Assembly: GCF_003790525.1 (NCBI RefSeq)
Contig: NZ_CP033636.1
Strand: one strand, 5' to 3'
DNA length: 64,000 nucleotides
Origin: Escherichia coli
Lineage (GTDB): Bacteria > Pseudomonadota > Gammaproteobacteria > Enterobacterales > Enterobacteriaceae
Shown: piece after piece, positions 1 to 64,000 of the stretch
Layout: each line of letters starts with the position of its first letter
How positions within the stretch are numbered: the stretch's first letter is position 1
Made by a program: the position numbers and the translations under genes
The notes under the pieces: model-generated
Told to the model about the DNA's origin: nothing
Databases searched by the model: none
The model's input: the letters and a program-made list of their open reading frames with translations, nothing else

Positions 1-168
1 AATGCCGTTTTGCGCAAAATGGCATCTTTATCTTCAGATTCTGTTCATGCAATTCGACAGCGCTTGCAGCTTGCCGTAGAAGGCAAAGCTGAATTGTCCC
101 TCAAGGATGTGGGAGAGCTTCTGCTGGCAACAAAGTATCTGATGTTGTCCACTGAAGAGGGAGAGTAA
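1..168 (+). CDS. 3-prime end of a CDS that starts upstream of the window; hypothetical protein
   Basis: Open frame from window edge to TAA at 166-168; next gene starts 5 nt downstream (coupled arrangement). Confidence 0.35.
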   Translation, partial: NAVLRKMASLSSDSVHAIRQRLQLAVEGKAELSLKDVGELLLATKYLMLSTEEGE

Positions 169-172
169 GCCT

Positions 173-664
173 GTGACCACTCTCGTATTTGAAATGGCGG
201 ATATTAATAAACTGATCGAAGAAATTCGCACCGCAAAAACGTTTTCGGTCACCGCAGATCAGATCTATGACCCGGCATGCTATCCGGGGGGAGCCCTCCT
301 TAACGCTGAGGGACAGACTGAAGAAGAGGCGCGTAAAGCTGGTAGGGTTTTCTTTCCCTCATCCTCAAAAATTGCCAGCACACATCTGGTGCCAAAAGTG
401 CTTCTCGCGCACAGTCATGGTGTATACCTGATCACTAATGCTGAGCTTGAGGGCTCTCCCGCATCCCGCGATACTGTGGCTTACGCCCAGGGGATGAATC
501 CAAAACTGGATGAGGACTGGGATTACGCTTGTGATGCCGCTTTGGGTGGGTCTGATTGTAGCTATACCATTCCCGTTGAGTGGCTGGAGTTAGCGGTAGA
601 GCAGGGTTTTCAGGAGTTTCGACTTCGAATGAGTGAAACCAAGATCAAACTTGTCACTAAATAG
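173..664 (+). CDS. hypothetical protein (163 aa), GTG start
   Basis: ORF track; GAGGGAGAG purine-rich stretch just upstream; no recognisable family. Confidence 0.45.
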   Translation: MTTLVFEMADINKLIEEIRTAKTFSVTADQIYDPACYPGGALLNAEGQTEEEARKAGRVFFPSSSKIASTHLVPKVLLAHSHGVYLITNAELEGSPASRDTVAYAQGMNPKLDEDWDYACDAALGGSDCSYTIPVEWLELAVEQGFQEFRLRMSETKIKLVTK

Positions 665-743
665 TATGTCCTTGCTGTTGCCAGTCAAACATTGTCCGCC
701 AGTCGAGCTGCTGGCGGATTGTTTTATATAAGGAGGGGAAGGT

Positions 744-1037
744 ATGTCAGGTTTAAGCAGTTCCGCCCAGAAGCTTACAATGGCACAGATTTACGTGTTA
801 CGACGGATGGCATCCGGCACGGTCTATGATATCTCTGGCAATTTCAGACGGGCCAGAGAACGGCGTACGTTTATGGGGAATCCTGATGATGTGACGTGCA
901 GGAGCTCTCCGGTCCTGTTCCGGCTCGGCCTCGTGGAGTTATGCCAGCCAGCAAGCCATCTGGAGCCAGGTTTATACTATCGGCTCAAGTTGAGCTCCTC
1001 AGGGCATGAGGCTCTCAAGGCGAACGCACACCTCTAA
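744..1037 (+). CDS. hypothetical protein (97 aa)
   Basis: ORF track; strong RBS AAGGAGGGGAAGG immediately upstream of ATG. Confidence 0.5.
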   Translation: MSGLSSSAQKLTMAQIYVLRRMASGTVYDISGNFRRARERRTFMGNPDDVTCRSSPVLFRLGLVELCQPASHLEPGLYYRLKLSSSGHEALKANAHL

Positions 1038-1216
1038 CATTTGAGATAGTTCGTTCGCAGCCAGGAAAGTAACTTTCACCTCAAGTGTGACCCTTACTAC
1101 CTCATTTATGAGTAAACCCCCCCTCTGATATGTCGAAAATGCTCATTTATACGAAAATAGTTTCTCTTCAGGTGTGATGTAATTACTGAGAATTCTCCCT
1201 GAATGGAAGGCAACCG

Positions 1217-1420
1217 ATGAAAATGTTTTTTACCCCTTATGTTCGTATCGTTTTCTATTTTTGCGCATTGATTTTTATTGTTTACAGTTTCAGTGATTTT
1301 TTCCAGGGCGTCCCTGACAGCACCTTCTTCAGTGCGGTCATCATGCTACTTGTTATCGGAACCATTGTTGCCCGGCATCTGGATCGCAAAAAATCTCTCA
1401 AAAATACTTCACAGATTTAA
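1217..1420 (+). CDS. small hydrophobic membrane protein (67 aa)
   Basis: ORF track; two hydrophobic stretches; GGAAGG upstream of ATG. Confidence 0.4.
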   Translation: MKMFFTPYVRIVFYFCALIFIVYSFSDFFQGVPDSTFFSAVIMLLVIGTIVARHLDRKKSLKNTSQI

Positions 1421-1474
1421 GTTTCAACTCAGGCCACTCTCGGGTGGCTTTTATAATTTAATAAGGACCGGTTC

Positions 1475-1699
1475 ATGCATAACCACGAAATTCAGACCAT
1501 TGCTATATTTAGTGCCCAGTATAAAAACATCGAAGATGCTGAAAATGCAGGTGCTTTATATTCTGTAGATATTGAATATCCGATGACACTAAATGATTTA
1601 TCGCGGCTTTGCGACTCTATTGCCGAAGCAGTAGGTGTGCCTGGCGGCGTCAAATACCAGTTCGTGTCCCAGCCGGAAGCGCATGAAACCAGCTTCTGA
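1475..1699 (+). CDS. hypothetical protein (74 aa)
   Basis: ORF track; AAGGA upstream of ATG. Confidence 0.35.
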   Translation: MHNHEIQTIAIFSAQYKNIEDAENAGALYSVDIEYPMTLNDLSRLCDSIAEAVGVPGGVKYQFVSQPEAHETSF

Positions 1700-2161
1700 T
1701 AACCAGTAACCAAACTGCCTAAAAGCAGGTGCAAAGCCATGAAACAAACAAAGTCTTCTATGTCACGTATTGTGCAGCTGTACGACGGGAGCCGATACGG
1801 AAACTGCGAGCAGGCTGATAACGAAGGAGAGCTTTTTACGGTGGTGTTGAATAAGCCTTCGCAGATCGATGACATCCGTAAAATCGTAGACACAACCGCC
1901 GAAGTACTTGGCAAAGCTTTGCCAGTACTCCTCTTATAAAGCTTACATCCGTGAAGGATAATTACGGTCTTACTACTTTCAGTTTTTCATTCCAGTGCCG
2001 TCCATTTTAATTTATCGATTTTAAGCGGTCGGCGCTATTTCATCGTTTCTTTTCCGACTGTAATTCCTTATATATAGGAATATTTCAAAGAATTTTTCTC
2101 AGGTTATTTGTGGCGGGATGCCAGTTGTTATAATGATTCCACATAATCTGGAGAGTTAATC

Positions 2162-2473
2162 ATGATCACATCTCTAATGAATTTCCGCGATTTAACCGGA
2201 GAGGCAGTCATCCAGGCGCGGCAATGCGTTATTAATGCGGAGATCGAAGCGGCCCGGGAAAAGGTAATTCATGCTCGTTCGTTATTCGAAGCGGGTATAC
2301 ATAATGTTGTAAACGGTAGTTCTGGCATTAAGGCTGCGGCAGCACATTTTCTGGTGATAAAACGTTTACAGACTGACACTCGGTATCTGGATGCGGTTAT
2401 CACTGATAACCTTTGCATGTTTTCTCCTGAGGGTTATCTGTATCTGTTTATGCAACAGCGTTATATGCGATAA
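2162..2473 (+). CDS. hypothetical protein (103 aa)
   Basis: ORF track; GGAGAG RBS 7 nt upstream. Confidence 0.4.
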   Translation: MITSLMNFRDLTGEAVIQARQCVINAEIEAAREKVIHARSLFEAGIHNVVNGSSGIKAAAAHFLVIKRLQTDTRYLDAVITDNLCMFSPEGYLYLFMQQRYMR

Positions 2474-2847
2474 AACAATGTGTTAGGGAAGTATCTTGCC
2501 ATTAAAAATATTAAAAAGGTGACTTGATGAAACCATTTGGACTTGCCGGAAAACCCCGGCCCGAACCTTGCGGCTGCTGCTGGTATACCCGTGAGGACTG
2601 CCCTTACGTCAGCGCAAAATAGATCTATCGCCGCAGGCAGCGCAAGGCAGAACGCCAGCGTCAGCGCAGCACCATTGTGATGGCCGTTTCTGAATTTCGC
2701 TGACTTCTTCTGGAAATATCATTTTTTCTCCAGAAGAATTTTAAAATAAAGGGAAATCTCTTCACGGGTATCTGATGTTTATTGTTTATGGTAAATTGCG
2801 CCACATTAATTTTTGTGGCGCAGTTCGTGTTGGCTTAAGGATATAAT

Positions 2848-3129
2848 ATGAAAATCAGCCAGCTGGAATCCGGGATGCAGGTTTGGTCTGTAACCCGTAC
2901 CAAAATGGGAAATACCACCATTACAACGGTCATTGTCCACCCCGTTGTCATTATAGAAATTCATGATAATCATGTGATTGCTCGCTGGAACGGCAATGCA
3001 CCACGTCGTTTTGGAGAAACGGCTATCAGGGGCTGGAAGAAGGAGAAGCCCCTGCTTGTCCGTGAACCTTTCGGAAATGCTCGCCTGGCCACCCGGGCTG
3101 AAAAAGCCGCTATGCAGGAAAAAGAGTAA
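2848..3129 (+). CDS. hypothetical protein (93 aa)
   Basis: ORF track; AAGGA RBS; inverted repeat CTTCTGGA-N14-TCCAGAAG lies upstream at about 2706-2737. Confidence 0.4.
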   Translation: MKISQLESGMQVWSVTRTKMGNTTITTVIVHPVVIIEIHDNHVIARWNGNAPRRFGETAIRGWKKEKPLLVREPFGNARLATRAEKAAMQEKE

Positions 3130-3344
3130 TACCCCTTTTAGCATCCACAATTTCAACGTCCATCTGCCTTTAACCTTGCCTGTTAATAACGGAATCCTTT
3201 CTGACTGGCCGGATCCCACGCATAACCTGAACTGTTGGCTAACCGTCTTACAGCCAAATTCCCTCCTTTATCTGGCAGGAGTGCGTCCGTGAGCTCTGTA
3301 TGATCTACGTGTTTGTTCAGTAGAGCACATAACAGGAGTGGGGT

Positions 3345-3950
3345 ATGACTGAATTAAATAAAAGCCCGTCCGGTTTTTCCGGAGCTGATGTCAGTAAAGA
3401 ACAGGCTGCCATAAGGGCACTTGTAGAAAGAGTAGTGACCAACTATCGCAGCCGGACAGCACCTGATCGGGTTCAAAAGGCTTCGGTAGCGTTTAATGGG
3501 GGATTAATCCTGACCCTGATGCTGGCCTTGTCGCTATTGGGCTACCTTGTGGCGGAATTGTTCAGGGGGTATGTTGCGGATAGTTCACCCTATGTGCCTG
3601 GTCTAAGTTATTCGCAATTTTCGATGCTGATGATCGTTGAGCTGTGTCTATGCTTTCTCGCATGGTTTTTGGTTGTCACAGGGGACTATCCCCGGCCGTG
3701 GATATTTCAGGTAGTCCCGATGGAGCAGTACTGGTTCTTTGACGAAGTGGATGACGACGATCTTGCCCGGCTTTCCTGTAACCCTTACATCAAGCGCTGG
3801 CTACTTGATGAAATGTCCGGTATTCATCGACTGACCTACACGAGGCTGCATGATCGACTGGAGCGCATCTGTAATATTCCATCCCATCTCGAATACAGCC
3901 GTATTCAGGCACATAAGCTTTCCCTAATCAACGGAACCAGTGCCTCCTGA
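3345..3950 (+). CDS. hypothetical membrane protein (201 aa)
   Basis: ORF track; AGGAG RBS; two long hydrophobic segments. Confidence 0.45.
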   Translation: MTELNKSPSGFSGADVSKEQAAIRALVERVVTNYRSRTAPDRVQKASVAFNGGLILTLMLALSLLGYLVAELFRGYVADSSPYVPGLSYSQFSMLMIVELCLCFLAWFLVVTGDYPRPWIFQVVPMEQYWFFDEVDDDDLARLSCNPYIKRWLLDEMSGIHRLTYTRLHDRLERICNIPSHLEYSRIQAHKLSLINGTSAS

Positions 3951-4282
3951 TCCTACCATTGCATCCGGAAATTAAACGGGCAGGAACTGCACTGTATGTT
4001 CCGACCAAGCAGCTGCCCGTTACCCTTTTCTTTAGTGTAAAAAGACTGTCTCCGACAACCGGAAGTGACTCATGTCAAATAAATTATAAATCAATGATTT
4101 ATGCAGGCAGGGTGTTTGGCTGATCAGGGCAGAGTGATATAATGACGCTGGTGCTGGAGGCTTTTGCCCCAGCCAGCGGTAACACTGTTTGACTGTGGTA
4201 AAAGCAGAAAGCCCCGAGTAATTTTTCAATTAACCTGTACTGCACCCATTTTGTTGGACGATGAAATGGAATAGCCCCTGAT

Positions 4283-4804
4283 ATGTCAAAGCCAAAATAC
4301 CCTTTTGAAAAGCGCCTTGAAGTCGTGAATCACTACTTCACTACTGATGATGGTTACAGGATCATCTCGGCACGTTTTGGTGTCCCCCGAACCCAGGTCA
4401 GGACATGGGTTGCCCTCTATGAAAAACATGGAGAAAAAGGTTTAATTCCCAAACCTAAAGGTGTTAGTGCTGATCCTGAGTTGCGTATTAAGGTCGTGAA
4501 AGCGGTGATCGAGCAGCACATGTCCCTTAATCAGGCTGCTGCTCACTTTATGCTTGCTGGTAGTGGTTCTGTAGCCAGGTGGCTGAAGGTTTATGAAGAG
4601 CGCGGAGAAGCTGGTTTACGCGCGCTCAAGATTGGCACCAAAAGAAACATTGCAATATCAGTTGATCCAGAAAAAGCGGCATCAGCATTGGAGCTGTCAA
4701 AAGACCGACGCATTGAGGATCTTGAAAGGCAAGTTCGATTTCTTGAAACGCGGCTTGTGTATCTAAAAAAGCTGAAAGCCTTAGCTCATCCCACGAAAAA
4801 GTGA
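4283..4804 (+). CDS. insJ: IS150 transposase OrfA (InsJ, 173 aa)
   Basis: Protein MSKPKYPFEKRLEVVNHYF... recognised as IS150 OrfA; A AAA AAG slippery motif at about 4765-4771. Confidence 0.85.
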   Translation: MSKPKYPFEKRLEVVNHYFTTDDGYRIISARFGVPRTQVRTWVALYEKHGEKGLIPKPKGVSADPELRIKVVKAVIEQHMSLNQAAAHFMLAGSGSVARWLKVYEERGEAGLRALKIGTKRNIAISVDPEKAASALELSKDRRIEDLERQVRFLETRLVYLKKLKALAHPTKK

Positions 4805-5652
4805 AAGTACTCAACGAGCTAAGGCAGTTTTATCCTCTTGATGAGCTTCTCAGGGCTGCGGAGATACCGCGCAGTACGTTTTATTACCATCTAAAGGCTC
4901 TCAGCAAGCCTGACAAGTATGCGGACGTTAAAAAGCGTATTGGTGAGATTTATCATGAGAATAGAGGCCGATACGGATACCGTAGGGTAACGCTGTCTCT
5001 TCATCGAGAAGGGAAACAGATTAACCATAAAGCTGTTCAGCGCCTGATGGGAATCCTCTCACTGAAGGCAGCGATTAAGGTCAAGCGATACCGCTCTTAC
5101 AGAGGAGAGGTAGGGCAAACCGCCCCCAATGTTCTCCAAAGAGATTTCAAGGCTACGCGGCCAAACGAGAAGTGGGTTACCGATGTTACTGAATTTGCAG
5201 TCAATGGGCGCAAGCTGTATTTGTCTCCAGTAATAGATCTCTTCAACAACGAAGTTATTTCTTACAGCCTTTCGGAAAGACCAGTGATGAACATGGTCGA
5301 GAATATGCTCGATCAGGCATTCAAAAAGCTTAATCCTCACGAGCATCCTGTTCTGCACTCTGACCAGGGATGGCAGTATCGTATGAGAAGATATCAAAAT
5401 ATCCTTAAAGAACATGGTATTAAACAAAGCATGTCCAGAAAAGGCAATTGTCTGGATAATGCTGTGGTGGAGTGTTTCTTTGGAACCTTAAAGTCGGAGT
5501 GTTTTTATCTTGATGAGTTCAGTAATATAAGCGAGCTGAAGGATGCTGTTACGGAATATATTGAATACTACAACAGCAGAAGAATTAGCCTGAAATTAAA
5601 AGGTCTGACTCCAATTGAATATCGGAATCAGACCTATATGCCTCGTGTTTAA
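4801..5652 (+). CDS. insK: IS150 transposase OrfB (InsK, 283 aa), expressed as OrfAB fusion by -1 frameshift
   Basis: Overlaps insJ stop by 4 nt; integrase-core sequence recognised as IS150 OrfB. Confidence 0.85.
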
Positions 5653-5693
5653 CTGTCCAACTTTCTGGGGTCAGTACAACCCGAGGCCCCTGT

Positions 5694-5909
5694 ATGCTAG
5701 TCACACACAGCGTAGCCTCTTGCCTGCTTAAATGCAAGGAGAAGAAGGCCATGAAAATGCCGAACCAACCCATTGTTTTGTGCATATTAATAGTTTGTTT
5801 AACGCTGTTGATATTCACCTGGCTCACACGAAACTCGCTTTGCGAGTTGCGGATGAAAGACGGAACAAGGGAGGTATTTGCTATCCTGGCCTACGAATCC
5901 GGTAAGTAG
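5694..5909 (+). CDS. mok: Mok (modulator of killing) frame, N-terminal in-frame extension of hok
   Basis: 71-aa ORF whose last 52 aa are the Hok peptide; KCKEKKAMK junction resembles R1 Mok/Hok arrangement. Confidence 0.6.
5751..5909 (+). CDS. hok: Hok/Gef-family type I toxin (52 aa)
   Basis: [52 protein letters not shown] matches Hok family signature (LTR..LCE....G..EV.....YE). Confidence 0.8.
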
Positions 5910-5916
5910 CTGACAA

Positions 5917-5941
5917 AGAGGGGGGCAACCCCCCTCTTTTC
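5917..5941 (+). terminator. rho-independent terminator hairpin after hok
   Basis: AGAGGGGGGC-AA-CCCCCCTCT followed by TTTT. Confidence 0.6.
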
Positions 5942-5977
5942 AGGGTGTGGATTAGTATGCCATCGGCACCTTTTGAA

Positions 5978-6014
5978 AGGGTTCCTCTAAAGCGGAGGAA
6001 CCCTTTTTTCTTTT
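5978..6014. terminator. second hairpin with U-tract (tandem or bidirectional terminator)
   Basis: AGGGTTCCTC-TAAAGCG-GAGGAACCCT followed by TTTTTTCTTTT. Confidence 0.5.
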
Positions 6015-6327
6015 AGTGAAAAGATTGTGGTTAGTAACGTTATGCAGGGTAAGCGTTCATATCAGCGGGCCACCAGCCATCTTTCATTCCCATCATGAAA
6101 TTGCGGTTCATTGTGCCCACAAACACTCAGCTGGGCACCGTTCCGCTTCATGCAGGTCCGGTGCATCTTCATTTTCAGACGCTAAGCTGATCGGGGTGCA
6201 TCGTGGAGCAGTGATGCCAGAGGGAGAAATTGCAACCGTGAAATCAAAACTTATCATTCGGCTACCGGGCAGTGGTACTCACCTGGCAGAGCATGTATTT
6301 ATATCCGGGCCTGGCTGATGCAGCCCT

Positions 6328-6546
6328 TCATACCTTCTGCTTCTCAAGGACACGGCGGAGTTTTTTTACCTGGGACGCAGTGGAAAGTGTGCCGGTTCTG
6401 GGATGGCATGCGCTTGCCTTTTCATCAGGTTTAAGCTCATAGGCTAATGCCAGATCGTTCAGAGCCGCCTCAGCTTTCAGCAGGGCCTCAATGGCCGTGT
6501 TCAGGTATACAGTTCGGCTCTCATGGTTCATCAGTATTGTCCTCAC
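6328..6546 (-). CDS. hypothetical protein (72 aa)
   Basis: ORF track; last gene of a leftward four-gene cluster. Confidence 0.35.
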   Translation of the reverse strand: MRTILMNHESRTVYLNTAIEALLKAEAALNDLALAYELKPDEKASACHPRTGTLSTASQVKKLRRVLEKQKV

Positions 6547-6576
6547 AAGGGTAAAATGACAGGCGATACCTGCCGT

Positions 6577-6933
6577 TTACCCTTTGTCTCCGTTAAGAAT
6601 GGCATTACGGCAGGCTTCCCAGATAACCTGGGCATTAGCATCACACTCCACGAACCCGCCGCACTGATCGTATATCACCTGGTATACCTCTGGGGGAATC
6701 TTCCCAGGCGCAACCGGAGTTGAGCGTTTGCCTTTATGAATCTCATCTGCGGTATCACAGACAGCGTCGAGATGCCGCGACATCCACTCAGATAATTTCA
6801 GACCCTCTCGATTTGCCTGTTTTACATAGCGAACCTTTCTGGAAACCGTAGATCGCATCTGAATCTGTGTCACAGCTGGCACATCTTCTTTCATGGCATT
6901 CTGTAATGCAGCTTTGGGCTTTTTCATGTTCAT
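6577..6933 (-). CDS. hypothetical protein (118 aa)
   Basis: ORF track. Confidence 0.4.
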   Translation of the reverse strand: MNMKKPKAALQNAMKEDVPAVTQIQMRSTVSRKVRYVKQANREGLKLSEWMSRHLDAVCDTADEIHKGKRSTPVAPGKIPPEVYQVIYDQCGGFVECDANAQVIWEACRNAILNGDKG

Positions 6934-6986
6934 GGTTGCTTTAAATTATTCTGGAGTTCGTCTGTTATAAATGCTGCCGTGATCTG

Positions 6987-7589
6987 TCAGCGTCGCTTAA
7001 ATAGTTTATCGCCTTCCGCCAGTTCGCCGTTGAGCTGTTCAATCACACTCCAGATGAGCCGATCATCCGGCGTTGAGCCTGCACACTCTTTCACGACCGC
7101 CACGGGTCTAAATTCTTCAGGGTCTGCCTGCCCGGAGGTGAAGAGCCTGCTCTCAACCCAGTGGGCCCCCTCTGTGCAGCAGTGGCAACTGGTTTCAGGT
7201 GGTTCATCCAGACCGTCCACTCCACAGGCTGAGCAGGTGAACAGTTTGCGAGACCCACCAGCCAGTGGCGTATCGCAAGCTGCTGGAAGTGCGCCAGCAT
7301 TGCGCCAGTAAAGCACATGATTTGAATCGTAGCAGTGTCCATGAAGCAGAAGCGAAACGCCGCAACTGCGAGTTTCAATGGCTTTGCCTGTGCCAAGGTA
7401 TTGCCCGATTTCGTCCCATACGTCCACTAAGGTGTCAGGCAGCGGACGCGTAACAGGGAACTTAGCGCAGTCGTCCGGGGTGCCTTTAATGCAGCAGAGG
7501 GCCGAATACGCAAGCTCCTGCATTTCGTAGGAGTACTGACCACATACCACGCGTTCCAGTTTGTCGATTAGTTGTTCTTTATTCATCAT
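6987..7589 (-). CDS. hypothetical Cys-rich protein (200 aa)
   Basis: ORF track; multiple Cys pairs (C..C, CHCC). Confidence 0.45.
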   Translation of the reverse strand: MMNKEQLIDKLERVVCGQYSYEMQELAYSALCCIKGTPDDCAKFPVTRPLPDTLVDVWDEIGQYLGTGKAIETRSCGVSLLLHGHCYDSNHVLYWRNAGALPAACDTPLAGGSRKLFTCSACGVDGLDEPPETSCHCCTEGAHWVESRLFTSGQADPEEFRPVAVVKECAGSTPDDRLIWSVIEQLNGELAEGDKLFKRR

Positions 7590-7685
7590 ACTTAGCCTTA
7601 TTAAACAAATTCATTACACCACTGGCACCATCTGGGCAGGAGCAGACTGCGGCCCGGTAGTAGAGCCGCAGGGGGTGTCGCTGGA

Positions 7686-8630
7686 CTAACAGGCGCTCAG
7701 TGAGTCCCGCACTTCCTCATGACTGGTCATATTCAGAAGAAGCTTTCCAGGGCAGCGTGGTTCCGCCTGTGAACGGGTGACGTCTTCATTGAGTGCCTGG
7801 ATATGAGCAGATTCAACGGTCCTACGCTGTACGACATGGTTGCTAAGGTTGAATTCGCACTGGAGCCTTCTGGCATCAGAATCCGCGTTCATTGCAATGC
7901 GTTCATCAAAGCGGCGGTTCATTCGCAGAGCCTCTTCGTGAGCTGCATCAACAAGGGTGCGTCTGGTGACATAGTCGTTACCAGCAAAAAACGATAGCTG
8001 AGCGTGTTCCGAAGAGTAGTCGGAGCTTCCCTTACAACGGGCAATCGCGGCTTCAGAGTGCAGGATTAATGAACTCAACCGTGAACAGACGTCATTGATG
8101 GTGCCTGTTTTCAGACAGTCGTGGATAAGTGTCCAGGCGGAAATGCTCAGCGGGCGGCTGGTGGTCACATAGGGATTGTAATGATCAACCGTTACGATTG
8201 TACGCAGTGAATGAAGCGATTCGGACTGCGTACGTAAGTCACGGCGAACAGTAGATGCCACCGAGGCAACATCTTTACATTCTTTGTCGGACATCGAGTC
8301 CAGTACGCGGATCTCCACCTCTGCCGCCTTTGAGGCGATATGCGCACTAATCTCCCCCTTAAGACGTTTGTAGTCAGCCTTGAAGCTTCCCACGCTGTCA
8401 ATATCGATCCAGTAACCACAGCTGTAACCAGCATTACCAAACTCGTCATCTTTCTCATAGTTCGGACAGCCGTCATTGCTCCAGCCAGCTTTTTCCAGCA
8501 GCTCGTCAATAGCGACCAGCTCAGCCATTGGTGCATGTTCGATAATGAAATAATGGACACGGCCCCAGGCATATGCGCGTGAACGGCCATCAACAGAAGT
8601 ATCAGAAGTCGTCTGACGGGAAAGTTTCAT
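7686..8630 (-). CDS. hypothetical protein (314 aa)
   Basis: ORF track; first gene of the leftward cluster. Confidence 0.45.
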   Translation of the reverse strand: MKLSRQTTSDTSVDGRSRAYAWGRVHYFIIEHAPMAELVAIDELLEKAGWSNDGCPNYEKDDEFGNAGYSCGYWIDIDSVGSFKADYKRLKGEISAHIASKAAEVEIRVLDSMSDKECKDVASVASTVRRDLRTQSESLHSLRTIVTVDHYNPYVTTSRPLSISAWTLIHDCLKTGTINDVCSRLSSLILHSEAAIARCKGSSDYSSEHAQLSFFAGNDYVTRRTLVDAAHEEALRMNRRFDERIAMNADSDARRLQCEFNLSNHVVQRRTVESAHIQALNEDVTRSQAEPRCPGKLLLNMTSHEEVRDSLSAC

Positions 8631-9139
8631 GAGGTACTCCAGTTCTGCCCGGTACCGCCGGGGCGGTGGTGCGAAAGCCGCACCATGAATGACACTATGA
8701 TCCTCCTGACTTCTATTGTCAATACAATTGAAGCGGCGTTTTATTTATTCATTATTTGGACCCGGCTCGTACGGAACGACCGTCGGGACTTGCCGATCTT
8801 TCTACGGTGAGCAGGGGAAGGGAACATCCCAACGCTTGTTTCCAGATGTGCAGCCTGGGAGGGCGCAGAATGCCTGACAGAATCATCGTGCAGCGGTGGC
8901 GAAAGACCCGACAAACGGGAAAAGCATCCTTTTATTCCAAATCCAACCTCAGCTTTTAATTACGCCAGTACGTTTCCTAAACATGCCAAATCGGTCTCTT
9001 ATACGCCCGGATGGGCCCGATGAAAACGATAAAATGAGAAAAAGAACCCGACACATCGCTGCTCTCTGGGAAAGCCGGTCAGCAGATGGAGCGCCAGAAA
9101 CTAAATCCGCTGGTTTTAATAATGATTGAGGAGAACAAG

Positions 9140-9316
9140 ATGAAAGATAACAAGACACGTCCTGTAGACTCGTATGCTCATGCTGATTTCATGGAGTCCG
9201 TCTTCAGCAACCTCAGGGCTTTCTGTGATGCGGAATGCCAGCGGCTAACTGCCGGTTATCCCCCAACTGTCAAACCAGAACAGCAAAGCACTGACGGCCA
9301 GCTGTCGGCGGCATAA
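9140..9316 (+). CDS. small hypothetical protein (58 aa)
   Basis: ATG preceded by GAGGAG RBS; longer track ORF 9086..9316 probably starts here. Confidence 0.3.
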   Translation: MKDNKTRPVDSYAHADFMESVFSNLRAFCDAECQRLTAGYPPTVKPEQQSTDGQLSAA

Positions 9317-9503
9317 AGCATTACCTGCCAGTTCGTTCAAATTTCTGCTTCCTTAAGCCCGGGCCAAAAGCCCGGCTCAATCCAAAAACTGAACGTACCA
9401 GTTTACCTCTATATCTCCTGAATCCCCTGCGACTTACAAGAGACCCGCACCGGTTTAGCCATTCCTGTCCTGCCACTCTCCCATCACTGGCCCAGACAAC
9501 CGG

Positions 9504-9516
9504 AAAAGTAACTTTT
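9504..9516. promoter_or_regulatory. palindromic motif AAAAGTAACTTTT (candidate operator) upstream of ParB-like gene
   Basis: One of 13 dispersed copies of AAAGTWACTTT; about 215 bp upstream of the ParB-like start. Confidence 0.4.
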
Positions 9517-9629
9517 CTCTCTGAGTCACCTTCTGAACCAGTTATTTTGCTTAAACGTAAAAACGGCCCACTGTTGTGAAGATTTAAAACGGACGGATCG
9601 AGTAGTATTGCCTCAGGAAAATTTTTAAA

Positions 9630-9642
9630 AAAAGTTACTTTT
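9630..9642. promoter_or_regulatory. palindromic motif AAAAGTTACTTTT (candidate operator) upstream of ParB-like gene
   Basis: Second copy, about 90 bp upstream of the ParB-like start. Confidence 0.4.
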
Positions 9643-9731
9643 TCTTCTCCGCAACCTATTAGGAAAAATGTCGAACCTGGTATTGTTGTGTTGTAGCGCA
9701 GTTAAACAACCAACCAAAAAAGAGAACAAAA

Positions 9732-19208: not shown

Positions 19209-20307
19209 TGCTTTCCCTCCATTCACGAAAAAGAGCTAGCCTCTGATCGTGATTGCAATAGTTGTTACGCCACATCGTCGGGATACCCAGGAGCCAGTGG
19301 TACTGTTTAGGTATGATTTGGTCGATGAGGCTTAACTCCGCCAGTTCTTTATGCTCTGCGCTTTTCCACTCGATCTGTCCCACATCAGGAACAAATACAG
19401 CGGTCCTTACTTTTGCGGCCTGGCGGGAAAATTCTATAAAGTTGATGCCCCACGGCGTCCAGTATCTGTACTGCTCGTTTAGGCCGATGTTAAACACCGG
19501 CAGAGAAAGAGTTGAGTCGGCAAAAGCCGAAATCACATTTTTGCAGACTCTTGGACTATCTATTTTTTCCTGTTCGGTTTTGAGATGAGTCAGCAGTGCA
19601 CGGTCAATAATGCTGTTAAAGGTGTTTGTATAAAGGCCATTAGGGTCAGGAAGCCGATCTATGGCAGTAATGATTTTAAATTTTAACCGAGAAAGAAAGG
19701 GAGAGTCCTCAATAGTAACTATATGACTATGTGTTGTTTCTGGATGAATCTGGGGTTTGATGCGCTGTACTTGTTTAAAAGAGACACTACCTGGCAAATT
19801 AATGAATGCGCCCACCGTGCGTGTCAAATCGACGAAATAAGGCAAAAGATAACAACCAAGCATACGGGCATTCTTCTTTACAAGATCACACCGTTCGTCA
19901 TTGTTATCGAAAGAAATACGGAAACTAACGAATTTACGTTCAGGACCTTCGCTGGTGGTCAGCGATTGAATCCATTCATGGCATGAACCTTGTGGTACCG
20001 ACCAGTAGCTGGTTTCACGGTCCCCAAAGGGATCAGTCGTGATCAACTCTCCCTTTAAAAGGAAAAGCTCAGACAGGGTATTTGCCATGGAGAATAGGGA
20101 ATCGATATCGTTGCTCTGACAAAATTTTCCCAAATGATGAAACGCGTTTTTTTCTATCTTAGTTAGCCGATCTCGAACTTCCTGAGAATCTGCGTACTTT
20201 AAACCCAAAGACTGAAAGCGCCTTTTTACGAGCGAGCGACATTTGCTGACTTTTAGTGCAGAGCTTAAAATTTGCTGGCGCGTCAGGACAATTTTTTCAT
20301 CCATCAA
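19195..20307 (-). CDS. hypothetical transfer-operon protein (370 aa)
   Basis: ORF track; overlaps traG stop by 4 nt, so cotranscribed with relaxase and coupling protein. Confidence 0.45.
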   Translation of the reverse strand: MMDEKIVLTRQQILSSALKVSKCRSLVKRRFQSLGLKYADSQEVRDRLTKIEKNAFHHLGKFCQSNDIDSLFSMANTLSELFLLKGELITTDPFGDRETSYWSVPQGSCHEWIQSLTTSEGPERKFVSFRISFDNNDERCDLVKKNARMLGCYLLPYFVDLTRTVGAFINLPGSVSFKQVQRIKPQIHPETTHSHIVTIEDSPFLSRLKFKIITAIDRLPDPNGLYTNTFNSIIDRALLTHLKTEQEKIDSPRVCKNVISAFADSTLSLPVFNIGLNEQYRYWTPWGINFIEFSRQAAKVRTAVFVPDVGQIEWKSAEHKELAELSLIDQIIPKQYHWLLGIPTMWRNNYCNHDQRLALFREWRESNGCG

Positions 20308-22388
20308 TGAAACTTCCTTAGAAATTTATTAAGATTTTTGATATCGAGATTTTGACGCAAAGTAACTTTTCCGGCCTTCTTGAAAAGCATTTCCGACAGA
20401 GTTGTGTTTGGCTTCATTTGTTTCTCAGCAACAGCAATAGGGATTTGGCCTACAACCTTCCTGCCATCTTGAAGCCTGGCAACTATGTGAAACATAGGGA
20501 CCTGACCCAAGAGATCCTTTGGAATACTCTCTTCTAAAGTTGTCTGCTTTCTTTCTGAGATTGAACCTGAGAAGTTATTATGCGGCAAAGATGTTTCTGA
20601 ACCGGTCGTATAAGTGACCATATTTGTGCTTATCGCACTCTTACCAAAGTTCTCTACAACAAGCGTCTGAGTAGGAGTATCGTTGACTCGCAAGCTTATA
20701 TAATTGTTGCAGAGCCCCGTAATTCGATTGGCAGTTTCAACACTTGCCGCAGCAATAAAGTCGGAGATGGTTTGGGTGCAAATAAACAGTGCAATTTTCG
20801 CTGCACGACCCTGCGCCAGAAGGTTAATCATAGGGTTGTTAATGGCTGAGTGTGCCTCATCAACAAAAATACTTATCCTGGAATTAGCTGACATATCACC
20901 ATCCTGAGCGTTGTAGCGACTACCGGCACAGGAGGTCAGATCTGACATTATTAATTGAGAAATAGCAGCTGCTGTATCGGGGTTTGAAAGGCCATCAAGC
21001 GAAATGTATAGCACCCCGCCAGTGCTGAACATCCCTTCGCTTGTTACAATTTCTCTTGATGATACTGAGTTCGGGTTAGGAGATAAAAGCTCATTTAAAG
21101 GTTTTTCAATGAGCATATCGAAAACAGGCATAATACCTGCGGTCATTTTAGCCATATGCTCTGGGTCGGACATTGAGTAATCAATAAGCTGGGAAACAGT
21201 ATCTAACCAGTCTATTTGTTCGGACCCCTCGTAATTCATGAAATGAGCCGTAAACCATTCAGCGAGACGCTTGAAACGTACCGGCAAGGTTTCGTTAGCG
21301 ACGTACTTAACTTTTTCGGTCCAGACATCGTAACCATAATATCTCGCGTAACATGACTCCATTACCTTGACTGTAAGATTCACAATAGACATGTGGCTTT
21401 TCATGTTCTTGTGAATCAGATAAATAGAAGGCTTTTTCTCTATGTAAGAAAGCCCGGAAATCACATTGGAAACGAGAGCCTTGGCATACTGAACGAATGG
21501 GTTAACCTCACCGGGAACTGTCACCAAGCTCAAAAGACGAGATGTTAGGTCAGAAACATTAGTATAGGTGTTGCAGACATCAATACAGACCGAAGATGCT
21601 GGCTGGCCAGGATGAAATTTATAGAAAGGAAGACCGAGGGTCTTAGCCTCTTCCATTAGAGATTCTCGCCACTCTGCATCGTTCTTTGGATCTATGACAA
21701 CAACAACATGACCAAGATGAAGCATGCTAATGCTTAGTAAACGCTGTAGCACCGTTTTCCCGGTACCCACGTTTCCGGTTATCAGAGTATGACCAAACCA
21801 ATTGTCTTCAGTTACAAATATGGGTTCCCTACGTTCCACAGCAAAAATTGCATTGCTGCCGCCCATCTTACGAGCCATTGCGTCAAAATGTCTCTTAATT
21901 GGGTTGAAGACGAATGGCAACTCGATCTCACGTTTATCACTGGAGAGGTTAGCTATTTGATATGCCCGATCCGCATGTTCCGGGCCCCACTCAAACCCAT
22001 CACAAAAATAGGACTTTCGCTCGGGTATATCCTTATTTTTATTTTGATAATCCTGAACCAGTTGACGATACTTTCGCTCATTGGAGAAAAAGTTACTTTT
22101 GTTAATTACACGCAGTGAATCAAGACTAACGAACATGAAATGTCGCTTGAATACACGCCAATGAGCCATCAAGAATGGCGCTGCTGTTTTGCAACGATAA
22201 AGGCACAGCAAAAAAAGCAATATTGAGGTGAACAGAACTATTGGGGCGATGTCCAGTCCGTCTGAAGAAAGTCCCATATAAAGCATAGAAACCGAACAAA
22301 TCAAAAGTATTGAGGCACTACGATACTCAAGAATAGGCCGATAAAAATTCTCTTGTGCATGGAGGTTAGTCCTCTTCGAATCTGACAT
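20304..22388 (-). CDS. traG: type IV coupling protein (TraG/TraD/VirD4 family), IncHI TraG-like (694 aa)
   Basis: Two N-terminal TM helices, Walker A ITGNVGTGKT, Walker B-like ISIFVDEAHS; directly downstream of relaxase. Confidence 0.65.
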   Translation of the reverse strand: MSDSKRTNLHAQENFYRPILEYRSASILLICSVSMLYMGLSSDGLDIAPIVLFTSILLFLLCLYRCKTAAPFLMAHWRVFKRHFMFVSLDSLRVINKSNFFSNERKYRQLVQDYQNKNKDIPERKSYFCDGFEWGPEHADRAYQIANLSSDKREIELPFVFNPIKRHFDAMARKMGGSNAIFAVERREPIFVTEDNWFGHTLITGNVGTGKTVLQRLLSISMLHLGHVVVVIDPKNDAEWRESLMEEAKTLGLPFYKFHPGQPASSVCIDVCNTYTNVSDLTSRLLSLVTVPGEVNPFVQYAKALVSNVISGLSYIEKKPSIYLIHKNMKSHMSIVNLTVKVMESCYARYYGYDVWTEKVKYVANETLPVRFKRLAEWFTAHFMNYEGSEQIDWLDTVSQLIDYSMSDPEHMAKMTAGIMPVFDMLIEKPLNELLSPNPNSVSSREIVTSEGMFSTGGVLYISLDGLSNPDTAAAISQLIMSDLTSCAGSRYNAQDGDMSANSRISIFVDEAHSAINNPMINLLAQGRAAKIALFICTQTISDFIAAASVETANRITGLCNNYISLRVNDTPTQTLVVENFGKSAISTNMVTYTTGSETSLPHNNFSGSISERKQTTLEESIPKDLLGQVPMFHIVARLQDGRKVVGQIPIAVAEKQMKPNTTLSEMLFKKAGKVTLRQNLDIKNLNKFLRKFH

Positions 22389-25300
22389 TATAGGTTCCCA
22401 GCCTCTTTCAGGTTATTGATAATTCGTTCAATGTCCACTTTCGCCCGGTCTGATGCGGCCAGCAAAGTAGGCATGTTAAATGCATGGCATTTTGTATTGA
22501 TCACAGCACCAGAATTAACGAGGTACTGAGGAAGCTTATTGAAAAGATCTTGAGCCTCTAACTGCGACCCAAATTTTTCCACGCAAGATTGGGTCAGATA
22601 GAGAGTATTAGGAGTACTTACCATAAATCTGTTTTTGCGCTTTCTTTTAAACGCCACCTCCATTTTGGACAGAATTTGATGCAGTACTGACGCAATTTCT
22701 ACAAATTCAAGCTCTGTAACGTCACCTTCGCTTATAAGCGAGAATTCACCATTTTGGTCTGATTCAGTAGTTGCAAAGACTTTACTGTTCAGATTGTGAC
22801 CAGAAACAGGTGATGCTGGTTTTTGTACTTCTGCTTTGTCCGATGATTTATTCCGGTTGCGCTTGGGATTTTGTTTTTCTACCGGTGCTGTTGGGGCGAA
22901 CAGTCTGGCCAGTGCTGGCGAAAGATGATGCCCCTTAGCGTCTGTGGGCGCATGCTCTCCATTTGATTCTTCAAGTACAGGAGGTAAGGCGGGCTCTTCA
23001 CTTGCCATCACACTGGTTGCGGCTGCTTCGGTCTGGGAATACACAACTTCAGCTGGTGGTGGGCAGTTACCCTCAGTATCTGGTTCTGAGTTTTCTTGTC
23101 CTACAGAAACATCCATAGAGCGTTCAATCGTACCCTGGGGATCAGCGTTCTGTTCTCGGTTAAGTTCTGGTAATTCTGACGGCTCGGGGAGAAGCTTTTC
23201 ATTATGGACCGAAGAGCTTGTTGCACAACTACCGACTTCTGGCCGAGAAACACTAAGCTGTGTGAAATCGGTATAATCAATGATCTCATGCTCTTCATCT
23301 TCTTCCTCAAAAAGATGTTGATAATGTTCATATTCCACAGCCTCAGTTTTCAGCGGACCAGTCGCGGATGCACTATCGGTTCCATGATATTCCACGTCGC
23401 CAGAATGTTCTTCGACTGCATTTACACGTGGGGGAGGCAGCTCAAGCGTTTGCTTTGGACGTGGGGCAGAGTTTTCAACAGAAGACTCATCATTAATCAC
23501 TAATGCCTGATACATAGAAGTATTGAAAAGTGACTTTAAAGTTGTTGGCCTTCTTGGCTCATGATAGGTGAGCTGGAACCCGGCGCAGTTATCGCCGAGC
23601 TGGACTAAACGCAGATCGTCAATGTCCCTTACTATCCACATTCCATCGAGAGAGCCTTCTCTGAATGTCAGTTGGAAATAGGGCTCTTCACTAAATGCTT
23701 TTTCATCTAATCCCGGCAGCAATGCCATAGTGGCATCTATGTTGAGGTAGGGGACAGCATCTACACACACTATATAGTCATTGGAAAGTGGAGCGCTTAA
23801 AAGGAGTTCATGAAGTTGGTTGACCAGGACATGGGATTCCGTGTCCTTTGCCGATTCATCTTCACTTTCTTCTATATCAGGAATGACAGGATCAGCTGCT
23901 TCCTCACCCTCAGATTTAACTATCTGCGTGTCATTATCAATTTCATTATCACTTTCGGCTTTCTTCTCAAAATCGTCGGATGAGCCTTCATTTTTCTTAG
24001 AATGTATATCAACATCAATAGAGGCAGTGGAGCGGCCTAAATCATTAACCTTAAGAACAGCCGTCTCAACAGTATCAGTAATTTTAGTTATAGCGTCCCG
24101 ACCGGGCACTGGTCTTCTGTATTCAGTAACTGTTTTTTGCTCGTCAATGTAAATAAAGTCTTTATTGGCATTAACGCTAAAAAGACCCGGCACTGAGTCA
24201 GGGATTTTATAGGAATCAAAGATTAAACCAATCCACCTTAGCTTAAGAAGGTTATAGAATTCTAGTTTCCCTATCCCATTTCTAAAGATGTTTGATATTT
24301 CGTTTTCCGAATAGATACCCGGAATGAAGTAGTGAACGACACGCTCATCATCATAGGGCTCGACGTAACCACGTTGAACTAGGGATTCTACCAATACCGT
24401 CTTACCAGCCTCTCCCTGAGGGAAGTTATATTTATGTAATTCGAAATCATTGAGAACAAAATCAAGGAATGCGTTCTCGTTAAGGTATACCTCACCATTT
24501 ACGATAATGATGTGCATAGGCTTAGCATTGTAATTGTTGATATTGATACTGGTAAAGTTGTGCTTGATGGTACTAATGGCCCTTGCTGCTGCATCATTAG
24601 AACGCAGACCCATGATAGGGTCACGTAAAACATTAAGGTCTGTACCAGTAGAATAGAAATCAGCGGTCCTCACGCATTTAGACAAAAAGTCATTCCCATC
24701 AGTATAAACGTTTAGGGCGGTGATCATTTTTGAATAAACACGTTCTTTATTTACCCGATCCAAAAATGCAAGACATACCGGGTTTAGGATTCGCTCAAGG
24801 AAAACGCTGGACCAGATATTATGTTGATTATGAATACGCTTTCGCCAGTGGATTTCGTATTCAACCACGTCATTTTCACGTGCCCAGTCAAGAAGACTTT
24901 GTGAGCTTGGCGTCCAAATGATCGGACTAGCTAAATTCAGGCTTACAATATCGAGATCGTAAACCTTTCCGGCATCATGGACTAAACCACAGATAAACGC
25001 AGCATAGAGATATACTTTTCTACGGACTACTTCTTCATCTTGATATCCGATTGGTCTCAGTTCTGAGTGATGCGCATTTTTTAAAGAGAGTATGGCCACT
25101 TCCAGGCTGTGAGAAAGTAACCCACCAATACCATTATGATGATGATTTTCGGAAGCTGGCAAAAGATGTATCCAGCGAACATATTCAACCAAGGGCTTTA
25201 ATACTAAATTAGTAAATGTATATGCATCGTCCCTGATGTCGCTATCGCTGATAGCTAACATCATTGAAATTGAGTGCAGCTTTTCCCGATACAGAGACAG

Positions 25301-25540
25301 GATTGACTGTTCATTAAATGTCTGTATGCCCGTCGGACGAGTTGGATACTCGATGAATTTCAGGACTTCTGGATTTGGATGATCAGGAACAGTGTACTTC
25401 TGATCTCCTAGAATCTGCGCAAAAGGAGAGAGGCTTGATATATCCTCAATCATTACAGAGGTTGCATCATTCTCCTGAGATGAGAATATCCCCAAAATCC
25501 GTTTAATACATAAATACAGCGCCCTGAAATTCATCATCAT
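22388..25540 (-). CDS. traI: MOBH-type conjugative relaxase, IncHI TraI-like (1050 aa)
   Basis: HD-hydrolase-like metal-binding motifs (HHHNGIGGLLSHSLEV, GLVHDAGKVYD) typical of MOBH relaxases; long acidic low-complexity C-terminal half. Confidence 0.6.
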   Translation of the reverse strand: MMMNFRALYLCIKRILGIFSSQENDATSVMIEDISSLSPFAQILGDQKYTVPDHPNPEVLKFIEYPTRPTGIQTFNEQSILSLYREKLHSISMMLAISDSDIRDDAYTFTNLVLKPLVEYVRWIHLLPASENHHHNGIGGLLSHSLEVAILSLKNAHHSELRPIGYQDEEVVRRKVYLYAAFICGLVHDAGKVYDLDIVSLNLASPIIWTPSSQSLLDWARENDVVEYEIHWRKRIHNQHNIWSSVFLERILNPVCLAFLDRVNKERVYSKMITALNVYTDGNDFLSKCVRTADFYSTGTDLNVLRDPIMGLRSNDAAARAISTIKHNFTSININNYNAKPMHIIIVNGEVYLNENAFLDFVLNDFELHKYNFPQGEAGKTVLVESLVQRGYVEPYDDERVVHYFIPGIYSENEISNIFRNGIGKLEFYNLLKLRWIGLIFDSYKIPDSVPGLFSVNANKDFIYIDEQKTVTEYRRPVPGRDAITKITDTVETAVLKVNDLGRSTASIDVDIHSKKNEGSSDDFEKKAESDNEIDNDTQIVKSEGEEAADPVIPDIEESEDESAKDTESHVLVNQLHELLLSAPLSNDYIVCVDAVPYLNIDATMALLPGLDEKAFSEEPYFQLTFREGSLDGMWIVRDIDDLRLVQLGDNCAGFQLTYHEPRRPTTLKSLFNTSMYQALVINDESSVENSAPRPKQTLELPPPRVNAVEEHSGDVEYHGTDSASATGPLKTEAVEYEHYQHLFEEEDEEHEIIDYTDFTQLSVSRPEVGSCATSSSVHNEKLLPEPSELPELNREQNADPQGTIERSMDVSVGQENSEPDTEGNCPPPAEVVYSQTEAAATSVMASEEPALPPVLEESNGEHAPTDAKGHHLSPALARLFAPTAPVEKQNPKRNRNKSSDKAEVQKPASPVSGHNLNSKVFATTESDQNGEFSLISEGDVTELEFVEIASVLHQILSKMEVAFKRKRKNRFMVSTPNTLYLTQSCVEKFGSQLEAQDLFNKLPQYLVNSGAVINTKCHAFNMPTLLAASDRAKVDIERIINNLKEAGNL

Positions 25541-25543
25541 ACC

Positions 25544-26281
25544 TTATCGACGTTTGCCTGACAGTTCGGCTGCAATGTATGCCTGCACACTTTTATATTG
25601 CATTACTTTGGTGATGAACTCTGCTGGACTGTATGGCCCATCCTTACGGCGAGAAACATTCAGAGTCTTTTTCACATTCTCAACATATAAATTAATACTC
25701 TTTATAATGTTGTGAGACATAACCGGATAGTCGCTTACAGCCAGTAAACCCAATGAGTTGTACTCATACATTGTGTTCATGAGCTGGTTCATCTCGAAGA
25801 TGTACTTGTAAAACCTCATGGTGTTGTGGTTATTGAAGTTGAGTTGTACTGGTTCAAAACTGAAAGGTACAAACTGAGTTGATGACATGAATGAGTCATT
25901 CTTGTCGAACTCAATTGACTTAATATAAGCAACAAGATTTTCTTTCATCTTATTGTTTTCTTCATGCAGCTCGTTGAACCAATCCTGAATAGCCTGAACA
26001 AGGTCAGGATGTTTAACTGCATCAACCGTTTTAAAGAGAGAGGAAATAGCGATACTCACATCATCAAAACCTCTGATGACTGCTCCATTTCTGGCAGTTA
26101 AAAACCGGTTAAAATCTGGGGTGCCGGGGTTAATAATAACTTTGGCCATACCCTGGTGCTCTGGTCTACGTTGAGTAGAAGTTTGAGCGTTTACGCCTTG
26201 CTTTTTATTTGAACCTTTTACCATTACATCTTTTGGTTCAATGTTAATACGCTCATTGTCCGTGATAATTGCGTCGGTCAT
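25544..26281 (-). CDS. hypothetical relaxosome-operon protein (245 aa)
   Basis: ORF track; GGTGG RBS; 4-nt gap to traI. Confidence 0.4.
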   Translation of the reverse strand: MTDAIITDNERINIEPKDVMVKGSNKKQGVNAQTSTQRRPEHQGMAKVIINPGTPDFNRFLTARNGAVIRGFDDVSIAISSLFKTVDAVKHPDLVQAIQDWFNELHEENNKMKENLVAYIKSIEFDKNDSFMSSTQFVPFSFEPVQLNFNNHNTMRFYKYIFEMNQLMNTMYEYNSLGLLAVSDYPVMSHNIIKSINLYVENVKKTLNVSRRKDGPYSPAEFITKVMQYKSVQAYIAAELSGKRR

Positions 26282-26763
26282 TGTGCCACCTTAGTTTTTG
26301 AGTATTGACGGATTTTTCGTCCAAGTTCGATATATGCTGAATGATAGAGCTCAAGCATTTCTCTGTAAGGCTCCAGCAATGCTTCCGTTTCAGAAATCAT
26401 TTCGTATTCCCAGCTGGCATGGTTTACAAAACAGTTCTTAGAATATTTTCCACTTTTCATTGGTTGCACCCGTTTTGACATGTGACTAGGCGCTCTTGTT
26501 TTATAAGGGCTGAACTGATGCCAAGTGATCGTTACTTTTCTGGCATTACCAATTAGCTCAACTTTTGGTGCGTAAGAACCCAGATACTCCCTCTTTGGAA
26601 CTTTGCTATGTCGGGTAAGGTTAATCTCTTGGTGGTTTCGTTCCTTCCACTTGATCCAGTATTTTGTAATGAGATCTTCAGCCTCAACACGCAAACCTTC
26701 AATCTGAGCACGTAAATTTTTACGTGTTAGCTCTATAGAACTTATAAGATTCGAATTACTCAT
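26278..26763 (-). CDS. hypothetical protein, possible relaxosome accessory factor (TraH-like), about 161 aa
   Basis: Start reassigned to ATG preceded by AGGAGG (track ORF extends to 26817); first gene leftward of the oriT-like region. Confidence 0.4.
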   Translation of the reverse strand: MSNSNLISSIELTRKNLRAQIEGLRVEAEDLITKYWIKWKERNHQEINLTRHSKVPKREYLGSYAPKVELIGNARKVTITWHQFSPYKTRAPSHMSKRVQPMKSGKYSKNCFVNHASWEYEMISETEALLEPYREMLELYHSAYIELGRKIRQYSKTKVAQ

Positions 26764-27030
26764 GACGCCTCCTGATGTGAAATTACTATACCGGAGGAAA
26801 TTTCCGTTTTTTTTCACGAACAGAAGATTTTTGAATGCTCTTTGATGAGGGAATTGAACAGATGTAATGCACTCGCTGTTTCCCCCATTCGGGAGGGGCC
26901 TTCAGAAACAGTAACAGCGAGTTTAGCCTCACTTCCATCGCTACCCTCTAAAGTTACTTTTGAGGGAATGACCATTGTGGATTATTGCTTTTGATAATGT
27001 GCATTGCTCTATTAAAGTTATACATATATC

Positions 27031-27194
27031 TAGTGCCACTTTTCCAAAAAAAATGACCCTATGGAACTTTGTCCATAGTGACACTTTTATAAAAAGTGAC
27101 CCTATGACGACATTACATAGGGTCACTTTTCAAACATAAGTGACCCTATGTGAGGTATTCATAGGGTCACTTTTCTTTGTTTAGTGATCCTATG
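27031..27194. promoter_or_regulatory. oriT-like region: array of three inverted-repeat pairs plus extra half-sites, consensus half-site CATAGGGTCACTTTT
   Basis: AATGACCCTATGG-N8-CCATAGTGACAC; AAAAGTGACCCTATG-N9-CATAGGGTCACTTTTC; ATAAGTGACCCTATG-N7-CATAGGGTCACTTTTC; lies between divergent transfer operons. Confidence 0.55.
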
Positions 27195-27521
27195 TAAGCA
27201 TGAGGTTGATGAAAAGTAAAAATGTCAGTTTATGACGGTCAGTGAAAGACGTCGTTATTCTAATCCAACGTTGGGAGGGGCTGGATTTAGGTTTTTTTTT
27301 AATCGCTTCACATTTCGTTAGCATGCGAAGAAATTTTGATAAAATTCTGGTCAGTTTGGTTAAAAAGTGTTACAAGTAAGCGGTGTGGTTGAAGGGATAG
27401 ATTTAAGGCTTATTCAAGCCTTAAGAAAATACTAAAAGTTACTTTTCACCCTACCGAACACCTAACAAAAAATCCATGTTGAAGATTTGAACAATTGTAA
27501 TGGCGCAAGGACAATCAGCAC

Positions 27522-28322
27522 ATGTCAGAATCTGATAATTTAACTCGTAGCTTACTCGGTAAACTTTTCCGCACTGAGATTTCGCTTATTCGTAGTTACC
27601 GTGCATTTTTAATGTTATTGCCTGTGCATGGATCTTCTGCATATCAAACTGGGACTCCTCTTCTCCAGCGTCGCCTATTTGGGAAAGGATTTAGTACAGC
27701 CGCTGATTTAGCTTTTGAAGTGGAAACACGTCCAGGTAGTTTTTTGGTTCCGCGTACACTCGGAAAGGAAATTACATGGGAGAGGTTTTTTTCTGCGGTC
27801 TTGGACGGTGATTCCAATGTAATTCGTGAATATGATACAAATGATATTGACTATGGTATTTACGATGCCGGTGAAAAAGTGACTTTTCTGAATGGTACAG
27901 TGGATATCTATAATCCCAAGAAGATTCATGAGTTGCGTTCTAAATGTGTTGATATACAGAATGACTACTTTATGCAGGTGTTCTTTATCTCAATGCTCGC
28001 ACCAGAGTTTGTAAGTGTTTTCTTTGGTTTAAAACCAACTACAGCTGATGCTATTAAAGACATTGGTTATTCATCGTTAAAAACAATTAACGATGTCGTT
28101 CTTTTCCCACGTACAATTGCTTTCTCACAAGGGCATATTGAAGAGAGTGTTTCACTTAAAACGAAAGTTTTTGCCTGGGCTTATGAATTGTCTGCTGACA
28201 TCCGGTTAGGAAAAGTTAGTGATGATTTGATGGAACTATTACGTTATGACACTATGTTCACCAGTCACCGTCAGGATGTGTTCAACACTTTAACAAATAA
28301 AGTTATGTTAAAGGATTATTAA
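27522..28322 (+). CDS. hypothetical protein (266 aa), possible transfer regulator (TrhR-like?)
   Basis: ORF track; first gene rightward of oriT-like region; identity not verifiable from sequence alone. Confidence 0.4.
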   Translation: MSESDNLTRSLLGKLFRTEISLIRSYRAFLMLLPVHGSSAYQTGTPLLQRRLFGKGFSTAADLAFEVETRPGSFLVPRTLGKEITWERFFSAVLDGDSNVIREYDTNDIDYGIYDAGEKVTFLNGTVDIYNPKKIHELRSKCVDIQNDYFMQVFFISMLAPEFVSVFFGLKPTTADAIKDIGYSSLKTINDVVLFPRTIAFSQGHIEESVSLKTKVFAWAYELSADIRLGKVSDDLMELLRYDTMFTSHRQDVFNTLTNKVMLKDY

Positions 28323-28323
28323 T

Positions 28324-28836
28324 ATGGCAAAGGTCGATCAAACAAAAGCTAATGCTCTATTGCGAGCAGCAAGGACTATGTCGCTTGGGGCAAATAAAAA
28401 TACAATACGAATTTTGTACGGTAATCATGTTGCTGAAAATATCGATTTTGAGCCTGGTGCAAAAACAAAACTCAAAAAAGGTATCCGGGGCTGGAGCAAA
28501 CGCACAGATAACCGCCGAGCTTTTTCTGCTGTTATTGATGTCGCAGTTAACTATTTTGGTTTTGATCCAATAAATCCGGAAGCGAGTTTTCGGCAAATTG
28601 ACTTCAACCGAATAATGAGTGTCCTTCATAATCTGGGATACTTTGTATGCGCACCGGAAGTTAATAAAATAATAGAAATCCTTACTTCTATGAAAGAAAT
28701 TGAAGAACTAGGTGCCTGCGAAAAATGTAAACGCCCATACATTGTGCCAGTGACAAATGATGCTTATTGTCCACGTTGCAGATTATCTTCAACTGCTTCA
28801 GCCATAGAGAGGTATTCTCAAGAAGAATTAGATTAA
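28324..28836 (+). CDS. hypothetical protein with C-terminal Cys4 zinc-ribbon-like motif (170 aa), possible TrhY-like
   Basis: CEKCKRPY...CPRCRL; start 2 nt after upstream stop. Confidence 0.4.
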   Translation: MAKVDQTKANALLRAARTMSLGANKNTIRILYGNHVAENIDFEPGAKTKLKKGIRGWSKRTDNRRAFSAVIDVAVNYFGFDPINPEASFRQIDFNRIMSVLHNLGYFVCAPEVNKIIEILTSMKEIEELGACEKCKRPYIVPVTNDAYCPRCRLSSTASAIERYSQEELD

Positions 28837-29429
28837 ATTTAAAAAAGATATCGCGAAACTTGCCTTGTCTGAATCTAAATATTGACTTAAGTCAAATTCT
28901 GTTGTTTGCTTTACAATCAAATATTAGTTACAACTTAAATATTAACTCTTGACAAGTAAAGATATAATTTGATTTTTCTTTATACAGTCTTTCTTCGTTC
29001 CAAAAAATGTTCACCTTTTTTTCTGTTGAAAACGTAAAACTACTTAGGTTCTCTAAAACCTTCTATGCATGACGACTTCTTAATCGCTTTCAATTAATAT
29101 ATTTTATATTCTTGCCTAAGTTCGCTTCTTTGATCCTTAGCTATTCCTTCTTTGAAATATAGAAACAGCGTTACTGGTGATGATTTTTTTCAGCTCTTAA
29201 TACACCTGTTTTCAAAGCAATATTTGCTTTTAGATATTCGATAAAACCATGTTTTTGTTACACCGGATTTTTCACAATGTGCAAGATGGATGATCTTTCC
29301 ATCACCGAGACTATCTTCTTAGTCAGCACTCCTTTTCCGTCCTTTTCAACATAAAAACGACCATGCTATACGAGCTCTAACCTTTTTTTTGTATGCCATC
29401 ATAACCGCATCAGAAAAGGAGAACGGTCT

Positions 29430-30476
29430 ATGACTCGTATTGCATTAGCGCCTTCAAAGATGGTTTTGCTTATGTCTTTGGTAATTACTGGTGCCCACGC
29501 CAGCCCTGAGCAACCCCTAATAAAAGATACGCCCTTTGTATCAGGCCAGGCTTATAAGAAGGGTTTCTTCTGGTATGACGATCCTGCTAAAAAAAGCGAA
29601 GCTGAAGAAGAAAAGGTTTTGCCACCAACCGGTGCTGCTAGCTCGCCTTCAAAAGAGGAAAAGGTAGATTTAAATTCAAAATGGCTAAAAGAGAATATGC
29701 CTCGACTGTTAACGCAGGCAATGGATAACCCTACCGCAGAAAATCTATCACGTTATTACACGGCGCAAAGGTTAATGCTGGATATCAGTACGCGTTTTTC
29801 TGACAAATCAAAAGATTATTTTCTTAAAAACCCGATGATGTCTGAAAAACGCAGGCAACCAGTGGAAAAGGTGGCACTGGATGCTCACCGCACTGTTGTT
29901 GAAAAAAATCAGCAAACGGTAATGAAAGATATCTTTACTAAGTCAGGTTTATTTTTCTTTTTCCAGAGTACTTGCCAGTTTTGCCACGAAGAGAGCCAAA
30001 TACTTCAATTTATGCAGAACTATTATTCGGTAGATATTCTTCCAATCAGTATGGATGGAAGGCCATTGCATAATGGCCTTTTTCAGGATTTTAACATCCC
30101 CAATGCACAAATTATTGATCAATTTAAAATTCGAGAGGTACCTACAATTTTCCTGGTTTCAAAGGATGGGACATCAGCTCAGCGCATTAGTGAAGGCATG
30201 ATCTCCGCTGATGAATTAAAGAACACTATTATACTTGCCGCGAAGGGCATGAATCTGATCGATGACGCTTCGTTTCAGTCAACTCTAGATATTAAAAGGC
30301 AATATACCATCGGTGATGATGGCGTTATTACCGTTAATAAATCCGAAATGGAATCAGACCCATTCTTACTTCAAAAAATAATGGACCAAAAACTCGAAGG
30401 CTATGACATGCCTACGGCCGATCCGGTCAATTATCTCAATGCTGGCGGCAGTTTTGGAGGCACTTATGCGCAGTAA
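29430..30476 (+). CDS. trhF: TraF/TrbB-family thioredoxin-like conjugal transfer protein with CxxC motif (TrhF-like, 348 aa)
   Basis: Signal peptide; GLFFFFQSTCQFCHEE...VPTIFLV resembles F-plasmid TraF/TrbB thioredoxin fold. Confidence 0.55.
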   Translation: MTRIALAPSKMVLLMSLVITGAHASPEQPLIKDTPFVSGQAYKKGFFWYDDPAKKSEAEEEKVLPPTGAASSPSKEEKVDLNSKWLKENMPRLLTQAMDNPTAENLSRYYTAQRLMLDISTRFSDKSKDYFLKNPMMSEKRRQPVEKVALDAHRTVVEKNQQTVMKDIFTKSGLFFFFQSTCQFCHEESQILQFMQNYYSVDILPISMDGRPLHNGLFQDFNIPNAQIIDQFKIREVPTIFLVSKDGTSAQRISEGMISADELKNTIILAAKGMNLIDDASFQSTLDIKRQYTIGDDGVITVNKSEMESDPFLLQKIMDQKLEGYDMPTADPVNYLNAGGSFGGTYAQ

Positions 30477-31881
30477 TGCCGTTTTCAACTTCAAAAAGTT
30501 ACTTTTGTCTCTTTCTGTTTGTGCTGCAATTTTAGCCCCGACTGCAAATGCAGACAACGCAATGCGTAACATTTTCAATGGCATGATGACGTCTACCAGC
30601 CCGGCCACCTTTTCCACAGCAACCCGTACAGGCATAGTTGGCGGGTCAATGTCTTACCGAACAACAAACGTTAATACCAACCTTGTTTCCATGTCGTTTC
30701 CAAAAGCTTCTGTCGGTTGTAATGGTATTGACGTTTTTCTTGGGTCCTTCAGCATGATCAACGGGGACCAGCTTGTGCAGGTGGCCCGTGGTATTGCCCA
30801 GGGTGCGGCTATCTATGCTTTTAACGTTGCTGTTTCAGCTATTTGTGCTGACTGTGCTGCAACGATTAATGACATCCAAAACAAACTGCAAGCGCTAAAT
30901 AAATTTGCGAAAGATTCATGCAATGCAACTTACTCTTTCCTTTCTGAAAACGTGGGTACGCCAAGCCAGTTCGCTAACTCAGTTAGCTCTGGACCAGCCT
31001 CAATTCTGGGATCGATTAATGGTCTCATTCCTGATTTTGGCTCATCGATGACAAAGTCACCTGAAGCTGTCACTTCTCAGGTTAAAGCAAAGGATCCCGA
31101 AGAGTTCGCTGAAAAATTCAGTGGTAACCTCTTCTATATGTCGTTCATGGATATTGATAAGGGAACAATGAACATCGGAGGGGTAACGGAGTTATCCGGT
31201 TATAAATTGGCAGAACAACTTATGTCTCTCGTGGGTACTGTCATTATCAACTGGGATAGCAAAGGCGAAAAAGCGGGAATGGAAGTCCGCCCGTCTACCA
31301 TGACTGTCACGGATTACATCATGGGGCCACCAGCTGGCGGATCAATTAAAATGCTCAAGTGTTCTCCGGCACCAGATCCATCATCCCCACGAAAGGCTCA
31401 GTGCCTTGTCATGTCAGAAGTTAATGACGGTGGTTTTAAGGGATTGAAGGATACCATTTCTGATCTTCTTTTAAACGTACAGAAAAAAATCATCAACGAC
31501 GTTCGTGTTTCAGATGATGAATTACGCATTATCTCCTATATCGGCATCCCGACCATTATCGACTCTTTGCAAACATTCGAAGCACCGGAAGGGTACGCAT
31601 ACATTCAGGACATAAGCACTATTGCTGCGACGAGCCTCGTAATCAACATGTTGCGCCAGGTTGAGGCCAAAATTTCAACCATGAGCATACCGAGTGAGTC
31701 GCTGTCGGGTAAAAGGGATGATCTCAACCGATTAACAGACAATCTCTCAAAACAGGTTAAAGCCGCCTATGAGCTATCGCACAGCCAGGTCGGTACCAGC
31801 TCGGACGTCATTTCAACCTGGGATAACCGTCGCCTGCAACGGAAGGCTTTCACTGAAAGTATTCGTGGCACACGTAACTGA
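30466..31881 (+). CDS. trhH: F-type TraH-like pilus assembly protein (TrhH-like, about 471 aa)
   Basis: Start reassigned to ATG at 30466 giving signal peptide MRSNAVFNFKKLLLSLSVCAAILAPTANA; overlaps trhF stop; stop TGA is the first 3 nt of the IS629-like element. Confidence 0.55.
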   Translation: MRSNAVFNFKKLLLSLSVCAAILAPTANADNAMRNIFNGMMTSTSPATFSTATRTGIVGGSMSYRTTNVNTNLVSMSFPKASVGCNGIDVFLGSFSMINGDQLVQVARGIAQGAAIYAFNVAVSAICADCAATINDIQNKLQALNKFAKDSCNATYSFLSENVGTPSQFANSVSSGPASILGSINGLIPDFGSSMTKSPEAVTSQVKAKDPEEFAEKFSGNLFYMSFMDIDKGTMNIGGVTELSGYKLAEQLMSLVGTVIINWDSKGEKAGMEVRPSTMTVTDYIMGPPAGGSIKMLKCSPAPDPSSPRKAQCLVMSEVNDGGFKGLKDTISDLLLNVQKKIINDVRVSDDELRIISYIGIPTIIDSLQTFEAPEGYAYIQDISTIAATSLVINMLRQVEAKISTMSIPSESLSGKRDDLNRLTDNLSKQVKAAYELSHSQVGTSSDVISTWDNRRLQRKAFTESIRGTRN

Positions 31882-31932
31882 ACCGCCCCGGGAATCCTGG
31901 AGACTAAACTTCCTGAGAAAGAGGTAAACAGG

Positions 31933-32259
31933 ATGACTAAAAATACTCGTTTTTCCCCCGAAGTCCGTCAACGGGCAGTCCGTATGGTTCTGGAAAGTCA
32001 GGATGAATATGACTCACAGTGGGCGGCAATTTGTTCCATTGCCCCAAAGATTGGCTGTACGCCGGAGACTCTGCGTGTCTGGGTTCGCCAGCATGAGCGG
32101 GATACCGGGGGCGGTGATGGTGGGCTCACCAGCGCTGAACGTCAGCGTCTGAAAGAGCTGGAACGTGAAAATCGTGAACTGCGCCGCAGTAACGATATCC
32201 TTCGCCAGGCTTCCGCTTATTTTGCGAAGGCGGAGTTCGACCGCCTCTGGAAAAAATGA
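31933..32259 (+). CDS. IS629-like transposase OrfA
   Basis: [23 protein letters not shown]... HTH/leucine-zipper OrfA of IS3 family. Confidence 0.8.
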
Positions 32260-33146
32260 TGCCACTGCTGGATAAGCTGCGTGAGCAGTACGGGGTCGGA
32301 CCGGTATGCAGCGAACTGCATATTGCCCCGTCAACGTATTACCATTGTCAGCAACAGCGACATCATCCGGATAAACGCAGTGCCCGTGCGCAGCACGATG
32401 ACTGGCTGAAGAGAGAGATACAGCGCGTATACGATGAAAATCATCAGGTGTACGGTGTGCGTAAAGTCTGGCGTCAGTTGTTACGGGAAGGAATCAGGGT
32501 GGCCAGATGTACAGTGGCGCGCCTCATGGCGGTTATGGGACTTGCCGGTGTTCTCCGGGGTAAAAAGGTCCGTACGACCATCAGCCGGAAAGCCGTTGCC
32601 GCAGGCGACCGCGTAAACCGTCAGTTCGTGGCAGAACGACCTGACCAGCTGTGGGTGGCTGATTTTACTTACGTCAGCACATGGCGGGGCTTCGTCTATG
32701 TGGCGTTCATCATTGATGTGTTTGCCGGATACATCGTGGGGTGGCGGGTCTCATCGTCCATGGAAACGACATTCGTGCTGGATGCACTGGAGCAGGCGTT
32801 ATGGGCCCGTCGACCGTCCGGCACGGTCCATCACAGTGATAAAGGTTCTCAGTATGTATCGCTGGCCTACACACAGCGGCTTAAGGAAGCCGGATTACTG
32901 GCATCAACAGGAAGTACAGGCGACTCGTATGACAACGCGATGGCGGAGAGCATCAATGGTCTTTACAAAGCGGAGGTAATACACCGTAAGAGCTGGAAAA
33001 ACCGTGCAGAAGTGGAACTGGCCACACTCACGTGGGTGGACTGGTATAACAATCGACGATTGCTGGAAAGGCTGGGCCATACTCCTCCGGCAGAAGCAGA
33101 AAAAGCTTATTATGCTTCCATCGGAAACGATGATCTGGCAGCCTGA
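32256..33146 (+). CDS. IS629-like transposase OrfB (DDE integrase core)
   Basis: Overlaps orfA by 4 nt; DDE-type catalytic core sequence. Confidence 0.8.
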
Positions 33147-33202
33147 GTTCACAGATAAAACACTCTCCAGGAAACCCGGGGCGGTTCAAACTGAGGTCTG
33201 AC

Positions 33203-36200
33203 ATGGATTACAACATATATACCCTGGGTGATATTGATTTTGTCTGGTCGGCTTTTACCGGTATTGCCCTAATCTTTTCTCAATATACTGGTGTAAAAGA
33301 GTTCCTGACCACGGCCGCCGTTGTAGCAGGTGTGAGCCTATTCTATAAAACGTGGCTATGGCTTCAGGCTCCGACCAAAAATGAATTACCGTTTTTCTCC
33401 TGGTTTTTGGGGTTGATCCTTTTCATGATGGCAATGGTTCGAGTGGATGTAACTATTGAATCTGTAAAGTCGGGAGAGGTCAGAAACGTCGACGGAATTC
33501 CAATTTTTATTGCTGCGATGGCCACCGTCACCACTAACTTAAGCCAGGGTTTGCTGAAGGATTATAAAACTGCGTTTGATCCGCTTTCTCCGGTGGACCT
33601 GTCTGCAACAACTCTGGACGATGACATCACCCTCGGTCCGATGATCCGATTCGTGAAGTTTTTGCAATGGGGCGGCGATAGCCAGGGCTACTGTTCTGCA
33701 TTTCCTGAACCGGCCAGCGGGCTAGGGCCAATGAACGTATGTGCTACCGTTCAGTCTCTTGCATACAACTGCCTGAAGGCTACCCAAAACTCAAGCGCAA
33801 ATATTGCCGGTAAAGAAACTATTTTTAACGATATTTTCTCAGCTAATCTGGCAGATAGCATGGACCGGATTAATCAGGCGATGAAAGGCGCACTGAAGAA
33901 TGCCTCTGCCAGTATTGTTGGCGCTAACGGTTCAAAATCTGGTACGTGTGATGAGGTCTGGTCAACTGTGAAACAGGTTACCAGTACAGCTGAAGCTCGC
34001 CAGACTATTTCCCTTATAGGACAGACAAACGGCATCCTTACTCCAGACGAAGCAAATGGTGCACCTACCGGCGCAAGTTTTACTGATGTTATGGCGTCAG
34101 CAAATGGTATGTACGGTAAGGCTATTGGTTCGTATGACGCCACCCTGAACCTGTTCATAATGAATGAGCTCAGAAATGGCGCAAGCAAATATAAGACCCC
34201 ACTCAGTCTGGCTTCCGATATGCAGTTGTTTGAGGCTTCTCTGAAGCGAACCAACACAATGGCTTCACAGGGCCAGTTGTGGTTACAACTGTCTGGAGCA
34301 GCAATCGCATTCCTTGAGATGTTTGCTTACATGGTTGCTCCATTTGCTTTGCTTATGCTGCTGGCGTTAGGTGGTAATGGTGTTGCCGCTGCGGCGAAAT
34401 ATTTGCAACTTATTCTCTTCGTGAATATGTGGCCGCTTACGGCAGTAATGGTCAACGCGTATGTGAAGAAAGTCGCGACGGCCGATCTGGATACCTGGAG
34501 CACCCTCAACAGCCAGAATAATGCCGTCACGTGGATGGGGCTCCCAGGGCTTGCGGAAACATACAGTTCATACCTGTCTGTTGCTTCCGCGCTTTATGCT
34601 CTGATTCCGGTACTCACATTATTCCTGATGACACAGTCGATTCACCCGATGATGAATGCGGTTAAGGGAGTGACCCCCGATGCGCCGGTGGATACTGGTC
34701 ATGTAACGCCCAAAGTATGGGATGGCCCTAACAGCGGTAAATCTTCATTTGGTGACGTGACACGAACCGCCTTGACCAGTACCGGTCAGGGATACAGCGA
34801 TGGCGGCGCAGTTGATTCAAGTAATTTCCGTCTTGGAATGTGGAATGCTGGTTCAAGTATCGCTAACAGCCAGGGGCAAGGATCAGCTGTAACCTCATCA
34901 GTTATGAGTGCGGCAAGTAATTCATTCCAGGCTGGTTACAGTCAGATGAGTGAAATTGGAAGGTCAGGACAGTCGAGCCAGCAGTTCTCAACCAACCTGC
35001 AAACAATGAAGCAGATCTCGGATAAGATTGGTGCCTCTGTAGCAGAAGGTATTGCAACGAAACATGGGGTGAGTGCGTCTCAGATGGCCAGCATTGCTTC
35101 AAATGTTATTCTAAACGCTGGGCTTAATGGAGGTGCTGGAACTGGCAACGGAGCCGGGCTGAAAGCAGCTGTAGCAGGGCAATTGAGTAGCGGCGCATCT
35201 AAGACCAATACAGGCAGTGACTCGCTTTCAAATGACCTTTCAAAAGCAATCACGAATCAGCTTAGCCAGGATTCTGCTTTGACTGACCAGTTCAGTAAAG
35301 CGGCGTCTCAGGTAAGCAGCGATCAGATATCCAATACTAATGCGTTTAAAGAAGCATCGTCGAAAATGAACCAGGCGACACAGACGATGGCGCAAAACAT
35401 TTCTACATCGGTATCGACTAACGCCAGCTCCAATAGTGGAATGAGCCTTGATTCTAAACAAAGCATTAACCTGGACAGGTTCTCCGATTCTATTCGCAAC
35501 AAAAACTTCAGTGATGATGATGTAAGGAATTTTGCTCGTAAGAATGGGCTGGATGAGAATGCGTTTATGGAGAAATTCAACTCCTATAACGATACCTTCA
35601 AGGCCAGTAATCAGCTTGGTTCGCAGCTTCAACGTACTGACGCGCTTGTGGCTGCAACACGAGATTTCAGTGAGCAAAAAATTGCGATTGATACCGCCCG
35701 GGGAGAGACGGCCGAAAGTAATAAACAGGATCTCCGTGAAACCTCCAGCCTGCTTAAAAGTCTGGTTTCCGACTTCGGTGGTAATGCACAGCAGCTGCTA
35801 CCTATCACCAATCAGCTCGACAGAATTTCAGGCGAAGGGTCAGGAATTAATACTATCACTCAGGCACAGGATAGAACTCCTGACAGCGTAAATACGTCTG
35901 GCGTGATGAGTGCGTCACGCGTAGGGGAACTGGGTGGAAGTGTTGATTCGCAGGCTAAACTCGGTCTTTCCTCCAACGCTCAGGACGCGACTCAGCGTGT
36001 CCCTGGAAAAAGTGAAGCTGGCTTTACTCCGTATAACCTTGATAACGCGGGCAAAGGCGATATTCAGGGAATACATAACAACAACGTGGGCCGCACTTAT
36101 TCTGATGAAGAAAGGAATGTGCTCAATTCTCTCAAAACGAATGGCCCTGTACTGAATAATCAGGGTGTAGAGAAAGTCGTCAATTCAGGTCAGGATGTCA

Positions 36201-37156
36201 GAAATGCAGAAGGCACATTTAACGATCTGGAAAAGGCTACCGGAGGTCGGGTGGTTGGTGATGGAATGGATCAACGAGCCACTGCTTTGAACAGTATGTA
36301 TCAGAGCGGTCAAGTTCGTGGCTTATCTAATAACACTGATAACTACTTTAGTCGTGTTGCCAACAACCCGAACTTAAGCCGGGACGATAAGCGAGCTGAA
36401 TTGGCACAGCAAGCTGTCTTTACCTATGGTGCCAGCACCATGGCTACCGGTGCCGAAAGAGAGCAGCTCAAAGCGGATACCCAGAAGATCCTTAATGAAC
36501 TGGGTAACTATAACGTTAACTGGAGTATGAATGACGTTCAGAGCATCCATAGCAGTTTCAACACTCATAACAGAGCTGATGGTTCACTTGAGTCAGTCGT
36601 ACGGGCAAACCTAGGAGAGGGTGGGTCGGGCGGTGGTCTCGTTGGTAACCGCACTCAGACCGTCACAGATCGCTTGGTTGGGGAAAAGATAGAGGCCAAC
36701 ACTGAGCGGGGCGCGATTTCTGGTGCGCTACTCGGGGGCCAGCAATTTGTTTCGGATACGCTAACCAGCGTTGGGGCGAAACCGGTAAATGAGATGCTTA
36801 CGGGAGCGGGCATCCTTCAAACCCAGACATCGATAGCAAATGATGCCTCTAACCCTGCAAATATGCCTGATTCTCTCCAGGGTAAAGTCCTTAATCACAT
36901 GCAGATGTCTGATGGCGTCGCAGCTGTAAGTGACCGGTATCAGAGTATTAGCAGCGACGGCGTTTCGACTTATGCGAATGCAGCGCAGAACTCTGAAAGG
37001 GCTATCCGGCAGCAATTGACGGATGACCCACGCTTTGGGCCTCAGAAAGCAGATGAATTCATTCAGTACATGAAGTCAGAGCTGAGCAACACAAATGAGC
37101 CTTACCAGTCACGTGTCGATAAAGCGGATCAGTGGCTTAATGAAAATAAAAGGTAG
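33203..37156 (+). CDS. trhG: F-type TraG-like mating-pair stabilisation protein (TrhG-like, 1317 aa)
   Basis: N-terminal polytopic membrane domain resembling F TraG, long Ser/Gly/Asn/Gln-rich periplasmic C-terminal region. Confidence 0.55.
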   Translation: MDYNIYTLGDIDFVWSAFTGIALIFSQYTGVKEFLTTAAVVAGVSLFYKTWLWLQAPTKNELPFFSWFLGLILFMMAMVRVDVTIESVKSGEVRNVDGIPIFIAAMATVTTNLSQGLLKDYKTAFDPLSPVDLSATTLDDDITLGPMIRFVKFLQWGGDSQGYCSAFPEPASGLGPMNVCATVQSLAYNCLKATQNSSANIAGKETIFNDIFSANLADSMDRINQAMKGALKNASASIVGANGSKSGTCDEVWSTVKQVTSTAEARQTISLIGQTNGILTPDEANGAPTGASFTDVMASANGMYGKAIGSYDATLNLFIMNELRNGASKYKTPLSLASDMQLFEASLKRTNTMASQGQLWLQLSGAAIAFLEMFAYMVAPFALLMLLALGGNGVAAAAKYLQLILFVNMWPLTAVMVNAYVKKVATADLDTWSTLNSQNNAVTWMGLPGLAETYSSYLSVASALYALIPVLTLFLMTQSIHPMMNAVKGVTPDAPVDTGHVTPKVWDGPNSGKSSFGDVTRTALTSTGQGYSDGGAVDSSNFRLGMWNAGSSIANSQGQGSAVTSSVMSAASNSFQAGYSQMSEIGRSGQSSQQFSTNLQTMKQISDKIGASVAEGIATKHGVSASQMASIASNVILNAGLNGGAGTGNGAGLKAAVAGQLSSGASKTNTGSDSLSNDLSKAITNQLSQDSALTDQFSKAASQVSSDQISNTNAFKEASSKMNQATQTMAQNISTSVSTNASSNSGMSLDSKQSINLDRFSDSIRNKNFSDDDVRNFARKNGLDENAFMEKFNSYNDTFKASNQLGSQLQRTDALVAATRDFSEQKIAIDTARGETAESNKQDLRETSSLLKSLVSDFGGNAQQLLPITNQLDRISGEGSGINTITQAQDRTPDSVNTSGVMSASRVGELGGSVDSQAKLGLSSNAQDATQRVPGKSEAGFTPYNLDNAGKGDIQGIHNNNVGRTYSDEERNVLNSLKTNGPVLNNQGVEKVVNSGQDVRNAEGTFNDLEKATGGRVVGDGMDQRATALNSMYQSGQVRGLSNNTDNYFSRVANNPNLSRDDKRAELAQQAVFTYGASTMATGAEREQLKADTQKILNELGNYNVNWSMNDVQSIHSSFNTHNRADGSLESVVRANLGEGGSGGGLVGNRTQTVTDRLVGEKIEANTERGAISGALLGGQQFVSDTLTSVGAKPVNEMLTGAGILQTQTSIANDASNPANMPDSLQGKVLNHMQMSDGVAAVSDRYQSISSDGVSTYANAAQNSERAIRQQLTDDPRFGPQKADEFIQYMKSELSNTNEPYQSRVDKADQWLNENKR

Positions 37157-37220
37157 GTGAGTTTCAAATATAACCTAATGAAAATTAAACGTATTTACTA
37201 AAATATGGTGTTAAACAGTG

Positions 37221-37254
37221 AAGGCCGCAAAGTATAAATTTGCGGCCTTTTTTA
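37221..37254 (+). terminator. rho-independent terminator after trhG
   Basis: AAGGCCGCAAA-GTATAAA-TTTGCGGCCTT followed by TTTTTATT. Confidence 0.65.
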
Positions 37255-37336
37255 TTCATAAACTTAGCTGATTTCTGTACAATCTCGTTCTTTATGTAGT
37301 AGATGTTCCGGCTGAATAGGCACTGAGACACAGGAC

Positions 37337-38626
37337 ATGGCAAACAAAGTAAAAGATATTAACCATCCATCTATTAATGATAGAGAACGTCGTGTCTTGG
37401 AAGAACTAGGTATATGTAATGGTGCACACTTTAATAATTTGCTTAAAATTGCCCGCTATCGTCTCAATGCTGGTTATTCCCATGCTGAAACTGTACTTTC
37501 TTTACGCTGCACAGGCTCATACATTGAGCGTACCGTAATGCATGCCCCCAAAAATACCCGTAAAAAACTACGTGAACACCTACAAAAATTTGCTCTAGAG
37601 ACAGAGCAGAATAGCGAAACCGTTTATTCTAATTACAATACTCAGCTCCGTGTAATTCGAGAAAAAAAACAAAAAGAACATTTGATGGCCAAGCGTAAGG
37701 AGTACATTCGCGTTCGGCTAGAATCTTGTAAAACAAGGGGGGAGCGGTTGATGGCGTTCGGTCTAATTGACACTATCGATCCCGAATATATACAGGAACT
37801 GGAAGACCATCTGGCTAAGGTTAGTCATCGTAAGATGTTGGAGGATAATGACCGAAAGGTAAAAGAACGCAATAGACTGTTGAGTGAAATGAAAAAAAAT
37901 TCAGCCCGTCTCACCGAACGAATAATCCTGTCGGAAAAAGAGGAACCAGATGAAGAAGCCTCTCTTCCAATACTGGTACGTAGATATATTCCCGGCGGAC
38001 GTGCCGCAGAGTTCGCTATTTATGCACGTTCAAACGCTACATTACCTCCACTAGAGATCATTGAGGGTTTTCTAGGGTATCCAGTTGGTGGCCGCGAAAG
38101 ATCGCAGGAAGATCAGCCTAAATCTCCACCGGCCGCGATTATGGTCGCTATGAAGACTGATGGTATAGAAGAAAAGGAGCTTCAGCCGAATATTCCTGAT
38201 GAAACTACTGTACCGGGTAAGCGTAAGGGTAGTAAGACAACTGTCGAGACACGACCAGATCAGGCCTCATTTGCAGAAGCCGTCCGCAACAACTGTTATG
38301 ACCAATGTGTGATTACAGGCTCTAGACTGCGCCAGCGCACTGAGGCTGCTCATCTGATGGAGCATCGTAACGGAGGAGTAGACCATTATACAAATGGGTT
38401 GCTCTTACGCCATGATATACACGATCTTTTCGACGCAAACATGATTGCCATTCATCCGGTGACGTTGGAGGTTAACATTCTCGCTGAAGCTTTGGCGGTA
38501 GATCATGATTTAGCGGCATATCAAGGAGAGTTTATTAAGCCGCTGCGTAAACCCATCAATACTGAATTCCTAAAGCACCGTTGGCAGGTTTTTCAGCACC
38601 GGAACCAAACTGAGCAGCAAGCTTAA
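37337..38626 (+). CDS. HNH endonuclease domain protein with coiled-coil-like N-terminal region (429 aa)
   Basis: C-terminal CYDQCVITG...AAHLMEHRNGGVDHYTNGLLLRHDIHDLFD HNH-like motif; monocistronic with own upstream TACAAT -10-like hexamer. Confidence 0.5.
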   Translation: MANKVKDINHPSINDRERRVLEELGICNGAHFNNLLKIARYRLNAGYSHAETVLSLRCTGSYIERTVMHAPKNTRKKLREHLQKFALETEQNSETVYSNYNTQLRVIREKKQKEHLMAKRKEYIRVRLESCKTRGERLMAFGLIDTIDPEYIQELEDHLAKVSHRKMLEDNDRKVKERNRLLSEMKKNSARLTERIILSEKEEPDEEASLPILVRRYIPGGRAAEFAIYARSNATLPPLEIIEGFLGYPVGGRERSQEDQPKSPPAAIMVAMKTDGIEEKELQPNIPDETTVPGKRKGSKTTVETRPDQASFAEAVRNNCYDQCVITGSRLRQRTEAAHLMEHRNGGVDHYTNGLLLRHDIHDLFDANMIAIHPVTLEVNILAEALAVDHDLAAYQGEFIKPLRKPINTEFLKHRWQVFQHRNQTEQQA

Positions 38627-38733
38627 GAGACCGGCATGTTTTCTTCCAACTGTGCAATGCTTTGACCCGGGGCAGAAATGGAGAAGCATAGAACTGATAA
38701 TGCGGGCATGCTCTCCGTAAAAGTTACTTTAAT

Positions 38734-39300
38734 TCAGGAAGCCCAACGTTTCATAAGCAGATGATACCTGGTGTTAAGAGCTGCAAGATCAGATTCGGTG
38801 AGGCCGGTGTAATAATTGGTTTTTTGCAAATGTGGATAACCGACCGGGAATAATGATTCGTCGTCATCAAGGCAGATAAATGCTTTAACTCGATGTGAAA
38901 ATACAAAGTCCTCACACTCAGCAGCCCGCACACCTGACTGATTAGGTTTTAAATATACCGAATCGGTAGCACCTATGACTTTGTCTCTATAAGGTAGCCG
39001 GAAAAGAGATTTCAGGTAAGTTATACTGGCACATTCACGCCACGAACTGGAGATGACAATCACCATGGAAGGGCATTTATCCAGTAATTTTTCCACCAAT
39101 GGCATTCGCTCAAAGGTTTCATTTTTGCACCTGTGACAAACCCCATCGAAATCTAAGAAAAGCACGACATGCGAATCAGGGAGAGGGCCCCATAAACCAG
39201 CTGTTGTTTCTTCAGGAACACATACTTCTTCATGAAGAGGGCTTTTCTGCATCAAGAAAGAAGAGAGAATCTTAAATATATTTCTTGCAGAAAAAGACAA
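38734..39300 (-). CDS. HAD-like hydrolase-fold protein (188 aa)
   Basis: VVLFLDFDGVCH matches HAD motif I (DxDG[TV]); downstream of transglycosylase gene. Confidence 0.4.
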   Translation of the reverse strand: MSFSARNIFKILSSFLMQKSPLHEEVCVPEETTAGLWGPLPDSHVVLFLDFDGVCHRCKNETFERMPLVEKLLDKCPSMVIVISSSWRECASITYLKSLFRLPYRDKVIGATDSVYLKPNQSGVRAAECEDFVFSHRVKAFICLDDDESLFPVGYPHLQKTNYYTGLTESDLAALNTRYHLLMKRWAS

Positions 39301-39382
39301 TTTATTACCCCTGAGTCTATGCGAATTTTTTGCGGGGGGGTACCCAAGCTACTCGATGATCTTCTGTAATATCAGGTTGAAT

Positions 39383-39922
39383 TTATTTAACAACAGGAGT
39401 CGGGTTTTGCTCCGGGACATTTTTAGCTATATGGCCATTGTATCGAGGAGGTTGTTGGGTCCATTGATAAAGCTCACCCATCCCGTTACGCTGCTGGATC
39501 CGGCGATTGTACTTTACCATGAAGTTAAATATGTACTTTGCACGTACCTTTGGGGTTTTGCTGTTGTAATCTGCAATCCCTTCAAACACATTGCCCTTGC
39601 GATCAACAATTTTTCTGTAGAGCCACCATGTTCCAACCCAGAAACTAGCGCAAGCATCGTAAGCCAGAACCCGCCACGTTACAGTCGGGAAATGCTTTTT
39701 TATTTCAGGCAGATTGGATGAGTTGATCTGCATCGGGCCAATATCATAAGTGCCGTTAGTATTCCTGCTGAAAGTACCAACCTTACCGCCTTCATTGTCA
39801 AACAACGTAAAAACCAGTTCGGCATCAATTCCGAAGAAGCGGGCGGCATCCGTAATGCACTGAGTGTAAATCTCATCAGGAACGGGAATAGGTTTCACAT
39901 CATCTGCTGGTGGTGTAAACAC
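39383..39922 (-). CDS. lytic transglycosylase (SLT domain), conjugation-associated peptidoglycan hydrolase
   Basis: YDIGPMQINSSN motif typical of SLT-domain proteins; GTG start with GGAG RBS. Confidence 0.6.
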   Translation of the reverse strand: MFTPPADDVKPIPVPDEIYTQCITDAARFFGIDAELVFTLFDNEGGKVGTFSRNTNGTYDIGPMQINSSNLPEIKKHFPTVTWRVLAYDACASFWVGTWWLYRKIVDRKGNVFEGIADYNSKTPKVRAKYIFNFMVKYNRRIQQRNGMGELYQWTQQPPRYNGHIAKNVPEQNPTPVVK

Positions 39923-40069
39923 AACGATTTCTCCACTGAATCTACGTTTTATCTATTCTCCCATATATCTATCGACTTTCTTTCGGCTTTACCCGTTGAT
40001 TTAAGCGTTTAAGCAAAATTCTGGAATTTTTGGGCGTGATAATATTAGTGCTCGATTCAAGGAGCATAA

Positions 40070-40819
40070 ATGAAAAAAATTATTAAGGCATCGGTATTAC
40101 TTCTTTCATTAAGTACCGCCTTCACGATGAATGCCGAGCCGGTTAATACAATGGTACTGCCAGATGCAGCCCGGGATAAGCTCAAAGCCATTGGGCTTTC
40201 AATCGAGCACGTCGAACCCTCGCCAGTAAAAGATATTTTTACGGTGATTTCCAGGGAGGGGGTAAGTTACGTGAGCAAAGACGGAGATTACATTTTTACC
40301 GGAAGCTTATTCCACGTGAAAGGTAAAGATGTGGTAAACACCACTGAGCAGGCCATTTTAATGGGCGTCCGGGAATTCGCATCCAAAACAAAATCCATCG
40401 ACTACAAATCACCAAACGAAAAATACCGGCTTGCTATCTTTACCGATATAACCTGTGGATACTGCCAAAAACTGCATCATGATCTGAAGTCTTATCTTGA
40501 TGCCGGTATTTCGATTAAGTTTCTTGCATTCCCACGTGCAGGACTGAACTCGGTAGTAGCCGGGAACATGGCCAAAATCTGGTGTTCAGCAAAGCCAAAC
40601 GAAGCTCTGGATGCAGCGATGAATCCGGTTTCAACTATCCCGGAAGGACGTCCTGATGAGGCTTGCTTAAACATTATCAAATCGCATTTCCAGGTGGCCT
40701 CAACAATCCCGCTGCAAGGTACTCCTACCATGGTGACACTAAGCGGCAAACCGCAGTTATTTACGGGGTGGCTGAGCCCGGAAAACCTGGTGACCCAAAT
40801 GGGCGCTGCGCAAAAGTAA
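40070..40819 (+). CDS. dsbC: DsbC-like periplasmic thiol:disulfide interchange protein (249 aa)
   Basis: Signal peptide; active site CGYC in thioredoxin-like context; stop codon embedded in AAAAGTAACTTTT motif. Confidence 0.65.
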   Translation: MKKIIKASVLLLSLSTAFTMNAEPVNTMVLPDAARDKLKAIGLSIEHVEPSPVKDIFTVISREGVSYVSKDGDYIFTGSLFHVKGKDVVNTTEQAILMGVREFASKTKSIDYKSPNEKYRLAIFTDITCGYCQKLHHDLKSYLDAGISIKFLAFPRAGLNSVVAGNMAKIWCSAKPNEALDAAMNPVSTIPEGRPDEACLNIIKSHFQVASTIPLQGTPTMVTLSGKPQLFTGWLSPENLVTQMGAAQK

Positions 40820-40843
40820 CTTTTCCGACTGTAAGAGGTGTGT

Positions 40844-41236
40844 ATGAAATCTACTTTACTGAGTACGTTAATGCTGGTTGCTGTAGGTGTACAGCCCGTT
40901 TTCGCTGCACAATGTCAGTACGGAGCCTGTGGAACGGAAAACGATCCAGGAATCGTATTTCTGATGTCATCGGTACAAATGGATCAAGGTGAACAACTAA
41001 AGGAACTCTCTGGTGTTGCGACCACAGGTGACACCATCTCTAAAAAGATGGAAAGCTACCTGGGAAATAAAAAGCTCAAGGTAAACACCGACAGTACCCG
41101 CAAGGGGCCGGGTAATACCACCATCAGGCCTACAGATGAGCTCGCCCCAACGAGGCAACTAAAAGTTATCCGGCCCGAACTGGTAAAAAATCCCGATTCG
41201 CAGCTCGTGGTAGCTTTCAATGAGCGCCTGGCCTGA
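40844..41236 (+). CDS. small secreted protein (about 130 aa)
   Basis: Start moved to ATG with AGAGGTG RBS; signal peptide MKSTLLSTLMLVAVGVQPVFA. Confidence 0.4.
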   Translation: MKSTLLSTLMLVAVGVQPVFAAQCQYGACGTENDPGIVFLMSSVQMDQGEQLKELSGVATTGDTISKKMESYLGNKKLKVNTDSTRKGPGNTTIRPTDELAPTRQLKVIRPELVKNPDSQLVVAFNERLA

Positions 41237-41269
41237 TTTATTGACTGAGAGCGTCCAGAAGGAAAAAAG

Positions 41270-41692
41270 ATGTCGATACTCAGTAACTTCGTCATCAGGG
41301 CAACGGGGATACCTGACAAAAAGTATCTCCGGGATCCCGTAATAAAACGTTGTTATGAACGTCTGAGTCGTAGGGTGCCTGCTCTAATGACGGGTTGGCT
41401 TCTGTGCATTCTGGGTTCAGGGTATGTCAGTATGGCACTGGAACAGCCTGATAGCACTGTGTTACTCAGTCTGCTGCTGTTGTATGTTATGTCAGGCATT
41501 TTACTGATGCAGTTCCAGTATATGTATTCAGAGCGAAGCATAGGCTACAAGTTCTACCTGGAAGTGCTTATGAATGCAGCCGCCAGTACTCAACATAAAG
41601 AACAGTTACAGTATCTAATCATTAATAAGCCCAATTCCATCACGATGGGCGATCTTTACCGACTTTATGATTTTAATGGGGGAGGGCGATAG
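41270..41692 (+). CDS. hypothetical membrane protein (140 aa)
   Basis: ORF track; two hydrophobic helices. Confidence 0.4.
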   Translation: MSILSNFVIRATGIPDKKYLRDPVIKRCYERLSRRVPALMTGWLLCILGSGYVSMALEQPDSTVLLSLLLLYVMSGILLMQFQYMYSERSIGYKFYLEVLMNAAASTQHKEQLQYLIINKPNSITMGDLYRLYDFNGGGR

Positions 41693-41751
41693 CCACGTTT
41701 ATGTGCGTGTCCAAAAGTCACTTTTGAACATTCTCTTCCCGCCGTCTGCTT

Positions 41752-42363
41752 TCAGTTCCAGGGGATCACTGCAACATAATTTCCGGAACGCAGCGGCGCA
41801 TCAAATTTATCAGTAAAGGCGTCGATCATTGCTGAATAAGCAATGCTGTCTGACGGCACAGGTGCATTGCTTTGCATACTCACTTTCAGAACCTGCTTTG
41901 CTCCTTTCGCTGACGGGTATACCTCGACATCCAGCTGTCGCATATAGTGCATCTGCGACATCGTCTCAGTGCCTATTACCCCATCGACCGGCCTGTAGTC
42001 ATAGTCAGTATGCGATTCGCCATGCTTGTCAGTTCTCGTTGTCTTTTTATCTACAACGTAGCCTGTCACCCCAGTAAGAAGCTGCTCGCTATACTGCATG
42101 TTCTCCTGTGAGCTGCTCATTCGGAACCTGAGCACATAATCTGGCTGGTGAGTGGAAATAATGACTCCTTTTTTTGCTAATCCATCAGCAAAACGGCCTG
42201 AAAACATTCTGGACTGAATACTTTCGTCCGGAGGGACTATCTGAAACCTTTTATTTGTAACAGGACGAGGCATTAGATCGTACGCATCTACCTGGTTTGC
42301 GAAATGATATCCACAACCACTCAAAAGCATTGCGGTTGTGAGTATAAAGCCCTGCCTAATCAT
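41752..42363 (-). CDS. lipoprotein (203 aa)
   Basis: Signal peptide with lipobox LLSGC. Confidence 0.45.
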   Translation of the reverse strand: MIRQGFILTTAMLLSGCGYHFANQVDAYDLMPRPVTNKRFQIVPPDESIQSRMFSGRFADGLAKKGVIISTHQPDYVLRFRMSSSQENMQYSEQLLTGVTGYVVDKKTTRTDKHGESHTDYDYRPVDGVIGTETMSQMHYMRQLDVEVYPSAKGAKQVLKVSMQSNAPVPSDSIAYSAMIDAFTDKFDAPLRSGNYVAVIPWN

Positions 42364-42469
42364 CCTTTAATCTCCAAAAAGCATTGTTTCACGAATAATT
42401 CCGATTTACCGGGCCAGTATAATCCATCGCAGGTTAATAACTAACAGGCTGAAAAGCATAAAGGTAGCT

Positions 42470-43279
42470 ATGTCTAAAGAATTTTATTTAAAACCGATGG
42501 CCACGATTTTAATTTCTGCGGTAATTGCTACCGCTGCCTCGGCGTTAATCGCGGCAACTTATTTTAAACCGAAGGTGCTCAGTGAGGAAGAAATTGGCAA
42601 AATTGCCGCTACTTACCTGGTAAAAAATCCCCATTATTTAGTGGAAGCAGGTAAGGCGCTGGAAAATCAGAACGTAAGTGCCTCAGTGGAACGAATAATT
42701 CCATATGCGCCAGCTCTGCTGGATACCAAGGAGACGCCAAACATCGGCCCGGATGACGCCGACGTCGCGGTAATCGAGTTCTTCGACTATCAGTGTATTT
42801 ACTGCATGCGGGTTACACCTGTTGTTGAATCGGTAATGAATCAGAGCAAAGATGTAAAATTCTTCTTTAAAGAATTCCCGATTTTTGCCGGTTCAAAACC
42901 TGTATCTGCCATGGGGGCCGCTACGGGTCTGCACGTCTATCAGAATTTCGGTGCTGAAGCCTATCGTAAATACCACAACAACCTGATGGCTGTGGCTCAT
43001 ACCTTCATGACCTCTCAACGCAAATTCGAACTCAGCGACTTTAATACTGTGGTGGATAAGTCAGGGTTTAACAGCACGTTTTCTGACAGGGAAAAAAACC
43101 GATATGAAAACGTGATCTCCGGCAACATGCAGCTGGGCGAAGCGCTTGGGATCACCGGCACACCCGGCTTCATCATTATGAATATGAAAAAGCCGAATGC
43201 GGCGACTACCACATTTATCCCCGGGGCTATGGACGCAGCAACTTTGCAGGGCGCAATCGAAAAAGCTCGCGGGGCCTAA
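42470..43279 (+). CDS. DsbA-like thioredoxin-fold oxidoreductase with CxxC (269 aa)
   Basis: N-terminal hydrophobic segment; FFDYQCIYCMRV active-site context; stop embedded in AAAGTTACTTT motif. Confidence 0.55.
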   Translation: MSKEFYLKPMATILISAVIATAASALIAATYFKPKVLSEEEIGKIAATYLVKNPHYLVEAGKALENQNVSASVERIIPYAPALLDTKETPNIGPDDADVAVIEFFDYQCIYCMRVTPVVESVMNQSKDVKFFFKEFPIFAGSKPVSAMGAATGLHVYQNFGAEAYRKYHNNLMAVAHTFMTSQRKFELSDFNTVVDKSGFNSTFSDREKNRYENVISGNMQLGEALGITGTPGFIIMNMKKPNAATTTFIPGAMDAATLQGAIEKARGA

Positions 43280-43324
43280 AGTTACTTTCACTTTTGATGA
43301 GTACGGCCATGCCGGTCATGGCCG

Positions 43325-44584
43325 CTACGCTTTTACAACGAGTAATTCATCCCAGCGGGTCGTATATCTCGGTGATAGCATGGCCTGTTTCATACGAAAA
43401 TCCTGTTGAATGCCTTCCCCCAGCAAAAACAGAGCTCCGCGCTTTTCTTTATTGAACCGGTCCATAACTTTCATCAGTGCCTGACTGCCAGGCCTGGCCG
43501 GGCGCTCATCAAACAGGCTGAGTTGCTCTGTGCCGTCAGTCATAGCGGAGAGCATTACCCCAGCTTTCGCATACGCTATCCCGGGTTTGTAAATGCGGTT
43601 CAGGATGGTCATGGCTGCATCAACCAGATCGCGGGTGTCCTGTGTAGCGGTAAGCGGCTCGATACCACAATTGCTGTAGCGGTTTTCACCTTGCGCATAA
43701 TTGCTGCTCTGAATGAAGACTGTGATTTGACGGGTCCACGAGCCATCCTTGCGCAGCTGCTCTGCCGCCCGGGCGGTAAAAAATGAAACTGCCTCATGTA
43801 GCTTGCCTATCTCATTAAGGCGCTGACCAAAACTTCTGGAAACGATAATCTGTTGCCGGACAGGAGGGGATTCATGCAGCCGGAAACATGGTTCGCCATG
43901 CAGTTCCCGCCAGGTACGCTCGATTTCAACGCCAAAGCTTTTACGTAAAAAGCGAACGTCGCTATTATAAAAATCACCGGCAGTGATGATCCCGAAAGCC
44001 GACAGGCGTTCACTGATCTTTTGACCAATACCCCATATTTCTCTGGTACTGATAAGGCCCAGGAGCTTCCTGATCCTGGCCTGATCAGTCAAAACTACAA
44101 CCCCGCCTGTAGCTGCCCATCGTTTGCTCGCATAGGTGCATAATTTAGCCAGGGTTTTGGTGCTTGAACACCCCACACCACAGGTAAGGGACAGATTATG
44201 AAGAAGTGTACTTCTGATCAACCGGCCGTAATCTTCATAATCTATTATCTTGTTCATGTTTTTCAATAACATGAAATTTTCATCTATGCTATATCGACTC
44301 GATTGAGGCGCGAAGCTTTCCAGCGTTTCATGGAAGCGATTTGAGTAGTCTTCATACAAAGTAAAGTTAGAGCTCCGGACTTCGATCTGGTGTTGCTGAA
44401 TCAAATCCCTGCACTTAAAAATTGGGGTCCCACGCTTAATACCAACGCTTTTAGCCAGTTTATTCATTGCAATGACGGACGAATCGTTATTGCTGGCTAT
44501 GATGAGCGGCTTTTTTGCCAGCTTGGGATCCATCGCACACTCAAATGCCGCATAGGCCCCGTTAATATCAACGTGCATGTACAT
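43325..44584 (-). CDS. umuC: Y-family DNA polymerase subunit (UmuC/MucB-like, 419 aa)
   Basis: N-terminal DINGAYAAFE and SIDENF motifs correspond to UmuC catalytic Asp/Glu region; overlaps umuD-like stop. Confidence 0.6.
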   Translation of the reverse strand: MYMHVDINGAYAAFECAMDPKLAKKPLIIASNNDSSVIAMNKLAKSVGIKRGTPIFKCRDLIQQHQIEVRSSNFTLYEDYSNRFHETLESFAPQSSRYSIDENFMLLKNMNKIIDYEDYGRLIRSTLLHNLSLTCGVGCSSTKTLAKLCTYASKRWAATGGVVVLTDQARIRKLLGLISTREIWGIGQKISERLSAFGIITAGDFYNSDVRFLRKSFGVEIERTWRELHGEPCFRLHESPPVRQQIIVSRSFGQRLNEIGKLHEAVSFFTARAAEQLRKDGSWTRQITVFIQSSNYAQGENRYSNCGIEPLTATQDTRDLVDAAMTILNRIYKPGIAYAKAGVMLSAMTDGTEQLSLFDERPARPGSQALMKVMDRFNKEKRGALFLLGEGIQQDFRMKQAMLSPRYTTRWDELLVVKA

Positions 44585-45002
44585 GGCTAAACTGATTCAG
44601 TGCAAAGGTGACGACGCCCCATATCTCAAGGGATTCGGGATTTACACGTATCGGCTTATAGGCTGGATTAGAAGGCATCAAAAGCAGCTCAGGATACGTG
44701 TGTAAGATCTTTACCGTGAACTCTCCATCCACCAGCGCAACGACGATAGAGCCGTGTCGTGCCGTTAAAGACCGATCCACAACCAGAATAGCGCCATCAT
44801 TGATACCGGCATTGATCATACTGAGGCCCGCCGCCCTGACAAAGAAGGTTGAGGGGCGGTTACGGACTACATATTCATGCAAATTTAATTCATTATCTTC
44901 ATGCCCGGCGCACGGACTCATCACTCCACAGCTCAGTAAATCACTGAAAAAAGGTGCCATTTCGTAAGGCTTGTTGCTAATGTGCTCAAGGATAACAGAC
45001 AT
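44568..45002 (-). CDS. umuD: UmuD/MucA-like S24 peptidase-fold mutagenesis protein (144 aa)
   Basis: AAGLSMINAGI (Ser nucleophile context) and later Lys; LexA box upstream. Confidence 0.6.
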   Translation of the reverse strand: MSVILEHISNKPYEMAPFFSDLLSCGVMSPCAGHEDNELNLHEYVVRNRPSTFFVRAAGLSMINAGINDGAILVVDRSLTARHGSIVVALVDGEFTVKILHTYPELLLMPSNPAYKPIRVNPESLEIWGVVTFALNQFSHVHAR

Positions 45003-45023
45003 AGCTACACTCGAATTCTCATA

Positions 45024-45039
45024 CTGTATGTATAAACAG
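45024..45039. promoter_or_regulatory. LexA (SOS) box CTGTATGTATAAACAG upstream of umuD-like gene
   Basis: Perfect CTGT-N8-ACAG, 22 bp upstream of the start codon. Confidence 0.7.
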
Positions 45040-45195
45040 TATTGCGAGTTACAGAGAAAAGATCAAATCTCTCCGGTAACGCTATCGAGCCTGACGAAAA
45101 ATTAAGCTTTGTCACAAACACCAAAAACCATCTTTTACCGATAATGGCGAGCTGGCCTACGAAGAAGGTATACAAGCTAGGATGAAAGGATTCTG

Positions 45196-45813
45196 ATGCC
45201 CCTCCCACCAAATTTTTTATCTCCTGAAGACCAGGCTGAGTACGATGCTTATATGTCAAGATTCAGCGAGATAAATCACTATTATGATTATCACACTGTC
45301 CCCGTGATTGACTGGTTCTTTAAACAAGCAACCGAGGCGTTGCATCACGAACTATGGATACCGGCCTGTACGAGCTTCCTGAACGGGATTGAAACATCAC
45401 TCATGGTTACGTTGAAGTCGCTGATGCTGAAACCAACAGTTAACGATCAGCATGCAGCTCCTGAGCTGGTGGACTTGGAGGGTATCTCCGTAATGAGTAA
45501 TGCCTTACTGAGAAAGGCCAAGCAGGAAGGGGTGCCGGTAGAATTACTTTCATTTCCAGCCGAGCAGGATATGTTGGTTAAGGTAGCAGCCGGGAGAACA
45601 CCTGAAGCAGAAATTGTCAGGCTGAGAAACAACCTATGCCATGGCAACATTCTGGAGTTTATCATGTCTGTTGATATCGGTACTTCAGGACCCATACGTA
45701 TTTTTACGCCTGAATGCTGTCGTGAACTGGCGCATGAACTTTCGTCCATTTCCAGGAATTGGGTGGTAGGTTTGCACAAGTACTGGGTCGACAACAATCT
45801 GATTTCCCCCTGA
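45196..45813 (+). CDS. hypothetical protein (205 aa)
   Basis: ORF track. Confidence 0.4.
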   Translation: MPLPPNFLSPEDQAEYDAYMSRFSEINHYYDYHTVPVIDWFFKQATEALHHELWIPACTSFLNGIETSLMVTLKSLMLKPTVNDQHAAPELVDLEGISVMSNALLRKAKQEGVPVELLSFPAEQDMLVKVAAGRTPEAEIVRLRNNLCHGNILEFIMSVDIGTSGPIRIFTPECCRELAHELSSISRNWVVGLHKYWVDNNLISP

Positions 45814-45962
45814 AGCTCCTTGAACCTTGCTTTCAGAAGCCAGGTGTATGAAACCCTATTGGATAATATTTAAAGCCAAAATATGGGGATCTCGTATTCG
45901 GTGACAGGCATGGTATAAATGATGTGTCTGAGCAACCATCATTGATAATCATGGAGTGAGTC

Positions 45963-46319
45963 ATGAAATTAAAATACCTTCTGTTATGTGCAACTCTGTC
46001 TGTCGCCTTTACCTCCTCTGCGGTCCTTGCATCTGAAAACGGGAAAAAACCGATCCCGGGCAAATCAGATGTGATGGTTGCCGATATTTGTTTAAAACCT
46101 GAAATCCAAAGTGAAACCGATTATAAAAAAACGAAAGAACTGGTAAGGACTGAGTTTGAAGAAAACTTGCCTGTTGGATCTAAAATCAAAGAAAAAGACT
46201 TGAATGCCGTAATTGAAGCATTTGCTACTCGTAAAAGGGACACGCCGGAGCGAGCGGACCATTGCCAAGAAAACGTACGTGAAAGATACTGGGAAATGAA
46301 CCCGGTGAAAGATAAATAA
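45963..46319 (+). CDS. small secreted protein (118 aa)
   Basis: Signal peptide MKLKYLLLCATLSVAFTSSAVLA; GGAG RBS. Confidence 0.45.
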   Translation: MKLKYLLLCATLSVAFTSSAVLASENGKKPIPGKSDVMVADICLKPEIQSETDYKKTKELVRTEFEENLPVGSKIKEKDLNAVIEAFATRKRDTPERADHCQENVRERYWEMNPVKDK

Positions 46320-46569
46320 AATACATTCACGTTGTATAATATAGAGGCTTCAATTCTGAAGCCTTTTTTATTTTCAGATTATTTTGATTCTGACAATAAT
46401 GAAATAAAATTGAGCATTATCGCTTAACACTGGATAAGAAAAAGAGCCATCTTTTATATTGGACAGGTTTGAATTTAAGGAATTTTGGATTCACAGTTTT
46501 CTGCGTTATTAGACGGCAAGGGCAATCTGGTATGATTCACCTAACACACGAATCTGGAAGGAAAAGTAT

Positions 46570-46713
46570 ATGGGTGACCTGGTCAGCAAAAATAGCATTG
46601 ACCGTTTAGAGCGATTTCATTCTTTGCTGGCGGGTCAGTACTGGACGTCCACTGACAGCATCCCTGAAGAGGGTATTGTGGCAGGGGATACACTGCTCAT
46701 TACGTCTTTGCGT
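46570..46713 (+). pseudogene. 5-prime fragment (48 codons) of a backbone gene truncated by IS26
   Basis: ATG with GGAAGGAAAAG RBS; frame runs straight into the IS26 left inverted repeat. Confidence 0.4.
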
Positions 46714-47533
46714 GGCACTGTTGCAAATAGTCGGTGGTGATAAACTTATCATCCCCTTTTGCTGATGGAGCTGCACATGAACCCATTCAAAGGCCGGCAT
46801 TTTCAGCGTGACATCATTCTGTGGGCCGTACGCTGGTACTGCAAATACGGCATCAGTTACCGTGAGCTGCAGGAGATGCTGGCTGAACGCGGAGTGAATG
46901 TCGATCACTCCACGATTTACCGCTGGGTTCAGCGTTATGCGCCTGAAATGGAAAAACGGCTGCGCTGGTACTGGCGTAACCCTTCCGATCTTTGCCCGTG
47001 GCACATGGATGAAACCTACGTGAAGGTCAATGGCCGCTGGGCGTATCTGTACCGGGCCGTCGACAGCCGGGGCCGCACTGTCGATTTTTATCTCTCCTCC
47101 CGTCGTAACAGCAAAGCTGCATACCGGTTTCTGGGTAAAATCCTCAACAACGTGAAGAAGTGGCAGATCCCACGATTCATCAACACGGATAAAGCGCCCG
47201 CCTATGGTCGCGCGCTTGCTCTGCTCAAACGCGAAGGCCGGTGCCCGTCTGACGTTGAACACCGACAGATTAAGTACCGGAACAACGTGATTGAATGCGA
47301 TCATGGCAAACTGAAACGGATAATCAACGCCACGCTGGGATTTAAATCCATGAAGACGGCTTACGCCACCATCAAAGGTATTGAGGTGATGCGTGCACTA
47401 CGCAAAGGCCAGGCCTCAGCATTTTATTATGGTGATCCCCTGGGCGAAATGCGCCTGGTAAGCAGAGTTTTTGAAATGTAAGGCCTTTGAATAAGACAAA
47501 AGGCTGCCTCATCGCTAACTTTGCAACAGTGCC
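46714..47533 (+). mobile_element. IS26 (820 bp), no flanking 8-bp target duplication
   Basis: 14-bp terminal repeats GGCACTGTTGCAAA / TTTGCAACAGTGCC; flanks CTTTGCGT versus GGCGAAGC differ. Confidence 0.95.
46777..47481 (+). CDS. tnpA: IS26 transposase Tnp26 (234 aa)
   Basis: MNPFKGRHFQRDIILWAVRWYCKYGISYRELQEM... recognised IS26 transposase. Confidence 0.95.
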   Translation: MNPFKGRHFQRDIILWAVRWYCKYGISYRELQEMLAERGVNVDHSTIYRWVQRYAPEMEKRLRWYWRNPSDLCPWHMDETYVKVNGRWAYLYRAVDSRGRTVDFYLSSRRNSKAAYRFLGKILNNVKKWQIPRFINTDKAPAYGRALALLKREGRCPSDVEHRQIKYRNNVIECDHGKLKRIINATLGFKSMKTAYATIKGIEVMRALRKGQASAFYYGDPLGEMRLVSRVFEM

Positions 47534-47689
47534 GGCGAAGCTTATCAGCGCTTCCAGTTGCGGACGCTTGACATCCTTGCCGGATGCCTTGTCGCTAAAA
47601 GCGCGATCAACCTTGACGCCTTCCAGTTGCCGTTCCGGGTTCTGGTCGAAGGTGCTGACCCTGATATACCCAATGCGCTGTCCAGTCAT
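47534..47689 (-). pseudogene. tnpR: Tn21-family resolvase tnpR, first 52 codons only, truncated by IS26
   Basis: MTGQRIGYIRVSTFDQNPERQLEGVKVDRAFSDKASGKDVKRPQLEALISFA then IS26 end. Confidence 0.85.
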
Positions 47690-47810
47690 GGAATTCCCTG
47701 CAAAATGTCAGGGAAGACTCTATGACCTTCAACGAGATATGTCAATAAATTCAAAATTCAATCCTATCCTGACGCAATTTACACATGGCATCTGACATCA
47801 GGTTAGGGTA
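47690..47810. promoter_or_regulatory. Tn21-type res site region (resolvase binding sites and tnpR promoter)
   Basis: Position between tnpR start and tnpM stop as in Tn21; boundaries approximate. Confidence 0.5.
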
Positions 47811-47814
47811 TGCC

Positions 47815-48165
47815 TCAACCTGACGGCGGCGAATCACAAGCGTCCGGTTTGACGCTGGTTTCGGTCGCAGTGCTGGCCCGCGCCTGGAAGCGCTGATAGC
47901 ACTCCAGCCCGCAGAAATGCTCCACGTACTCGGCCCCTTCCGGCGTGAAGGCGGCATCGAGCGGGATTTCCTTGCAGCACACGCAGCAACTGGTGCTCGG
48001 TTCATTGGCGTTCATGGTGGTGTTCCTCCATTGGTTGACGAAGCCGACGAAGGCCGCCGCCGGCATCGGCCTGGCGAACAGGAAACCCTGCACCGTGTCG
48101 CAACCCGCCTGCCGCAACCACGCAAGGCAGTCGGGTGTTTCCACACCCTCGGCTACCACCTCCAT
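47815..48165 (-). CDS. tnpM: TnpM (EAL-domain C-terminal remnant of urf2M, 116 aa)
   Basis: [33 protein letters not shown]...; start codon abuts integron IRi as in Tn21. Confidence 0.75.
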
Positions 48166-48190
48166 TGTCGTTTTCAGAAGACGGCTGCAC
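48166..48190. repeat. class 1 integron IRi (25-bp inverted repeat at the intI1 end)
   Basis: TGTCGTTTTCAGAAGACGGCTGCAC. Confidence 0.9.
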
Positions 48191-48367
48191 TGAACGTCAG
48201 AAGCCGACTGCACTATAGCAGCGGAGGGGTTGGATCCATCAGGCAACGACGGGCTGCTGCCGGCCATCAGCGGACGCAGGGAGGACTTTCCGCAACCGGC
48301 CGTTCGATGCGGCACCGATGGCCTTCGCGCAGGGGTAGTGAATCCGCCAGGATTGACTTGCGCTGCC

Positions 48368-49381
48368 CTACCTCTCACTAGTGAGGGGCGGCAGCGCATC
48401 AAGCGGTGAGCGCACTCCGGCACCGCCAACTTTCAGCACATGCGTGTAAATCATCGTCGTAGAGACGTCGGAATGGCCGAGCAGATCCTGCACGGTTCGA
48501 ATGTCGTAACCGCTGCGGAGCAAGGCCGTCGCGAACGAGTGGCGGAGGGTGTGCGGTGTGGCGGGCTTCGTGATGCCTGCTTGTTCTACGGCACGTTTGA
48601 AGGCGCGCTGAAAGGTCTGGTCATACATGTGATGGCGACGCACGACACCGCTCCGTGGATCGGTCGAATGCGTGTGCTGCGCAAAAACCCAGAACCACGG
48701 CCAGGAATGCCCGGCGCGCGGATACTTCCGCTCAAGGGCGTCGGGAAGCGCAACGCCGCTGCGGCCCTCGGCCTGGTCCTTCAGCCACCATGCCCGTGCA
48801 CGCGACAGCTGCTCGCGCAGGCTGGGTGCCAAGCTCTCGGGTAACATCAAGGCCCGATCCTTGGAGCCCTTGCCCTCCCGCACGATGATCGTGCCGTGAT
48901 CGAAATCCAGATCCTTGACCCGCAGTTGCAAACCCTCACTGATCCGCATGCCCGTTCCATACAGAAGCTGGGCGAACAAACGATGCTCGCCTTCCAGAAA
49001 ACCGAGGATGCGAACCACTTCATCCGGGGTCAGCACCACCGGCAAGCGCCGCGACGGCCGAGGTCTTCCGATCTCCTGAAGCCAGGGCAGATCCGTGCAC
49101 AGCACCTTGCCGTAGAAGAACAGCAAGGCCGCCAATGCCTGACGATGCGTGGAGACCGAAACCTTGCGCTCGTTCGCCAGCCAGGACAGAAATGCCTCGA
49201 CTTCGCTGCTGCCCAAGGTTGCCGGGTGACGCACACCGTGGAAACGGATGAAGGCACGAACCCAGTGGACATAAGCCTGTTCGGTTCGTAAACTGTAATG
49301 CAAGTAGCGTATGCGCTCACGCAACTGGTCCAGAACCTTGACCGAACGCAGCGGTGGTAACGGCGCAGTGGCGGTTTTCAT
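48368..49381 (-). CDS. intI1: class 1 integron integrase IntI1 (337 aa)
   Basis: [53 protein letters not shown]... recognised IntI1. Confidence 0.95.
49266..49294 (+). promoter_or_regulatory. integron cassette promoter Pc, variant with -35 TGGACA and -10 TAAACT (PcH1-type); P2 lacks GGG insertion
   Basis: TGGACA-N17-TAAACT inside the intI1 5-prime region; downstream TTGTTA-N14-TACAGT has the inactive 14-bp spacing. Confidence 0.7.
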
Positions 49382-49449
49382 GGCTTGTTATGACTGTTTT
49401 TTTGTACAGTCTATGCCTCGAGCATCCAAGCAGCAAGCGCGTTACGCCG

Positions 49450-49520
49450 TGGGTCGATGTTTGATGTTATGGAGCAGCAACGATGTTACGCAGCAGGGCA
49501 GTCGCCCTAAAACAAAGTTG
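49450..49520. other. attI1 recombination site
   Basis: 5-prime conserved segment end ...GCAGCAGGGCAGTCGCCCTAAAACAAAGTT followed by first cassette. Confidence 0.7.
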
Positions 49521-49547
49521 TACGTAGAACTCGAAGGCAATTTAAGT

Positions 49548-50390
49548 ATGAAAGAAAAGGTAGTTGTTGATAAAGCGATTTCACTCTATACCGAATCATT
49601 CGGCGACCCGGCCCATGAACCCATTATTCTGATCATGGGGGCAATGTCGTCTGCGGTGTGGTGGCCTGATGAGTTTTGTTCCCAACTTGCCAAAATGGGT
49701 CGCTATGTGATCCGGTACGACCACCGTGATACCGGGAAATCAACAAGCTATGAGCCAGGTCAGGCTCCATATTCCGTTGAAGAATTAGCAGATGATGTGG
49801 TTCGCGTCATTGATGGTTATGGTCTGGAAGCTGCTCATTTAGTCGGCATGTCTTTGGGGGGATTTCTTTCCCAGCTTGTAGCTCTCAAGTATCCGAAACG
49901 TGTGAAGAGCTTGACGCTGATTGCTTCAGAACGGCTTGCAGATGCAGATCCGGATATGCCCGCTTTTGATCCTGCCATCATTGAGTATCACCAACGGGCG
50001 GAATCGCTGGATTGGTCTGATAGAGATGCTGTCGTCGCGTATCAGGTCGGAGCGTGGCGAATCAACTCAGGTACTGCGCATGCTTTTGACGCTGAGAAGA
50101 TACAAAACATCGCTGAGTTAAATTTTGATCGCACTCCGAATATCCTGACAACATTCAACCACACTACTTTAGGTGGTGGCGAGAGATGGCTCGGGAGATT
50201 AAATGAGATAGCTGTACCAACTTTGATCATTCACGGCACGGAGGATCCTGTACTTCCTTATGTGCATGGGTTGGCACTGAAAGATGCGATTCGTGGTTCA
50301 AAAATGCTGACACTCGAAGGCACGGGACATGAGTTGCATCATGAAGACTGGCCGAGGATTATCCAGGCGATTAAGGGGCAAACGTCATAG
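49548..50390 (+). CDS. estX: EstX (alpha/beta hydrolase, putative esterase) gene cassette
   Basis: [35 protein letters not shown]...; GMSLGG nucleophile elbow; first cassette of sul3-type array. Confidence 0.8.
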
Positions 50391-50485
50391 CTATCGGTTG
50401 CACCGTACAACAAGTTGCTGCACCGGAAAAATTACTCGCTGCGCTCGCAATTTTCCGGTGAGCAAGGCGTTAGCGCCCACAACGC

Positions 50486-51094
50486 ATGTCTCTCGCACTC
50501 TTTGACTTCGATGGCACAATTACCACTCGCGAGACGATGCCGGATTTTGTGCGGCGGTCCGTGAGCCGACGTCGACTGCTTGTGGGACAACTGCTTCTGG
50601 CGCCGCTCGTGCTTGGGTATAAGATTGGGATCTTGTCTGGCACCCTGATCCGTCGCGTCATCGTTCGCTTCGCTTACAGCGGCATCCCGGCCTCGGTCCT
50701 GGAGGCCCAAGGTCGTGACTTCGCTCAGAGCTACCTGCCCAATACCCTCCGCGGCGAGGCAATGCAGCGCATCGCATGGCACAAAGCGCAGGGGCACAAG
50801 GTTGTCGTTGTTTCCGGCGGACTTGAGGCTTACTTGGAGCCGTGGTGCGACTCGCACGGCGTTGAGCTCATCTGTTCTTCCTTGCAACAGTCGGACGGAA
50901 TCCTAACGGGCCGCTATGAAGGGCGGCAGTGCGTCTTGACGGAGAAGGCTCGCTTGGTCCGTGAGCGCTACGACCTGGCGACATATCCGACCATCTACGC
51001 GTACGGAGACACGCCGGAGGACCTGGATATGCTGGCCATTGCTACTAAGCAGTACTATCAGTGGCAAGAGGTTGGCGTCGCAGGTGGGCGCTAA
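50486..51094 (+). CDS. psp: Psp (HAD-family putative phosphoserine phosphatase) gene cassette
   Basis: MSLALFDFDGTITTRE HAD motif I; second cassette. Confidence 0.8.
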   Translation: MSLALFDFDGTITTRETMPDFVRRSVSRRRLLVGQLLLAPLVLGYKIGILSGTLIRRVIVRFAYSGIPASVLEAQGRDFAQSYLPNTLRGEAMQRIAWHKAQGHKVVVVSGGLEAYLEPWCDSHGVELICSSLQQSDGILTGRYEGRQCVLTEKARLVRERYDLATYPTIYAYGDTPEDLDMLAIATKQYYQWQEVGVAGGR

Positions 51095-51151
51095 CAAGTC
51101 ATTCAAGCCGACGCCGCTTCGCGGCGCGGCTTAATTCTGGTGTTAGACATC

Positions 51152-51943
51152 ATGAGGGTAGCGGTGACCATCGAAATTTCGAACCAACTATCAGAGGTGC
51201 TAAGCGTCATTGAGCGCCATCTGGAATCAACGTTGCTGGCCGTGCATTTGTACGGCTCCGCAGTGGATGGCGGCCTGAAGCCATACAGCGATATTGATTT
51301 GTTGGTTACTGTGGCCGTAAAGCTTGATGAAACGACGCGGCGAGCATTGCTCAATGACCTTATGGAGGCTTCGGCTTTCCCTGGCGAGAGCGAGACGCTC
51401 CGCGCTATAGAAGTCACCCTTGTCGTGCATGACGACATCATCCCGTGGCGTTATCCGGCTAAGCGCGAGCTGCAATTTGGAGAATGGCAGCGCAATGACA
51501 TTCTTGCGGGTATCTTCGAGCCAGCCATGATCGACATTGATCTAGCTATCCTGCTTACAAAAGCAAGAGAACATAGCGTTGCCTTGGTAGGTCCGGCAGC
51601 GGAGGAATTCTTTGACCCGGTTCCTGAACAGGATCTATTCGAGGCGCTGAGGGAAACCTTGAAGCTATGGAACTCGCAGCCCGACTGGGCCGGCGATGAG
51701 CGAAATGTAGTGCTTACGTTGTCCCGCATTTGGTACAGCGCAATAACCGGCAAAATCGCGCCGAAGGATGTCGCTGCCGACTGGGCAATAAAACGCCTAC
51801 CTGCCCAGTATCAGCCCGTCTTACTTGAAGCTAAGCAAGCTTATCTGGGACAAAAAGAAGATCACTTGGCCTCACGCGCAGATCACTTGGAAGAATTTAT
51901 TCGCTTTGTGAAAGGCGAGATCATCAAGTCAGTTGGTAAATGA
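51152..51943 (+). CDS. aadA2: aminoglycoside 3''-adenylyltransferase AadA2 (streptomycin/spectinomycin)
   Basis: MRVAVTIEISNQLSEVLSVIERHLESTLLAVHLYGSAVDGGLKP...; followed by about 60-bp attC. Confidence 0.9.
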   Translation: MRVAVTIEISNQLSEVLSVIERHLESTLLAVHLYGSAVDGGLKPYSDIDLLVTVAVKLDETTRRALLNDLMEASAFPGESETLRAIEVTLVVHDDIIPWRYPAKRELQFGEWQRNDILAGIFEPAMIDIDLAILLTKAREHSVALVGPAAEEFFDPVPEQDLFEALRETLKLWNSQPDWAGDERNVVLTLSRIWYSAITGKIAPKDVAADWAIKRLPAQYQPVLLEAKQAYLGQKEDHLASRADHLEEFIRFVKGEIIKSVGK

Positions 51944-52076
51944 TGTCTAACAATTCGTTCAAGCCGACCGCGCTACGCGCGGCGGCTTAACTCCGGCGTT
52001 GGGCGCACAATAAGGCTCCTTGCAGAGTTGCTTGAAAGTTGTTACGATTCAAATTCAATCATGAGATAGTCAGCAG

Positions 52077-52106
52077 ATGAGCACTTCCAAGAACGCAGAC
52101 AAGTAA
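52077..52106 (+). CDS. cmlA leader peptide (MSTSKNADK) of translational attenuator
   Basis: 9-codon ORF about 100 bp upstream of cmlA1 start, as in inducible cmlA. Confidence 0.7.
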   Translation: MSTSKNADK

Positions 52107-52204
52107 GCCGCAGCAACCTTCATTTTTCGGTTGTTGCGGCGTTCTCATGAATCCTTTTGCTCTACGGGAGCGCCGCCAAATCCTTTGTTCAAGGAGATGG
52201 TTTC

Positions 52205-53464
52205 GTGAGCTCAAAAAACTTTAGTTGGCGGTACTCCCTTGCCGCCACGGTGTTGTTGTTATCACCGTTCGATTTATTGGCATCACTCGGCATGGACATG
52301 TACTTGCCAGCAGTGCCGTTTATGCCAAACGCGCTTGGTACGACAGCGAGCACAATTCAGCTTACGCTGACAACGTACTTGGTCATGATTGGTGCCGGTC
52401 AGCTCTTGTTTGGACCGCTATCGGACCGACTGGGGCGCCGCCCCGTTCTACTGGGAGGTGGCCTCGCCTACGTTGTGGCGTCAATGGGCCTCGCTCTTAC
52501 GTCATCGGCTGAAGTCTTTCTGGGGCTTCGGATTCTTCAGGCTTGTGGTGCCTCGGCGTGCCTTGTTTCCACATTTGCAACAGTACGTGACATTTACGCA
52601 GGTCGCGAGGAAAGTAATGTCATTTACGGCATACTCGGATCCATGCTGGCCATGGTCCCGGCGGTAGGCCCATTGCTCGGAGCGCTCGTCGACATGTGGC
52701 TTGGGTGGCGGGCTATCTTTGCGTTTCTAGGTTTGGGCATGATCGCTGCATCTGCAGCAGCGTGGCGATTCTGGCCTGAAACCCGGGTGCAACGAGTTGC
52801 GGGCTTGCAATGGTCGCAGCTGCTACTCCCCGTTAAGTGCCTGAACTTCTGGTTGTACACGTTGTGTTACGCCGCTGGAATGGGTAGCTTCTTCGTCTTT
52901 TTCTCCATTGCGCCCGGACTAATGATGGGCAGGCAAGGTGTGTCTCAGCTTGGCTTCAGCCTGCTGTTCGCCACAGTGGCAATTGCCATGGTGTTTACGG
53001 CTCGTTTTATGGGGCGTGTGATACCCAAGTGGGGCAGCCCAAGTGTCTTGCGAATGGGAATGGGATGCCTGATAGCTGGAGCAGTATTGCTTGCCATCAC
53101 CGAAATATGGGCTTTGCAGTCCGTGTTAGGCTTTATTGCTCCAATGTGGCTAGTGGGTATTGGTGTCGCCACAGCGGTATCTGTGGCGCCCAATGGCGCT
53201 CTTCGAGGATTCGACCATGTTGCTGGAACGGTCACGGCAGTCTACTTCTGCTTGGGCGGTGTACTGCTAGGAAGCATCGGAACGTTGATCATTTCGCTGT
53301 TGCCGCGCAACACGGCTTGGCCGGTTGTCGTGTACTGTTTGACCCTTGCAACAGTCGTGCTCGGTCTGTCTTGTGTTTCCCGAGTGAAGGGCTCTCGCGG
53401 CCAGGGGGAGCATGATGTGGTCGCGCTACAAAGTGCGGAAAGTACATCAAATCCCAATCGTTGA
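52205..53464 (+). CDS. cmlA1: chloramphenicol efflux MFS transporter CmlA1 (419 aa, GTG start)
   Basis: AAGGAG RBS then GTG; VSSKNFSWRYSLAATVLLLSPFDLLASLGMDMYLP... recognised CmlA. Confidence 0.9.
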   Translation: MSSKNFSWRYSLAATVLLLSPFDLLASLGMDMYLPAVPFMPNALGTTASTIQLTLTTYLVMIGAGQLLFGPLSDRLGRRPVLLGGGLAYVVASMGLALTSSAEVFLGLRILQACGASACLVSTFATVRDIYAGREESNVIYGILGSMLAMVPAVGPLLGALVDMWLGWRAIFAFLGLGMIAASAAAWRFWPETRVQRVAGLQWSQLLLPVKCLNFWLYTLCYAAGMGSFFVFFSIAPGLMMGRQGVSQLGFSLLFATVAIAMVFTARFMGRVIPKWGSPSVLRMGMGCLIAGAVLLAITEIWALQSVLGFIAPMWLVGIGVATAVSVAPNGALRGFDHVAGTVTAVYFCLGGVLLGSIGTLIISLLPRNTAWPVVVYCLTLATVVLGLSCVSRVKGSRGQGEHDVVALQSAESTSNPNR

Positions 53465-53556
53465 GAGAATGTGGCAAGCTATCGCCCAACAAATCGCTGC
53501 AGCCGACCCAAAACCGCTACGCGGTTTCGGTCGGCTGAGCTCAGGCGTTAAACATC

Positions 53557-54348
53557 ATGAGGGAAGCGGTGATCGCCGAAGTATCGACTCAACTATCAGA
53601 GGTAGTTGGCGTCATCGAGCGCCATCTCGAACCGACGTTGCTGGCCGTACATTTGTACGGCTCCGCAGTGGATGGCGGCCTGAAGCCACACAGTGATATT
53701 GATTTGCTGGTTACGGTGACCGTAAGGCTTGATGAAACAACGCGGCGAGCTTTGATCAACGACCTTTTGGAAACTTCGGCTTCCCCTGGAGAGAGCGAGA
53801 TTCTCCGCGCTGTAGAAGTCACCATTGTTGTGCACGACGACATCATTCCGTGGCGTTATCCAGCTAAGCGCGAACTGCAATTTGGAGAATGGCAGCGCAA
53901 TGACATTCTTGCAGGTATCTTCGAGCCAGCCACGATCGACATTGATCTGGCTATCTTGCTGACAAAAGCAAGAGAACATAGCGTTGCCTTGGTAGGTCCA
54001 GCGGCGGAGGAACTCTTTGATCCGGTTCCTGAACAGGATCTATTTGAGGCGCTAAATGAAACCTTAACGCTATGGAACTCGCCGCCCGACTGGGCTGGCG
54101 ATGAGCGAAATGTAGTGCTTACGTTGTCCCGCATTTGGTACAGCGCAGTAACCGGCAAAATCGCGCCGAAGGATGTCGCTGCCGACTGGGCAATGGAGCG
54201 CCTGCCGGCCCAGTATCAGCCCGTCATACTTGAAGCTAGACAGGCTTATCTTGGACAAGAAGAAGATCGCTTGGCCTCCCGCGCAGATCAGTTGGAAGAA
54301 TTTGTTCACTACGTGAAAGGCGAGATCACCAAGGTAGTCGGCAAATAA
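53557..54348 (+). CDS. aadA1: aminoglycoside 3''-adenylyltransferase AadA1
   Basis: MREAVIAEVSTQLSEVVGVIERHLEPTLLAVHLYGSAVDGGLKPHSDIDLL... recognised AadA1. Confidence 0.9.
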   Translation: MREAVIAEVSTQLSEVVGVIERHLEPTLLAVHLYGSAVDGGLKPHSDIDLLVTVTVRLDETTRRALINDLLETSASPGESEILRAVEVTIVVHDDIIPWRYPAKRELQFGEWQRNDILAGIFEPATIDIDLAILLTKAREHSVALVGPAAEELFDPVPEQDLFEALNETLTLWNSPPDWAGDERNVVLTLSRIWYSAVTGKIAPKDVAADWAMERLPAQYQPVILEARQAYLGQEEDRLASRADQLEEFVHYVKGEITKVVGK

Positions 54349-54517
54349 TGTCTAACAATTCGTTCAAGCCGACGCCGCTTCGCGGCGCGGCTTAACTCAA
54401 GCGTTAGATGCCAGATTTGGCGTTGCGTATGCTCACAGAAAATCGACAGCCGCAAGACTGTTTTTGGCAACTCATAGCCACCACTATTTATCCTTCATAC
54501 CGTAGAGGAGATTGCAC

Positions 54518-54850
54518 GTGAAGAACTGGCTCTTTCTGGCTATTGCAATATTTGGTGAGGTCGTCGCAACTTCCGCACTGAAGTCCAGCCATGGATTCAC
54601 CAAGTTAGTTCCTTCTGTTGTAGTTGTGGCTGGCTACGGGCTTGCGTTCTATTTCCTCTCTCTCGCACTCAAGTCCATCCCGGTCGGCATTGCTTATGCT
54701 GTTTGGGCTGGCCTCGGCATCGTACTTGTGGCAGCTATCGCTTGGATCTTCCATGGCCAGAAACTAGACTTGTGGGCGTTCGTTGGCATGGGACTTATCG
54801 TTAGTGGCGTCGCCGTTCTAAATCTGCTATCCAAGGTCAGCGCACATTGA
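54518..54850 (+). CDS. qacH: SMR-family quaternary ammonium compound efflux protein QacH (GTG start, about 110 aa)
   Basis: [27 protein letters not shown]...; followed by aadA-type attC; last cassette. Confidence 0.8.
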
Positions 54851-55096
54851 TCGGGCTGGCATCTAACAGTTCATTCAAGCCGACGCCGCTTCGCGGCGCG
54901 GCTTAATTCAGGTGTTAGTCGGACGCCTACGGCGCCGAGGAAAAAAGAAACCAAACCATTCTTGCTGCCAAAGAGAAAAACCCCTTACGGTGGCGTACTG
55001 GGAAAGTGCGTATCTACGACGCCTTGCCGGTCTCAATGTCATGCCGTCCTCTTTCGAAGGCTGCTTGATGCAAACCTCTCAAAAATCTGGCATAAA

Positions 55097-55783
55097 CTAT
55101 CTTGACATATTCCGATTGAACACCTTCCGAATATCAGCGGCTATCAGCGGGATCTCATCTTTTTTCGTGACGTAGGAGTGGGCATTCTGCTGCAGATGAA
55201 ACTGGCAGCGTTGCCACAGAATTCCAGGGAAGACAGCATCGATTGCCGCGCGCAGTCCTGAGTGGTCATCACTGGTGATCATTCGCAGGCCGTGCATCCC
55301 TCGTCGTACGAGACCCTCGAGAAAGGAACGCCAGTTTACCTCTGCCTCACTGTTCGCGACTTCGGCGTCAAGAATATGCCGATTCCCGCTGTAATCAACG
55401 CCAATAGCCACTAGAAGCGCCTGCTTGACCACATGGGAACCGACGCGAACCGATTCATAGGTCGCATCAAGTACCAAGTATTGAATCTGTCCGACAGGCT
55501 GCGCCTTCCAAGACGTAATCTCTTCATCGAGCTCCTTTGCCAGCCTGCTGACCTGGGACGAGCTGACTTCGGTGCCACAAAGAATTTCGACGATATCCGA
55601 GACCCTGCGGGTACTTACTCCTTTGACATACATTTCGGCGATGGCGAGCTTGAGAGCACGCTCACTGCGCATGCCTTTCTCGATGCAGCTGGGATAAAAC
55701 TCCATCCCGCGAACTTGTGGTACTTTCAAGAGGACTTTCCCGGTCGCAAGATTGAATATTGGATTATTTGGATTTACCAACAA
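55097..55783 (-). pseudogene. IS256-family (mutator-type) transposase fragment, IS440-like remnant
   Basis: ...ALKLAIAEMYVKGVSTRRV... mutator-family core; N-terminal region missing; abrupt drop in GC at about 55775. Confidence 0.6.
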
Positions 55784-56029
55784 ACACTACTATTTAGCTA
55801 CGAAAACTCAAGAGAAGTACACAAAACCTTTTGGAAGTGATGGAAGTTTAAGTCCTCTTGATTATAGTGTAGGTATTGGAACAGGTTTAGAATTAGGACA
55901 TTTCCAGTTTATGTTTGGCTATGATTACCCTCTTAGTAACAGTTCGAAAGATCCAGACCTAAGTCAAGTACGCCAACACAACTTCAGAGCAAGTATAGCA
56001 TATTCATTTAGAAAGCTAAAAAAATAAAA

Positions 56030-56821
56030 CTAACCTAGGGCTTTGGATATTTTCAAGGCATCTGATAAAGACTTAACATCATGGGTGCGGAGATAATCTG
56101 CACCTTTTTTGTATGCATACATTTCTGCTGCAAGAGTTGGTGCTAAACGAGATTTCACATCGGTTCCAGTTATTTTACCTAAGAATGATTTCCGTGACAC
56201 TGCAATCATTACTTGCAAATTAAAAGCTTCTTGAATTTCAGGGAAACGCTTCAAAACAAGAATAGATGTTTCTGGATTAGAGCCTAAAAAGAAGCCCATA
56301 CCCGGATCAAGAATAATTCGTTCACGCTTTACACCAGCCTCAACTAAAGCAGCAATTCTTTCTTTAAAAAATTCCATCATGGAAGTAAAAACCTCTTCCG
56401 GATTCGTTTCAACTTTAGTAGCTGCACCAATTCGCTGAACGGAGTGCATCAACACAAGTTTGCAATCTGACTTTGCCAAGCCTGAATAAATCTCAGGATA
56501 AGGAAAACCTTGAATATCATTAATAAAATCAACCTTTTGTTCTATGCAAAAACTCTGAACCTCAGGTTTAAATGTATCAACAGAAATAGAAATGCCTTTT
56601 TCTTTTAAAGCCTTAATGACAGGTTTGAGTCTTTTGATTTCTTCCACAACGCCCACTTCAGTTGTATCAGGATTACTGGAAGCGGCTCCCAAATCAATCA
56701 CATCTGCTCCATCTTCAACCAAATGCAGAGCATGCTCAATTGCCTTATCTGTATCTAAATAAAGTCCTCCATCGGAAAAACTATCGGTGGTTATATTTAC
56801 GATTCCAAAAATCTTGCTCAT
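56030..56821 (-). CDS. sul3: sulfonamide-resistant dihydropteroate synthase Sul3 (263 aa)
   Basis: MSKIFGIVNITTDSFSDGGLYLDTDKAIEHALHLVEDGADVIDLGAASSNPDTTEV... recognised Sul3; AT-rich segment. Confidence 0.9.
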   Translation of the reverse strand: MSKIFGIVNITTDSFSDGGLYLDTDKAIEHALHLVEDGADVIDLGAASSNPDTTEVGVVEEIKRLKPVIKALKEKGISISVDTFKPEVQSFCIEQKVDFINDIQGFPYPEIYSGLAKSDCKLVLMHSVQRIGAATKVETNPEEVFTSMMEFFKERIAALVEAGVKRERIILDPGMGFFLGSNPETSILVLKRFPEIQEAFNLQVMIAVSRKSFLGKITGTDVKSRLAPTLAAEMYAYKKGADYLRTHDVKSLSDALKISKALG

Positions 56822-57289
56822 ATCATTTTGCTTTGATTACAAAAGTAGCATTTATCTTAATTGACTAATTATCACTTACGCAAATTGACACATTTTCCCT
56901 ATCTTTGCAGCCTAATTTTTTTGTTTTAATTCATTATGAAAACTGATAGGAACTGTCATTTCGAGTTTTTCGCGGTTTTGGGTCAAAATTCGGTTTTTTC
57001 CCCGAACTACGACTGTTTTCGCACCCCGAACAACTAATCCAATCAGAATTTTCCGGCAACGCCGACTCCAAGAAGTGTAATTCCAGTCTATTTCTGCCGT
57101 CAACCCCTGATTCGCGTTAATGCGACAAAGCTCAAACACATAACTCCCCCACGAAGCCATATAAACTCCGATTTCGAGGTGTTATCCTGTTCCGCATAAA
57201 CTTCGTTTTTGGGTATTATACCTACACCAAAGCAAGAAGATTATGGGTCCAAACTTCATTTGTATATTTTGCAAACAAATATCTGCCTG

Positions 57290-57535
57290 TCATATCTGTC
57301 GGAGTGTGGTGATACTCCTTTGCATTAAAAATGCGCTGATAAAAGGTAGTTCAGCAAAAGGCGAAACGCCAATAAATATATCTATAACCGGTTTCGCCCG
57401 TTGATTGGGTATCGCCGTGCTTCCGATATGTTCAATGGCTACGGCATGAGAACCGAAAAAATGGAGCAATTTTATTTTCTCTTCTTCAAAATTCTTTGTC
57501 CAATCCGGGTTATATTCCATAATTTCAATTTTCAT
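57290..57535 (-). CDS. small hypothetical protein (81 aa), possibly a gene fragment
   Basis: ORF track only; AT-rich sul3-associated segment. Confidence 0.3.
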   Translation of the reverse strand: MKIEIMEYNPDWTKNFEEEKIKLLHFFGSHAVAIEHIGSTAIPNQRAKPVIDIFIGVSPFAELPFISAFLMQRSITTLRQI

Positions 57536-57572
57536 GATAGTTTCGTCCTTGCCTCAAAAACCATGTTTGGTA

Positions 57573-58436
57573 TTATACTCCATATCTCTCCGGTGCAGGA
57601 ATAGCCTTTTCTGATGCACGGCTAACAGCTTCCCATTCTTCCCAGGTAGCCATCCGTGCTTTTAAGGTATCCATCGCCAAATCGTATACCATGCTGCCAA
57701 GGATAAGCCTCAAAGGCGGATTATTGCTGGCTACTAATTTCATAAGGGCTTCCGCTGCCAAGGAAGGATCACTATCGACCGAATCTTCGGAATACTGTTT
57801 CGCCAGCTCATCGCGCAGTGTACCGTATGAATCTAATGGATTGCTGTAACTCATCGAAGTGTATAAATCTGTCCAATATCCTCCTGGTTCCACCATAGTG
57901 AGTTTCACTCCGAAATGTTCCGCTTCTTTTGCTAAGGCTTCACTCATTCCTTCCAGCGCAAATTTACTTGCACTGTAAATACCAGACATCGGACCCGAGA
58001 TAATAGCGCCAATGCTTGTAATCTGTATGATATGTCCAGAACGCTGCGACCTCAAATAGGGCATCACTGCCTGACAAACCCAAAGAGCTCCAAAAAAGTT
58101 TGTGTCCATTAGTTTCCGAGCATCGGATTCGTTTAGTTCTTCAATCATACCCATAGTCATGATACCCGCATTATTAACAACAATATCAAGCCTACCGAAA
58201 TGTTTAACTGCTGTTTCAACCGTAGAAAAAACAGCCTCCCTATCTGTAACATCGAGGTTTAATGGCAGTAAGCTCTCTTGATATGTTTCTTCTAGCTTCG
58301 CCAAATTATCGATAGTCCTTGCAACTGCAACAACTTTATCCCCGGCTTTCAAGGCGGCGCATGTAAAAGCATAGCCAAGCCCCTTGCTTGCTCCGGTAAT
58401 AAACCATACTCTTTTATTTTCGCTATTAGGTATCAT
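57573..58436 (-). CDS. short-chain dehydrogenase/reductase (SDR) family protein (287 aa)
   Basis: TGASKGLG cofactor motif, NNAG, and S-x(n)-YSASK catalytic motif. Confidence 0.7.
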   Translation of the reverse strand: MIPNSENKRVWFITGASKGLGYAFTCAALKAGDKVVAVARTIDNLAKLEETYQESLLPLNLDVTDREAVFSTVETAVKHFGRLDIVVNNAGIMTMGMIEELNESDARKLMDTNFFGALWVCQAVMPYLRSQRSGHIIQITSIGAIISGPMSGIYSASKFALEGMSEALAKEAEHFGVKLTMVEPGGYWTDLYTSMSYSNPLDSYGTLRDELAKQYSEDSVDSDPSLAAEALMKLVASNNPPLRLILGSMVYDLAMDTLKARMATWEEWEAVSRASEKAIPAPERYGV

Positions 58437-58581
58437 AGATATTCTCCTTTAGGCTATTATAGAAAGATTATTATAAGCGAAATTAATACCGTTAAACGCC
58501 ATGAGCCCGACAATTTTGAGCACTTTGTTTTGTACTCCCAGAAGCTCACCACTACAAATTATCATCAACCCGGTCCTTTTT

Positions 58582-58841
58582 TCAGTCCACTTGCGGTTTC
58601 ATTGTTACTTTGTCATAGCGTCGTGTCAGAATGCGGCAGAGAACAGCGTTTACTATCAACGCAACACCAGACCAGAAAAACCATGTATTAACACCTATAA
58701 CCTCAACAACCGGACCTGCAACAAGTAAGCCTATCGGCATAGAAAGAGTCATGGCGGTCATCAAAAGGGAAAACACCTTGCCCATCATTTCAGGGGCAAT
58801 GCTTTCTTGAACATAAGCCATAACAGGAACATTCATAAATG
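58582..58841 (-). pseudogene. mef(B): 3-prime fragment of macrolide efflux MFS gene mef(B), truncated by IS26
   Basis: MFS C-terminal helices ...AYVQESIAPEMMGKVFSLLMTAMTLSMPIGLLVAGPVVEVIG...; frame runs into IS26 end at 58842. Confidence 0.5.
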
Positions 58842-59661
58842 GGCACTGTTGCAAAGTTAGCGATGAGGCAGCCTTTTGTCTTATTCAAAGGCCTTACATT
58901 TCAAAAACTCTGCTTACCAGGCGCATTTCGCCCAGGGGATCACCATAATAAAATGCTGAGGCCTGGCCTTTGCGTAGTGCACGCATCACCTCAATACCTT
59001 TGATGGTGGCGTAAGCCGTCTTCATGGATTTAAATCCCAGCGTGGCGTTGATTATCCGTTTCAGTTTGCCATGATCGCATTCAATCACGTTGTTCCGGTA
59101 CTTAATCTGTCGGTGTTCAACGTCAGACGGGCACCGGCCTTCGCGTTTGAGCAGAGCAAGCGCGCGACCATAGGCGGGCGCTTTATCCGTGTTGATGAAT
59201 CGTGGGATCTGCCACTTCTTCACGTTGTTGAGGATTTTACCCAGAAACCGGTATGCAGCTTTGCTGTTACGACGGGAGGAGAGATAAAAATCGACAGTGC
59301 GGCCCCGGCTGTCGACGGCCCGGTACAGATACGCCCAGCGGCCATTGACCTTCACGTAGGTTTCATCCATGTGCCACGGGCAAAGATCGGAAGGGTTACG
59401 CCAGTACCAGCGCAGCCGTTTTTCCATTTCAGGCGCATAACGCTGAACCCAGCGGTAAATCGTGGAGTGATCGACATTCACTCCGCGTTCAGCCAGCATC
59501 TCCTGCAGCTCACGGTAACTGATGCCGTATTTGCAGTACCAGCGTACGGCCCACAGAATGATGTCACGCTGAAAATGCCGGCCTTTGAATGGGTTCATGT
59601 GCAGCTCCATCAGCAAAAGGGGATGATAAGTTTATCACCACCGACTATTTGCAACAGTGCC
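58842..59661 (-). mobile_element. IS26 (820 bp), second copy, inverted relative to the first
   Basis: Terminal repeats GGCACTGTTGCAAA / TTTGCAACAGTGCC; internal sequence identical to first copy. Confidence 0.95.
58894..59598 (-). CDS. tnpA: IS26 transposase Tnp26
   Basis: Identical protein to first IS26 copy. Confidence 0.95.
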   Translation of the reverse strand: MNPFKGRHFQRDIILWAVRWYCKYGISYRELQEMLAERGVNVDHSTIYRWVQRYAPEMEKRLRWYWRNPSDLCPWHMDETYVKVNGRWAYLYRAVDSRGRTVDFYLSSRRNSKAAYRFLGKILNNVKKWQIPRFINTDKAPAYGRALALLKREGRCPSDVEHRQIKYRNNVIECDHGKLKRIINATLGFKSMKTAYATIKGIEVMRALRKGQASAFYYGDPLGEMRLVSRVFEM

Positions 59662-60435
59662 CAATACGAATGGCGAAAAGCCGAGCTCATCGGTCAGCTT
59701 CTCAACCTTGGGGTTACCCCCGGCGGTGTGCTGCTGGTCCACAGCTCCTTCCGTAGCGTCCGGCCCCTCGAAGATGGGCCACTTGGACTGATCGAGGCCC
59801 TGCGTGCTGCGCTGGGTCCGGGAGGGACGCTCGTCATGCCCTCGTGGTCAGGTCTGGACGACGAGCCGTTCGATCCTGCCACGTCGCCCGTTACACCGGA
59901 CCTTGGAGTTGTCTCTGACACATTCTGGCGCCTGCCAAATGTAAAGCGCAGCGCCCATCCATTTGCCTTTGCGGCAGCGGGGCCACAGGCAGAGCAGATC
60001 ATCTCTGATCCATTGCCCCTGCCACCTCACTCGCCTGCAAGCCCGGTCGCCCGTGTCCATGAACTCGATGGGCAGGTACTTCTCCTCGGCGTGGGACACG
60101 ATGCCAACACGACGCTGCATCTTGCCGAGTTGATGGCAAAGGTTCCCTATGGGGTGCCGAGACACTGCACCATTCTTCAGGATGGCAAGTTGGTACGCGT
60201 CGATTATCTCGAGAATGACCACTGCTGTGAGCGCTTTGCCTTGGCGGACAGGTGGCTCAAGGAGAAGAGCCTTCAGAAGGAAGGTCCAGTCGGTCATGCC
60301 TTTGCTCGGTTGATCCGCTCCCGCGACATTGTGGCGACAGCCCTGGGTCAACTGGGCCGAGATCCGTTGATCTTCCTGCATCCGCCAGAGGCGGGATGCG
60401 AAGAATGCGATGCCGCTCGCCAGTCGATTGGCTGA
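59662..60435 (+). CDS. aac(3)-IV: aminoglycoside N-acetyltransferase AAC(3)-IV (apramycin/gentamicin); annotated ATG replaced by the IS26 end
   Basis: Begins QYEWRKAELIGQLLNLGVTPGGVLLVHSS... right after IS26 terminal repeat; ends ...CEECDAARQSIG. Confidence 0.85.
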   Translation, partial: QYEWRKAELIGQLLNLGVTPGGVLLVHSSFRSVRPLEDGPLGLIEALRAALGPGGTLVMPSWSGLDDEPFDPATSPVTPDLGVVSDTFWRLPNVKRSAHPFAFAAAGPQAEQIISDPLPLPPHSPASPVARVHELDGQVLLLGVGHDANTTLHLAELMAKVPYGVPRHCTILQDGKLVRVDYLENDHCCERFALADRWLKEKSLQKEGPVGHAFARLIRSRDIVATALGQLGRDPLIFLHPPEAGCEECDAARQSIG

Positions 60436-60663
60436 GCTCATGAGCGGAGAACGAGATGACGTTGGAGGGGCAAGGTCGCGCTGATTGCTGGGGCAACACG
60501 TGGAGCGGATCGGGGATTGTCTTTCTTCAGCTCGCTGATGATATGCTGACGCTCAATGCCGTTTGGCCTCCGACTAACGAAAATCCCGCATTTGGACGGC
60601 TGATCCGATTGGCACGGCGGACGGCGAATGGCGGAGCAGACGCTCGTCCGGGGGCAATGAGAT

Positions 60664-61689
60664 ATGAAAAAGCCTGAACTCACCGCGACGTCTGTCGAGA
60701 AGTTTCTGATCGAAAAGTTCGACAGCGTCTCCGACCTGATGCAGCTCTCGGAGGGCGAAGAATCTCGTGCTTTCAGCTTCGATGTAGGAGGGCGTGGATA
60801 TGTCCTGCGGGTAAATAGCTGCGCCGATGGTTTCTACAAAGATCGTTATGTTTATCGGCACTTTGCATCGGCCGCGCTCCCGATTCCGGAAGTGCTTGAC
60901 ATTGGGGAATTCAGCGAGAGCCTGACCTATTGCATCTCCCGCCGTGCACAGGGTGTCACGTTGCAAGACCTGCCTGAAACCGAACTGCCCGCTGTTCTGC
61001 AGCCGGTCGCGGAGGCCATGGATGCGATCGCTGCGGCCGATCTTAGCCAGACGAGCGGGTTCGGCCCATTCGGACCGCAAGGAATCGGTCAATACACTAC
61101 ATGGCGTGATTTCATATGCGCGATTGCTGATCCCCATGTGTATCACTGGCAAACTGTGATGGACGACACCGTCAGTGCGTCCGTCGCGCAGGCTCTCGAT
61201 GAGCTGATGCTTTGGGCCGAGGACTGCCCCGAAGTCCGGCACCTCGTGCACGCGGATTTCGGCTCCAACAATGTCCTGACGGACAATGGCCGCATAACAG
61301 CGGTCATTGACTGGAGCGAGGCGATGTTCGGGGATTCCCAATACGAGGTCGCCAACATCTTCTTCTGGAGGCCGTGGTTGGCTTGTATGGAGCAGCAGAC
61401 GCGCTACTTCGAGCGGAGGCATCCGGAGCTTGCAGGATCGCCGCGGCTCCGGGCGTATATGCTCCGCATTGGTCTTGACCAACTCTATCAGAGCTTGGTT
61501 GACGGCAATTTCGATGATGCAGCTTGGGCGCAGGGTCGATGCGACGCAATCGTCCGATCCGGAGCCGGGACTGTCGGGCGTACACAAATCGCCCGCAGAA
61601 GCGCGGCCGTCTGGACCGATGGCTGTGTAGAAGTACTCGCCGATAGTGGAAACCGACGCCCCAGCACTCGTCCGAGGGCAAAGGAATAG
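60664..61689 (+). CDS. aph(4)-Ia: hygromycin B phosphotransferase Hph / APH(4)-Ia (341 aa)
   Basis: MKKPELTATSVEKFLIEKFDSVSDLMQLSEGEESRAFSFDVGGRGYVLRVNSCADGFYKDRYVYRHF... recognised Hph. Confidence 0.95.
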   Translation: MKKPELTATSVEKFLIEKFDSVSDLMQLSEGEESRAFSFDVGGRGYVLRVNSCADGFYKDRYVYRHFASAALPIPEVLDIGEFSESLTYCISRRAQGVTLQDLPETELPAVLQPVAEAMDAIAAADLSQTSGFGPFGPQGIGQYTTWRDFICAIADPHVYHWQTVMDDTVSASVAQALDELMLWAEDCPEVRHLVHADFGSNNVLTDNGRITAVIDWSEAMFGDSQYEVANIFFWRPWLACMEQQTRYFERRHPELAGSPRLRAYMLRIGLDQLYQSLVDGNFDDAAWAQGRCDAIVRSGAGTVGRTQIARRSAAVWTDGCVEVLADSGNRRPSTRPRAKE

Positions 61690-61694
61690 AGTAG

Positions 61695-62057
61695 ATGCCG
61701 ACCGAACAAGAGCTGATTTCGAGAACGCCTCAGCCAGCAACTCGCGCGAGCCTAGCAAGGCAAATGCGAGAGAACGGCCTTACGCTTGGTGGCACAGTTC
61801 TCGTCCACAGTTCGCTAAGCTCGCTCGGCTGGGTCGCGGGAGGGCCGGTCGCAGTGATTCAGGCCCTTCTGGATTGTGTTGGTCCCCAGGGCACGATTGT
61901 CATGCCCACGCACTCGGGTGATCTGACTGATCCCGCAGATTGGAGATCGCCGCCCGTGCCTGCCGATTGGGTGCAGATCTTGCGCAACGAGATGCCGGCA
62001 TACGATCCGCAAACCACACCAACTCGGAACATGGGTGCAGTGGCTGAATTGTTCCGG
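61695..62057 (+). pseudogene. 5-prime fragment of an AAC(3)-family acetyltransferase paralogue, truncated by IS6-family element
   Basis: TVLVHSSLSSLGWVAGGPVAVIQALLDCVGPQGTIVMPTHSGDL parallels AAC(3)-IV GVLLVHSSFRSV...GGTLVMPSWSGL; homology ends near the IS inverted repeat. Confidence 0.5.
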
Positions 62058-62946
62058 GCGTGTCGCAAACACTTTTGGAGGCAGCTATCACCCAGCCAAG
62101 GCCGGTATTTTCATGCTTTGTTAACCTTTTGCAGTCCGAAGAGGCGCGCAAGCAAATCATTCTGGTCATTGACGGTCCAGCCGCCTGAAAAGCCAAAGCC
62201 CTTCCGCAGCCACAGCATCGCCTCGAAACCCGCGATGGTTCGCCGCGCCGTGTTAAAGGATTGGAAACCGCCGATCTTCGGCATGTTCTTCTTCACCCGG
62301 AAATGGTCGCTCTCAATCCCCTGCTGGAGATGTTTGGTCACATAATGCACGGGATCGGGATGGAGAAGCCCATCATCAACCGACGTTTTGATCGTTGACG
62401 GGAAGGTGTTGGCCCCGTCCGTCCCAATCCTGTTCGGCGACAACAAGGGTTCATCTTTAAGCATCTTTCGGAAGAACCGCTTGGCAGCGTCGAGATCGCG
62501 CTTAGCGGTCAGCAGGAAATCCACCGGATTGCCATGCTTATCGATGGCTCGGTACAGATAGCGCCATTTGCCGCGGATCTTGACATAGGTCTCATCAATC
62601 CGGACCGAGCCGCAATGGGGTCGACGAAACTGCCGCAGCCGTTTCTCGATGACAGGTGCATAAGCCAATACCCAGCGGTTGATCGTGCTATGATCGACCT
62701 CGAAGCCCCGCTCGCGAAACATCTCTTCCAAGTCACGATAGCTGAGCGGGTAGCGCAAGTACCAGGCAACCGCCTGTACAATCAGCCAGGCCTCGAAATG
62801 CCTGCCCTTGAAATCATCCTTCGACTGGCGCTTCAGCTTTTCGGCAATGGTATTCAAAATCATCGGCTCGCTCCGCAATATCAGGAGCGGCAACTTCTCT
62901 CCCCATGGTCAACATCGAGTTAACCTGAAGAATTTGCGACAAGGCC
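62057..62946 (-). mobile_element. IS6-family insertion sequence distinct from IS26 (possibly ISEc59-like); ends approximate
   Basis: Imperfect terminal inverted repeats GGCGTGTCGCAAAC / ATTTGCGACAAGGCC; internal IS6-type transposase. Confidence 0.6.
62111..62893 (-). CDS. IS6-family transposase (true start probably the internal Met, about 250 aa)
   Basis: FKGRHFEAWLIVQAVAWYLRYPLSYRDLEEMFRERGFEVDHSTINRWV parallels the IS26 Tnp N-terminus; DDE core. Confidence 0.75.
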   Translation of the reverse strand: MPLLILRSEPMILNTIAEKLKRQSKDDFKGRHFEAWLIVQAVAWYLRYPLSYRDLEEMFRERGFEVDHSTINRWVLAYAPVIEKRLRQFRRPHCGSVRIDETYVKIRGKWRYLYRAIDKHGNPVDFLLTAKRDLDAAKRFFRKMLKDEPLLSPNRIGTDGANTFPSTIKTSVDDGLLHPDPVHYVTKHLQQGIESDHFRVKKNMPKIGGFQSFNTARRTIAGFEAMLWLRKGFGFSGGWTVNDQNDLLARLFGLQKVNKA

Positions 62947-64000
62947 ATGCGTTCCGCTCCGGAGATGTCTGGCTTACTAGGTCCCGGCGCTATGGCGATC
63001 TGAAACACGCACTCGTTCCGGCACAATCCATCGCGGAAGGCGGTCGTCTCGCTGTGCCATTGCGGCCGGAGGAATGGCTGGCAGACCGGCAAGCTCGCCT
63101 CGACATGCGGTTGCGCGAGCTTGGCCGTGCCGCTCGCGCAGGCACGATCCCGGGCGGGTCGATTGAAAACGGCGTTCTGCATATCGAGAAACTCGAAGCC
63201 GCCGCGCCGACAGGCGCCGAAGATCTGGTGCTCGATCTCTACAAGCAGATCCCGCCCACGCGCATCACCGATCTCCTGCTGGAGGTGGATGCGGCGACCG
63301 GCTTCACCGAAGCGTTCACCCATCTGCGCACAGGAGCACCCTGCGCTGACCGGATCGGGCTAATGAACGTTATCTTGGCGGAAGGGATCAACCTCGGCTT
63401 GCGCAAAATGGCGGATGCGACAAACACCCACACCTTCTGGGAATTGATCCGCATTGGACGGTGGCATGTCGAGGGCGAAGCCTATGACCGGGCGCTGGCC
63501 ATGGTGGTCGAGGCACAGGCAGCGTTACCCATGGCCCGGTTCTGGGGCATGGGCACGTCGGCTTCGAGCGACGGACAGTTCTTCGTCGCTACAGAGCAAG
63601 GTGAGGCCATGAACCTGGTCAACGCGAAATATGGCAATACCCCGGGCCTGAAAGCCTATAGCCACGTCTCCGACCAATATGCGCCGTTCGCAACCCAGGT
63701 GATTCCTGCAACGGCAAGCGAAGCGCCTTACATCCTCGATGGCCTGCTGATGAACGATGCTGGACGCCATATCCGCGAGCAGTTCACCGACACGGGCGGC
63801 TTCACCGATCACGTCTTTGCCGCATGTGCCATTCTCGGCTACCGGTTCGCTCCGCGCATCCGCGACCTGCCATCCAAACGGCTCTACGCGTTCAATCCGT
63901 CGGCCGCCCCGGCGCACCTGCGAGCGTTGATCGGCGGAAAGGTCAACCAAGCCATGATCGAGCGCAATTGGCCCGACATCCTGCGCATCGCCGCCACCAT
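62947..64000 (+). pseudogene. tnpA: Tn3-family transposase TnpA, internal to C-proximal fragment; 5-prime end removed by IS6-family element, 3-prime end beyond window
   Basis: Frame open to window end; ...WELIRIGRWHVEGEAYDRALAMVVEAQAALPMARFWGMGTSASSDGQFF...FTDTGGFTDHVFAACAILGYRFAPRIRDL... typical Tn3-family TnpA C-terminal region. Confidence 0.7.

Follow-up and report, generated by a model that had tools for sequence, protein, structure and literature searches.

The window analysed here, the whole 64-kb stretch of an IncHI2 plasmid, carries the gene of an orphan ParB-like protein and, dispersed among the conjugation and other backbone genes, 15 copies of the palindrome AAAGTNACTTT. These features are listed below together with their counterparts on the IncHI1 plasmid R27, the strand of the sites being marked as a dot.

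9732..10916, strand +, orphan ParB/KorB-fold protein of 394 aa (R0104 in R27), candidate binder of the sites
1066..1076, strand., site AAAGTAACTTT in an intergenic stretch, lying about 146 bp before the next small gene on the + strand
9505..9515, strand., distal site of the ParB-like gene, centre 222 bp before the ATG (218 bp for the R27 counterpart)
9631..9641, strand., proximal site of the ParB-like gene, centre 96 bp before the ATG
15457..15467, strand., intergenic site, about 169 bp ahead of the gene at 15631
20359..20369, strand., site within the 3' end of the coupling protein gene traD, 60 bp ahead of the following gene; same position, 60 bp, in R27
22089..22099, strand., site in the 5' part of traD, kept in R27
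23527..23537, strand., G-centred site in the relaxase gene mobH; R27 mobH is without the site
26950..26960, strand., oriT-region site, 192 bp upstream of the mobI/traH start, also 192 bp in R27
27435..27445, strand., site 82 bp before the trhR start (81 bp in R27), a conserved island in a diverged spacer
27876..27886, strand., G-centred site in trhR, kept in R27 with A/T at the centre
30495..30505, strand., site where the thioredoxin (dsbC-like) gene adjoins trhH, kept in R27
38720..38730, strand., site between the convergent 3' ends of an HNH endonuclease gene and a HAD-domain gene
40813..40823, strand., site overlapping the stop codon of a thioredoxin-fold gene (40070..40819), kept in R27
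41714..41724, strand., C-centred site between convergent genes; the R27 equivalent is a one-mismatch variant
43278..43288, strand., site between the DsbA-family gene, whose stop codon it overlaps, and umuC, kept in R27

The form AAAGTWACTTT has 12 exact sites in the window, for a chance expectation of 0.01 and a maximum of 1 in 100 dinucleotide-preserving shuffles. When the central base is left free, 15 sites are obtained, the extra ones being centred on G (23527 and 27876) or on C (41714), to be compared with 1.23 expected for all one-mismatch variants of AAAGTWACTTT; each window copy of AAGTNACTT is part of the full 11-mer. The enrichment reported by an earlier sequence-only reading of this DNA is real and was understated. 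Its list of 13 sites had overlooked the two G-centred ones, its coordinates were right to within 1 base except for 15466, which is actually 15457, and the 'half-site' that it placed at about 10951 is really GGTAACTTTTT, with 3 mismatches to the motif, just 3' of the stop codon of the ParB-like gene. A complete 233-kb IncHI2 plasmid has 51 sites and R27 has 46, the next commonest 5-N-5 palindromes reaching 8 and 4 copies, respectively, and none more than 8. The sequence logo is a sharp palindrome of 13-15 bp (consensus site AAAAGTWACTTTT, extended consensus gAAAAGTwACTTTTc). At a density of about 1 per 4-4.5 kb, which matches that of the KorB operators on RK2, the sites are spaced roughly at random across the whole backbone and are not in AT-rich DNA. 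The resistance regions contain zero sites; in the window none is found after 43288, the transposon/integron resistance region extending from about 46.7 kb to 64 kb. The confinement to the backbone, claimed before, is borne out.

Positional conservation in related plasmids, which the sequence-only reading had left to be checked, was found between IncHI2 and R27: all 10 specified bases are intact in 22 of the 23 alignable sites, in regions of 65-80% identity. Within the 16 coding sites, 44/44 third codon positions are identical, against 313/686 (46%) in the flanks (P = 5e-15), and the distances from site to gene start are 82/81, 190/189, 192/192, 96/100 and 222/218 bp in IncHI2/R27. Since the sites are intact, their third codon positions invariant and the start distances fixed, strong purifying selection operates at the DNA level, and the distances argue for a link to promoters. 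The placement in promoter regions proposed earlier holds for a part of the sites, approximately 40-45% being fully intergenic (16% expected; P = 1e-6 and 4e-5) and the remainder lying inside genes; about half are intragenic or between convergent genes. No motif site overlaps a recognisable sigma-70 promoter, and the sites reach the replicon, the ter operon and the small-gene arrays, far beyond the transfer genes. The palindrome is a backbone-specific, plasmid-wide, dimer-type site under strong selection.

It is highly improbable that the motif serves DNA modification or restriction as a target, or that it is the site of the plasmid's Tus-like terminator protein. IncHI plasmids do encode several orphan methyltransferases and a Tus homologue, and the core GTAAC resembles part of the E. 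coli Ter core. However, restriction targets normally show avoidance instead of enrichment and conservation. Tus is a monomer on asymmetric 23-bp sites, about 50 bidirectional blocks would stop replication, and an HTH protein acting as a dimer fits the perfect dyad symmetry with its free central base.

The protein at 9732..10916 had been read as ParB/KorB-like with sites upstream of its own gene (9505 and 9631), and both statements hold. From the N-terminus, it consists of a domain with a predicted ParB/Srx-like fold (FNTR, RQGxCRxR), a ParB HTH, a linker that is disordered, and a helical C-terminal domain. The HTH, at residues 149-209, is matched by Pfam HTH_ParB (E = 1.5e-5), as are 18/27 family members; phmmer aligns the HTH region with that of Caulobacter ParB, TIGR00180 matches too, and the profile matches include ParB and Noc. 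The AF2 model (pLDDT about 90 for residues 20-250) has KorB-KorA 8qa9 as its best PDB match (TM 0.67), followed by ParB and Noc, and the Foldseek alignments to KorB, ParB and Noc, with a probability of 1.0, take in the N-terminal domain and span about 230 columns. Pfam ParBc matches 0/27 family members, and the assignment of the N-terminal domain rests on the predicted fold; residues N48, R50, G99 and R102 (GxxR) are invariant across the 27 members, with a divergent box III. With Pfam KorB and KorB_C, no KorB-domain match was obtained in the window protein and 1/27 relatives matched at E <= 0.001. The protein is therefore not a KorB orthologue: residues identical in the structural alignment amount to about 19%, neither Pfam KorB nor ParBc matches it, and no parA adjoins its gene. 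The neighbours of the gene are small hypothetical genes and no parA was found next to R0104 or its paralogue R0042; the parA-parB and parM-parR modules of the plasmid are located elsewhere, and the parA promoter region is without motif sites.

In nearly every lineage examined, 1-6 exact sites lie upstream of the R0104-type gene, one lineage having a one-mismatch variant only, and in 7/8 lineages a site is found 96-125 bp upstream. On IncHI plasmids, the sites are always accompanied by this protein family. With its ParB HTH, invariant GxxR, KorB-like predicted fold and upstream sites, R0104 is the favoured candidate binder of the palindrome. We consider it somewhat probable that AAAGTNACTTT is the specific binding and loading site of a plasmid-encoded orphan ParB-family protein, most likely R0104, which would contact it as a dimer via the ParB-type HTH.

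A homologue of the 9732..10916 protein is encoded in 2402 PLSDB records, and the same motif is found upstream of the family gene in Yersinia, Leclercia, Klebsiella IncHI1B, K. grimontii and other loci. In Klebsiella IncHI1B, the 870 bp preceding the gene hold 6 sites, and 20 sites are present in 40 kb. The motif is absent with the short-type family members (IncC and a marine contig). Four phage contigs were selected solely by their high motif copy number: clear family members are encoded by two of them (E = 1e-22 and 2e-21), a weak member by a third; about 200 other viral loci with 1-2 sites gave no strong family match. This co-occurrence in phages of the core motif and a rare protein family constitutes independent support for the association of protein and motif. 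It bears also on the possibility, improbable in our view, that another sequence-specific protein binds the motif, either a host transcription factor or an unrecognised regulator encoded by the plasmid (for example HtdA, TrhR or TrhY), the ParB-like genes being merely targets. The link between protein and DNA is only associative, HtdA, TrhR and TrhY are without recognisable domains and sites flank their promoters. Nevertheless, the motif is spread well past the transfer genes, the motif-bearing phages share no other protein with the IncHI plasmids in the parts compared, and we know of no E. coli regulator with this consensus.

The same plasmids encode, outside the window and next to a dam gene, a paralogue of the R0042 type that is 32% identical to R0104. 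Since this paralogue is equally placed and is the only type that the genome scan gave for Photorhabdus, the binder may be another protein than R0104, or R0104 may share the role. That the same mechanism operates with R0042 as the binder, or with both paralogues recognising the same site, we regard as unlikely. In lineages other than IncHI, R0042-type genes have an exact site about 110-125 bp upstream: it lies just before the gene in a metagenome contig (L019) and in Photorhabdus (L021), at 125 bp in L231 and at 114 bp in L233, which has another at 291 bp, and a conserved one-mismatch variant, AAAAAGGTACTTTTT, is found 86-90 bp upstream of the IncHI R0042. In R27, R0042 is highly expressed and co-regulated with the transfer genes (PMC7366339). 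The scan of the motif-bearing Photorhabdus genome gave an R0042-type gene only, a scan whose pattern a divergent R0104-type gene could escape. In contrast, the IncHI R0042 promoter has no exact site, against 1-6 for R0104-type genes, the motif-bearing K. grimontii genome yielded the R0104 type only, and the recognition helix is much more variable in the R0042 type than in the R0104 type, though the motif is invariant. Because recognition helices differ among proteins associated with the same core motif, no residue-to-base covariation is usable.

The likeness to the KorA/KorB operators of IncP plasmids suggested by the sequence-only reading was confirmed in part. KorB has 12 OB operators (TTTAGCSGCTAAA) on the IncP-1 plasmid RK2/RP4. 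The IncHI sites share with them the 13-bp palindrome with a free central base (6-1-6), a spread of about 1 per 5 kb over the backbone and a location at promoters, distant from promoters, inside genes and before the gene of the binder, here of the candidate; the ParB fold with its NTP-binding N-terminal domain (here predicted), HTH, linker and C-terminal domain is also common to both, KorB being the best structural match. The operators differ in sequence (TTTAGCSGCTAAA in contrast to AAAAGTWACTTTT) and are four times less numerous than the IncHI sites, and the proteins are not orthologous (about 19% identity, no Pfam KorB match in R0104). KorB pairs with IncC and cooperates with KorA or TrbA, whereas the IncHI candidate is without an IncC/ParA partner or a KorA-like gene alongside. 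Moreover, R27 derivatives in E. coli with a 6-kb deletion including R0104, or another including R0042, were both viable and stable, so that R0104, unlike korB, is dispensable for stability. A centromere of the parS/sopC type was rejected for these sites, which are dispersed, have no adjoining parA and can be deleted upstream of the gene, together with it, from a stable R27. Noc, with about 70 NBS sites in Bacillus subtilis, is likewise an orphan ParB paralogue without ParA that has many dispersed palindromic sites, and is among the top fold and profile matches; it differs in being chromosomal, in tethering DNA to the membrane and in controlling division.

On IncC/IncA plasmids, large MOBH/MPF-F plasmids related to IncHI, a ParB with a KorB domain binds 14 scattered parS sites (AAACTTTCACATGTGAAAGTTT), as proved by EMSA (PMC10954446), and we observed these sites directly in L025. 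There too, palindromic sites are scattered in the backbone, mostly intergenic and by promoters including that of the binder's own operon (in IncHI, the candidate's), but it is the partition ParB, encoded in a parAB operon, that binds them, whereas the IncHI candidate is an orphan and its putative site is shorter and occurs 3-4 times more often. In IncC, the homologue of the 9732..10916 protein is 32% identical and has no known site. These genuine parS sites scattered over the IncC backbone favour the reading that the ParB-like protein binds the IncHI sites with DNA organisation (centromere-like or Noc-like positioning, pairing, backbone marking) rather than regulation as its main role, as do the half of the sites that are intragenic or between convergent genes, the clusters of 5-6 sites adjoining the family gene and repB in Klebsiella plasmids, and the roughly random spacing. 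We find it quite unlikely: neither paralogue has a parA partner beside it, partition in IncHI plasmids is already served by two systems, one of which has a 249-bp repeat array of its own, the deletions did not reduce R27 stability, and the conserved site-to-start distances argue for a promoter link. VirB of Shigella pINV and BisD of ICEclc are ParB-like CTP-dependent transcription regulators (PMC10770331, PMC12409273). Like the candidate, they are orphan ParB-like proteins on mobile elements; they load at palindromes and act on distant promoters, and BisD depends on a conserved GxxR, the motif that is invariant in the 27 family members. They have few sites (two of 23 bp for BisD), compared with about 50 in IncHI; VirB counters H-NS in AT-rich DNA, where the IncHI sites do not lie, and BisD has an extra activator domain.

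Taken together, the palindrome and the ParB/KorB-like protein point to a previously undescribed system of plasmid-wide control or organisation; in line with the sequence-only reading, no description of such a site network for IncHI plasmids was found in the literature searched. If R0104 is the binder, we propose that it would repress its own promoter via the sites at about -96 and -222, and that, by analogy with KorB, VirB, BisD and Noc, it would bind an NTP, probably CTP, through the conserved GxxR, the protein clamp closing at the approximately 50 sites and sliding over the neighbouring DNA. Such a clamp could set the expression of backbone operons plasmid-wide (transfer, replication, maintenance and the small genes around its own gene) and would leave acquired resistance DNA untouched.

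IncHI plasmids carry mcr-1 and the multidrug resistance of typhoid, and IncHI1B hybrids carry carbapenemase and virulence genes in Klebsiella, while the known IncHI regulation (H-NS/Hha, HtdA, TrhR/TrhY) leaves a conserved network of about 50 sites unexplained. If a ParB-like clamp loads at the sites, no denser network of this kind would be known from a plasmid, and the protein would represent a new ParB-CTPase branch beside KorB, VirB, BisD and Noc. A single protein-DNA interaction would then be on offer through which the transfer, establishment or fitness cost of these plasmids might be disturbed.

That phages, too, have this core site and members of the protein family suggests a principle common to mobile elements. 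More tentatively, and with considerable doubt, R0104-type and R0042-type proteins may form a widespread, unstudied branch of plasmid and phage ParB-like clamps sharing the core AAAGT-N-ACTTT, which would coat the whole element as a 'self' layer of chromatin or transcription instead of serving gene-by-gene operators, the IncHI backbone being covered and its acquired resistance DNA not. The sites would then number about 50 per IncHI plasmid and approach one per gene in a 48-kb phage, where up to 68 copies of the core motif were counted.

In the 64-kb window the palindrome AAAGTWACTTT is found in 12 copies, whereas dinucleotide-preserving shuffles predict 0.01, and these shuffle controls bear out the enrichment that the sequence-only reading had estimated roughly. 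A central G or C is seen in three extra copies (23527, 27876 and 41714), and an outer A and T flank all the AAGTNACTT occurrences in the window. The site list of that reading was correct within small offsets, except that 15466 should read 15457 and that two G-centred copies had been missed. Its half-site at window 10949-10959 (GGTAACTTTTT) carries the right motif half only, 33 bp past the stop codon of the ParB-like gene. The last window site ends at 43288 and the transposon/integron resistance region, from about 46.7 kb onward, holds none, as had been claimed.

Many mcr-1-carrying IncHI2 (IncHI2A, MOBH, MPF-F) plasmids from E. coli and Salmonella match the window at 100% identity. A complete IncHI2 relative, pM160133_p1 (233,149 bp), was assembled for the census; it carries 51 AAAGTNACTTT sites, the runner-up 5-N-5 palindrome being present in 8 copies. 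Its 35-kb resistance region is free of these sites, and the tellurite-resistance region contributes only 2. R27 (180,461 bp), the prototype of IncHI1, with a backbone only 65-80% identical to that of IncHI2, has 46 sites and a runner-up palindrome of 4 copies. The symmetrised site logo is gAAAAGTwACTTTTc, with no information past 15 bp and with A or T as the central base in 89% of sites. Variants with one mismatch, mostly at the innermost position, reach only 2-3 times expectation. A MITE or other mobile repeat was rejected because conservation stops at 15 bp, and an RNA hairpin or terminator because a 5-bp stem with a 1-nt loop is unable to fold. VirB-like recognition of AT-rich, H-NS-bound DNA was also rejected, the GC content around the sites being near the plasmid mean, as was a regular spacing, since the inter-site distances look random over the backbone (coefficient of variation 0.8-1.2). 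Differences between the window and pM160133 were noted at three places:

Window 4236-5677: IS3-family element (ORFs 4283..4804 and 4801..5652), in the window
Window 12031-12798: IS1 (768 bp), in the window
Window position ~14384: IS66 element at the corresponding point of pM160133

Among the 23 IncHI2 sites alignable to R27 by BLAST, 22 are unchanged at every one of the ten specified positions, whereas the central base drifts. For the 16 sites inside annotated genes, IncHI2 and R27 agree at 44/44 third codon positions of the motif, against 313/686 (46%) within 90 bp of flanking sequence (Fisher P = 5e-15). Since third codon positions are fixed in the coding sites, it is the DNA rather than the protein that is constrained. 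Over half of the sites fall within genes or at the junctions between them, and fully intergenic sites are in excess in both plasmids (23/51 in IncHI2 and 19/46 in R27, with 16% expected; P = 1e-6 and 4e-5, respectively). The distances between sites and start codons are kept between IncHI2 and IncHI1, even where the flanking intergenic DNA is too diverged to align:

Distance from motif site to start codon
trhR: 82 bp in IncHI2, 81 bp in IncHI1
trhF: 190 bp in IncHI2, 189 bp in IncHI1
mobI/traH: 192 bp in IncHI2, 192 bp in IncHI1
ParB-like gene (two sites): 96 and 222 bp in IncHI2, 100 and 218 bp in IncHI1
Two other genes: 301 and 140 bp in IncHI2, 302 and 138 bp in IncHI1

Simple scans for the sigma-70 consensus around the sites gave no match above shuffled controls, so that the sites are not placed on recognisable promoters or relative to -35/-10 elements. 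At the level of sequence comparison, these data establish the motif as a conserved DNA site spread over the backbone, with a symmetry that suits a dimeric HTH protein and tied by position to gene starts; by phylogeny, it is tied to an orphan ParB/KorB-fold family, to which the candidate binder of the window belongs:

9732..10916 (+): 394-aa ParB/KorB-like protein, R0104 in R27

This protein has a Pfam ParB HTH match and weak ParB and Noc profile matches, and no match to Pfam ParBc. Its AlphaFold2 model is confident across residues 13-250; the top PDB match is KorB from its complex with KorA (8qa9, TM 0.67), followed by ParB and Noc structures with the N-terminal CTP-binding domain included. 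Residues N48, R50, G99 and R102 are invariant among 27 relatives with identity down to 22%, the last two forming the GxxR motif, which contacts nucleotide phosphates in ParB, KorB and BisD. Further along come a disordered acidic, proline-rich linker and a helical C-terminal domain. Residues 27-36 (conserved G-x-x-R-K-G-N-G-L-I) bear a loose likeness to the LG(R/K)GL ParA-interaction peptide of canonical ParB, with the basic residue shifted, and no parA gene is adjacent. The ParB of the Par1 system was rejected as the binder, because the region upstream of parA has no motif site and a tandem array of its own, presumably the Par1 centromere region:

pM160133 (L002) 12504-15594: 249-bp unit x12.6 (73% matches), between trhC and the parA-parB operon, without annotated gene

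Close homologues of the window protein are found in IncHI-like plasmids only, and a profile search over 1.84 billion representatives returned just 476 relatives. In nearly every long-type lineage that could be read, the unchanged motif stands upstream of the ParB-like gene:

Sites upstream of the R0104-type gene
IncHI2, IncHI1 and Yersinia plasmid: 2 each
Leclercia plasmid: 1
K. grimontii and Klebsiella IncHI1B/IncFIB plasmids: 5 or 6 within 870 bp

The proximal site is located 96-125 bp before the start in 7/8 lineages, and the Klebsiella IncHI1B/IncFIB plasmids have 20 sites in 40 kb. Short-type relatives without the motif are an IncC plasmid gene (32% identity) and a marine contig. Sites were also seen beside replication genes. 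In R27 (38840-38968), the variant CAAAAGGCACTTTTC is repeated four times in tandem, 42-43 bp apart, between the repB-family replication gene and trhA; the IncHI2 counterpart has 2 exact sites (987 and 1772), and a Klebsiella IncHI1B plasmid (L026) has 5 exact sites adjoining repB (1162-2419). Such clusters may be replicon-associated.

Outside the window, IncHI plasmids encode a second orphan ParB-like protein, 32% identical to R0104 across the N-terminal domain and HTH:

pM160133 227245-228408 (L006:27245-28408), - strand: R0042-type gene, divergent from the dam methylase gene
R27 45191-46348: R0042 gene

As the candidate binder, the R0104 type is favoured over this paralogue on sequence grounds because its genes are accompanied by several exact sites and because its recognition helix, S-E-Q-H-x-R, is invariant at 41 to 100% identity. 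Two observations stand against this preference. A narrow scan of genome contigs for the family gave 5 loci only, and a Photorhabdus genome with the motif returned the R0042 type alone. Moreover, the recognition helices differ among all motif-associated proteins; no covariation of helix and site was found, the core being invariant across long-type lineages and the helices varying without pattern, so that this test neither assigns the binder nor separates the paralogues. In IncHI1 as in IncHI2, a conserved variant with one mismatch, AAAAAGGTACTTTTT, lies 86-90 bp ahead of the R0042 start, and outside IncHI the R0042-type genes have an exact site 38-125 bp upstream in a metagenome contig (L019), in Photorhabdus (L021) and at two further loci (L231 and L233). 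R0042 is strongly expressed, and it is induced together with the transfer genes both at 25 °C and upon mutation of htdA (PMC7366339). According to Table S2 of PMC4853401, the R27 segment deletions Del7 (removing R0104) and Del1 (removing R0042) keep stability in E. coli; this speaks against an essential role in partition or kil override, although each deletion plasmid still contains the other paralogue. In that study's account of 19 planned deletions, only deletion 18 was never obtained despite repeated tries.

An IMG/VR scan for two sites 90-120 bp apart uncovered four phage contigs extremely dense in the 11-mer, with flanks differing from those of the plasmids (cTAAAGTwACTTTAg or tTAAAGTwACTTTAa):

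Phage contig 1: 68 sites, 47.8 kb, fully recovered
Phage contig 2: 31 sites, 25.7 kb recovered
Phage contig 3: 32 sites, 52.4 kb recovered
Phage contig 4: 9 sites
Loci of these contigs: L089-L094 + L040 (IMGVR_UViG_3300050498_000031); L046/L189/L190; L049/L223-L228; L069-L072

Density reaches one copy per 700 bp, often immediately 5' of ribosome-binding sites. Genes for portal, terminase, baseplate, DnaB and primase mark the contigs as genuine, uncultured phages, and no relative was found in INPHARED. A scan of viral contigs with a single protein returned the query alone; the plasmid-family HMM matches one ORF in contig 3 (E = 2e-21) and one in contig 4 (E = 1e-22, with a site 31 bp before the likely ATG), and weakly an ORF in contig 1 (sites 34 and 85 bp upstream). 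Some 200 further viral loci with 1-2 chance sites gave no strong HMM match, and in the recovered parts no protein besides the ParB-like family is common to the dense-motif segments and IncHI plasmids. The family is rare yet co-occurs with the motif in phages, which is hard to explain unless its members recognise the AAAGT-N-ACTTT core.

We propose that the ParB-like protein would bind the site, may regulate its own gene through the promoter-proximal sites and, by an NTP-dependent clamp cycle, could leave its loading sites and modulate distant promoters, like KorB (PMC11790492), VirB (PMC10770331) and BisD (PMC12409273). The effect could be repression, as with KorB, or activation/anti-silencing, as with VirB and BisD. 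KorB and its 12 OB operators on RK2 are the closest functional analogue, and the KorB-like interpretation of the sequence-only reading is partly supported: 6-1-6 palindrome architecture, site density and protein fold are common to both systems, whereas orthology, operator sequence and the ParA/KorA partnership are not. Dispersed or distant action is known for the orphan ParB-like proteins Noc, VirB and BisD, although these have fewer sites than the IncHI network or are chromosomal. The IncHI network sets itself apart by unusually many sites, a pair of paralogous candidate binders and an unexpected phage counterpart. Our literature search found nothing on the motif, R0104 or IncHI ParB-like regulators, an early mention in the original R27, R478 and Tra-region papers being possible.

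IncC and IncA plasmids, kin of IncHI in their transfer system, have 14 EMSA-verified parS sites scattered for a KorB-domain ParB (PMC10954446). The IncC plasmid pM214_AC2 (L025) contains ACTTTCACATGTGAAAGT seven times, at 291, 3875, 4334, 9649, 12985, 24029 and 27444, which are seven of these published parS sites; their arms contain ACTTT and AAAGT in reverse order relative to the IncHI motif. On the same plasmid, the 'parB-like regulator' at 19944-20882 is the IncC homologue of the window protein, without known site. Another palindrome, CCCCG-N4-CGGGG, is repeated 11-16 times in about 21 kb of two Klebsiella IncHI1B-type plasmids (L016 and L020), near Cas6-like and helicase genes, and is probably a plasmid-borne CRISPR array.

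Follow-up and report, generated by a model that had tools for sequence, protein, structure and literature searches.

The locus examined in this study is probably best explained as an R1-type hok/sok post-segregational killing module, situated in an IncHI2 plasmid backbone, that was split by a single transposition of IS150 and whose killing function has most likely been silenced. A single copy of hok is present in the window, by which is meant the whole 64-kb stretch of DNA that was analyzed. A first-pass annotation had described a hok/mok type I toxin locus interrupted by IS150, and every element that it listed was found in the window; its suggestion that expression had probably been inactivated or rewired is a reasonable one to draw from sequence. 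The split locus is not a chance pattern, because the window minus IS150 and one ACC is 100% identical over 506 nt to the IS-free IncHI2 plasmids pM160133_p1 (NZ_CP022165) and CP070398. It is a real and tidy case of a phenomenon that is already known, and not a new kind of system.

IncHI2 plasmids are important vehicles of resistance genes, mcr-1 among them, and a broken hok/sok in most of these plasmids bears on both stability models and annotation. Annotation pipelines show just a "Hok family toxin" and an "IS150 transposase" at such a locus, and the disrupted antitoxin RNA is missed.

The inserted element and the interrupted locus

The IS150 element occupies positions 4236..5678 on the plus strand, in the orientation of hok, and is complete at 1443 bp, as delimited by its length and by terminal inverted repeats that begin TGTACTG. 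It is flanked by a target-site duplication (TSD) of ACC (left copy 4233..4235, right copy 5679..5681), present as a lone ACC in the empty site. The overlapping ORFs insA (4283-4804) and insB (4801-5652) lie on the plus strand, as does an A6G slippery site for programmed -1 frameshifting (AAAAAAG, 4765-4771). There are 17 mismatches in 1443 nt to the IS150 of K-12 MG1655 (98.8% identity), compared with an identity of 94.5% to ISKpn8, and the IS3-family DDE transposase profile NF033516 scores 348 bits; length, inverted repeats, 3-bp duplication, overlapping ORFs, A6G site and near-identity to the reference all agree with membership of IS150. The right end does lie at 5678, just before the mok start as first annotated, with the upstream ATG at 5694 placed 15 nt from the end of the element.

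The 83-nt empty-site junction was covered in 569 plasmids and the 80-nt IS junction in 700, prevalence counts that reflect inheritance as well as independent events. When the reconstruction with IS150 excised was compared with IS150-free plasmids, the promoter was exactly where it had been predicted and not elsewhere, and on alignment both promoters lay at homologous positions in the hok locus of pHCM1 (IncHI1) and in the common IncF hok/sok locus. The IncF sequence used, which we take to be that of R1 parB, recurs at 100% identity in many IncF plasmids whose annotation includes a Hok toxin.

The hok promoter (4116..4143, plus strand) consists of a -35 TTGGCT (4116-4121), a spacer of 16 nt and an extended -10 TGaTATAAT (4135-4143), and is the top sigma-70 match in 3950-6100 (10 of 12 positions, with the TG of an extended -10). 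In alignments it lies opposite the promoter region of the hok loci of pHCM1 and IncF; the first-pass annotation had recognized this TTGGCT-N16-TATAAT promoter, homologous to the IncF one, but had set it at 4113-4142. In place of the leader of about 110 nt that it proposed, counting from the inferred +1 at about 4150 gives, after excision, 98 nt up to the mok ATG and 155 nt up to that of hok.

The 5' part of the hok mRNA leader (4150..4235, plus strand, 86 nt; Rfam RF01794 half-match 4149-4235), which contains tac (GGTGCTGGAGGC, 4150-4161) and the ucb or anti-Shine-Dalgarno (anti-SD) box (AGCCCCGAG, 4210-4218), is now joined to the left end of IS150. The 3' part, defined by the other half-match (5679-5753) and by alignments, lies at 5682..5750 on the plus strand and contains the mok SD (GAGG, 5683-5686), the mok-type start codon (ATG, 5694), the region targeted by Sok, and the hok SD (AAGGAG, 5736-5741). 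In an IS-free relative, RF01794 (sok/hok-leader) is matched over all 157 model positions with 81.1 bits (gathering score 59), whereas the window gives two sub-threshold halves (46.7 and 34.4 bits) that break at the IS150 junctions. The contiguous hok-leader/Sok RNA motif was present before the insertion and is broken now. No sok was called in an Rfam scan of the whole window at the gathering threshold, because the motif is split by IS150 and not because it is absent. IS150 cuts the Sok terminator hairpin in its 3' arm, between ucb and the mok SD, and in the window itself these two lie 1.44 kb apart.

The hok toxin gene (5751..5909, plus strand, 52 aa) has an intact ORF, and the clear Hok call made from the sequence was borne out by NCBIfam NF007279 (122.8 bits, cut-off 73) and by Pfam HOK_GEF (PF01848, E 1.8e-17). 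The in-frame Mok extension that had been noted corresponds to a 71-aa entry in the ORF list (5694..5909, plus strand), which begins at the mok-type ATG 5694 in phase with hok, a layout shared with pHCM1 and chromosomal hokC. In alignment, the mok SD and this ATG correspond to the SD and start in the IncF hok/sok locus, and the R1-type out-of-frame mok survives as a truncated frame only (5732-5905; 54.6 bits against a cut-off of 110). A frameshift lesion was considered as the origin of the in-frame start and was rejected, the arrangement being common to pHCM1, an HI-like metagenome locus and chromosomal hokC; for pHCM1 and REL606 hokC it was read directly off their sequences. On these comparisons, the in-frame "Mok" extension is a trait of the lineage and not damage.

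Downstream of hok, the locus extends further than the span of 4113-5941 first given to it. The hairpins annotated there as terminators are present, but that at 5920-5933 is the GC-rich 3' stem (GGGGGGCAACCCCCC followed by a T-run, 5920..5940, plus strand; terminator scan), the target of IS421 in related plasmids, and both the fbi box and the true terminator (5975-6007) lie past 5941. The fbi box (GCCATCGGCACC, 5959..5970, plus strand) is complementary to the 5' end of the mRNA and, when the reconstructed mRNA is folded, pairs with its nt 1-8, and the intrinsic terminator of the hok mRNA, a 14-bp stem with a T-run, was placed at 5975..6012 on the plus strand by terminator scan and folding. For the reconstructed 413-nt mRNA, both the pairing of the 5' and 3' ends (tac/fbi) and the ucb-mok SD hairpin are predicted (z -7.9).

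Predicted fate of the hok and Sok RNAs

The sok promoter (5709..5737, minus strand) comprises a -35 TTGCAT (complement of 5732-5737), a 17-nt spacer and a -10 TACGCT (complement of 5709-5714). It is the antisense candidate noted within mok at first pass (complement of 5737-5709) and the positional homologue of TTGCGC-N17-TATCCT in the IncF locus. Its -10 is weak and was not picked up by a generic promoter scan, and the promoter, with an inferred Sok +1 at about 5702, was assigned purely by homology. With the promoter so placed, the reconstructed native Sok folds as expected (z -4.2). The Sok-like RNA had been described as running straight into IS150; it would indeed enter the element, but a strong terminator-like hairpin, with a 15-bp stem followed by TTTAATTT on the minus strand, awaits it 45-78 nt inside (5601..5635, minus strand; terminator scan). 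The minus-strand fold from 5702 to 5592, representing the chimeric Sok-IS150 RNA, has -44.4 kcal/mol (z -6.0), and the predicted RNA would keep a 15-nt single-stranded 5' tail and a stem-loop while acquiring a strong terminator.

On the sense strand, the IS150-to-hok junction fold is unexceptional overall (z -1.6). The hexamer GCCTCG at 5640..5645 (plus strand), complementary to the mok SD box CGAGGC, pairs with 5682-5687 in both the MFE and the centroid fold of 5630-5760, and is a possible substitute anti-SD. It is kept in nearly all IS150-group right ends found beside hok, the Buttiauxella copy having GCCTTG. At the IS150/hok junction itself, no convincing hybrid outward promoter was found by eye or by promoter scan.

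In the known hok mechanism, ucb sequesters the mok SD in the full-length mRNA, and 3' processing then leads to tac/ucb pairing and the activation of translation (PMC9841398). The IS150 element landed, with duplication of ACC, in a hairpin with a dual role, the sense strand providing the ucb/mok SD pairing and the antisense strand the Sok stem-loop and terminator. The hok promoter, tac and ucb would now read into the left end of IS150, 1.44 kb from mok/hok, so that translation could not be controlled by the normal switch, whereby after 3' processing ucb is captured by tac and the mok SD becomes free. Transcripts that enter mok/hok from IS150 are predicted to have the mok SD paired with GCCUCG of the IS150 right end, a substitute that would have no activator. 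Native Sok, having lost its terminator, could presumably not be made, and transcription from Psok would give a chimeric RNA of ~105 nt, in which the Sok 5' recognition tail is kept and which ends at the hairpin terminator inside IS150.

The loss of Sok appears to be tolerated, and since hok without Sok is lethal even at single copy (PMC9841398), hok should be either silent or still controlled. A second hok/sok copy within the window, supplying Sok in trans, was considered and rejected: none was found, and chromosomal Sok RNAs give no cross-protection (PMC9841398). Judged from the arrangement of the locus, the killing function is most likely silenced, with hok remaining as an intact but cryptic toxin gene, and an antisense chimera of Sok and IS150 may persist.

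Several features count against silencing, among them the unexceptional junction fold and the weak -10 of Psok. The terminator scan found no plus-strand terminator within IS150 (4236-5678), and transcripts from Phok or from an IS150 promoter could therefore reach hok. Ribosomes that complete insB would also open up the substitute anti-SD, since the last insB codons include GCCTCG, and this could permit some mok/hok translation. The Hok ORF is intact in hundreds of plasmids, which fits a recent or neutral state and equally a retained function.

It is unlikely that the locus is rewired but functional, with long transcripts from Phok or the IS150 promoter crossing IS150 into mok/hok, the chimeric Sok serving as antidote and plasmid maintenance continuing. 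Under such an arrangement, the chimeric RNA would be perfectly complementary to the long transcripts over ~100 nt, the transcripts would keep the fbi 3' end, and the translation of hok may be coupled to that of the IS150 transposase. The clear passage through the element, the intact Hok ORF, fbi and terminator, and the tail, stem-loop and new terminator predicted for the chimeric Sok would all suit it, but killing requires a stable, translationally inert pool of mRNA that is activated by 3' processing via tac/ucb (PMC9841398), and here ucb lies 1.44 kb from the SD, with no activator for the substitute anti-SD. Full-length Hok ORFs persist in most IS-bearing metagenome hok loci, whereas decay has gone further in several IS-bearing loci (a second element placed at the hok SD, an ISNCY at the ATG, truncated ORFs), and in many sister plasmids IS421 lies between hok and fbi. 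Silencing of the killing function is the reading preferred here.

Recurrence of the insertion site in hok leaders

The nucleotide at which IS150 is inserted in the window is a recurrent site. An Enterobacter IncHI2 plasmid, with flanks 99.9-100% identical to those of an IS-free sister plasmid, carries ISKpn8 at the same nucleotide, with the same TSD and in the same orientation. In REL606, position 16,972 (hokC), where IS150 insertions were recorded in three evolved lineages (PMC5419217), aligns exactly to the window ACC that precedes CGAGG; the trg/mokB and hokE coordinates of that paper fell elsewhere than in these genes when placed on REL606, and the hokC coordinates alone were usable. An IS150-hokC junction built in silico was matched over 89 of 89 nt in natural E. 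coli chromosomes, and hok leaders account for 31 of the 34 metagenome matches to "IS150 tip-NNN-CGAGGC", in ~20 flank classes. Buttiauxella noackiae has the same IS150-type/hok junction. When 298 Gb of genome contigs were scanned with the degenerate pattern GKKCAGTACANNNCGAGGC, the matches listed were mostly due to chance, the Buttiauxella match (L076) being the only useful one among them. The possibility that matches without an upstream IS150 transposase represent native leaders was rejected for one of them (L148), in which a complete hok promoter and leader abuts an IS150-type left end. The same hok-leader site is also occupied by an IS150-type right end accompanied by a mobile TacAT toxin-antitoxin pair, the passenger genes of which were recognized as TacA1 and GNAT by Pfam, with no identification from NCBIfam.

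About a fifth to a quarter of the IS150 copies in complete E. coli genomes lie in hokB or hokC leaders, a share to which, as with the plasmid counts, both inheritance and independent events contribute. In a sample that was not conditioned on the flank, GRGGC was present in 7 of 17 distinct flanks and hok leaders made up 4 of the 17. IS150-group ends sit at the boundary between hairpin loop and stem. The choice of site probably reflects an IS150-group preference for GRGGC placed 4-6 nt away from the right tip, in DNA that forms hairpins or resembles terminators, a motif that the hok leader offers.

It is very unlikely that there is no target preference and that the pattern comes from selection against a costly toxin locus, or from common descent from a few ancient insertions with spread and excision. 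Whilst the IS150 hits in hok/sok and ldr regulatory regions were taken by the laboratory-evolution authors to mean that redundant functions were being lost (PMC5419217), insertions shaped by nothing but selection would be spread across the locus, and the same nucleotide and TSD context recur in ~20 diverged hok loci with different IS150-group elements. The divergence between IS150 and ISKpn8 (5.5%) is little above that between the flanks of the two IncHI2 lineages (2.8-4%), as common descent would have it, and inheritance inflates the prevalence counts; however, both lineages have empty-site sister plasmids with flanks 99.9-100% identical, and the window element is closer to the chromosomal IS150 of K-12 (98.8%) than to ISKpn8 in the matching position (94.5%). 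Non-hok flanks from the unconditioned sample also carry GRGGC at the same offset, and the IS3-family elements IS1397 and ISKpn1 target hairpins in a transposase-dependent manner (PMC1525189).

Beyond a target preference of the IS150 group, it is conceivable, though doubtful, that the hok leader is no accidental casualty but a preferred landing pad at which insertion is self-detoxifying, GRGGC being recognized, the mok SD re-sequestered and a Sok-like stem-loop with a new terminator rebuilt. In this case, GRGGC 4-6 nt from the right tip would lie in a hairpin serving as Sok terminator and as ucb-SD stem alike, and the right end of the element would bring the complementary GCCTCG together with an inward-facing terminator. 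The mok SD would thereby be re-sequestered automatically on the sense strand, and the antisense strand would regain a Sok-like stem-loop ending at the new terminator. If true, self-detoxifying insertion would explain the share of IS150 in hokB/hokC leaders and the TacAT-linked right end at the same site. Were the targeting real and the chimeric RNAs to work as predicted, this would be a mobile element that both exploits and neutralizes the regulatory RNA of a toxin-antitoxin system.

Comparison with known hok/sok loci and insertions

Collinearity with the common IncF hok/sok locus, which we take to be R1 parB, extends over the promoter, tac, ucb, mok SD and start, Psok, hok, GC hairpin, fbi and terminator, and the two Hok proteins share 69% identity. 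The window locus differs in having the mok start in frame with hok through a 1-nt difference after the ATG, in its shorter sok hairpin, and in being interrupted.

Insertions of IS186/IS421 just downstream of chromosomal hokC (and hokE) are said to have been described by Pedersen and Gerdes in 1999. Sister IncHI2 plasmids resemble these in having IS421 in the homologous GC-rich hairpin after hok, where it severs fbi and the terminator, and in pTBMCR421 IS421 is accompanied by a 13-bp duplication of 5921-5933. The window differs in being without IS421, and so represents the "IS150-only" state in a natural allele series of the locus (empty, IS150 only, IS421 only and both).

Parallel IS150 insertions in hokB/sokB reportedly occurred in the Lenski long-term experiment, in accounts attributed to Woods et al. 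in 2006 and Schneider et al. in 2000. Within the limited reach of the literature search, no paper was found that combined hokB, sokB and IS150, nor one that combined IncHI2, hok and IS150. In E. coli B evolved in the laboratory, Finn et al. (2017) observed insertion of IS150 upstream of hokC, hokE and mokB (and ldr) (PMC5419217). The hokC insertion is at the same ACC as that of the window, but these are chromosomal loci in a plasmid-free laboratory strain and were read as the loss of redundant function, whereas the normal role of the plasmid module is plasmid maintenance. Among other IS3-family elements, insertion of IS1397 and ISKpn1 into palindromic units (REP), which are extragenic and hairpin-forming, is determined by the transposase (PMC1525189). 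The target here differs, being the type I toxin-antitoxin hairpin and GRGGC terminator-like sites, not REP, with a specificity that we infer from the insertions.

A close likeness is to hokA/sokA of K-12, in which the same IS lies in a hok-family leader and parts the promoter, ucb and a sok remnant from an intact hok ORF. There, IS150 is ~20 nt past the ucb GCCCC box, the region is annotated as mokA'/IS150/sokA', with mokA and sokA labelled as pseudogenes. The K-12 locus differs in being chromosomal, in the opposite orientation of its IS150, in the lack of a clean 3-bp TSD, and in the ~40 nt of leader missing on the hokA side; in this it resembles the IS150-plus-deletion events that have been described (bioRxiv 10.1101/2024.06.02.596822). 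K-12 hokA, the laboratory-evolution hits and the plasmid loci join into one testable pattern, that of IS150-group insertion at one nucleotide of the hok hairpin, in which the event in the window is a clean insertion in a plasmid locus of which the exact empty allele is known.

The locus before insertion and the inserted element

The first-pass annotation had read this region as a hok/mok locus split by IS150, with the leader cut off from its promoter; an empty site and a split match to RF01794 show that reading to be correct and the feature to be real. With IS150 removed and a single ACC retained (4067–4235 joined to 5682–6017), the resulting 506 nt are 100% identical, unbroken, to the IS-free IncHI2 plasmids pM160133_p1 (NZ_CP022165) and CP070398, and the window is therefore IncHI2 backbone and the insertion a simple transposition event. 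A promoter elsewhere in IS-free relatives had been named as the observation that would count against this reading; in these plasmids it lies precisely where predicted.

The element occupies 4236–5678 (1443 bp; coordinates script-checked), with terminal inverted repeats TGTACTG..., overlapping insA (4283–4804) and insB (4801–5652), an AAAAAAG slippery site (4765–4771) and the direct repeat ACC on either side (4233–4235 and 5679–5681). It shares 98.8% identity with E. coli K-12 IS150 (17 mismatches), and InsB scores 348 bits against an IS3-family transposase model. The 52-aa product of the hok ORF (5751–5909) is recognised by Pfam HOK_GEF and, at 122.8 bits (cut-off 73), by the NCBIfam Hok-family model; no further hok copy is present across the 64 kb window. 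The coordinates proposed earlier were essentially right, the promoter being placed at 4116–4143, where a TG extended -10 accompanies the top sigma-70 match of the region (10/12).

The IS-free allele was aligned to the hok locus of IncHI1 plasmid pHCM1 (84% identity) and to the common IncF hok/sok locus, the sequence of which we take to be R1 parB; the records in which this 433-nt sequence was matched at 100% are IncF plasmids, many in number, that have a Hok toxin in their annotation. All hok/sok elements are collinear among the three. The promoter and a conserved mRNA 5' end (GGTGCTGGAGGC) are followed by the ucb box (AGCCCCGAG) and by the Shine-Dalgarno (SD) and start of mok; within mok lies an opposite-strand promoter, which reads TTGCAT-N17-TACGCT here and TTGCGC-N17-TATCCT in the IncF locus. 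After hok and its SD come a GC-rich hairpin, the fbi box, whose sequence is complementary to the 5' end, and the terminator. RF01794 bears the name sok, but its model represents the hok leader in the sense direction; the IS-free allele fits it from end to end, all 157 positions included (81.1 bits, gathering score 59). In the reconstructed 413-nt mRNA the first 8 nt are predicted to pair with the fbi region and ucb forms a hairpin with the SD (z −7.9), and the reconstructed Sok folds into a 10-nt 5' tail, a long hairpin and a U-tail (z −4.2). As this is the arrangement described for R1 hok/sok (PMC9841398), the locus appears to have been complete and functional before IS150 arrived. The 5694 start is in frame with hok owing to 1 nt that differs behind the ATG, a lineage trait that the sequences of pHCM1 and chromosomal hokC share; of the R1-type out-of-frame Mok, just the part beginning at profile position 14 remains (54.6 bits, cut-off 110).

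Some annotations of this region deserve comment. RefSeq/PGAP gives Hok as 39 aa from an internal start (WP_223165953.1) in comparison loci L002 (2778–2897) and pTBMCR421 (NZ_CP034788, 5491–5610, equivalent to window 5790–5909); in both the full 52-aa ORF and its SD are present, and sok, mok and disrupted-locus features are not annotated. The 93-aa hypothetical ORF at window 2848–3129 (pTBMCR421 2549–2830) is labeled by PLSDB/RGI "Brucella suis mprF, defensin resistance, 100% identity", which looks like a spurious resistance call. Rfam also places an ALIL pseudoknot at 32214–32330 (121 bits), the frameshift element of another IS3-family IS, and an AAC_AAD leader/attI at 49471–49546 (61.8 bits), indicating a class 1 integron.

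Probable consequences for hok and Sok

The RF01794 match is split in the window into a 5' half (4149–4235, 46.7 bits) and a 3' half (5679–5753, 34.4 bits), both sub-threshold. IS150 lies 14 nt past the ucb box and directly before CGAGGC, the mok SD box; this point falls in the 3' arm of a hairpin whose opposite-strand counterpart is the Sok terminator. The left end of IS150 now follows promoter, tac and ucb (4116–4235), its right end precedes mok/hok, fbi and terminator (5682–6012), and Sok is still joined to its promoter (Psok) for only ~21 nt (about 5702 to 5682).

Even a single copy of R1 hok kills when Sok is missing, and chromosomal Sok RNAs give no cross-protection (PMC9841398), so the Hok of the ~550 plasmids with an IS150 junction must be silent or still controlled, as three features of the interrupted locus suggest. 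In the normal switch, tac captures ucb after 3' processing and the mok SD is freed (PMC9841398); with ucb 1.44 kb away from the mok SD, this switch would be uncoupled. The mok SD box (5682–5687) pairs with GCCUCG of the IS150 right end (5640–5645) in both MFE and centroid folds, and in RNA leaving IS150 this sequence could act as a substitute anti-SD, one without an activator. The minus strand of IS150 contains, 45–78 nt inside the element, a 15-bp hairpin with TTTAATTT after it. An RNA from Psok is predicted to begin with 15 unpaired nt, continue with a GCCUCG...CGAGGC stem-loop and end in this IS150 terminator (−44.4 kcal/mol, z −6.0); since it would fold in a Sok-like manner and end at that terminator, a chimeric Sok-like antisense RNA may persist.

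From this arrangement we infer that the killing function has probably been lost and that hok is cryptic. A locus rewired but active is an unlikely outcome, though some points speak against complete silencing: no plus-strand terminator was detected inside IS150, ribosomes finishing insB would open the substitute anti-SD, and the junction fold is overall unexceptional (z −1.6).

Recurrence of the insertion site

An 80-nt IS junction is covered in ~700 plasmids, ~550 of them at ≥99% identity (IS150) and the remainder at 95% (ISKpn8 class), and the empty-site junction in 569 plasmids, IncHI1 type included. In many of the sister IncHI2 plasmids, pTBMCR421 (5634–6972) among them, an IS421 copy (IS186-like) has entered the GC hairpin that follows hok, duplicating 13 bp (GGGGGCAACCCCC, window 5921–5933) and separating fbi and terminator from hok. 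All four states are seen (no IS, IS150 only, IS421 only, both), the window having IS150 only, with IS421 absent. In a further set of IncHI2 plasmids (Citrobacter, Enterobacter and others), represented by pR47-309 (NZ_CP040696, 2400–2560), the locus has suffered another independent disruption; hok-locus homology does not begin until window 5737, within the hok SD, relBE and metal-transport genes lie upstream, and PGAP annotates a "DUF5431 family protein" in place of Hok.

The recurrence of the insertion site goes beyond the interpretation offered by the first-pass annotation. The Enterobacter hormaechei IncHI2 plasmid NZ_CP156945 carries ISKpn8 (1098–2540) at the nucleotide that IS150 occupies in the window, in the same orientation and with ACC again as target repeat, and its flanks are 99.9–100% identical to the IS-free sister plasmid NZ_AP025811. 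This ISKpn8 is 94.5% identical to the window IS150, which is closer to K-12 IS150, favouring two independent insertions. In the same plasmid an ISNCY-family element sits directly at the hok start codon (2612 onward, GGCCAT/TGTTAACACC).

In evolved E. coli, IS150 was found upstream of hokC at REL606 16,972 in three lineages and once at 16,989 (Finn et al., PMC5419217). REL606 16,972–16,974 is ACC, in the same alignment columns as the window duplication. Natural E. coli chromosomes contain a perfect match (89/89 nt) to a junction built in silico from the IS150 right end, ACC and the hokC flank; up to 887 of 5426 complete genomes cover 80% of it or more, and 610 genomes of this set cover a hokB junction. 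Hok leaders have a second IS150 site, again with a GAG-type motif at the same offset, in K-12 HMS174 (L187, 380–560), where the element lies at the extreme 5' end of the hokB leader, in the tac region (GTACA/GCC/TGAGAC); the mok-SD site of metagenome hokB loci is 69 nt further downstream. The hokB and hokC leaders together account for roughly a fifth to a quarter of 6083 IS150 places in complete E. coli genomes, a measure of prevalence and not of independent events.

Scanning metagenomes for GGGGTCAGTACA-NNN-CGAGGC returned 34 loci, 31 of them hok leaders, mostly with Hok ORFs; these fall into ~20 flank classes more than 7% apart, with duplications ACC, CCA, ACA, AAC or AAA. One element is complete (1443 bp), with matching duplications and ucb in its left flank, and the same IS150-type/hok junction is present in Buttiauxella noackiae. 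In an unconditioned sample, viral contigs scanned for IS150-group right ends with the flank left unspecified, GRGGC starts 4–6 nt past the tip in 7 of 17 distinct flanks (chance ~0.006 per flank). Four of the 17 are hok leaders, one inverse and abutting the complement of ucb, and several others resemble a terminator 3' arm with a T-run. The IS3-family elements IS1397 and ISKpn1 insert into palindromic units in a transposase-dependent manner (PMC1525189). The simplest reading is that IS150-group elements have a sequence and structure preference that the hok regulatory hairpin meets on both strands.

The element ends themselves resemble hok sequence. Read inward from the tip, the right end (5637–5649) is AAACACGAGGCAT, nearly identical to the mok-SD region of the IncF hok leader (AACCACGAGGCAT), and the left end contains ucb-like AGCCCC.

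Other elements were observed near hok loci. In L148 (1222–5614, minus strand), L137, L145, L149, L152, L158, L159, L163 and L164, a right end of IS150 type (~40 nt) is accompanied by genes for a GNAT acetyltransferase and a TacA-like antitoxin (Pfam PF08681, 90 bits), the two lying at a fixed 270–1010 nt from the tip beside at least five different hok leaders. The L148 unit also has IS150-group insA/insB and, as left flank, a complete hok promoter and leader; no transposase occurs within 6 kb in L145, L159 or L163. The unit may be a "transporter IS" with a type II toxin-antitoxin pair. In three hok flank classes, sequence changes directly after the hok SD (GCAAGGAG) to nTGTATGGGTCCACCACATATTGC..., a switch ~65 nt past the IS150-type junction in L134, L136, L137, L139, L144, L154, L159 and L162, which looks like the end of another element landing at a fixed point.

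Relation to known hok/sok disruptions

Disruption of hok/sok by insertion sequences is already established. Pedersen and Gerdes reportedly described hokC and hokE with IS186 in 1999, and IS150 in hokB/sokB is said to have arisen in the long-term evolution experiment. IS150 insertions upstream of hokC are documented (PMC5419217), and our literature search found no description of IS-disrupted hok/sok for IncHI2 plasmids. The shared insertion site, together with complementary sequence and a predicted terminator in the IS right end, is the most interesting lead. The IncHI2 IS421 site is homologous to that of the IS421 adjoining hokC in E. coli B REL606. K-12 MG1655 is annotated mokA' (pseudo)–IS150–sokA' (pseudo), its hokA IS150 being reversed, ~21 nt beyond GCCCC and without a clean target-site duplication, and in this it resembles IS150-with-deletion events (bioRxiv 10.1101/2024.06.02.596822).

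Follow-up and report, generated by a model that had tools for sequence, protein, structure and literature searches.

An array of eight alternating half-sites beside traH as a candidate accessory-protein binding region of the IncHI transfer origin

IncHI plasmids carry a cluster of inverted repeats between two divergent transfer operons, and the question considered here is whether this cluster belongs to the transfer origin (oriT) or serves another function, such as the regulation of the neighboring genes. The stretch of Escherichia coli DNA that was analyzed (the window, 64 kb) represents the Tra1 region of an IncHI2 resistance plasmid and shows 100% identity to many IncHI2 plasmids. That the oriT of IncHI plasmids resides in this intergenic region is already known, and oriTs normally contain repeat arrays. 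Lawley et al. are said to have reported in 2002 that the cloned traH-trhR intergenic region is mobilized by R27, an IncHI1 plasmid with a homologous traH-trhR locus, and the oriT of R27 was thus reportedly defined at the level of this cloned region. To our knowledge, no nick site has been mapped in MOBH1 elements (IncHI, IncA/C, IncT, SXT/R391), and the DNA site of MobI is undefined in these elements.

A MobI-like gene directly adjoins oriT in SXT and R27 (PMC10838148), and TraH of R27 is the MobI-like factor that is required together with the MOBH11 relaxase (bioRxiv 10.1101/2025.04.21.649884). MobI of IncC self-associates, binds the C-terminal domain of the relaxase and is 'thought to' bind oriT at a site that is undefined (bioRxiv 10.1101/2025.04.21.649884). 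The IncA/C oriT has been experimentally delimited to approximately 150 bp containing multiple inverted repeats and 14-bp direct repeats of unknown function, and the mapping of its nick site was attempted without success (PMC5587640). No description of an eight-half-site array, its binder or a nick site in the R27 oriT was found in the searchable literature, and a full-text search for the half-site sequence returned nothing relevant.

Architecture of the array and its gene context

The array is located inside the 758-bp traH-trhR intergenic region. The leftward genes are traJ (DUF4400), a hypothetical gene, traG (coupling protein), traI (22388-25540, minus strand; a MOBH relaxase by annotation and the proposed recruit of TraH), orf245 and traH, while trhR, trhY, trhF, trhH and trhG are transcribed rightward. 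The first-pass annotation had described this context correctly, with the relaxase operon on the left and an operon leading to trhF-trhH-trhG on the right. TraH (26278-26763, minus strand) is a mobilization factor of the MobI family (Pfam MobI PF19456, E 4.8e-22), and its gene is annotated as either mobI or traH. Measured from the traH start codon (26763), the array occupies the interval from 266 to 431 bp upstream, and such adjacency to a MobI-family gene and a relaxase operon is one of the features by which the oriT of a MOBH1 element is recognized. The IncHI oriT had been expected here by the first-pass annotation as well, and both the position of the array in the traH-trhR region and the reported location of the R27 MobI-like gene next to oriT (PMC10838148) agree with this.

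In the window, the array spans positions 27029-27194 and consists of eight half-sites (HS1 to HS8), which are 15-mers with the consensus CATAGGGTCACTTTT and strictly alternate between the plus and the minus orientation. HS1 (TCTAGTGCCACTTTT, 27029-27043, plus) differs from the consensus by four mismatches and is a variant that is fused to a non-repeated edge element. HS2 (AAAAATGACCCTATG, 27049-27063, minus) and HS3 (CATAGTGACACTTTT, 27074-27088, plus) contain one and two mismatches, respectively, and HS4 (AAAAGTGACCCTATG, 27092-27106, minus) and HS5 (CATAGGGTCACTTTT, 27116-27130, plus) contain none. HS6 (ATAAGTGACCCTATG, 27136-27150, minus) has a single mismatch, HS7 (CATAGGGTCACTTTT, 27160-27174, plus) is again perfect, and HS8 (TTTAGTGATCCTATG, 27180-27194, minus; four mismatches) is degenerate in the window and perfect in IncHI1. 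The start-to-start spacings from HS1 to HS8 are 20, 25, 18, 24, 20, 24 and 20 bp, which results in periods of 42-45 bp for sites of the same orientation, and the centers of the 9-bp cores (TAGGGTCAC) are approximately 22 bp apart, i.e., roughly two helical turns. The three palindromes that had been noticed initially are the pairs HS2/3, HS4/5 and HS6/7, whose 15-mers face each other head to head at a distance of 9-10 bp, and the two additional half-sites are HS1 and HS8. A repeat search detected the arms at 27092-27106 and 27116-27130 as 100% complementary and 9 nt apart. An alternative and equally valid parse divides the array into four tail-to-tail dyads, CACTTTT-N3-5-AAAAGTG, which use all eight half-sites.

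The G+C content of the array is 37%, compared with 48% for the window, and this AT-richness in combination with multiple inverted and direct repeats is likewise typical of an oriT. When 200 shuffled versions of the window were searched with a position weight matrix, the maximum was three hits per 170 bp versus the eight observed. Because the matrix was built from the eight sites themselves, this control is partly circular and the evidence from conservation carries more weight. Further copies of the half-site with up to two mismatches were found neither elsewhere in the 64-kb window nor in the other 137.5 kb of the IncHI2 plasmid pGD27-70, a portion that includes Tra2 (operons AC, Z and AN) as well as the genes for replication and partition. 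In pGD27-70 itself (NZ_MN232195.1, L024:2466-2500), a 35-bp duplication covers HS2 and the start of HS3. The ninth half-site that it would create was rejected, because an N within the duplication makes an assembly artefact the most likely explanation.

The position between divergent operons is compatible with a regulatory function, in which the array would control the divergent H (traH-traI) and R (trhR-trhY) promoters as an operator or as an upstream activating array, bound by TrhR/TrhY, HtdA or an autoregulating TraH and having no direct role in nicking. The operons activated by TrhR/TrhY in R27 are F, H, AC and Z (PMC7366339), and in IncA/C the oriT overlaps the mobI promoters (PMC5587640). 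A binding site of TrhR/TrhY should, however, recur at the F, AC and Z promoters. The motif does not, as it is confined to this single locus within approximately 200 kb of IncHI2 sequence and is missing upstream of trhF and from all of Tra2, which argues against a TrhR/TrhY operator. In addition, the array overlaps none of the promoter-like sites that were found. On the right, a consensus match (TTAGCA-16-TG-TAAAAT, 27318-27345, plus strand) represents a candidate promoter of trhR; it is separated from the array by approximately 125 bp and is part of a block that is conserved in the alignment of IncHI plasmids described below. On the left, a TATAGT hexamer would, if it is the promoter of the H operon, be located approximately 235 bp from the array. 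We therefore consider a purely regulatory function unlikely, though the array may have a regulatory side-role. Of the two options offered by the first-pass annotation, the oriT accessory-protein array is supported by the comparative evidence presented below, while the multi-dimer operator of a tra regulon is disfavored by the lack of the motif at other tra promoters.

Several elements in the vicinity of the array deserve a description of their own. The block at 27290-27385 (TTTTTTTAATCGCTTCACATTTCGTTAGCA ... TTGATAAAATTCTGGTNAGTTTGGTTAAAAAGTGTTACAAGTAAG) is strongly conserved in IncHI1, IncHI2 and a Photorhabdus plasmid and is absent from a copy of the array on a chromosomal island; its extended -10 site probably marks the trhR promoter and leader. 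The TATAGT hexamer, read directly from the sequence at 26785-26790 on the minus strand, precedes the start codon of traH by about 22 nt; it is conserved in IncHI1 and IncHI2 and is preceded by a poor -35 region (an A-run). Searches of Pfam and NCBIfam with TrhR, TrhY and Orf245 gave nothing significant. The C-terminus of TrhY (28324-28836) contains a four-cysteine motif, CEKC...CPRC, which recalls the zinc site of FlhC-type activators, although Pfam returned no significant match. Related MOBH12 elements employ the FlhDC-like activators SetCD/AcaCD.

A second repeated motif, the palindrome AAAGTNACTTT, is dispersed over the plasmid. It occurs 15 times in the window (at 1066, 9505, 9631, 15457, 20359, 22089, 23527, 26950, 27435, 27876, 30495, 38720, 40813, 41714 and 43278), compared with 0.09 copies expected, and the other 137.5 kb of the IncHI2 plasmid (L026-L028) contribute a further 33 copies; the palindrome is found in intergenic as well as coding DNA. 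Two of these copies, both AAAGTTACTTT, flank the array on the left (26950-26960) and on the right (27435-27445). This flanking arrangement is present in all IncHI-like lineages, including those with a different array core. The initial remark that half-site and palindrome share flanking arms holds at the sequence level, where the tail GTCACTTT equals one arm of AAAGTGACTTT. The plasmid-wide spread of the palindrome parallels the HtdA/TrhRY regulon reported for R27. A role of the motif at about -42 of a traH promoter, as expected for a class-II activator, was considered and rejected, as the geometry differs between IncHI2 and IncHI1 in the alignment.

Purifying selection and concerted change of the half-sites

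The intergenic region of the window was aligned with those of five plasmids, i.e., two IncHI2 plasmids, the IncHI1 plasmid pHCM1 and two plasmids typed as IncHI1B. In IncHI1-type plasmids, TraH, TrhR and TrhY are 76-85% identical to the proteins of the window (TraH 76%). Within this alignment, the half-sites are nearly invariant and the spacers have diverged, while the spacing is kept with a single 1-bp indel. HS2 and HS3 are kept, HS5 is unchanged, HS4 is the same in all six sequences, and pHCM1 contains all eight half-sites at the same spacing as the window. HS1, which deviates from the consensus, does not vary between IncHI1, IncHI2 and the Photorhabdus plasmid, and the E. coli island has the same variant. 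The aligned sequences show that the array is under purifying selection for both its sequence and its spacing, as expected for an accessory-protein array. When used alone as a query, the array matched 1,425 plasmid records, with an identity of ≥99% in 939 cases, and no feature is annotated on it among these matching records. Two insertion sequences that were considered as natural disruptions of the array were rejected: according to the annotation tables, the IS1 copy of pHNTS53-1 appears to lie inside trhR, and the IS4321 copy of LT883139 beside a truncated traH.

More distant lineages carry arrays of similar layout. The plasmid of Photorhabdus tasmaniensis (L014, JASNMP010000008.1; TraH 86%) contains only HS1-HS6 with a spacing of 20, 25, 18, 24 and 20 bp, located at intergenic positions 264-385 in the traH-leftward orientation. 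In two metagenomic contigs (L015 and L016; TraH 54%), which share the layout of the Photorhabdus plasmid, the copies read CATAGTGTYACTTTT with the core TAGTGTYAC, and the same series of spacings recurs in L015. The copies visible in a further, short contig (L017; TraH 59%) have the core TAGAGTCAC. Finally, Klebsiella plasmids of the IncHI1B/FIB type (MobI 38%) contain five or six alternating copies of CATTAGTACTTTTT, with the core TTAGTAC, at the same position. The copies are thus homogenized within each lineage and change together between lineages, as is evident from comparing these sequences, and the occurrence of one new sequence common to all copies per lineage points to a sequence-specific factor acting in trans. 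The concerted change accompanies the divergence of the neighboring proteins, as would be expected of an accessory-protein array. Nonetheless, it does not identify the cognate neighbor, because TraH, Orf245, TrhR and TrhY diverge in parallel, and co-variation within IncHI therefore cannot single out TraH.

The pattern of change also bears on the possibility that the repeats work as hairpins of the single strand that is transferred, for instance in termination by the relaxase, in priming or as a single-strand promoter, and not as binding sites in duplex DNA. When folded as single-stranded DNA, the region 27000-27220 reaches -39.8 and -41.2 kcal/mol for the two strands, which is far better than the shuffled controls (z of -7.7 and -7.9). 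Strong folding follows automatically from alternating half-sites, however, and selection for structure only would permit pairwise compensatory drift, whereas one sequence per lineage and joint change of all copies are observed. The even spacing of approximately 22 bp also fits recognition of the duplex. Hairpin formation as the primary function is accordingly improbable in our assessment.

A comparison beyond IncHI hints at the protein that may recognize the array. Among MOBH12 relatives, IncA, IncC, pAQU-like, Aeromonas and Rts1 plasmids contain, upstream of mobI, five to seven copies of a unit that is specific to the lineage and occurs in both orientations: IncA pRA1 and IncC pNDM-SAL each have five to six copies of a unit around AGATTCCAGATAGATAG, a pAQU-like Vibrio plasmid and an Aeromonas plasmid have five copies each, and Rts1 has seven CATAGGCAT-like units. 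trhR and trhY are absent from the vicinity of the arrays in these five plasmid types, and in the IncA, IncC, pAQU-like and Aeromonas plasmids the array has a ParM/StbA homologue as neighbor. In IncA/C, this repeat-bearing stretch coincides with the mapped oriT (PMC5587640). MobI is the only neighbor common to all arrays, and it is chiefly for this reason that TraH is proposed as the binder.

The array adjoins a mobI-family gene in every lineage examined, and this constancy also speaks against an iteron-like, partition or incompatibility site unrelated to transfer. A repeated array in intergenic DNA of 37% G+C, within a window of 48%, would suit such a site. The RepHI2 and RepB-type initiator genes and the ParA/ParB and ParM modules are located elsewhere on the plasmid, however, where the motif is absent, and we consider a role in replication or partition very improbable.

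The closest experimentally studied counterpart is the IncA/C oriT of R55 and R16a (Hegyi et al. 2017, PMC5587640), which resembles the IncHI locus in being AT-rich, in carrying a repeated unit in both orientations directly upstream of a mobI-family gene, and in requiring a MOBH1 relaxase together with a MobI-type factor. The differences are equally clear. The IncA/C unit AGATTCCAGATAGATAG is unrelated in sequence to the IncHI unit CATAGGGTCACTTTT, and the IncA/C array is irregular in orientation and spacing, while the IncHI array strictly alternates with cores approximately 22 bp apart. The relaxases belong to different clades (MOBH11 in IncHI, MOBH12 in IncA/C), and the MobI protein of IncHI is only about 19% identical to that of IncA. 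For pVCR94 and pAQU1, selectivity reportedly goes with the pairing of MobI and its array.

The island copy and the edge element

A copy of the array that lacks the neighboring transfer genes helps to define its portable part. A pattern scan with GTGACCCTATG-N8-10-CATAGGGTCAC across one genome per bacterial species returned L029, an IncHI2 plasmid, and L030, a contig of 6 kb bearing the label of a Bacillota MAG. In L030, six half-sites (2468-2600) lie beside an AlpA-family gene, and homologues of TraH, TraI, TrhR and TrhY are absent. The same arrangement of array and alpA is present in the chromosomes of E. coli EC2001 and LR-33. Among 5,426 complete genomes of this species, the island form was encountered in two, and a diverged version in a single metagenomic contig. 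Around the array, L030 and the EC2001 island are approximately 84% identical, with the sites retained in both. Chromosomal matches in LR536431 and NCTC9040 were not accepted as further islands of this type, because they are integrated IncHI1 segments in which traH is present.

The island of EC2001 (NZ_CP133811.1) comprises 20.3 kb (921162-941428), is inserted at a tRNA-Gly gene and is bordered by 17-bp direct repeats at 921162 and 941412. The proteins encoded on it are an integrase, two AlpA proteins, an Icd-like protein, a TOPRIM/DUF927 protein, SSB, an SLT-domain protein and a YafO toxin. A profile search detected no MobI in this island, tblastn no homologues of TraH, TraI, TraG, TrhR, TrhY or Orf245, and the island contains no T4SS genes and no copy of the dispersed palindrome AAAGTNACTTT. 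Its array is located at about 940286-940430 (L031:12245-12390). In the alignment of island and plasmid, similarity extends from the head of HS6 to just past AGTTATACATATATCTAG beyond HS1, and within this match the half-sites and the edge element are invariant, while the spacers differ. The spacing in the island (20, 24, 18, 25 and 20 bp) mirrors that of the plasmid.

The island can be read as a natural deletion experiment. By this comparison, the portable unit is the edge element together with HS1-6 (three dyads), approximately 150 bp in total, and it excludes the flanking promoter-like blocks and the dispersed motifs. The palindrome copy at 26950-26960, which is present in all IncHI-like lineages, is missing from the island and hence lies outside the portable module; the copy at 27435-27445 is missing as well. 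HS6 is the last half-site retained in both the Photorhabdus plasmid and the island. HS7 is missing from both and is thus probably accessory, and the retention of the same HS1-HS6 subset in the two elements suggests that HS7 and HS8 are dispensable.

SXT/R391 MGIs are genomic islands that carry only a helper-like oriT. More recently, the name 'iOriTs' has been given to islands with only an oriT resembling that of the helper (bioRxiv 10.64898/2026.01.13.699239). The EC2001 island is similar to both, as it combines an integrase and alpA with an array and edge element that match IncHI1/HI2, and carries no relaxase, MobI or T4SS; it differs from them in that its presumed helper would be an IncHI plasmid. 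Judging from its gene content, it is a candidate for an oriT-only element hitching on IncHI plasmids. The array also covers the region immediately upstream of alpA, ending 21 bp from the start codon, and because it abuts this start it could in the island be a helper-sensing operator instead of, or besides, an oriT. This lends some support to the operator explanation discussed above, against which stands the retention of the array in the island without the flanking promoter blocks or the IncHI regulators.

The edge element AGTTATACATATATCTAG (27016-27033; no strand assigned) abuts and overlaps HS1, marks the limit of plasmid-island similarity, and is a candidate for the nick region or for the site recognized by the relaxase. 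Directly left of the array, every IncHI-like lineage has the sequence T(T)ATACATATAT(AT)CTAGT. In L015, HS1 reads TCTAGTAGGTTC while the remaining half-sites conform to TAGTGTYAC, and the edge element is retained; the Klebsiella lineage has CTTATACATAAGTAAC at the corresponding position. Because it is conserved yet not repeated, the edge element is the best candidate for the part that is read by the more slowly evolving relaxase, and it is only on this basis that we infer a possible nick region at 27016-27033. The sequence ATATATCT was considered as a nick motif common to IncHI and IncA/C and rejected, as it is merely part of the repeat unit in IncA/C and is absent from the pAQU-like, Aeromonas and Rts1 plasmids.

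A putative relaxosome scaffold and its implications

Taken together, the array probably constitutes the accessory-protein (TraH/MobI) binding part of the IncHI oriT, where both the binder and the nick site are inferred from sequence comparison, and we hold this reading with reasonable though limited confidence. Multiple dyad sites near the nick, at which an oligomeric accessory protein recruits the relaxase, are familiar from TraM of F (sbmA-C), TrwA of R388 and TraJ of RP4. The IncHI array resembles these arrangements, with multiple dyad sites beside a candidate nick region. The accessory proteins of F, R388 and RP4 are, however, of the ribbon-helix-helix type or related to it, while the MobI model consists of a helical hairpin and a β-sheet. 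In this AlphaFold2 model of TraH, calculated from an alignment of 17 sequences (pLDDT 88.7, pTM 0.81), two long antiparallel helices (residues 3-48 and 119-160) are predicted to be joined by a small basic three-stranded sheet. No recognized DNA-binding fold is apparent in the model, which provides no independent support for DNA binding; the predicted fold is compatible with oligomerization.

TraH oligomers would occupy the eight alternately oriented half-sites, which, with cores approximately 22 bp apart, would all point to roughly the same face of the DNA. The nucleoprotein complex formed in this way would serve as a scaffold that recruits the MOBH relaxase TraI, which would nick nearby, possibly in the edge element AGTTATACATATATCTAG beside HS1. 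The edge element and HS1-6 would form the portable core, with HS7 and HS8 as accessory sites. A more far-reaching version of this reading, which we put forward tentatively and regard as possible but less than probable, would amount to a first explicit recognition code for MobI. Each half-site, CATAGG + GTCACTTTT, would be the target of one subunit, and the eight subunits together would assemble into a continuous alternating filament with a period of approximately 22 bp. The edge element and three dyads would represent a self-sufficient, portable oriT that has been captured by islands to hitch on IncHI resistance plasmids, and in these islands the array may also couple the expression of alpA (excision) to the presence of the helper.

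Beyond what was already known about this oriT, the analysis adds three points: the anatomy of the eight sites and the constancy of their spacing, a concerted evolution by which the array is tied to the MobI family, and an island with a minimal copy. No report of chromosomal islands being mobilized by IncHI plasmids was found in the searchable literature. IncHI1 and IncHI2 plasmids are associated with multidrug resistance in typhoid and carry mcr-1, mcr-9 and carbapenemase genes, and their relaxosome is almost uncharacterized. The unusual regularity of the array and the existence of a natural minimal version of approximately 150 bp provide a defined substrate for footprinting, structural analyses and nick mapping. 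Moreover, the island suggests that IncHI plasmids, in addition to their own transfer, may mobilize chromosomal islands.

Follow-up and report, generated by a model that had tools for sequence, protein, structure and literature searches.

The trhY–trhF spacer of an IncHI2 plasmid: a probable regulatory region with a conserved candidate F-operon promoter next to trhF

The window (the whole stretch of DNA analysed, 64 kb in length) is the Tra1 transfer region of an IncHI2 plasmid. A megablast search of PLSDB with positions 28300–29500 retrieved 960 plasmids at 95–100% identity, all predicted to be conjugative, mostly 200–390 kb in size and hosted by Escherichia, Enterobacter, Salmonella and Klebsiella; a fully identical plasmid record is typed as IncHI2A / MOBH / MPF_F. 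The minus strand carries, in order, genes for a traD-like coupling protein, the mobH relaxase, a hypothetical protein and mobI, followed by a gap of ~700 bp. Beyond this gap lie a gene of 266 aa (named trhR in some RefSeq records), a gene of 170 aa, a gap of 593 bp, a thioredoxin-family traF-like gene, trhH and a traG-N gene. The IncHI1 plasmids R27 and pHCM1 display the same order (mobI, trhR, trhY, a gap of ~600 bp and trhF-trhH-trhG), and in R27 the locus names are R0123 for trhR, R0124 for trhY (these two forming the R operon, which encodes activators) and R0126 for trhF (PMC7366339). Relative to the R27/pHCM1 proteins, amino-acid identity is 77% for TrhR, 85% for TrhY and 84% for TrhF. 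The gene initially described as encoding a Cys4 ribbon is, thus, trhY, whose product belongs to the activator pair of the operon beyond the gap. The features framing the gap are:

27522–28322, plus strand: trhR, ORF of 266 aa; activator subunit, R operon
28324–28836, plus strand: trhY, 170 aa; second activator subunit, with cysteines C132xxC135...C149xxC152
28837–29429, no strand: non-coding spacer between the R and F operons, 593 bp, from the end of trhY (28836) to the start of trhF (29430)
29430–30476, plus strand: trhF, opening gene of the F operon (trhH and trhG come next); encodes a TraF-like Mpf protein with a thioredoxin fold

A third regulatory gene, htdA, is present in the Tra2 region of IncHI2 plasmids (locus L013). 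The regulators TrhR, TrhY and HtdA are all encoded by this plasmid type, with trhR and trhY inside the window.

The coordinates given for an untranslated AT-rich gap in the preliminary description correspond exactly to the interval between trhY and trhF, and the 593 bp are unannotated in identical RefSeq plasmids too. The GC content of the spacer is 32%, versus 47.6% for the window. Its conservation was assessed by aligning the window with a second IncHI2 sublineage (pC45-VIM4, p12949-HI2), IncHI1 (pHCM1/R27) and a third lineage, pLEC-7c0d. Among the matching IncHI2 plasmids, 956/960 have a spacer at least 97.6% identical to that of the window. The nucleotide identity of the genes is ~75–85% between IncHI2 and IncHI1 and ~90% between IncHI1 and pLEC-7c0d. 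From 28837 to ~29340, identity falls to 20–45%, and a blastn search with the spacer returned no IncHI1 match; in the last ~90 bp (29340–29429), identity is 65–70% between IncHI2 and IncHI1 and 77–97% between IncHI1 and pLEC-7c0d. Lack of conservation in related plasmids had been named as an observation that would speak against a regulated promoter region, and it applies to ~85% of the region, the last ~90 bp being conserved. A similar partition is seen within IncHI2: 13 differences separate the gaps of the two sublineages, every one of them within 28943–29278, and 29340–29429 is free of polymorphism between the sublineages. This amounts to 2.6 differences per 100 bp versus 0.4–0.8 in trhR, trhY and trhF, so that the distal part of the spacer is diverging more rapidly than the genes on either side. 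The gaps of the three lineages are nevertheless alike in length, at 593, 611 (R27) and 615 bp.

It had also been suggested that unannotated small genes might be present. The gap might, indeed, hide a gene for a small protein or a small RNA, such as ORF R0125 of the original R27 annotation, given that the R27 locus numbers jump from R0124 to R0126 and that short ORFs can be found in the spacer, at 29152–29244 (30 aa, TTG start) and 29277–29354 (25 aa, ATG start), with two others of 28–30 aa on the minus strand. However, a check of relatives for conserved short ORFs found none, as no spacer ORF is conserved in IncHI1 or pLEC-7c0d, and the ATG of the 25-aa ORF, which has no Shine-Dalgarno sequence before it, is ACG in the other IncHI2 sublineage. 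PGAP annotates nothing in the gap in the IncHI2, IncHI1 (including R27) and pLEC-7c0d records examined, and R0125 is missing from the tables of expressed R27 genes. An Rfam scan at E values of up to 1 gave no match in the spacer, with spurious miRNA-like matches in the oriT repeats outside it. A hidden gene is, on this evidence, highly improbable.

The distal part of the spacer contains the following features:

28813–29112, no strand: most AT-rich 300 bp of the 64-kb window (74% AT, >99.8th percentile); candidate H-NS/Hha-bound segment
28882–28895, no strand: perfect 14-bp palindrome TTGACTTAAGTCAA; IncHI2-specific, at chance level
28942–28968, plus strand: best sigma-70-like match of the spacer (TTAACT-15-TATAAT), from a PWM scan
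28948–28957, no strand: IS1 insertion site (target duplication) in plasmid pCFSAN086836
29134–29140, no strand: ISKpn26 (IS5-like) insertion site in plasmid p4281_EMB

The -10-like hexamers noticed earlier are present (TATAAT at 28963–28968 and TACAAT at 28912–28917), but no correctly spaced -35/-10 pair exists on the plus strand. A two-hexamer promoter scan of 28300–29900 found no plus-strand site, and one site in all versus 4.4 expected; a perfect TTGACA (28949–28954) and the TATAAT are only 8 bp apart. The TTAACT-15-TATAAT match at 28942–28968 is probably a spurious or silenced promoter, and no candidate from the PWM scan for sigma-70 promoters is positionally conserved across the lineages. 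The distal hexamers do not hold up as the operon promoter, lying in a part of the spacer that is unconserved, fast-evolving and split by IS elements. A search for direct repeats or iterons in the spacer yielded just short two-copy families of the type expected by chance, and no repeat family.

The palindrome pointed out in the preliminary description is real and perfect, one base to the left of its estimated position (28883–28896), and occurs once in the window. It is invariant in both IncHI2 sublineages, and the aligned sites of IncHI1 and pLEC-7c0d lack it. When the 593 bp were shuffled with dinucleotides preserved, 7% of the shuffles contained a perfect palindrome of 14 bp or more; across the window, four palindromes of this kind are present and 4.2 are expected. 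It is, thus, a chance-level, lineage-specific feature, and its proposed role as a regulatory element finds no support. The palindrome (TTGAC-N4-GTCAA) could still be read as the operator of a dimeric regulator (of the FNR/CRP family, or a plasmid repressor) acting on a distal promoter with a leader of ~450–520 nt into trhF. The FNR consensus is TTGAT-N4-ATCAA, and the palindrome agrees with it at 8/10 positions, with the TTGA-N6-TCAA core intact. This reading is also favoured by the perfection of the site, its uniqueness in the window and its invariance in IncHI2, by a half-site that doubles as a 5/6 match to a -35 hexamer (TTGACT), and by the TACAAT and TATAAT located 17–68 bp downstream. The geometry is less favourable: TACAAT predicts a start 35.5 bp from the centre of the palindrome, rather than 41.5 or 61.5 bp, no other -10 is suitably placed for FNR/CRP spacing, and TTGACT is separated from TACAAT by 24 bp. 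In one natural plasmid, moreover, IS1 separates the palindrome from trhF. R27 transfer is described as unaffected by anaerobiosis in the passage of PMC7366339 that refers to Alonso 2005, although R27 lacks the site. Together with the chance frequency of the palindrome and its absence from the aligned position in IncHI1 and pLEC-7c0d, these points make an operator here improbable.

A further possibility is that the distal ~500 bp is functionless decayed DNA, left, for example, by the loss of an IncHI3-type ORF, with an AT-richness due to mutational drift. IncHI3-type plasmids have a 180-aa ORF and a 365-bp gap between trhY and traF, the ORF thus occupying this very place; in the three lineages studied here, the spacers are alike in length yet near random in sequence, with a substitution rate above that of the flanking genes and a tolerance of IS insertions. 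The spacer was, however, rejected as a remnant of the IncHI3 180-aa ORF, because tblastn found no trace of it in the window (best E >0.1). Decay is also compatible with passive coating by H-NS rather than opposed to it, and the segment could just as well be neutral decayed DNA with a passive H-NS coat. Pure decay seems possible but is the less likely account of this segment, which we favour as silencer-coated filler within a regulatory spacer.

Our regulatory reading of the spacer is based largely on what is known of R27. In this plasmid, pBAD-trhRY is a strong inducer of a chromosomal F-promoter-lacZ fusion, acting at 25 as well as 37 °C, and HtdA represses the fusion at 25 °C (PMC7366339). 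Expression of R27 trhF is 6.5-fold higher at 25 °C, and 27-fold higher in an htdA mutant (PMC7366339). The suggestion that the gap is a regulated promoter region for trhF-trhH-trhG was right in kind, as IncHI2 encodes the whole R27-type circuit (trhR, trhY and htdA), and the gap has the same position and gene order as the R27 F promoter. A literature search for IncHI2-specific work on the trhF promoter found none.

The binding of H-NS to the spacer, also raised in the preliminary description, is plausible because of the extreme AT content, and is proposed here from composition alone. In enterobacteria, H-NS binding is to be expected on a segment this long with 74% AT. The segment 28813–29112 has an AT content far above that of its surroundings over more than 200 bp, as would be expected of an H-NS-silenced region, and the spacer contains one weak match to the H-NS motif TCGATAAATT, with two mismatches, at 29238. 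Thermoregulated transfer in the IncHI family depends on H-NS/Hha (PMC7366339). In R27, H-NS is reported to silence trhR expression at 37 °C, this published effect not being at a demonstrated site in the F promoter (PMC7366339). H-NS-bound regions are reported to be hotspots of transposition (PMC11335895).

The trhF-proximal end of the spacer, together with the first codons of trhF, contains the following features:

29340–29429, plus strand: conserved trhF-proximal block (from the identity profile); candidate TrhR/TrhY-dependent F-operon promoter and leader
29363–29374, plus strand: 5' arm of a candidate stem (inverted repeat), ~60 nt upstream of the ATG
29371–29377, plus strand: CGAGCTC (CGAACTC in pLEC-7c0d), at the would-be -35, from the alignment; possible activator contact
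29383–29390, plus strand: T8 tract (T7-8 in IncHI1, pLEC-7c0d and IncHI3-type plasmids)
29392–29403, plus strand: TATGCCATCATA, invariant in IncHI2, IncHI1 and pLEC-7c0d
29394–29402, plus strand: candidate extended -10 TGcCATCAT, inside TATGCCATCATA; predicted start near 29409
29416–29421, plus strand: Shine-Dalgarno sequence AAGGAG, 8 nt before the trhF ATG
29434–29445, plus strand: 3' arm of the candidate stem, trhF codons 2–5

CGAGCTC, the T7-8 tract and TATGCCATCATA are common to IncHI2, IncHI1 and pLEC-7c0d, and IncHI3-type plasmids have a T8-ATGGGATGATAAT at the same distance from the start of traF. The functional promoter is most likely contained in these trhF-proximal 90 bp, rather than in the area of the palindrome or the TATAAT. 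The candidate -10, TGcCATCAT, consists of TGn and a hexamer with A2 and T6, CATCAT agreeing with TATAAT at 4/6 positions; its IncHI3 counterpart would be TGgGATGAT or, alternatively, GATAAT. The GCTCTA located 17 bp upstream is not a -35, and CGAGCTC lies 17–23 bp upstream of the candidate -10. A weak extended -10 and the absence of a -35 are the anatomy expected of an activator-dependent promoter. We infer the candidate -10, the start near 29409 and the ~21-nt leader from footprinting over only three or four lineages. An alternative -10, TGcTATACG (29364–29372), was rejected because it is unconserved (CGTTAC-CG in IncHI1).

Searches for related sequence elements gave negative results. TATGCCATCATA has no meaningful match in the rest of the window, the H promoter included, and no AcaCD-box-like sequence was found in 29340–29429 by comparison with the AcaCD sites in PMC4207636 and with the dyad upstream of IncC traF. 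A greedy motif search for a box shared by five IncHI2 TrhR/TrhY-dependent promoters (F, H, AC, AN and Z) gave a top information content equal to that of shuffled controls. Inspection of the five promoters by eye reveals an A/T tract of 7–8 in both lineages, of too low complexity to serve as evidence.

Between the arms of the inverted repeat (29363–29374 and 29434–29445) lie the T8 tract, the candidate -10, the Shine-Dalgarno sequence and the ATG. The fold from -72 to +21 has z scores of -2.9 in IncHI2, -2.5 in IncHI1 and -0.5 in pLEC-7c0d, with the same outer stem in all three, and the Shine-Dalgarno sequence is paired inside the stem, in IncHI2 by CCUUUUUU with AAAAGG and in IncHI1 by CCUC with GAGG. 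Over the three lineages, 82% of the cells are paired, versus 24–38% in slid controls, with compensatory changes seen at two pairs; the observed covariation is equalled in 46/500 shuffles. RNAalifold over five sequences found no such helix or consensus structure (-3.4 kcal/mol), and IncHI3 lacks the stem. The fold of the whole 609-nt spacer has a z score of -1.95 (from only 20 shuffles). With three lineages, a conserved long-range stem is suggestive only. With a start near 29409, the stem would form only on RNA begun upstream, since no terminator was found 3' of trhY, and it might silence the translation of read-through or spurious transcripts.

The same observations could mean that the proximal block is mainly an mRNA leader element, with transcription starting further upstream, at a promoter specific to each lineage, or reading through from trhR-trhY, and with the stem and the anti-Shine-Dalgarno pairing gating trhF translation. 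The missing terminator after trhY is consistent with this idea, as are the folds of IncHI2 and IncHI1 around a shared outer stem, the excess of paired cells with its two compensatory pairs, and the pairing of the Shine-Dalgarno sequence in these two lineages by different anti-Shine-Dalgarno sequences. However, the comparison involves three lineages only, two of which are close, and the covariation is within reach of shuffled alignments; the pLEC-7c0d fold is non-significant, and neither the IncHI3 sequence nor RNAalifold provides the helix. A hairpin sequestering the Shine-Dalgarno sequence would favour expression at 37 °C, which runs counter to IncHI thermoregulation, and the invariant TATGCCATCATA lies in the loop, where the fold does not explain it. 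A leader element as the main function of the block is, hence, unlikely, and the proximal block is treated below as a promoter.

TrhR and TrhY have no match in Pfam and NCBIfam, TrhY lacking a Pfam FlhC match in particular, and the TrhY family has 29 representatives among 1.84 billion proteins. The pair has so far been described as a "novel" IncHI-specific activator pair without detectable homologues. A relationship to FlhC was tested because IncC and SXT/R391 elements use the FlhDC-like activators AcaCD/SetCD and because TrhY has a C-terminal CxxC...CxxC. An AlphaFold model of TrhY based on a 13-sequence alignment was of moderate confidence (pLDDT 70.8, pTM 0.62), a single-sequence model being unusable (pLDDT 40). 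In a Foldseek search of the PDB, the first matches to this model were two FlhC chains of the Cupriavidus FlhDC complex (8j56), with E values of 0.38–0.62, probabilities of 0.6 and 0.47, and full-length alignments. The TrhY profile was aligned by hhalign with an AcaC/FlhC profile over 131 collinear columns, with the four cysteines in register (E 0.0011, probability 20%), whereas a single FlhC sequence aligned with TrhY in just the Cys4 region (E 0.031). The TrhR and AcaD profiles aligned over 54 columns, with an E value of 0.039 and a probability of 1.3%. The gene order trhR-trhY is that of a larger subunit followed by a Cys4 subunit, as in acaD-acaC. The modelled fold of TrhY appears to be FlhC-like, with FlhC as its best structural match, and points to class II activation of the AcaCD/SetCD type. 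No paper naming TrhY together with FlhC, AcaCD or SetCD was found in a literature search.

In IncC and SXT elements, traFHG has its own AcaCD/SetCD-dependent class II promoter, in which the activator box takes the place of the -35 (PMC4542580, PMC4207636). Because the traFHG promoters of these elements work in this way, a class II mechanism is the most economical model for the trhF promoter. A more ambitious, joint reading would make TrhR/TrhY the diverged IncHI counterpart of AcaCD/SetCD, acting over CGAGCTC and the upstream block at a class II trhF promoter without a -35, with the stem and its anti-Shine-Dalgarno blocking the translation of read-through or spurious transcripts. According to this reading, TrhY would be an FlhC-like zinc subunit, and trhF would be translated only from TrhR/TrhY-dependent transcripts started inside the stem. 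We put this combination forward tentatively, considering it possible rather than likely as a whole.

The simpler explanation, which we consider probable, is that the spacer is regulatory and consists of a ~90-bp TrhR/TrhY-dependent promoter without a -35 and a distal ~500 bp of AT-rich filler, likely coated by H-NS/Hha and without a sequence-specific operator. It draws on gene context, conservation, composition, chance statistics, the IS insertions and the TrhY fold match, and takes the control by TrhR/TrhY and HtdA from the R27 literature; to these we add, by inference, the -10 and start, the activator contact and the occupancy by H-NS. The trhF promoter would lie in 29340–29429, where a weak extended -10, TGcCATCAT, with no -35, would direct initiation near 29409, giving a ~21-nt leader that bears AAGGAG. 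It would fire only when TrhR/TrhY is available and would be kept down by the anti-activator HtdA, as for its R27 orthologue. A heteromeric activator is probably bound over the -35 region (class II), like FlhDC, AcaCD or SetCD, because the TrhY fold seems to be FlhC-like. In the distal ~500 bp, to which the palindrome and the TATAAT-like hexamers belong, coating of the H-NS/Hha type would most likely suppress spurious promoters and read-through, and such coating may make this segment a landing pad for IS elements.

IncHI2 plasmids are among the main vehicles of mcr-1, mcr-9, ESBL and carbapenemase genes, and their transfer is switched on via TrhR/TrhY, the circuit for which the trhF promoter is the standard read-out in R27. 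Narrowing the candidate promoter to ~90 bp provides a concrete target for mutagenesis and reporters in IncHI2, and the conspicuous palindrome and TATAAT boxes are probably irrelevant. The two leads are the 90-bp promoter block, with its bracketing stem, and the FlhC-like nature of TrhY. If the FlhC link is true, the IncHI, IncC and SXT/R391 MOBH/MPF_F resistance elements would be united under one ancestral type of activator.

In IncHI2, the spacer corresponds to a regulatory region already known from R27, the F-operon promoter. The two occupy the same trhY-trhF position in Tra1, with gaps of 593 and 611 bp and flanking proteins that are 77–85% identical, and they have in common the last ~90 bp, including CGAGCTC, the T-tract, TATGCCATCATA and the Shine-Dalgarno sequence. 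They differ in that ~500 of the 593 bp are unalignable and that the palindrome and the TTGACA/TATAAT hexamers are found only in IncHI2; control by TrhR/TrhY and HtdA is known for R27 only. The distal part resembles the AT-rich intergenic DNA silenced by H-NS/Hha in its extreme AT content, badly spaced promoter-like hexamers and IS insertions, a likeness known here from the sequence. The resemblance to the traF promoter of IncC and SXT elements lies in the downstream module (traF/trhF, traH/trhH, traG/trhG), in a MOBH/MPF_F element with mobI, in the absence of a recognisable -35 from the candidate promoter and in the probable dependence on a two-subunit master activator, with the larger subunit encoded before the Cys4 subunit. 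Unlike IncC, where the GC-rich AcaCD-like dyad GCGCCCTAAATGGGCGC lies upstream of traF in a gap of ~110 bp, IncHI2 has no such dyad in its 593-bp spacer. TrhY also differs in its lack of a Pfam FlhC match, TrhR is at most a putative relative of AcaD, and the IncHI activator genes lie directly upstream of their target operon.

Each of the five promoter regions that depend on TrhR/TrhY (F, H, AC, AN and Z) retains an A or T run, seven or eight bases long, in IncHI1 as well as in IncHI2, as seen in a comparison of the IncHI2 Tra2 stretch (L013), the R27 Tra2 stretch (L010) and positions 26764-26900 of the window. At the H and Z promoters, 16-18 bp separate the end of the run from a downstream -10-like hexamer (TATAGT, TATCAT/TAGTAT). 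A motif search over the TrhR/TrhY-dependent promoters gave a result no better than shuffled controls. In the palindrome count for the whole window, the longest perfect palindrome was the 16-bp TGGCAAAGCTTTGCCA at 1909-1924.

The gap between mobI and trhR contains, at 27040-27200 of the window, clustered direct and inverted repeats of GTGACCCTATG / CATAGGGTCAC, as in AAAAGTGACCCTATGACGACATTACATAGGGTCACTTTT, and this cluster accounts for the spurious matches of the gap to miRNA hairpins in Rfam. It is probably the oriT or relaxosome binding region of IncHI2 Tra1.

The Tra1 gene downstream of the trhY-trhF spacer is called trhF in the R27 literature and is annotated solely as a "thioredoxin family protein"; the name trhF clashes with the one given by PGAP to a 170-aa Tra2 gene upstream of trhW:

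L010 (R27 Tra2), 10873-11385: PGAP-named "TrhF", 170 aa
L013 (IncHI2 Tra2), 13803-14315: PGAP-named "TrhF", 170 aa

Insertion sequences are found within the spacer itself in two natural IncHI2 plasmids (fetched stretches L011 and L012), as IS1 in pCFSAN086836 (window 28948-28957) and ISKpn26 in p4281_EMB (window 29134-29140). In one further record (database match H83), IS1A spans the trhF match, and many IncHI2 plasmids carry IS5-family elements inside the matched Tra2 stretch from htdA through parM to the Z operon.

The trhY gene is frameshifted or truncated in several plasmids of 90-120 kb (L006, which is pF801-2, and database matches H162-H164). One of these, pF801-2, typed as IncHI1B, has an IS21-family element downstream of the damaged trhY and no annotated trhF within the stretch fetched. 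Taken together, these features suggest that the 90-120 kb plasmids with a damaged trhY are decayed, non-self-transmissible IncHI derivatives.

The IncHI3-type plasmids pSYCC1_tmex_287k and pNUITM-VR1_1 have an additional ORF between the trhY homologue and traF, for which no Pfam or NCBIfam family was found:

L003, 4051-4593: IncHI3-type ORF, 180 aa
L004, 4044-4586: IncHI3-type ORF, 180 aa

In IncHI1 and IncHI2 the DNA at this position is of comparable length and entirely non-coding.

Follow-up and report, generated by a model that had tools for sequence, protein, structure and literature searches.

Does an insertion sequence (IS) that leaves both neighbouring coding sequences whole still impair the transfer of a conjugative plasmid? 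The question was raised by the genes trhH and trhG in the window, a stretch of 64,000 nucleotides of the Escherichia coli contig NZ_CP033636.1 (assembly GCF_003790525.1). The structure of the locus was that of a simple, real and recent single transposition into the IncHI2 Tra1 region, which we regard as practically certain. For the locus as a whole, this insertion event combined with partial polarity on trhG was the best explanation and is proposed with considerable confidence.

Insertion site and target duplication

Direct reading of the sequence placed a complete 1310-bp element of the IS3 family at positions 31879-33188 on the plus strand, where it separates the last sense codon of trhH from the original stop codon of this gene. 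This last sense codon, AAC at 31876-31878, was also the left copy of a 3-bp target-site duplication, and the right copy AAC was located at 33189-33191. Both copies were recognised from the sequence and from the empty site, which held a single AAC versus the two copies flanking the IS. In a three-way junction alignment, the empty site read CGTAAC followed by TGAGGTCTGACATG. The apparent direct repeat comprised 6 bp, AACTGA, because the IS starts with TGA and the target also continues with TGA. Based on the canonical 5'-TG…CA-3' ends of the IS, only the 3-bp AAC belongs to the true duplication.

The reading frame of trhH was now terminated by the TGA at 31879-31881, which represents bases 1-3 of the IS. 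The original TGA was displaced to 33192-33194 and was followed by GGTCTGAC and the ATG of trhG at 33203, so that 14 bp separate the IS from this ATG. The displaced stop codon and the Shine-Dalgarno sequence of trhG shared the plus-strand segment 33192-33202, in which TGA overlapped GAGG (33193-33196) ahead of a 6-nt spacer; the arrangement was the same in the empty site. Much of this had been proposed in the initial annotation. Its 1310-bp element with AAC direct repeats was borne out by direct reading and by the empty-site alignment, its position of trhG 14 bp past the IS by direct reading, and its equation of the last sense codon of trhH with the target repeat by the sequence and the single AAC in the empty site. 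The claim that TrhH is unchanged also held, with the IS-terminal TGA standing in for the displaced stop, and the inferred pre-insertion sequence proved to be real, being found in NZ_LT795115.1 and dozens of IncHI2 plasmids.

In NZ_LT795115.1 and dozens of further IncHI2 plasmids, the site was empty and both flanks were 100% identical to the window. The span comprised 2988 bp in the empty site and 4301 bp in the window, and the difference of exactly 1313 bp is explained by the 1310-bp IS plus the 3-bp duplication. With the IS and duplication removed, 14,987 of 14,988 bases were identical to NZ_LT795115.1, the sole SNP being located in mobH, and the trhG DNA was identical in both. The flank-matching plasmids were typed as IncHI2A / MOBH / MPF_F. 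By identity and synteny, the locus was assigned to the IncHI2 Tra1 transfer region with trhR-trhY and trhF-trhH-trhG, as represented by pHNSHP45-2, pGD80-2 (KY075659), NZ_LT795115.1 and R478 (NC_005211.1), with which it shared flanks of 100% identity, the R478 match being on the trhH side. The IncHI2 Tra1 plasmids inspected differed from it in having an 8-nt trhH-trhG gap in place of the 1313-bp insertion. The sul3-type class 1 integron architecture described for pJXP9 also adjoined Tra1 here. The integron array in the window was intI1-estX-aadA2-cmlA1-aadA1-sul3, and the plasmid also carried aac(3)-IV.

A left-junction query of 72,556 PLSDB plasmids and 5,426 complete E. coli genomes gave no record covering the insertion junction, and scans of genome and metagenome contigs for the exact 34-nt junction gave no matches. 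The trhH-trhG junction was uninterrupted in 954 of the 956 plasmids having it, and trhG directly followed trhH in all 73 contigs read that encoded the exact TrhH protein. The difference of one base over the surrounding 15 kb, together with a junction seen nowhere else, marks the event as recent and private to this plasmid.

IS629-type elements are multicopy, occupying a median of 4 places per E. coli genome, and repeats of this kind often confuse short-read assemblies, so an IS misplaced at the trhH-trhG junction had to be considered. Against such an artefact, the element was complete and ended exactly at its inverted repeats, and the 3 bp duplicated perfectly on its two sides occur just once in the empty site. 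A mis-join creates no target duplication, and the artefact was therefore rejected as barely credible.

Identity of the inserted element

Many E. coli chromosomes and plasmids contained copies with 100% identity to the element over all 1310 bp; these copies bear only the unnamed annotation 'IS3 family transposase'. The IS629-like label of the initial annotation was confirmed by comparison with depositor-annotated copies in Stx phages, namely IS629 in AP012533.1 and FM180578.1 and IS1203v in NC_004914.3, to which the element was 97.5-97.6% identical over 1310/1310 bp. Under the ISfinder convention, isoforms share at least 95% nucleotide identity with the named element. On sequence identity of at least 95% over the full length, calculated to the depositor-annotated copies, the element was assigned to the IS629 isoform group (IS629, IS1203, IS3411). 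IS1203 and IS3411 are regarded as IS629 isoforms, IS629 subtypes are 4-5% apart, and the reported target duplication of IS629 is 3-4 bp (PMC3271280).

Terminal inverted repeats of 25 nt were detected by an inverted-repeat search, IRL (TGAACCGCCCCGGGAATCCTGGAGA) at 31879-31903 on the plus strand and IRR at 33164-33188 on the minus strand. They were complementary at 23/25 positions and ended in TGAACC…GGTTCA. The repeat motif occurred at only these two sites in the 64-kb window, versus 0.00 expected by chance. IRR also held a terminator-like hairpin and T-run on the minus strand (33179-33167), directed against transcription coming into the IS from the right-hand side.

Both transposase genes were co-directional with trhH and trhG. 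The upstream gene orfA (31933-32259, plus strand) encoded the N-terminal transposase part of 108 aa and aligned to positions 1-86 of the 369 positions of NF033516. The catalytic part with a DDE/RNase-H fold was encoded by orfB (32256-33146, plus strand; 296 aa), which matched positions 93-369 with 313.6 bits (cutoff 160) and the Pfam families rve (E = 7.3e-26), HTH_21 and rve_3. OrfA and OrfB jointly spanned this model of the IS3 family transposase end to end. A programmed −1 frameshift region was predicted at 32214-32330 on the plus strand. It comprised an A6 run at 32251-32256, the overlap of the orfA stop with the orfB ATG (AAAAAATGATG) and an ALIL pseudoknot, which matched Rfam RF01497 over the full model length with 121.5 bits (gathering score 50). 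PGAP annotates the same feature, as 'AL1L pseudoknot', in identical IS copies.

The two-ORF DDE transposase, the predicted −1 frameshift signal, the TG…CA inverted repeats and the short duplication together assign the element to the IS3 family. With IS629, IS1203, IS1203v and IS3411 of E. coli and Shigella, it shared the length of 1310 bp, imperfect 25-bp inverted repeats with TG…CA ends, the orfA/orfB arrangement with a −1 frameshift at an A-run and an ALIL pseudoknot, and the 3-bp duplication. It differed from these elements in its divergence of ~2.4% from the O157/Stx-phage copies and in its insertion site, which was unrecorded in the collections searched.

Transfer genes flanking the element

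The first gene of the putative operon was trhF (29430-30476, plus strand), a TraF-like pilus-assembly gene with a thioredoxin fold (TIGR02740, 328.7 bits; cutoff 232.25), identical in its DNA to trhF of NZ_LT795115.1, the product of which is given there as a thioredoxin family protein. It was followed by trhH (30466-31881, plus strand; 471 aa), which matched Pfam TraH (PF06122, E = 5.5e-57), used the stop codon supplied by the IS and was identical in its DNA to a gene annotated as IncHI-type conjugal transfer protein TrhH. Beyond the IS, trhG (33203-37156, plus strand) was intact and encoded a mating-pair protein of 1317 aa with TraG_N domains (PF07916, E = 1.2e-19 and 1.2e-12). It retained its own GAGG Shine-Dalgarno sequence.

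By these domain matches, TrhF, TrhH and TrhG were assigned as homologues of the F-type mating-pair proteins TraF and TraH and of the N-terminal region of TraG. Scores against the F-plasmid equivalog models were below the cutoffs, indicating that the products are homologues and not the F proteins themselves. In 2002, Lawley et al. reportedly found TrhF, TrhH and TrhG to be needed for H-pilus production. All three are listed among the Mpf proteins (PMC11628540).

An overlap of 11 nt between trhF and trhH and a gap of 8 nt between trhH and trhG without the IS are consistent with a single trhF-trhH-trhG operon. This operon is supported indirectly, by analogy to R27, and trhG is placed in it by position. 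In R27, Tra1 consists of the R, F and H operons, and trhF and trhH belong to the F operon, which is activated by TrhR/TrhY (PMC7366339). The R27 F operon contains homologous genes in the same order, with trhF and trhH in one operon, and features TrhR/TrhY activation, HtdA repression and thermoregulation. R27 belongs to the IncHI1 subgroup, unlike the IncHI2 plasmid studied here, and the operon assignment is carried over from IncHI1.

Transcription and RNA signals around trhG

The initial annotation had proposed that the right end of the IS be searched for outward promoters, and consensus scans detected none there. On the plus strand, no promoter-like site with at least 9 of 12 matches to the sigma-70 consensus was present anywhere in the IS. 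A laxer scan gave three 8-of-12 sites with poor hexamers and non-optimal spacers, all of them more than 75 bp from the end of the IS. The distance of only 14 bp to the ATG rules out, on geometric grounds, a hybrid promoter with a −35 box in IRR, since the −10 box would fall downstream of this ATG. Neither an outward nor a hybrid promoter was thus predicted to be provided by the IS.

In the plus strand between orfB and trhG, no T-run was found behind a G+C-rich hairpin; the only T-runs in this part were 4-5 nt long and all within coding sequence. The only plus-strand terminator candidate was a weak 6-bp stem within orfB. Like the promoter scans, the terminator scans were consensus-based, and weak or non-sigma-70 signals escape them. 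Candidate Rho sites were sought with the C/G ratio, which is a heuristic, Rho dependence not being reliably predictable. A C-rich, G-poor stretch at 32308-32385 (C/G 1.56), just after the orfA stop, could load Rho. Overall, the IS RNA was G-rich, with a median C/G of 0.82 versus 1.13 for trhH, and was less rut-like. RNA structure at the IS-trhG junction was not significant (z = −0.33), and folds that would hide the trhG ribosome-binding site or cause fold-back inhibition at IRL were like those of shuffled sequences (z −0.33 to +0.66). A literature search returned nothing specific on polarity or promoter activity of IS629.

Discussion

An intact IS629 isoform integrated into Tra1 of a pHNSHP45-2/pGD80-2-like IncHI2 plasmid and duplicated AAC, probably by the copy-out/paste-in movement of the IS3 family via a circular intermediate. 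With TGA as the first codon-sized unit of the IS, TrhH is left unchanged, and TrhG and the Shine-Dalgarno sequence of trhG are likewise unaltered; trhG is shifted 1313 bp from trhH and loses the 8-nt stop-to-start spacing. Transcription of trhG would then depend on RNA polymerase that crosses the whole IS after starting either at the TrhR/TrhY-activated F-operon promoter upstream of trhF or at the weak promoter of the IS. As orfB is mainly translated after frameshifting, its ribosome cover is probably thin. A co-oriented IS without a predicted intrinsic terminator and with a thinly translated orfB leads to the expectation of partial, Rho-type polarity. A polar effect on trhG, as put forward in the initial annotation, is plausible given the tight packing of trhF, trhH and trhG, the operon assignment in R27 and the outward promoter not found in the scans. 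The chance that trhG expression and transfer frequency are lowered, reduced but not abolished, is judged to be about even. Read-through could still express trhG, given the co-orientation of the IS, the lack of a plus-strand terminator in the scans and the gene's own Shine-Dalgarno sequence, three points not weighed in the initial annotation. Abolished transfer is accordingly not the default expectation, a reduction appearing more likely.

The classical IS insertions of the gal and lac operons, among them those of IS3, originally came to light as mutations of strong polarity. The present insertion resembles IS1, IS2 and IS3 in gal/lac, and IS3 in finO of the F plasmid, in that the IS lies between co-transcribed genes or in tra-related genes; in those cases, the expression of downstream genes or of the conjugation machinery was altered. 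It differs from them in that no coding sequence is broken and the ribosome-binding site of the downstream gene is preserved. The polarity could be strong here too, with Rho-dependent termination in the poorly translated orfB, no TrhG and loss of self-transfer, making the plasmid an evolutionary dead end or the insertion a cost-saving loss of conjugation. This outcome would fit the outward promoter not found in the IS and the C>G stretch immediately after the orfA stop. IncHI2 plasmids without Tra1 (traJ~trhG) do not conjugate (PMC9913981, PMC9739812), and transfer region I was lost in experimental evolution of an IncHI2 plasmid, with changes reducing the fitness cost (PMC11575406). The almost universally uninterrupted junction and the restriction of the insertion to this plasmid in the collections searched fit a non-spreading variant, but uniqueness proves little, since a given position on a 250-kb plasmid will seldom receive an insertion. 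Complete polarity is also opposed by the orientation of the IS with the operon and its lack of an intrinsic terminator, by its G-rich RNA, which is less rut-like than that of trhH, and by some translation of orfA and orfB in addition to the Shine-Dalgarno sequence of trhG. It is considered possible but unlikely.

Normal or constitutive trhG expression, through an internal or outward promoter of the IS or through efficient read-through, is more doubtful still. Charlier et al. are said to have described IS3 in 1982 as a 'mobile promoter', and some IS3-family elements reportedly activate neighbouring genes. Outward −35 boxes in IRR are known in IS911 and IS2 (PMC9330008), and the IncHI2 plasmid pE648CTX-M-65 (MN200941), with two IS629 copies, was reported to be conjugative (PMC7533269). 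However, the resistance genes described for that plasmid (blaCTX-M-65, floR, blaOXA-1 and an integrase-less integron) differ from those of the window, and it was set aside as evidence on transfer. The failure of any plus-strand site in the IS to reach 9 of 12 matches, the poor 8-of-12 sites and the misplaced −10 box of a hybrid promoter also argue against an unaffected or raised expression. A very improbable extension of partial polarity couples IS629 transposition to conjugation and makes the IS a reversible brake on trhG. A co-directional IS in the TrhR/TrhY-activated, temperature-controlled F operon would have its transposase genes transcribed upon induction of the transfer genes, and excision would let the plasmid alternate between low transfer at little cost and proficient transfer. 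IS629 is known to excise precisely in an IEE-dependent manner (PMC9330008), and function has been regained in IS629 insertion mutants (PMC13410964).

The insertion is an ordinary one, and it opens neither a new mechanism nor a long-standing question. Its biological weight is small: ISs come and go on multidrug-resistance plasmids, and this is a further case. If transfer is lowered or abolished, the plasmid with its sul3-type class 1 integron, cmlA1, aadA genes and aac(3)-IV would spread clonally and not horizontally, which would bear on the epidemiological reading of the isolate. As a naturally occurring single-step mutant, it could also be used to ask what amount of TrhG the H-type mating apparatus needs.

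Insertion site and identity of the element

The trhH ORF, so named by PGAP in identical plasmids, was located at 30466–31881 on the + strand and ended with the codons CGT AAC TGA. Its stop codon (31879–31881) was at the same time the opening triplet of an insertion sequence of 1310 bp (31879–33188, + strand), which started with TGAACCGCCCCGGG and ended with CCCGGGGCGGTTCA. The element was followed by AAC (33189–33191), TGA GGTCTGAC and the ATG of trhG at 33203, an ORF of 1317 codons on the + strand. Direct reading of 31700–33400 agreed exactly with the initial annotation in all coordinates, in the AAC repeat of 3 bp, in the distance of 14 bp to trhG and in the stop codon 'regenerated' by the IS. 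The displacement of trhG was likewise confirmed, with trhG now lying 1313 bp further from trhH and the operon promoter. The terminal inverted repeats of 25 nt were complementary at 23/25 positions. Within the 64-kb window, their motif occurred only at the ends of the IS, with 0.00 chance matches expected.

Two + strand ORFs were detected in the element. OrfA (31933–32259, 108 aa) matched positions 1–86 and OrfB (32256–33146, 296 aa) positions 93–369 of the NCBIfam IS3-family transposase model, the latter with 313.6 bits versus a cutoff of 160. Jointly they spanned the model end to end, and OrfB held the HTH_21 and rve integrase-core domains. The orfA/orfB overlap read AAAAAATGATG, and an ALIL frameshift pseudoknot was matched by Rfam at 32214–32330 over the full model length with 121.5 bits. 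The pseudoknot was also annotated in identical IS copies elsewhere; many E. coli chromosomes and plasmids carry copies 100% identical over 1310 bp. From its sequence, the copy looks fully functional.

Identity was 97.5–97.6% to IS629 (phage 2851, Stx2a_F723) and IS1203v (phage Stx2 II) as named by depositors. IS1203 and IS3411 are considered isoforms of IS629, IS629 subtypes differ by 4–5% and target duplications by IS629 are 3–4 bp long (PMC3271280). The label 'IS629-like' is therefore accurate. The closest match in the phage collection was AF017626.1 (H86, 98.4%), a fragment of phage 21 in which the match lies under the integrase gene; this copy was nearer than the IS629 copies of O157 Stx phages (97.5–98.1%).

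Origin and rarity of the insertion

Dozens of IncHI2 plasmids matched a 4301-bp query across the site in two pieces at 100% identity. The plasmid-side span was 2988 bp, 1313 bp less than in the window, corresponding to the 1310-bp IS and the 3-bp duplication. In the near-identical IS-free IncHI2 plasmid NZ_LT795115.1, a three-way alignment of both junctions gave the empty site as GGCACACGTAAC followed directly by TGAGGTCTGACATGG, with one AAC. Since the window without the IS and one AAC equalled NZ_LT795115.1 over 14,988 bp of Tra1 except for one base, the insertion is, by this comparison, a simple and recent transposition into an otherwise standard backbone. The lone mismatch, C versus G at 24942 (position 543 of locus L001), was located in the mobH relaxase gene. 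Mis-assembly was ruled out because the target duplication was perfect.

Neither the 72,556 PLSDB plasmids nor the 5,426 complete E. coli genomes searched contained the IS junction, and scans of genome contigs and metagenome contigs did not find it either. The trhH–trhG junction was uninterrupted in 954 of the 956 plasmids holding it. The one exception listed, H165, matched only as far as the end of its record and again elsewhere in that record; its junction therefore looks split by record ends, not interrupted. In each of the 73 contigs that were read around the exact TrhH protein, trhG lay directly downstream of trhH. Given the absence of the junction from every searched collection and the intact trhH–trhG order in relatives, the insertion is a private event as far as these sequences reach. 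This status fits a non-spreading variant and the rarity of any single site equally, and carries no functional conclusion.

In the collection, 27,557 blocks listed the exact TrhH protein. Together with the trhF-trhH-trhG cluster it was also found on contigs of 4.9–5.4 Mb (L002, L004, L005, L007; e.g. CP015574.1, CP082668.1); IncHI2 transfer regions are therefore also chromosome-integrated, or on co-assembled replicons.

Flanking transfer genes

Upstream of trhH, a TraF-like gene (trhF, 29430–30476, + strand; TIGR02740, 328.7 bits) overlapped it by 11 nt. TrhH matched Pfam TraH (E = 5.5e-57) and TrhG matched TraG_N. Matching plasmids were typed as IncHI2A, MOBH, MPF_F and conjugative. In IS-free plasmids, 8 nt separate the trhH stop from the trhG start, and the GAGG Shine-Dalgarno sequence of trhG overlaps that stop. 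Lawley et al. reportedly found in 2002 that H-pilus production and transfer require trhF, trhH and trhG. The mating-pair formation proteins include TrhF, TrhH and TrhG (PMC11628540). Tra1 of the IncHI1 prototype R27 comprises the R, F and H operons; the F operon includes trhF and trhH, and its regulators are the activators TrhR/TrhY and the repressor HtdA (PMC7366339). Directly downstream of trhG, a 429-aa ORF (37337–38626) showed no NCBIfam match and was annotated in identical plasmids as 'HNH endonuclease signature motif containing protein'. This ORF and trhG may share a transcript, and any polarity would then reach the ORF too.

Other features of the window

A sul3-type class 1 integron (48368–56821) adjoined Tra1, with intI1 (337 aa, − strand), estX, an HAD-family gene (psp), an aadA2/aadA3-like gene, cmlA1, aadA1 and, further on, sul3 (56030–56821, − strand). 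Rfam placed an attI/AAC_AAD leader at 49471–49546. The IncHI2 plasmid pJXP9 has the same array next to transfer region I (PMC11575406). An SDR oxidoreductase gene was present at 57573–58436 (− strand). An AAC(3)-IV acetyltransferase domain covered residues 204–454 of a long ORF at 59071–60435; its 341-aa neighbour (60664–61689) is probably aph(4)-Ia, by annotation of matching plasmids. ORFs of 173 aa (4283–4804) and 283 aa (4801–5652) overlapped in the manner of IS150, and plasmids 100% identical to window 1–25000 were annotated with 'IS3-like element IS150 family transposase'. A second IS3-family element, unrelated to the IS629 copy, is thus probably present at about 4283–5652. It appears common to many relatives, unlike the IS629 copy.

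Consequences for trhG expression and transfer

TrhH and TrhG were unaltered and the ribosome-binding site of trhG was retained. An outward promoter at the right end of the IS, raised in the initial annotation as a possible rescue of trhG, was not detected: the + strand of the IS held no sigma-70-like promoter at standard threshold, and a lax scan (8-of-12) gave three poor candidates, none of them close to the right end. Hybrid promoters with a −35 box in the right inverted repeat (IRR) and a −10 box in the flank have been described for IS3-family elements (PMC9330008). At trhG such a promoter cannot work because the −10 box would lie past the ATG.

A polar effect on trhG is a reasonable idea from the gene arrangement. 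We give roughly even credence to partial polarity, in which read-through transcripts would supply trhG at a lowered level and transfer frequency would be lower. Complete loss of transfer is doubtful. It is made less likely by the co-orientation of the IS with the operon, by the + strand downstream of orfB, which held no G+C-rich hairpin with a T-run (T-runs were of 4–5 nt only, all within coding sequence), by RNA folds at the new trhG leader and the left inverted repeat that were no more stable than shuffled controls, and by the mostly G-rich IS RNA. A single C-rich, G-poor stretch lay just downstream of the orfA stop and might serve Rho when frameshifting fails. An insertion wholly without effect on transfer is improbable. 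The initial interpretation was partly supported: it was sound in structure and incomplete, since it left out co-orientation and read-through. On the − strand, the IRR formed a short hairpin rich in G+C with a T-run behind it (33179–33167; CCGGGTTTCCTGG AGAGTGTTTT), a terminator-like site that would face transcription entering from beyond the right end of the IS; the + strand had no equivalent.

IncHI2 plasmids without Tra1 (traJ to trhG) do not conjugate (PMC9913981, PMC9739812), and the very similar plasmid pJXP9 lost transfer region I in experimental evolution, beside cost-reducing changes (PMC11575406). Precise excision of IS629 is aided by the IEE protein (PMC9330008), and regained function was seen in IS629 insertion mutants (PMC13410964). 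These observations allow the speculative and highly improbable reading that the insertion would restrain transfer reversibly, or would couple transposase expression to the induction of transfer genes. Both the IS and the plasmid backbone are already known, and the insertion site, although not recorded before, is unremarkable.
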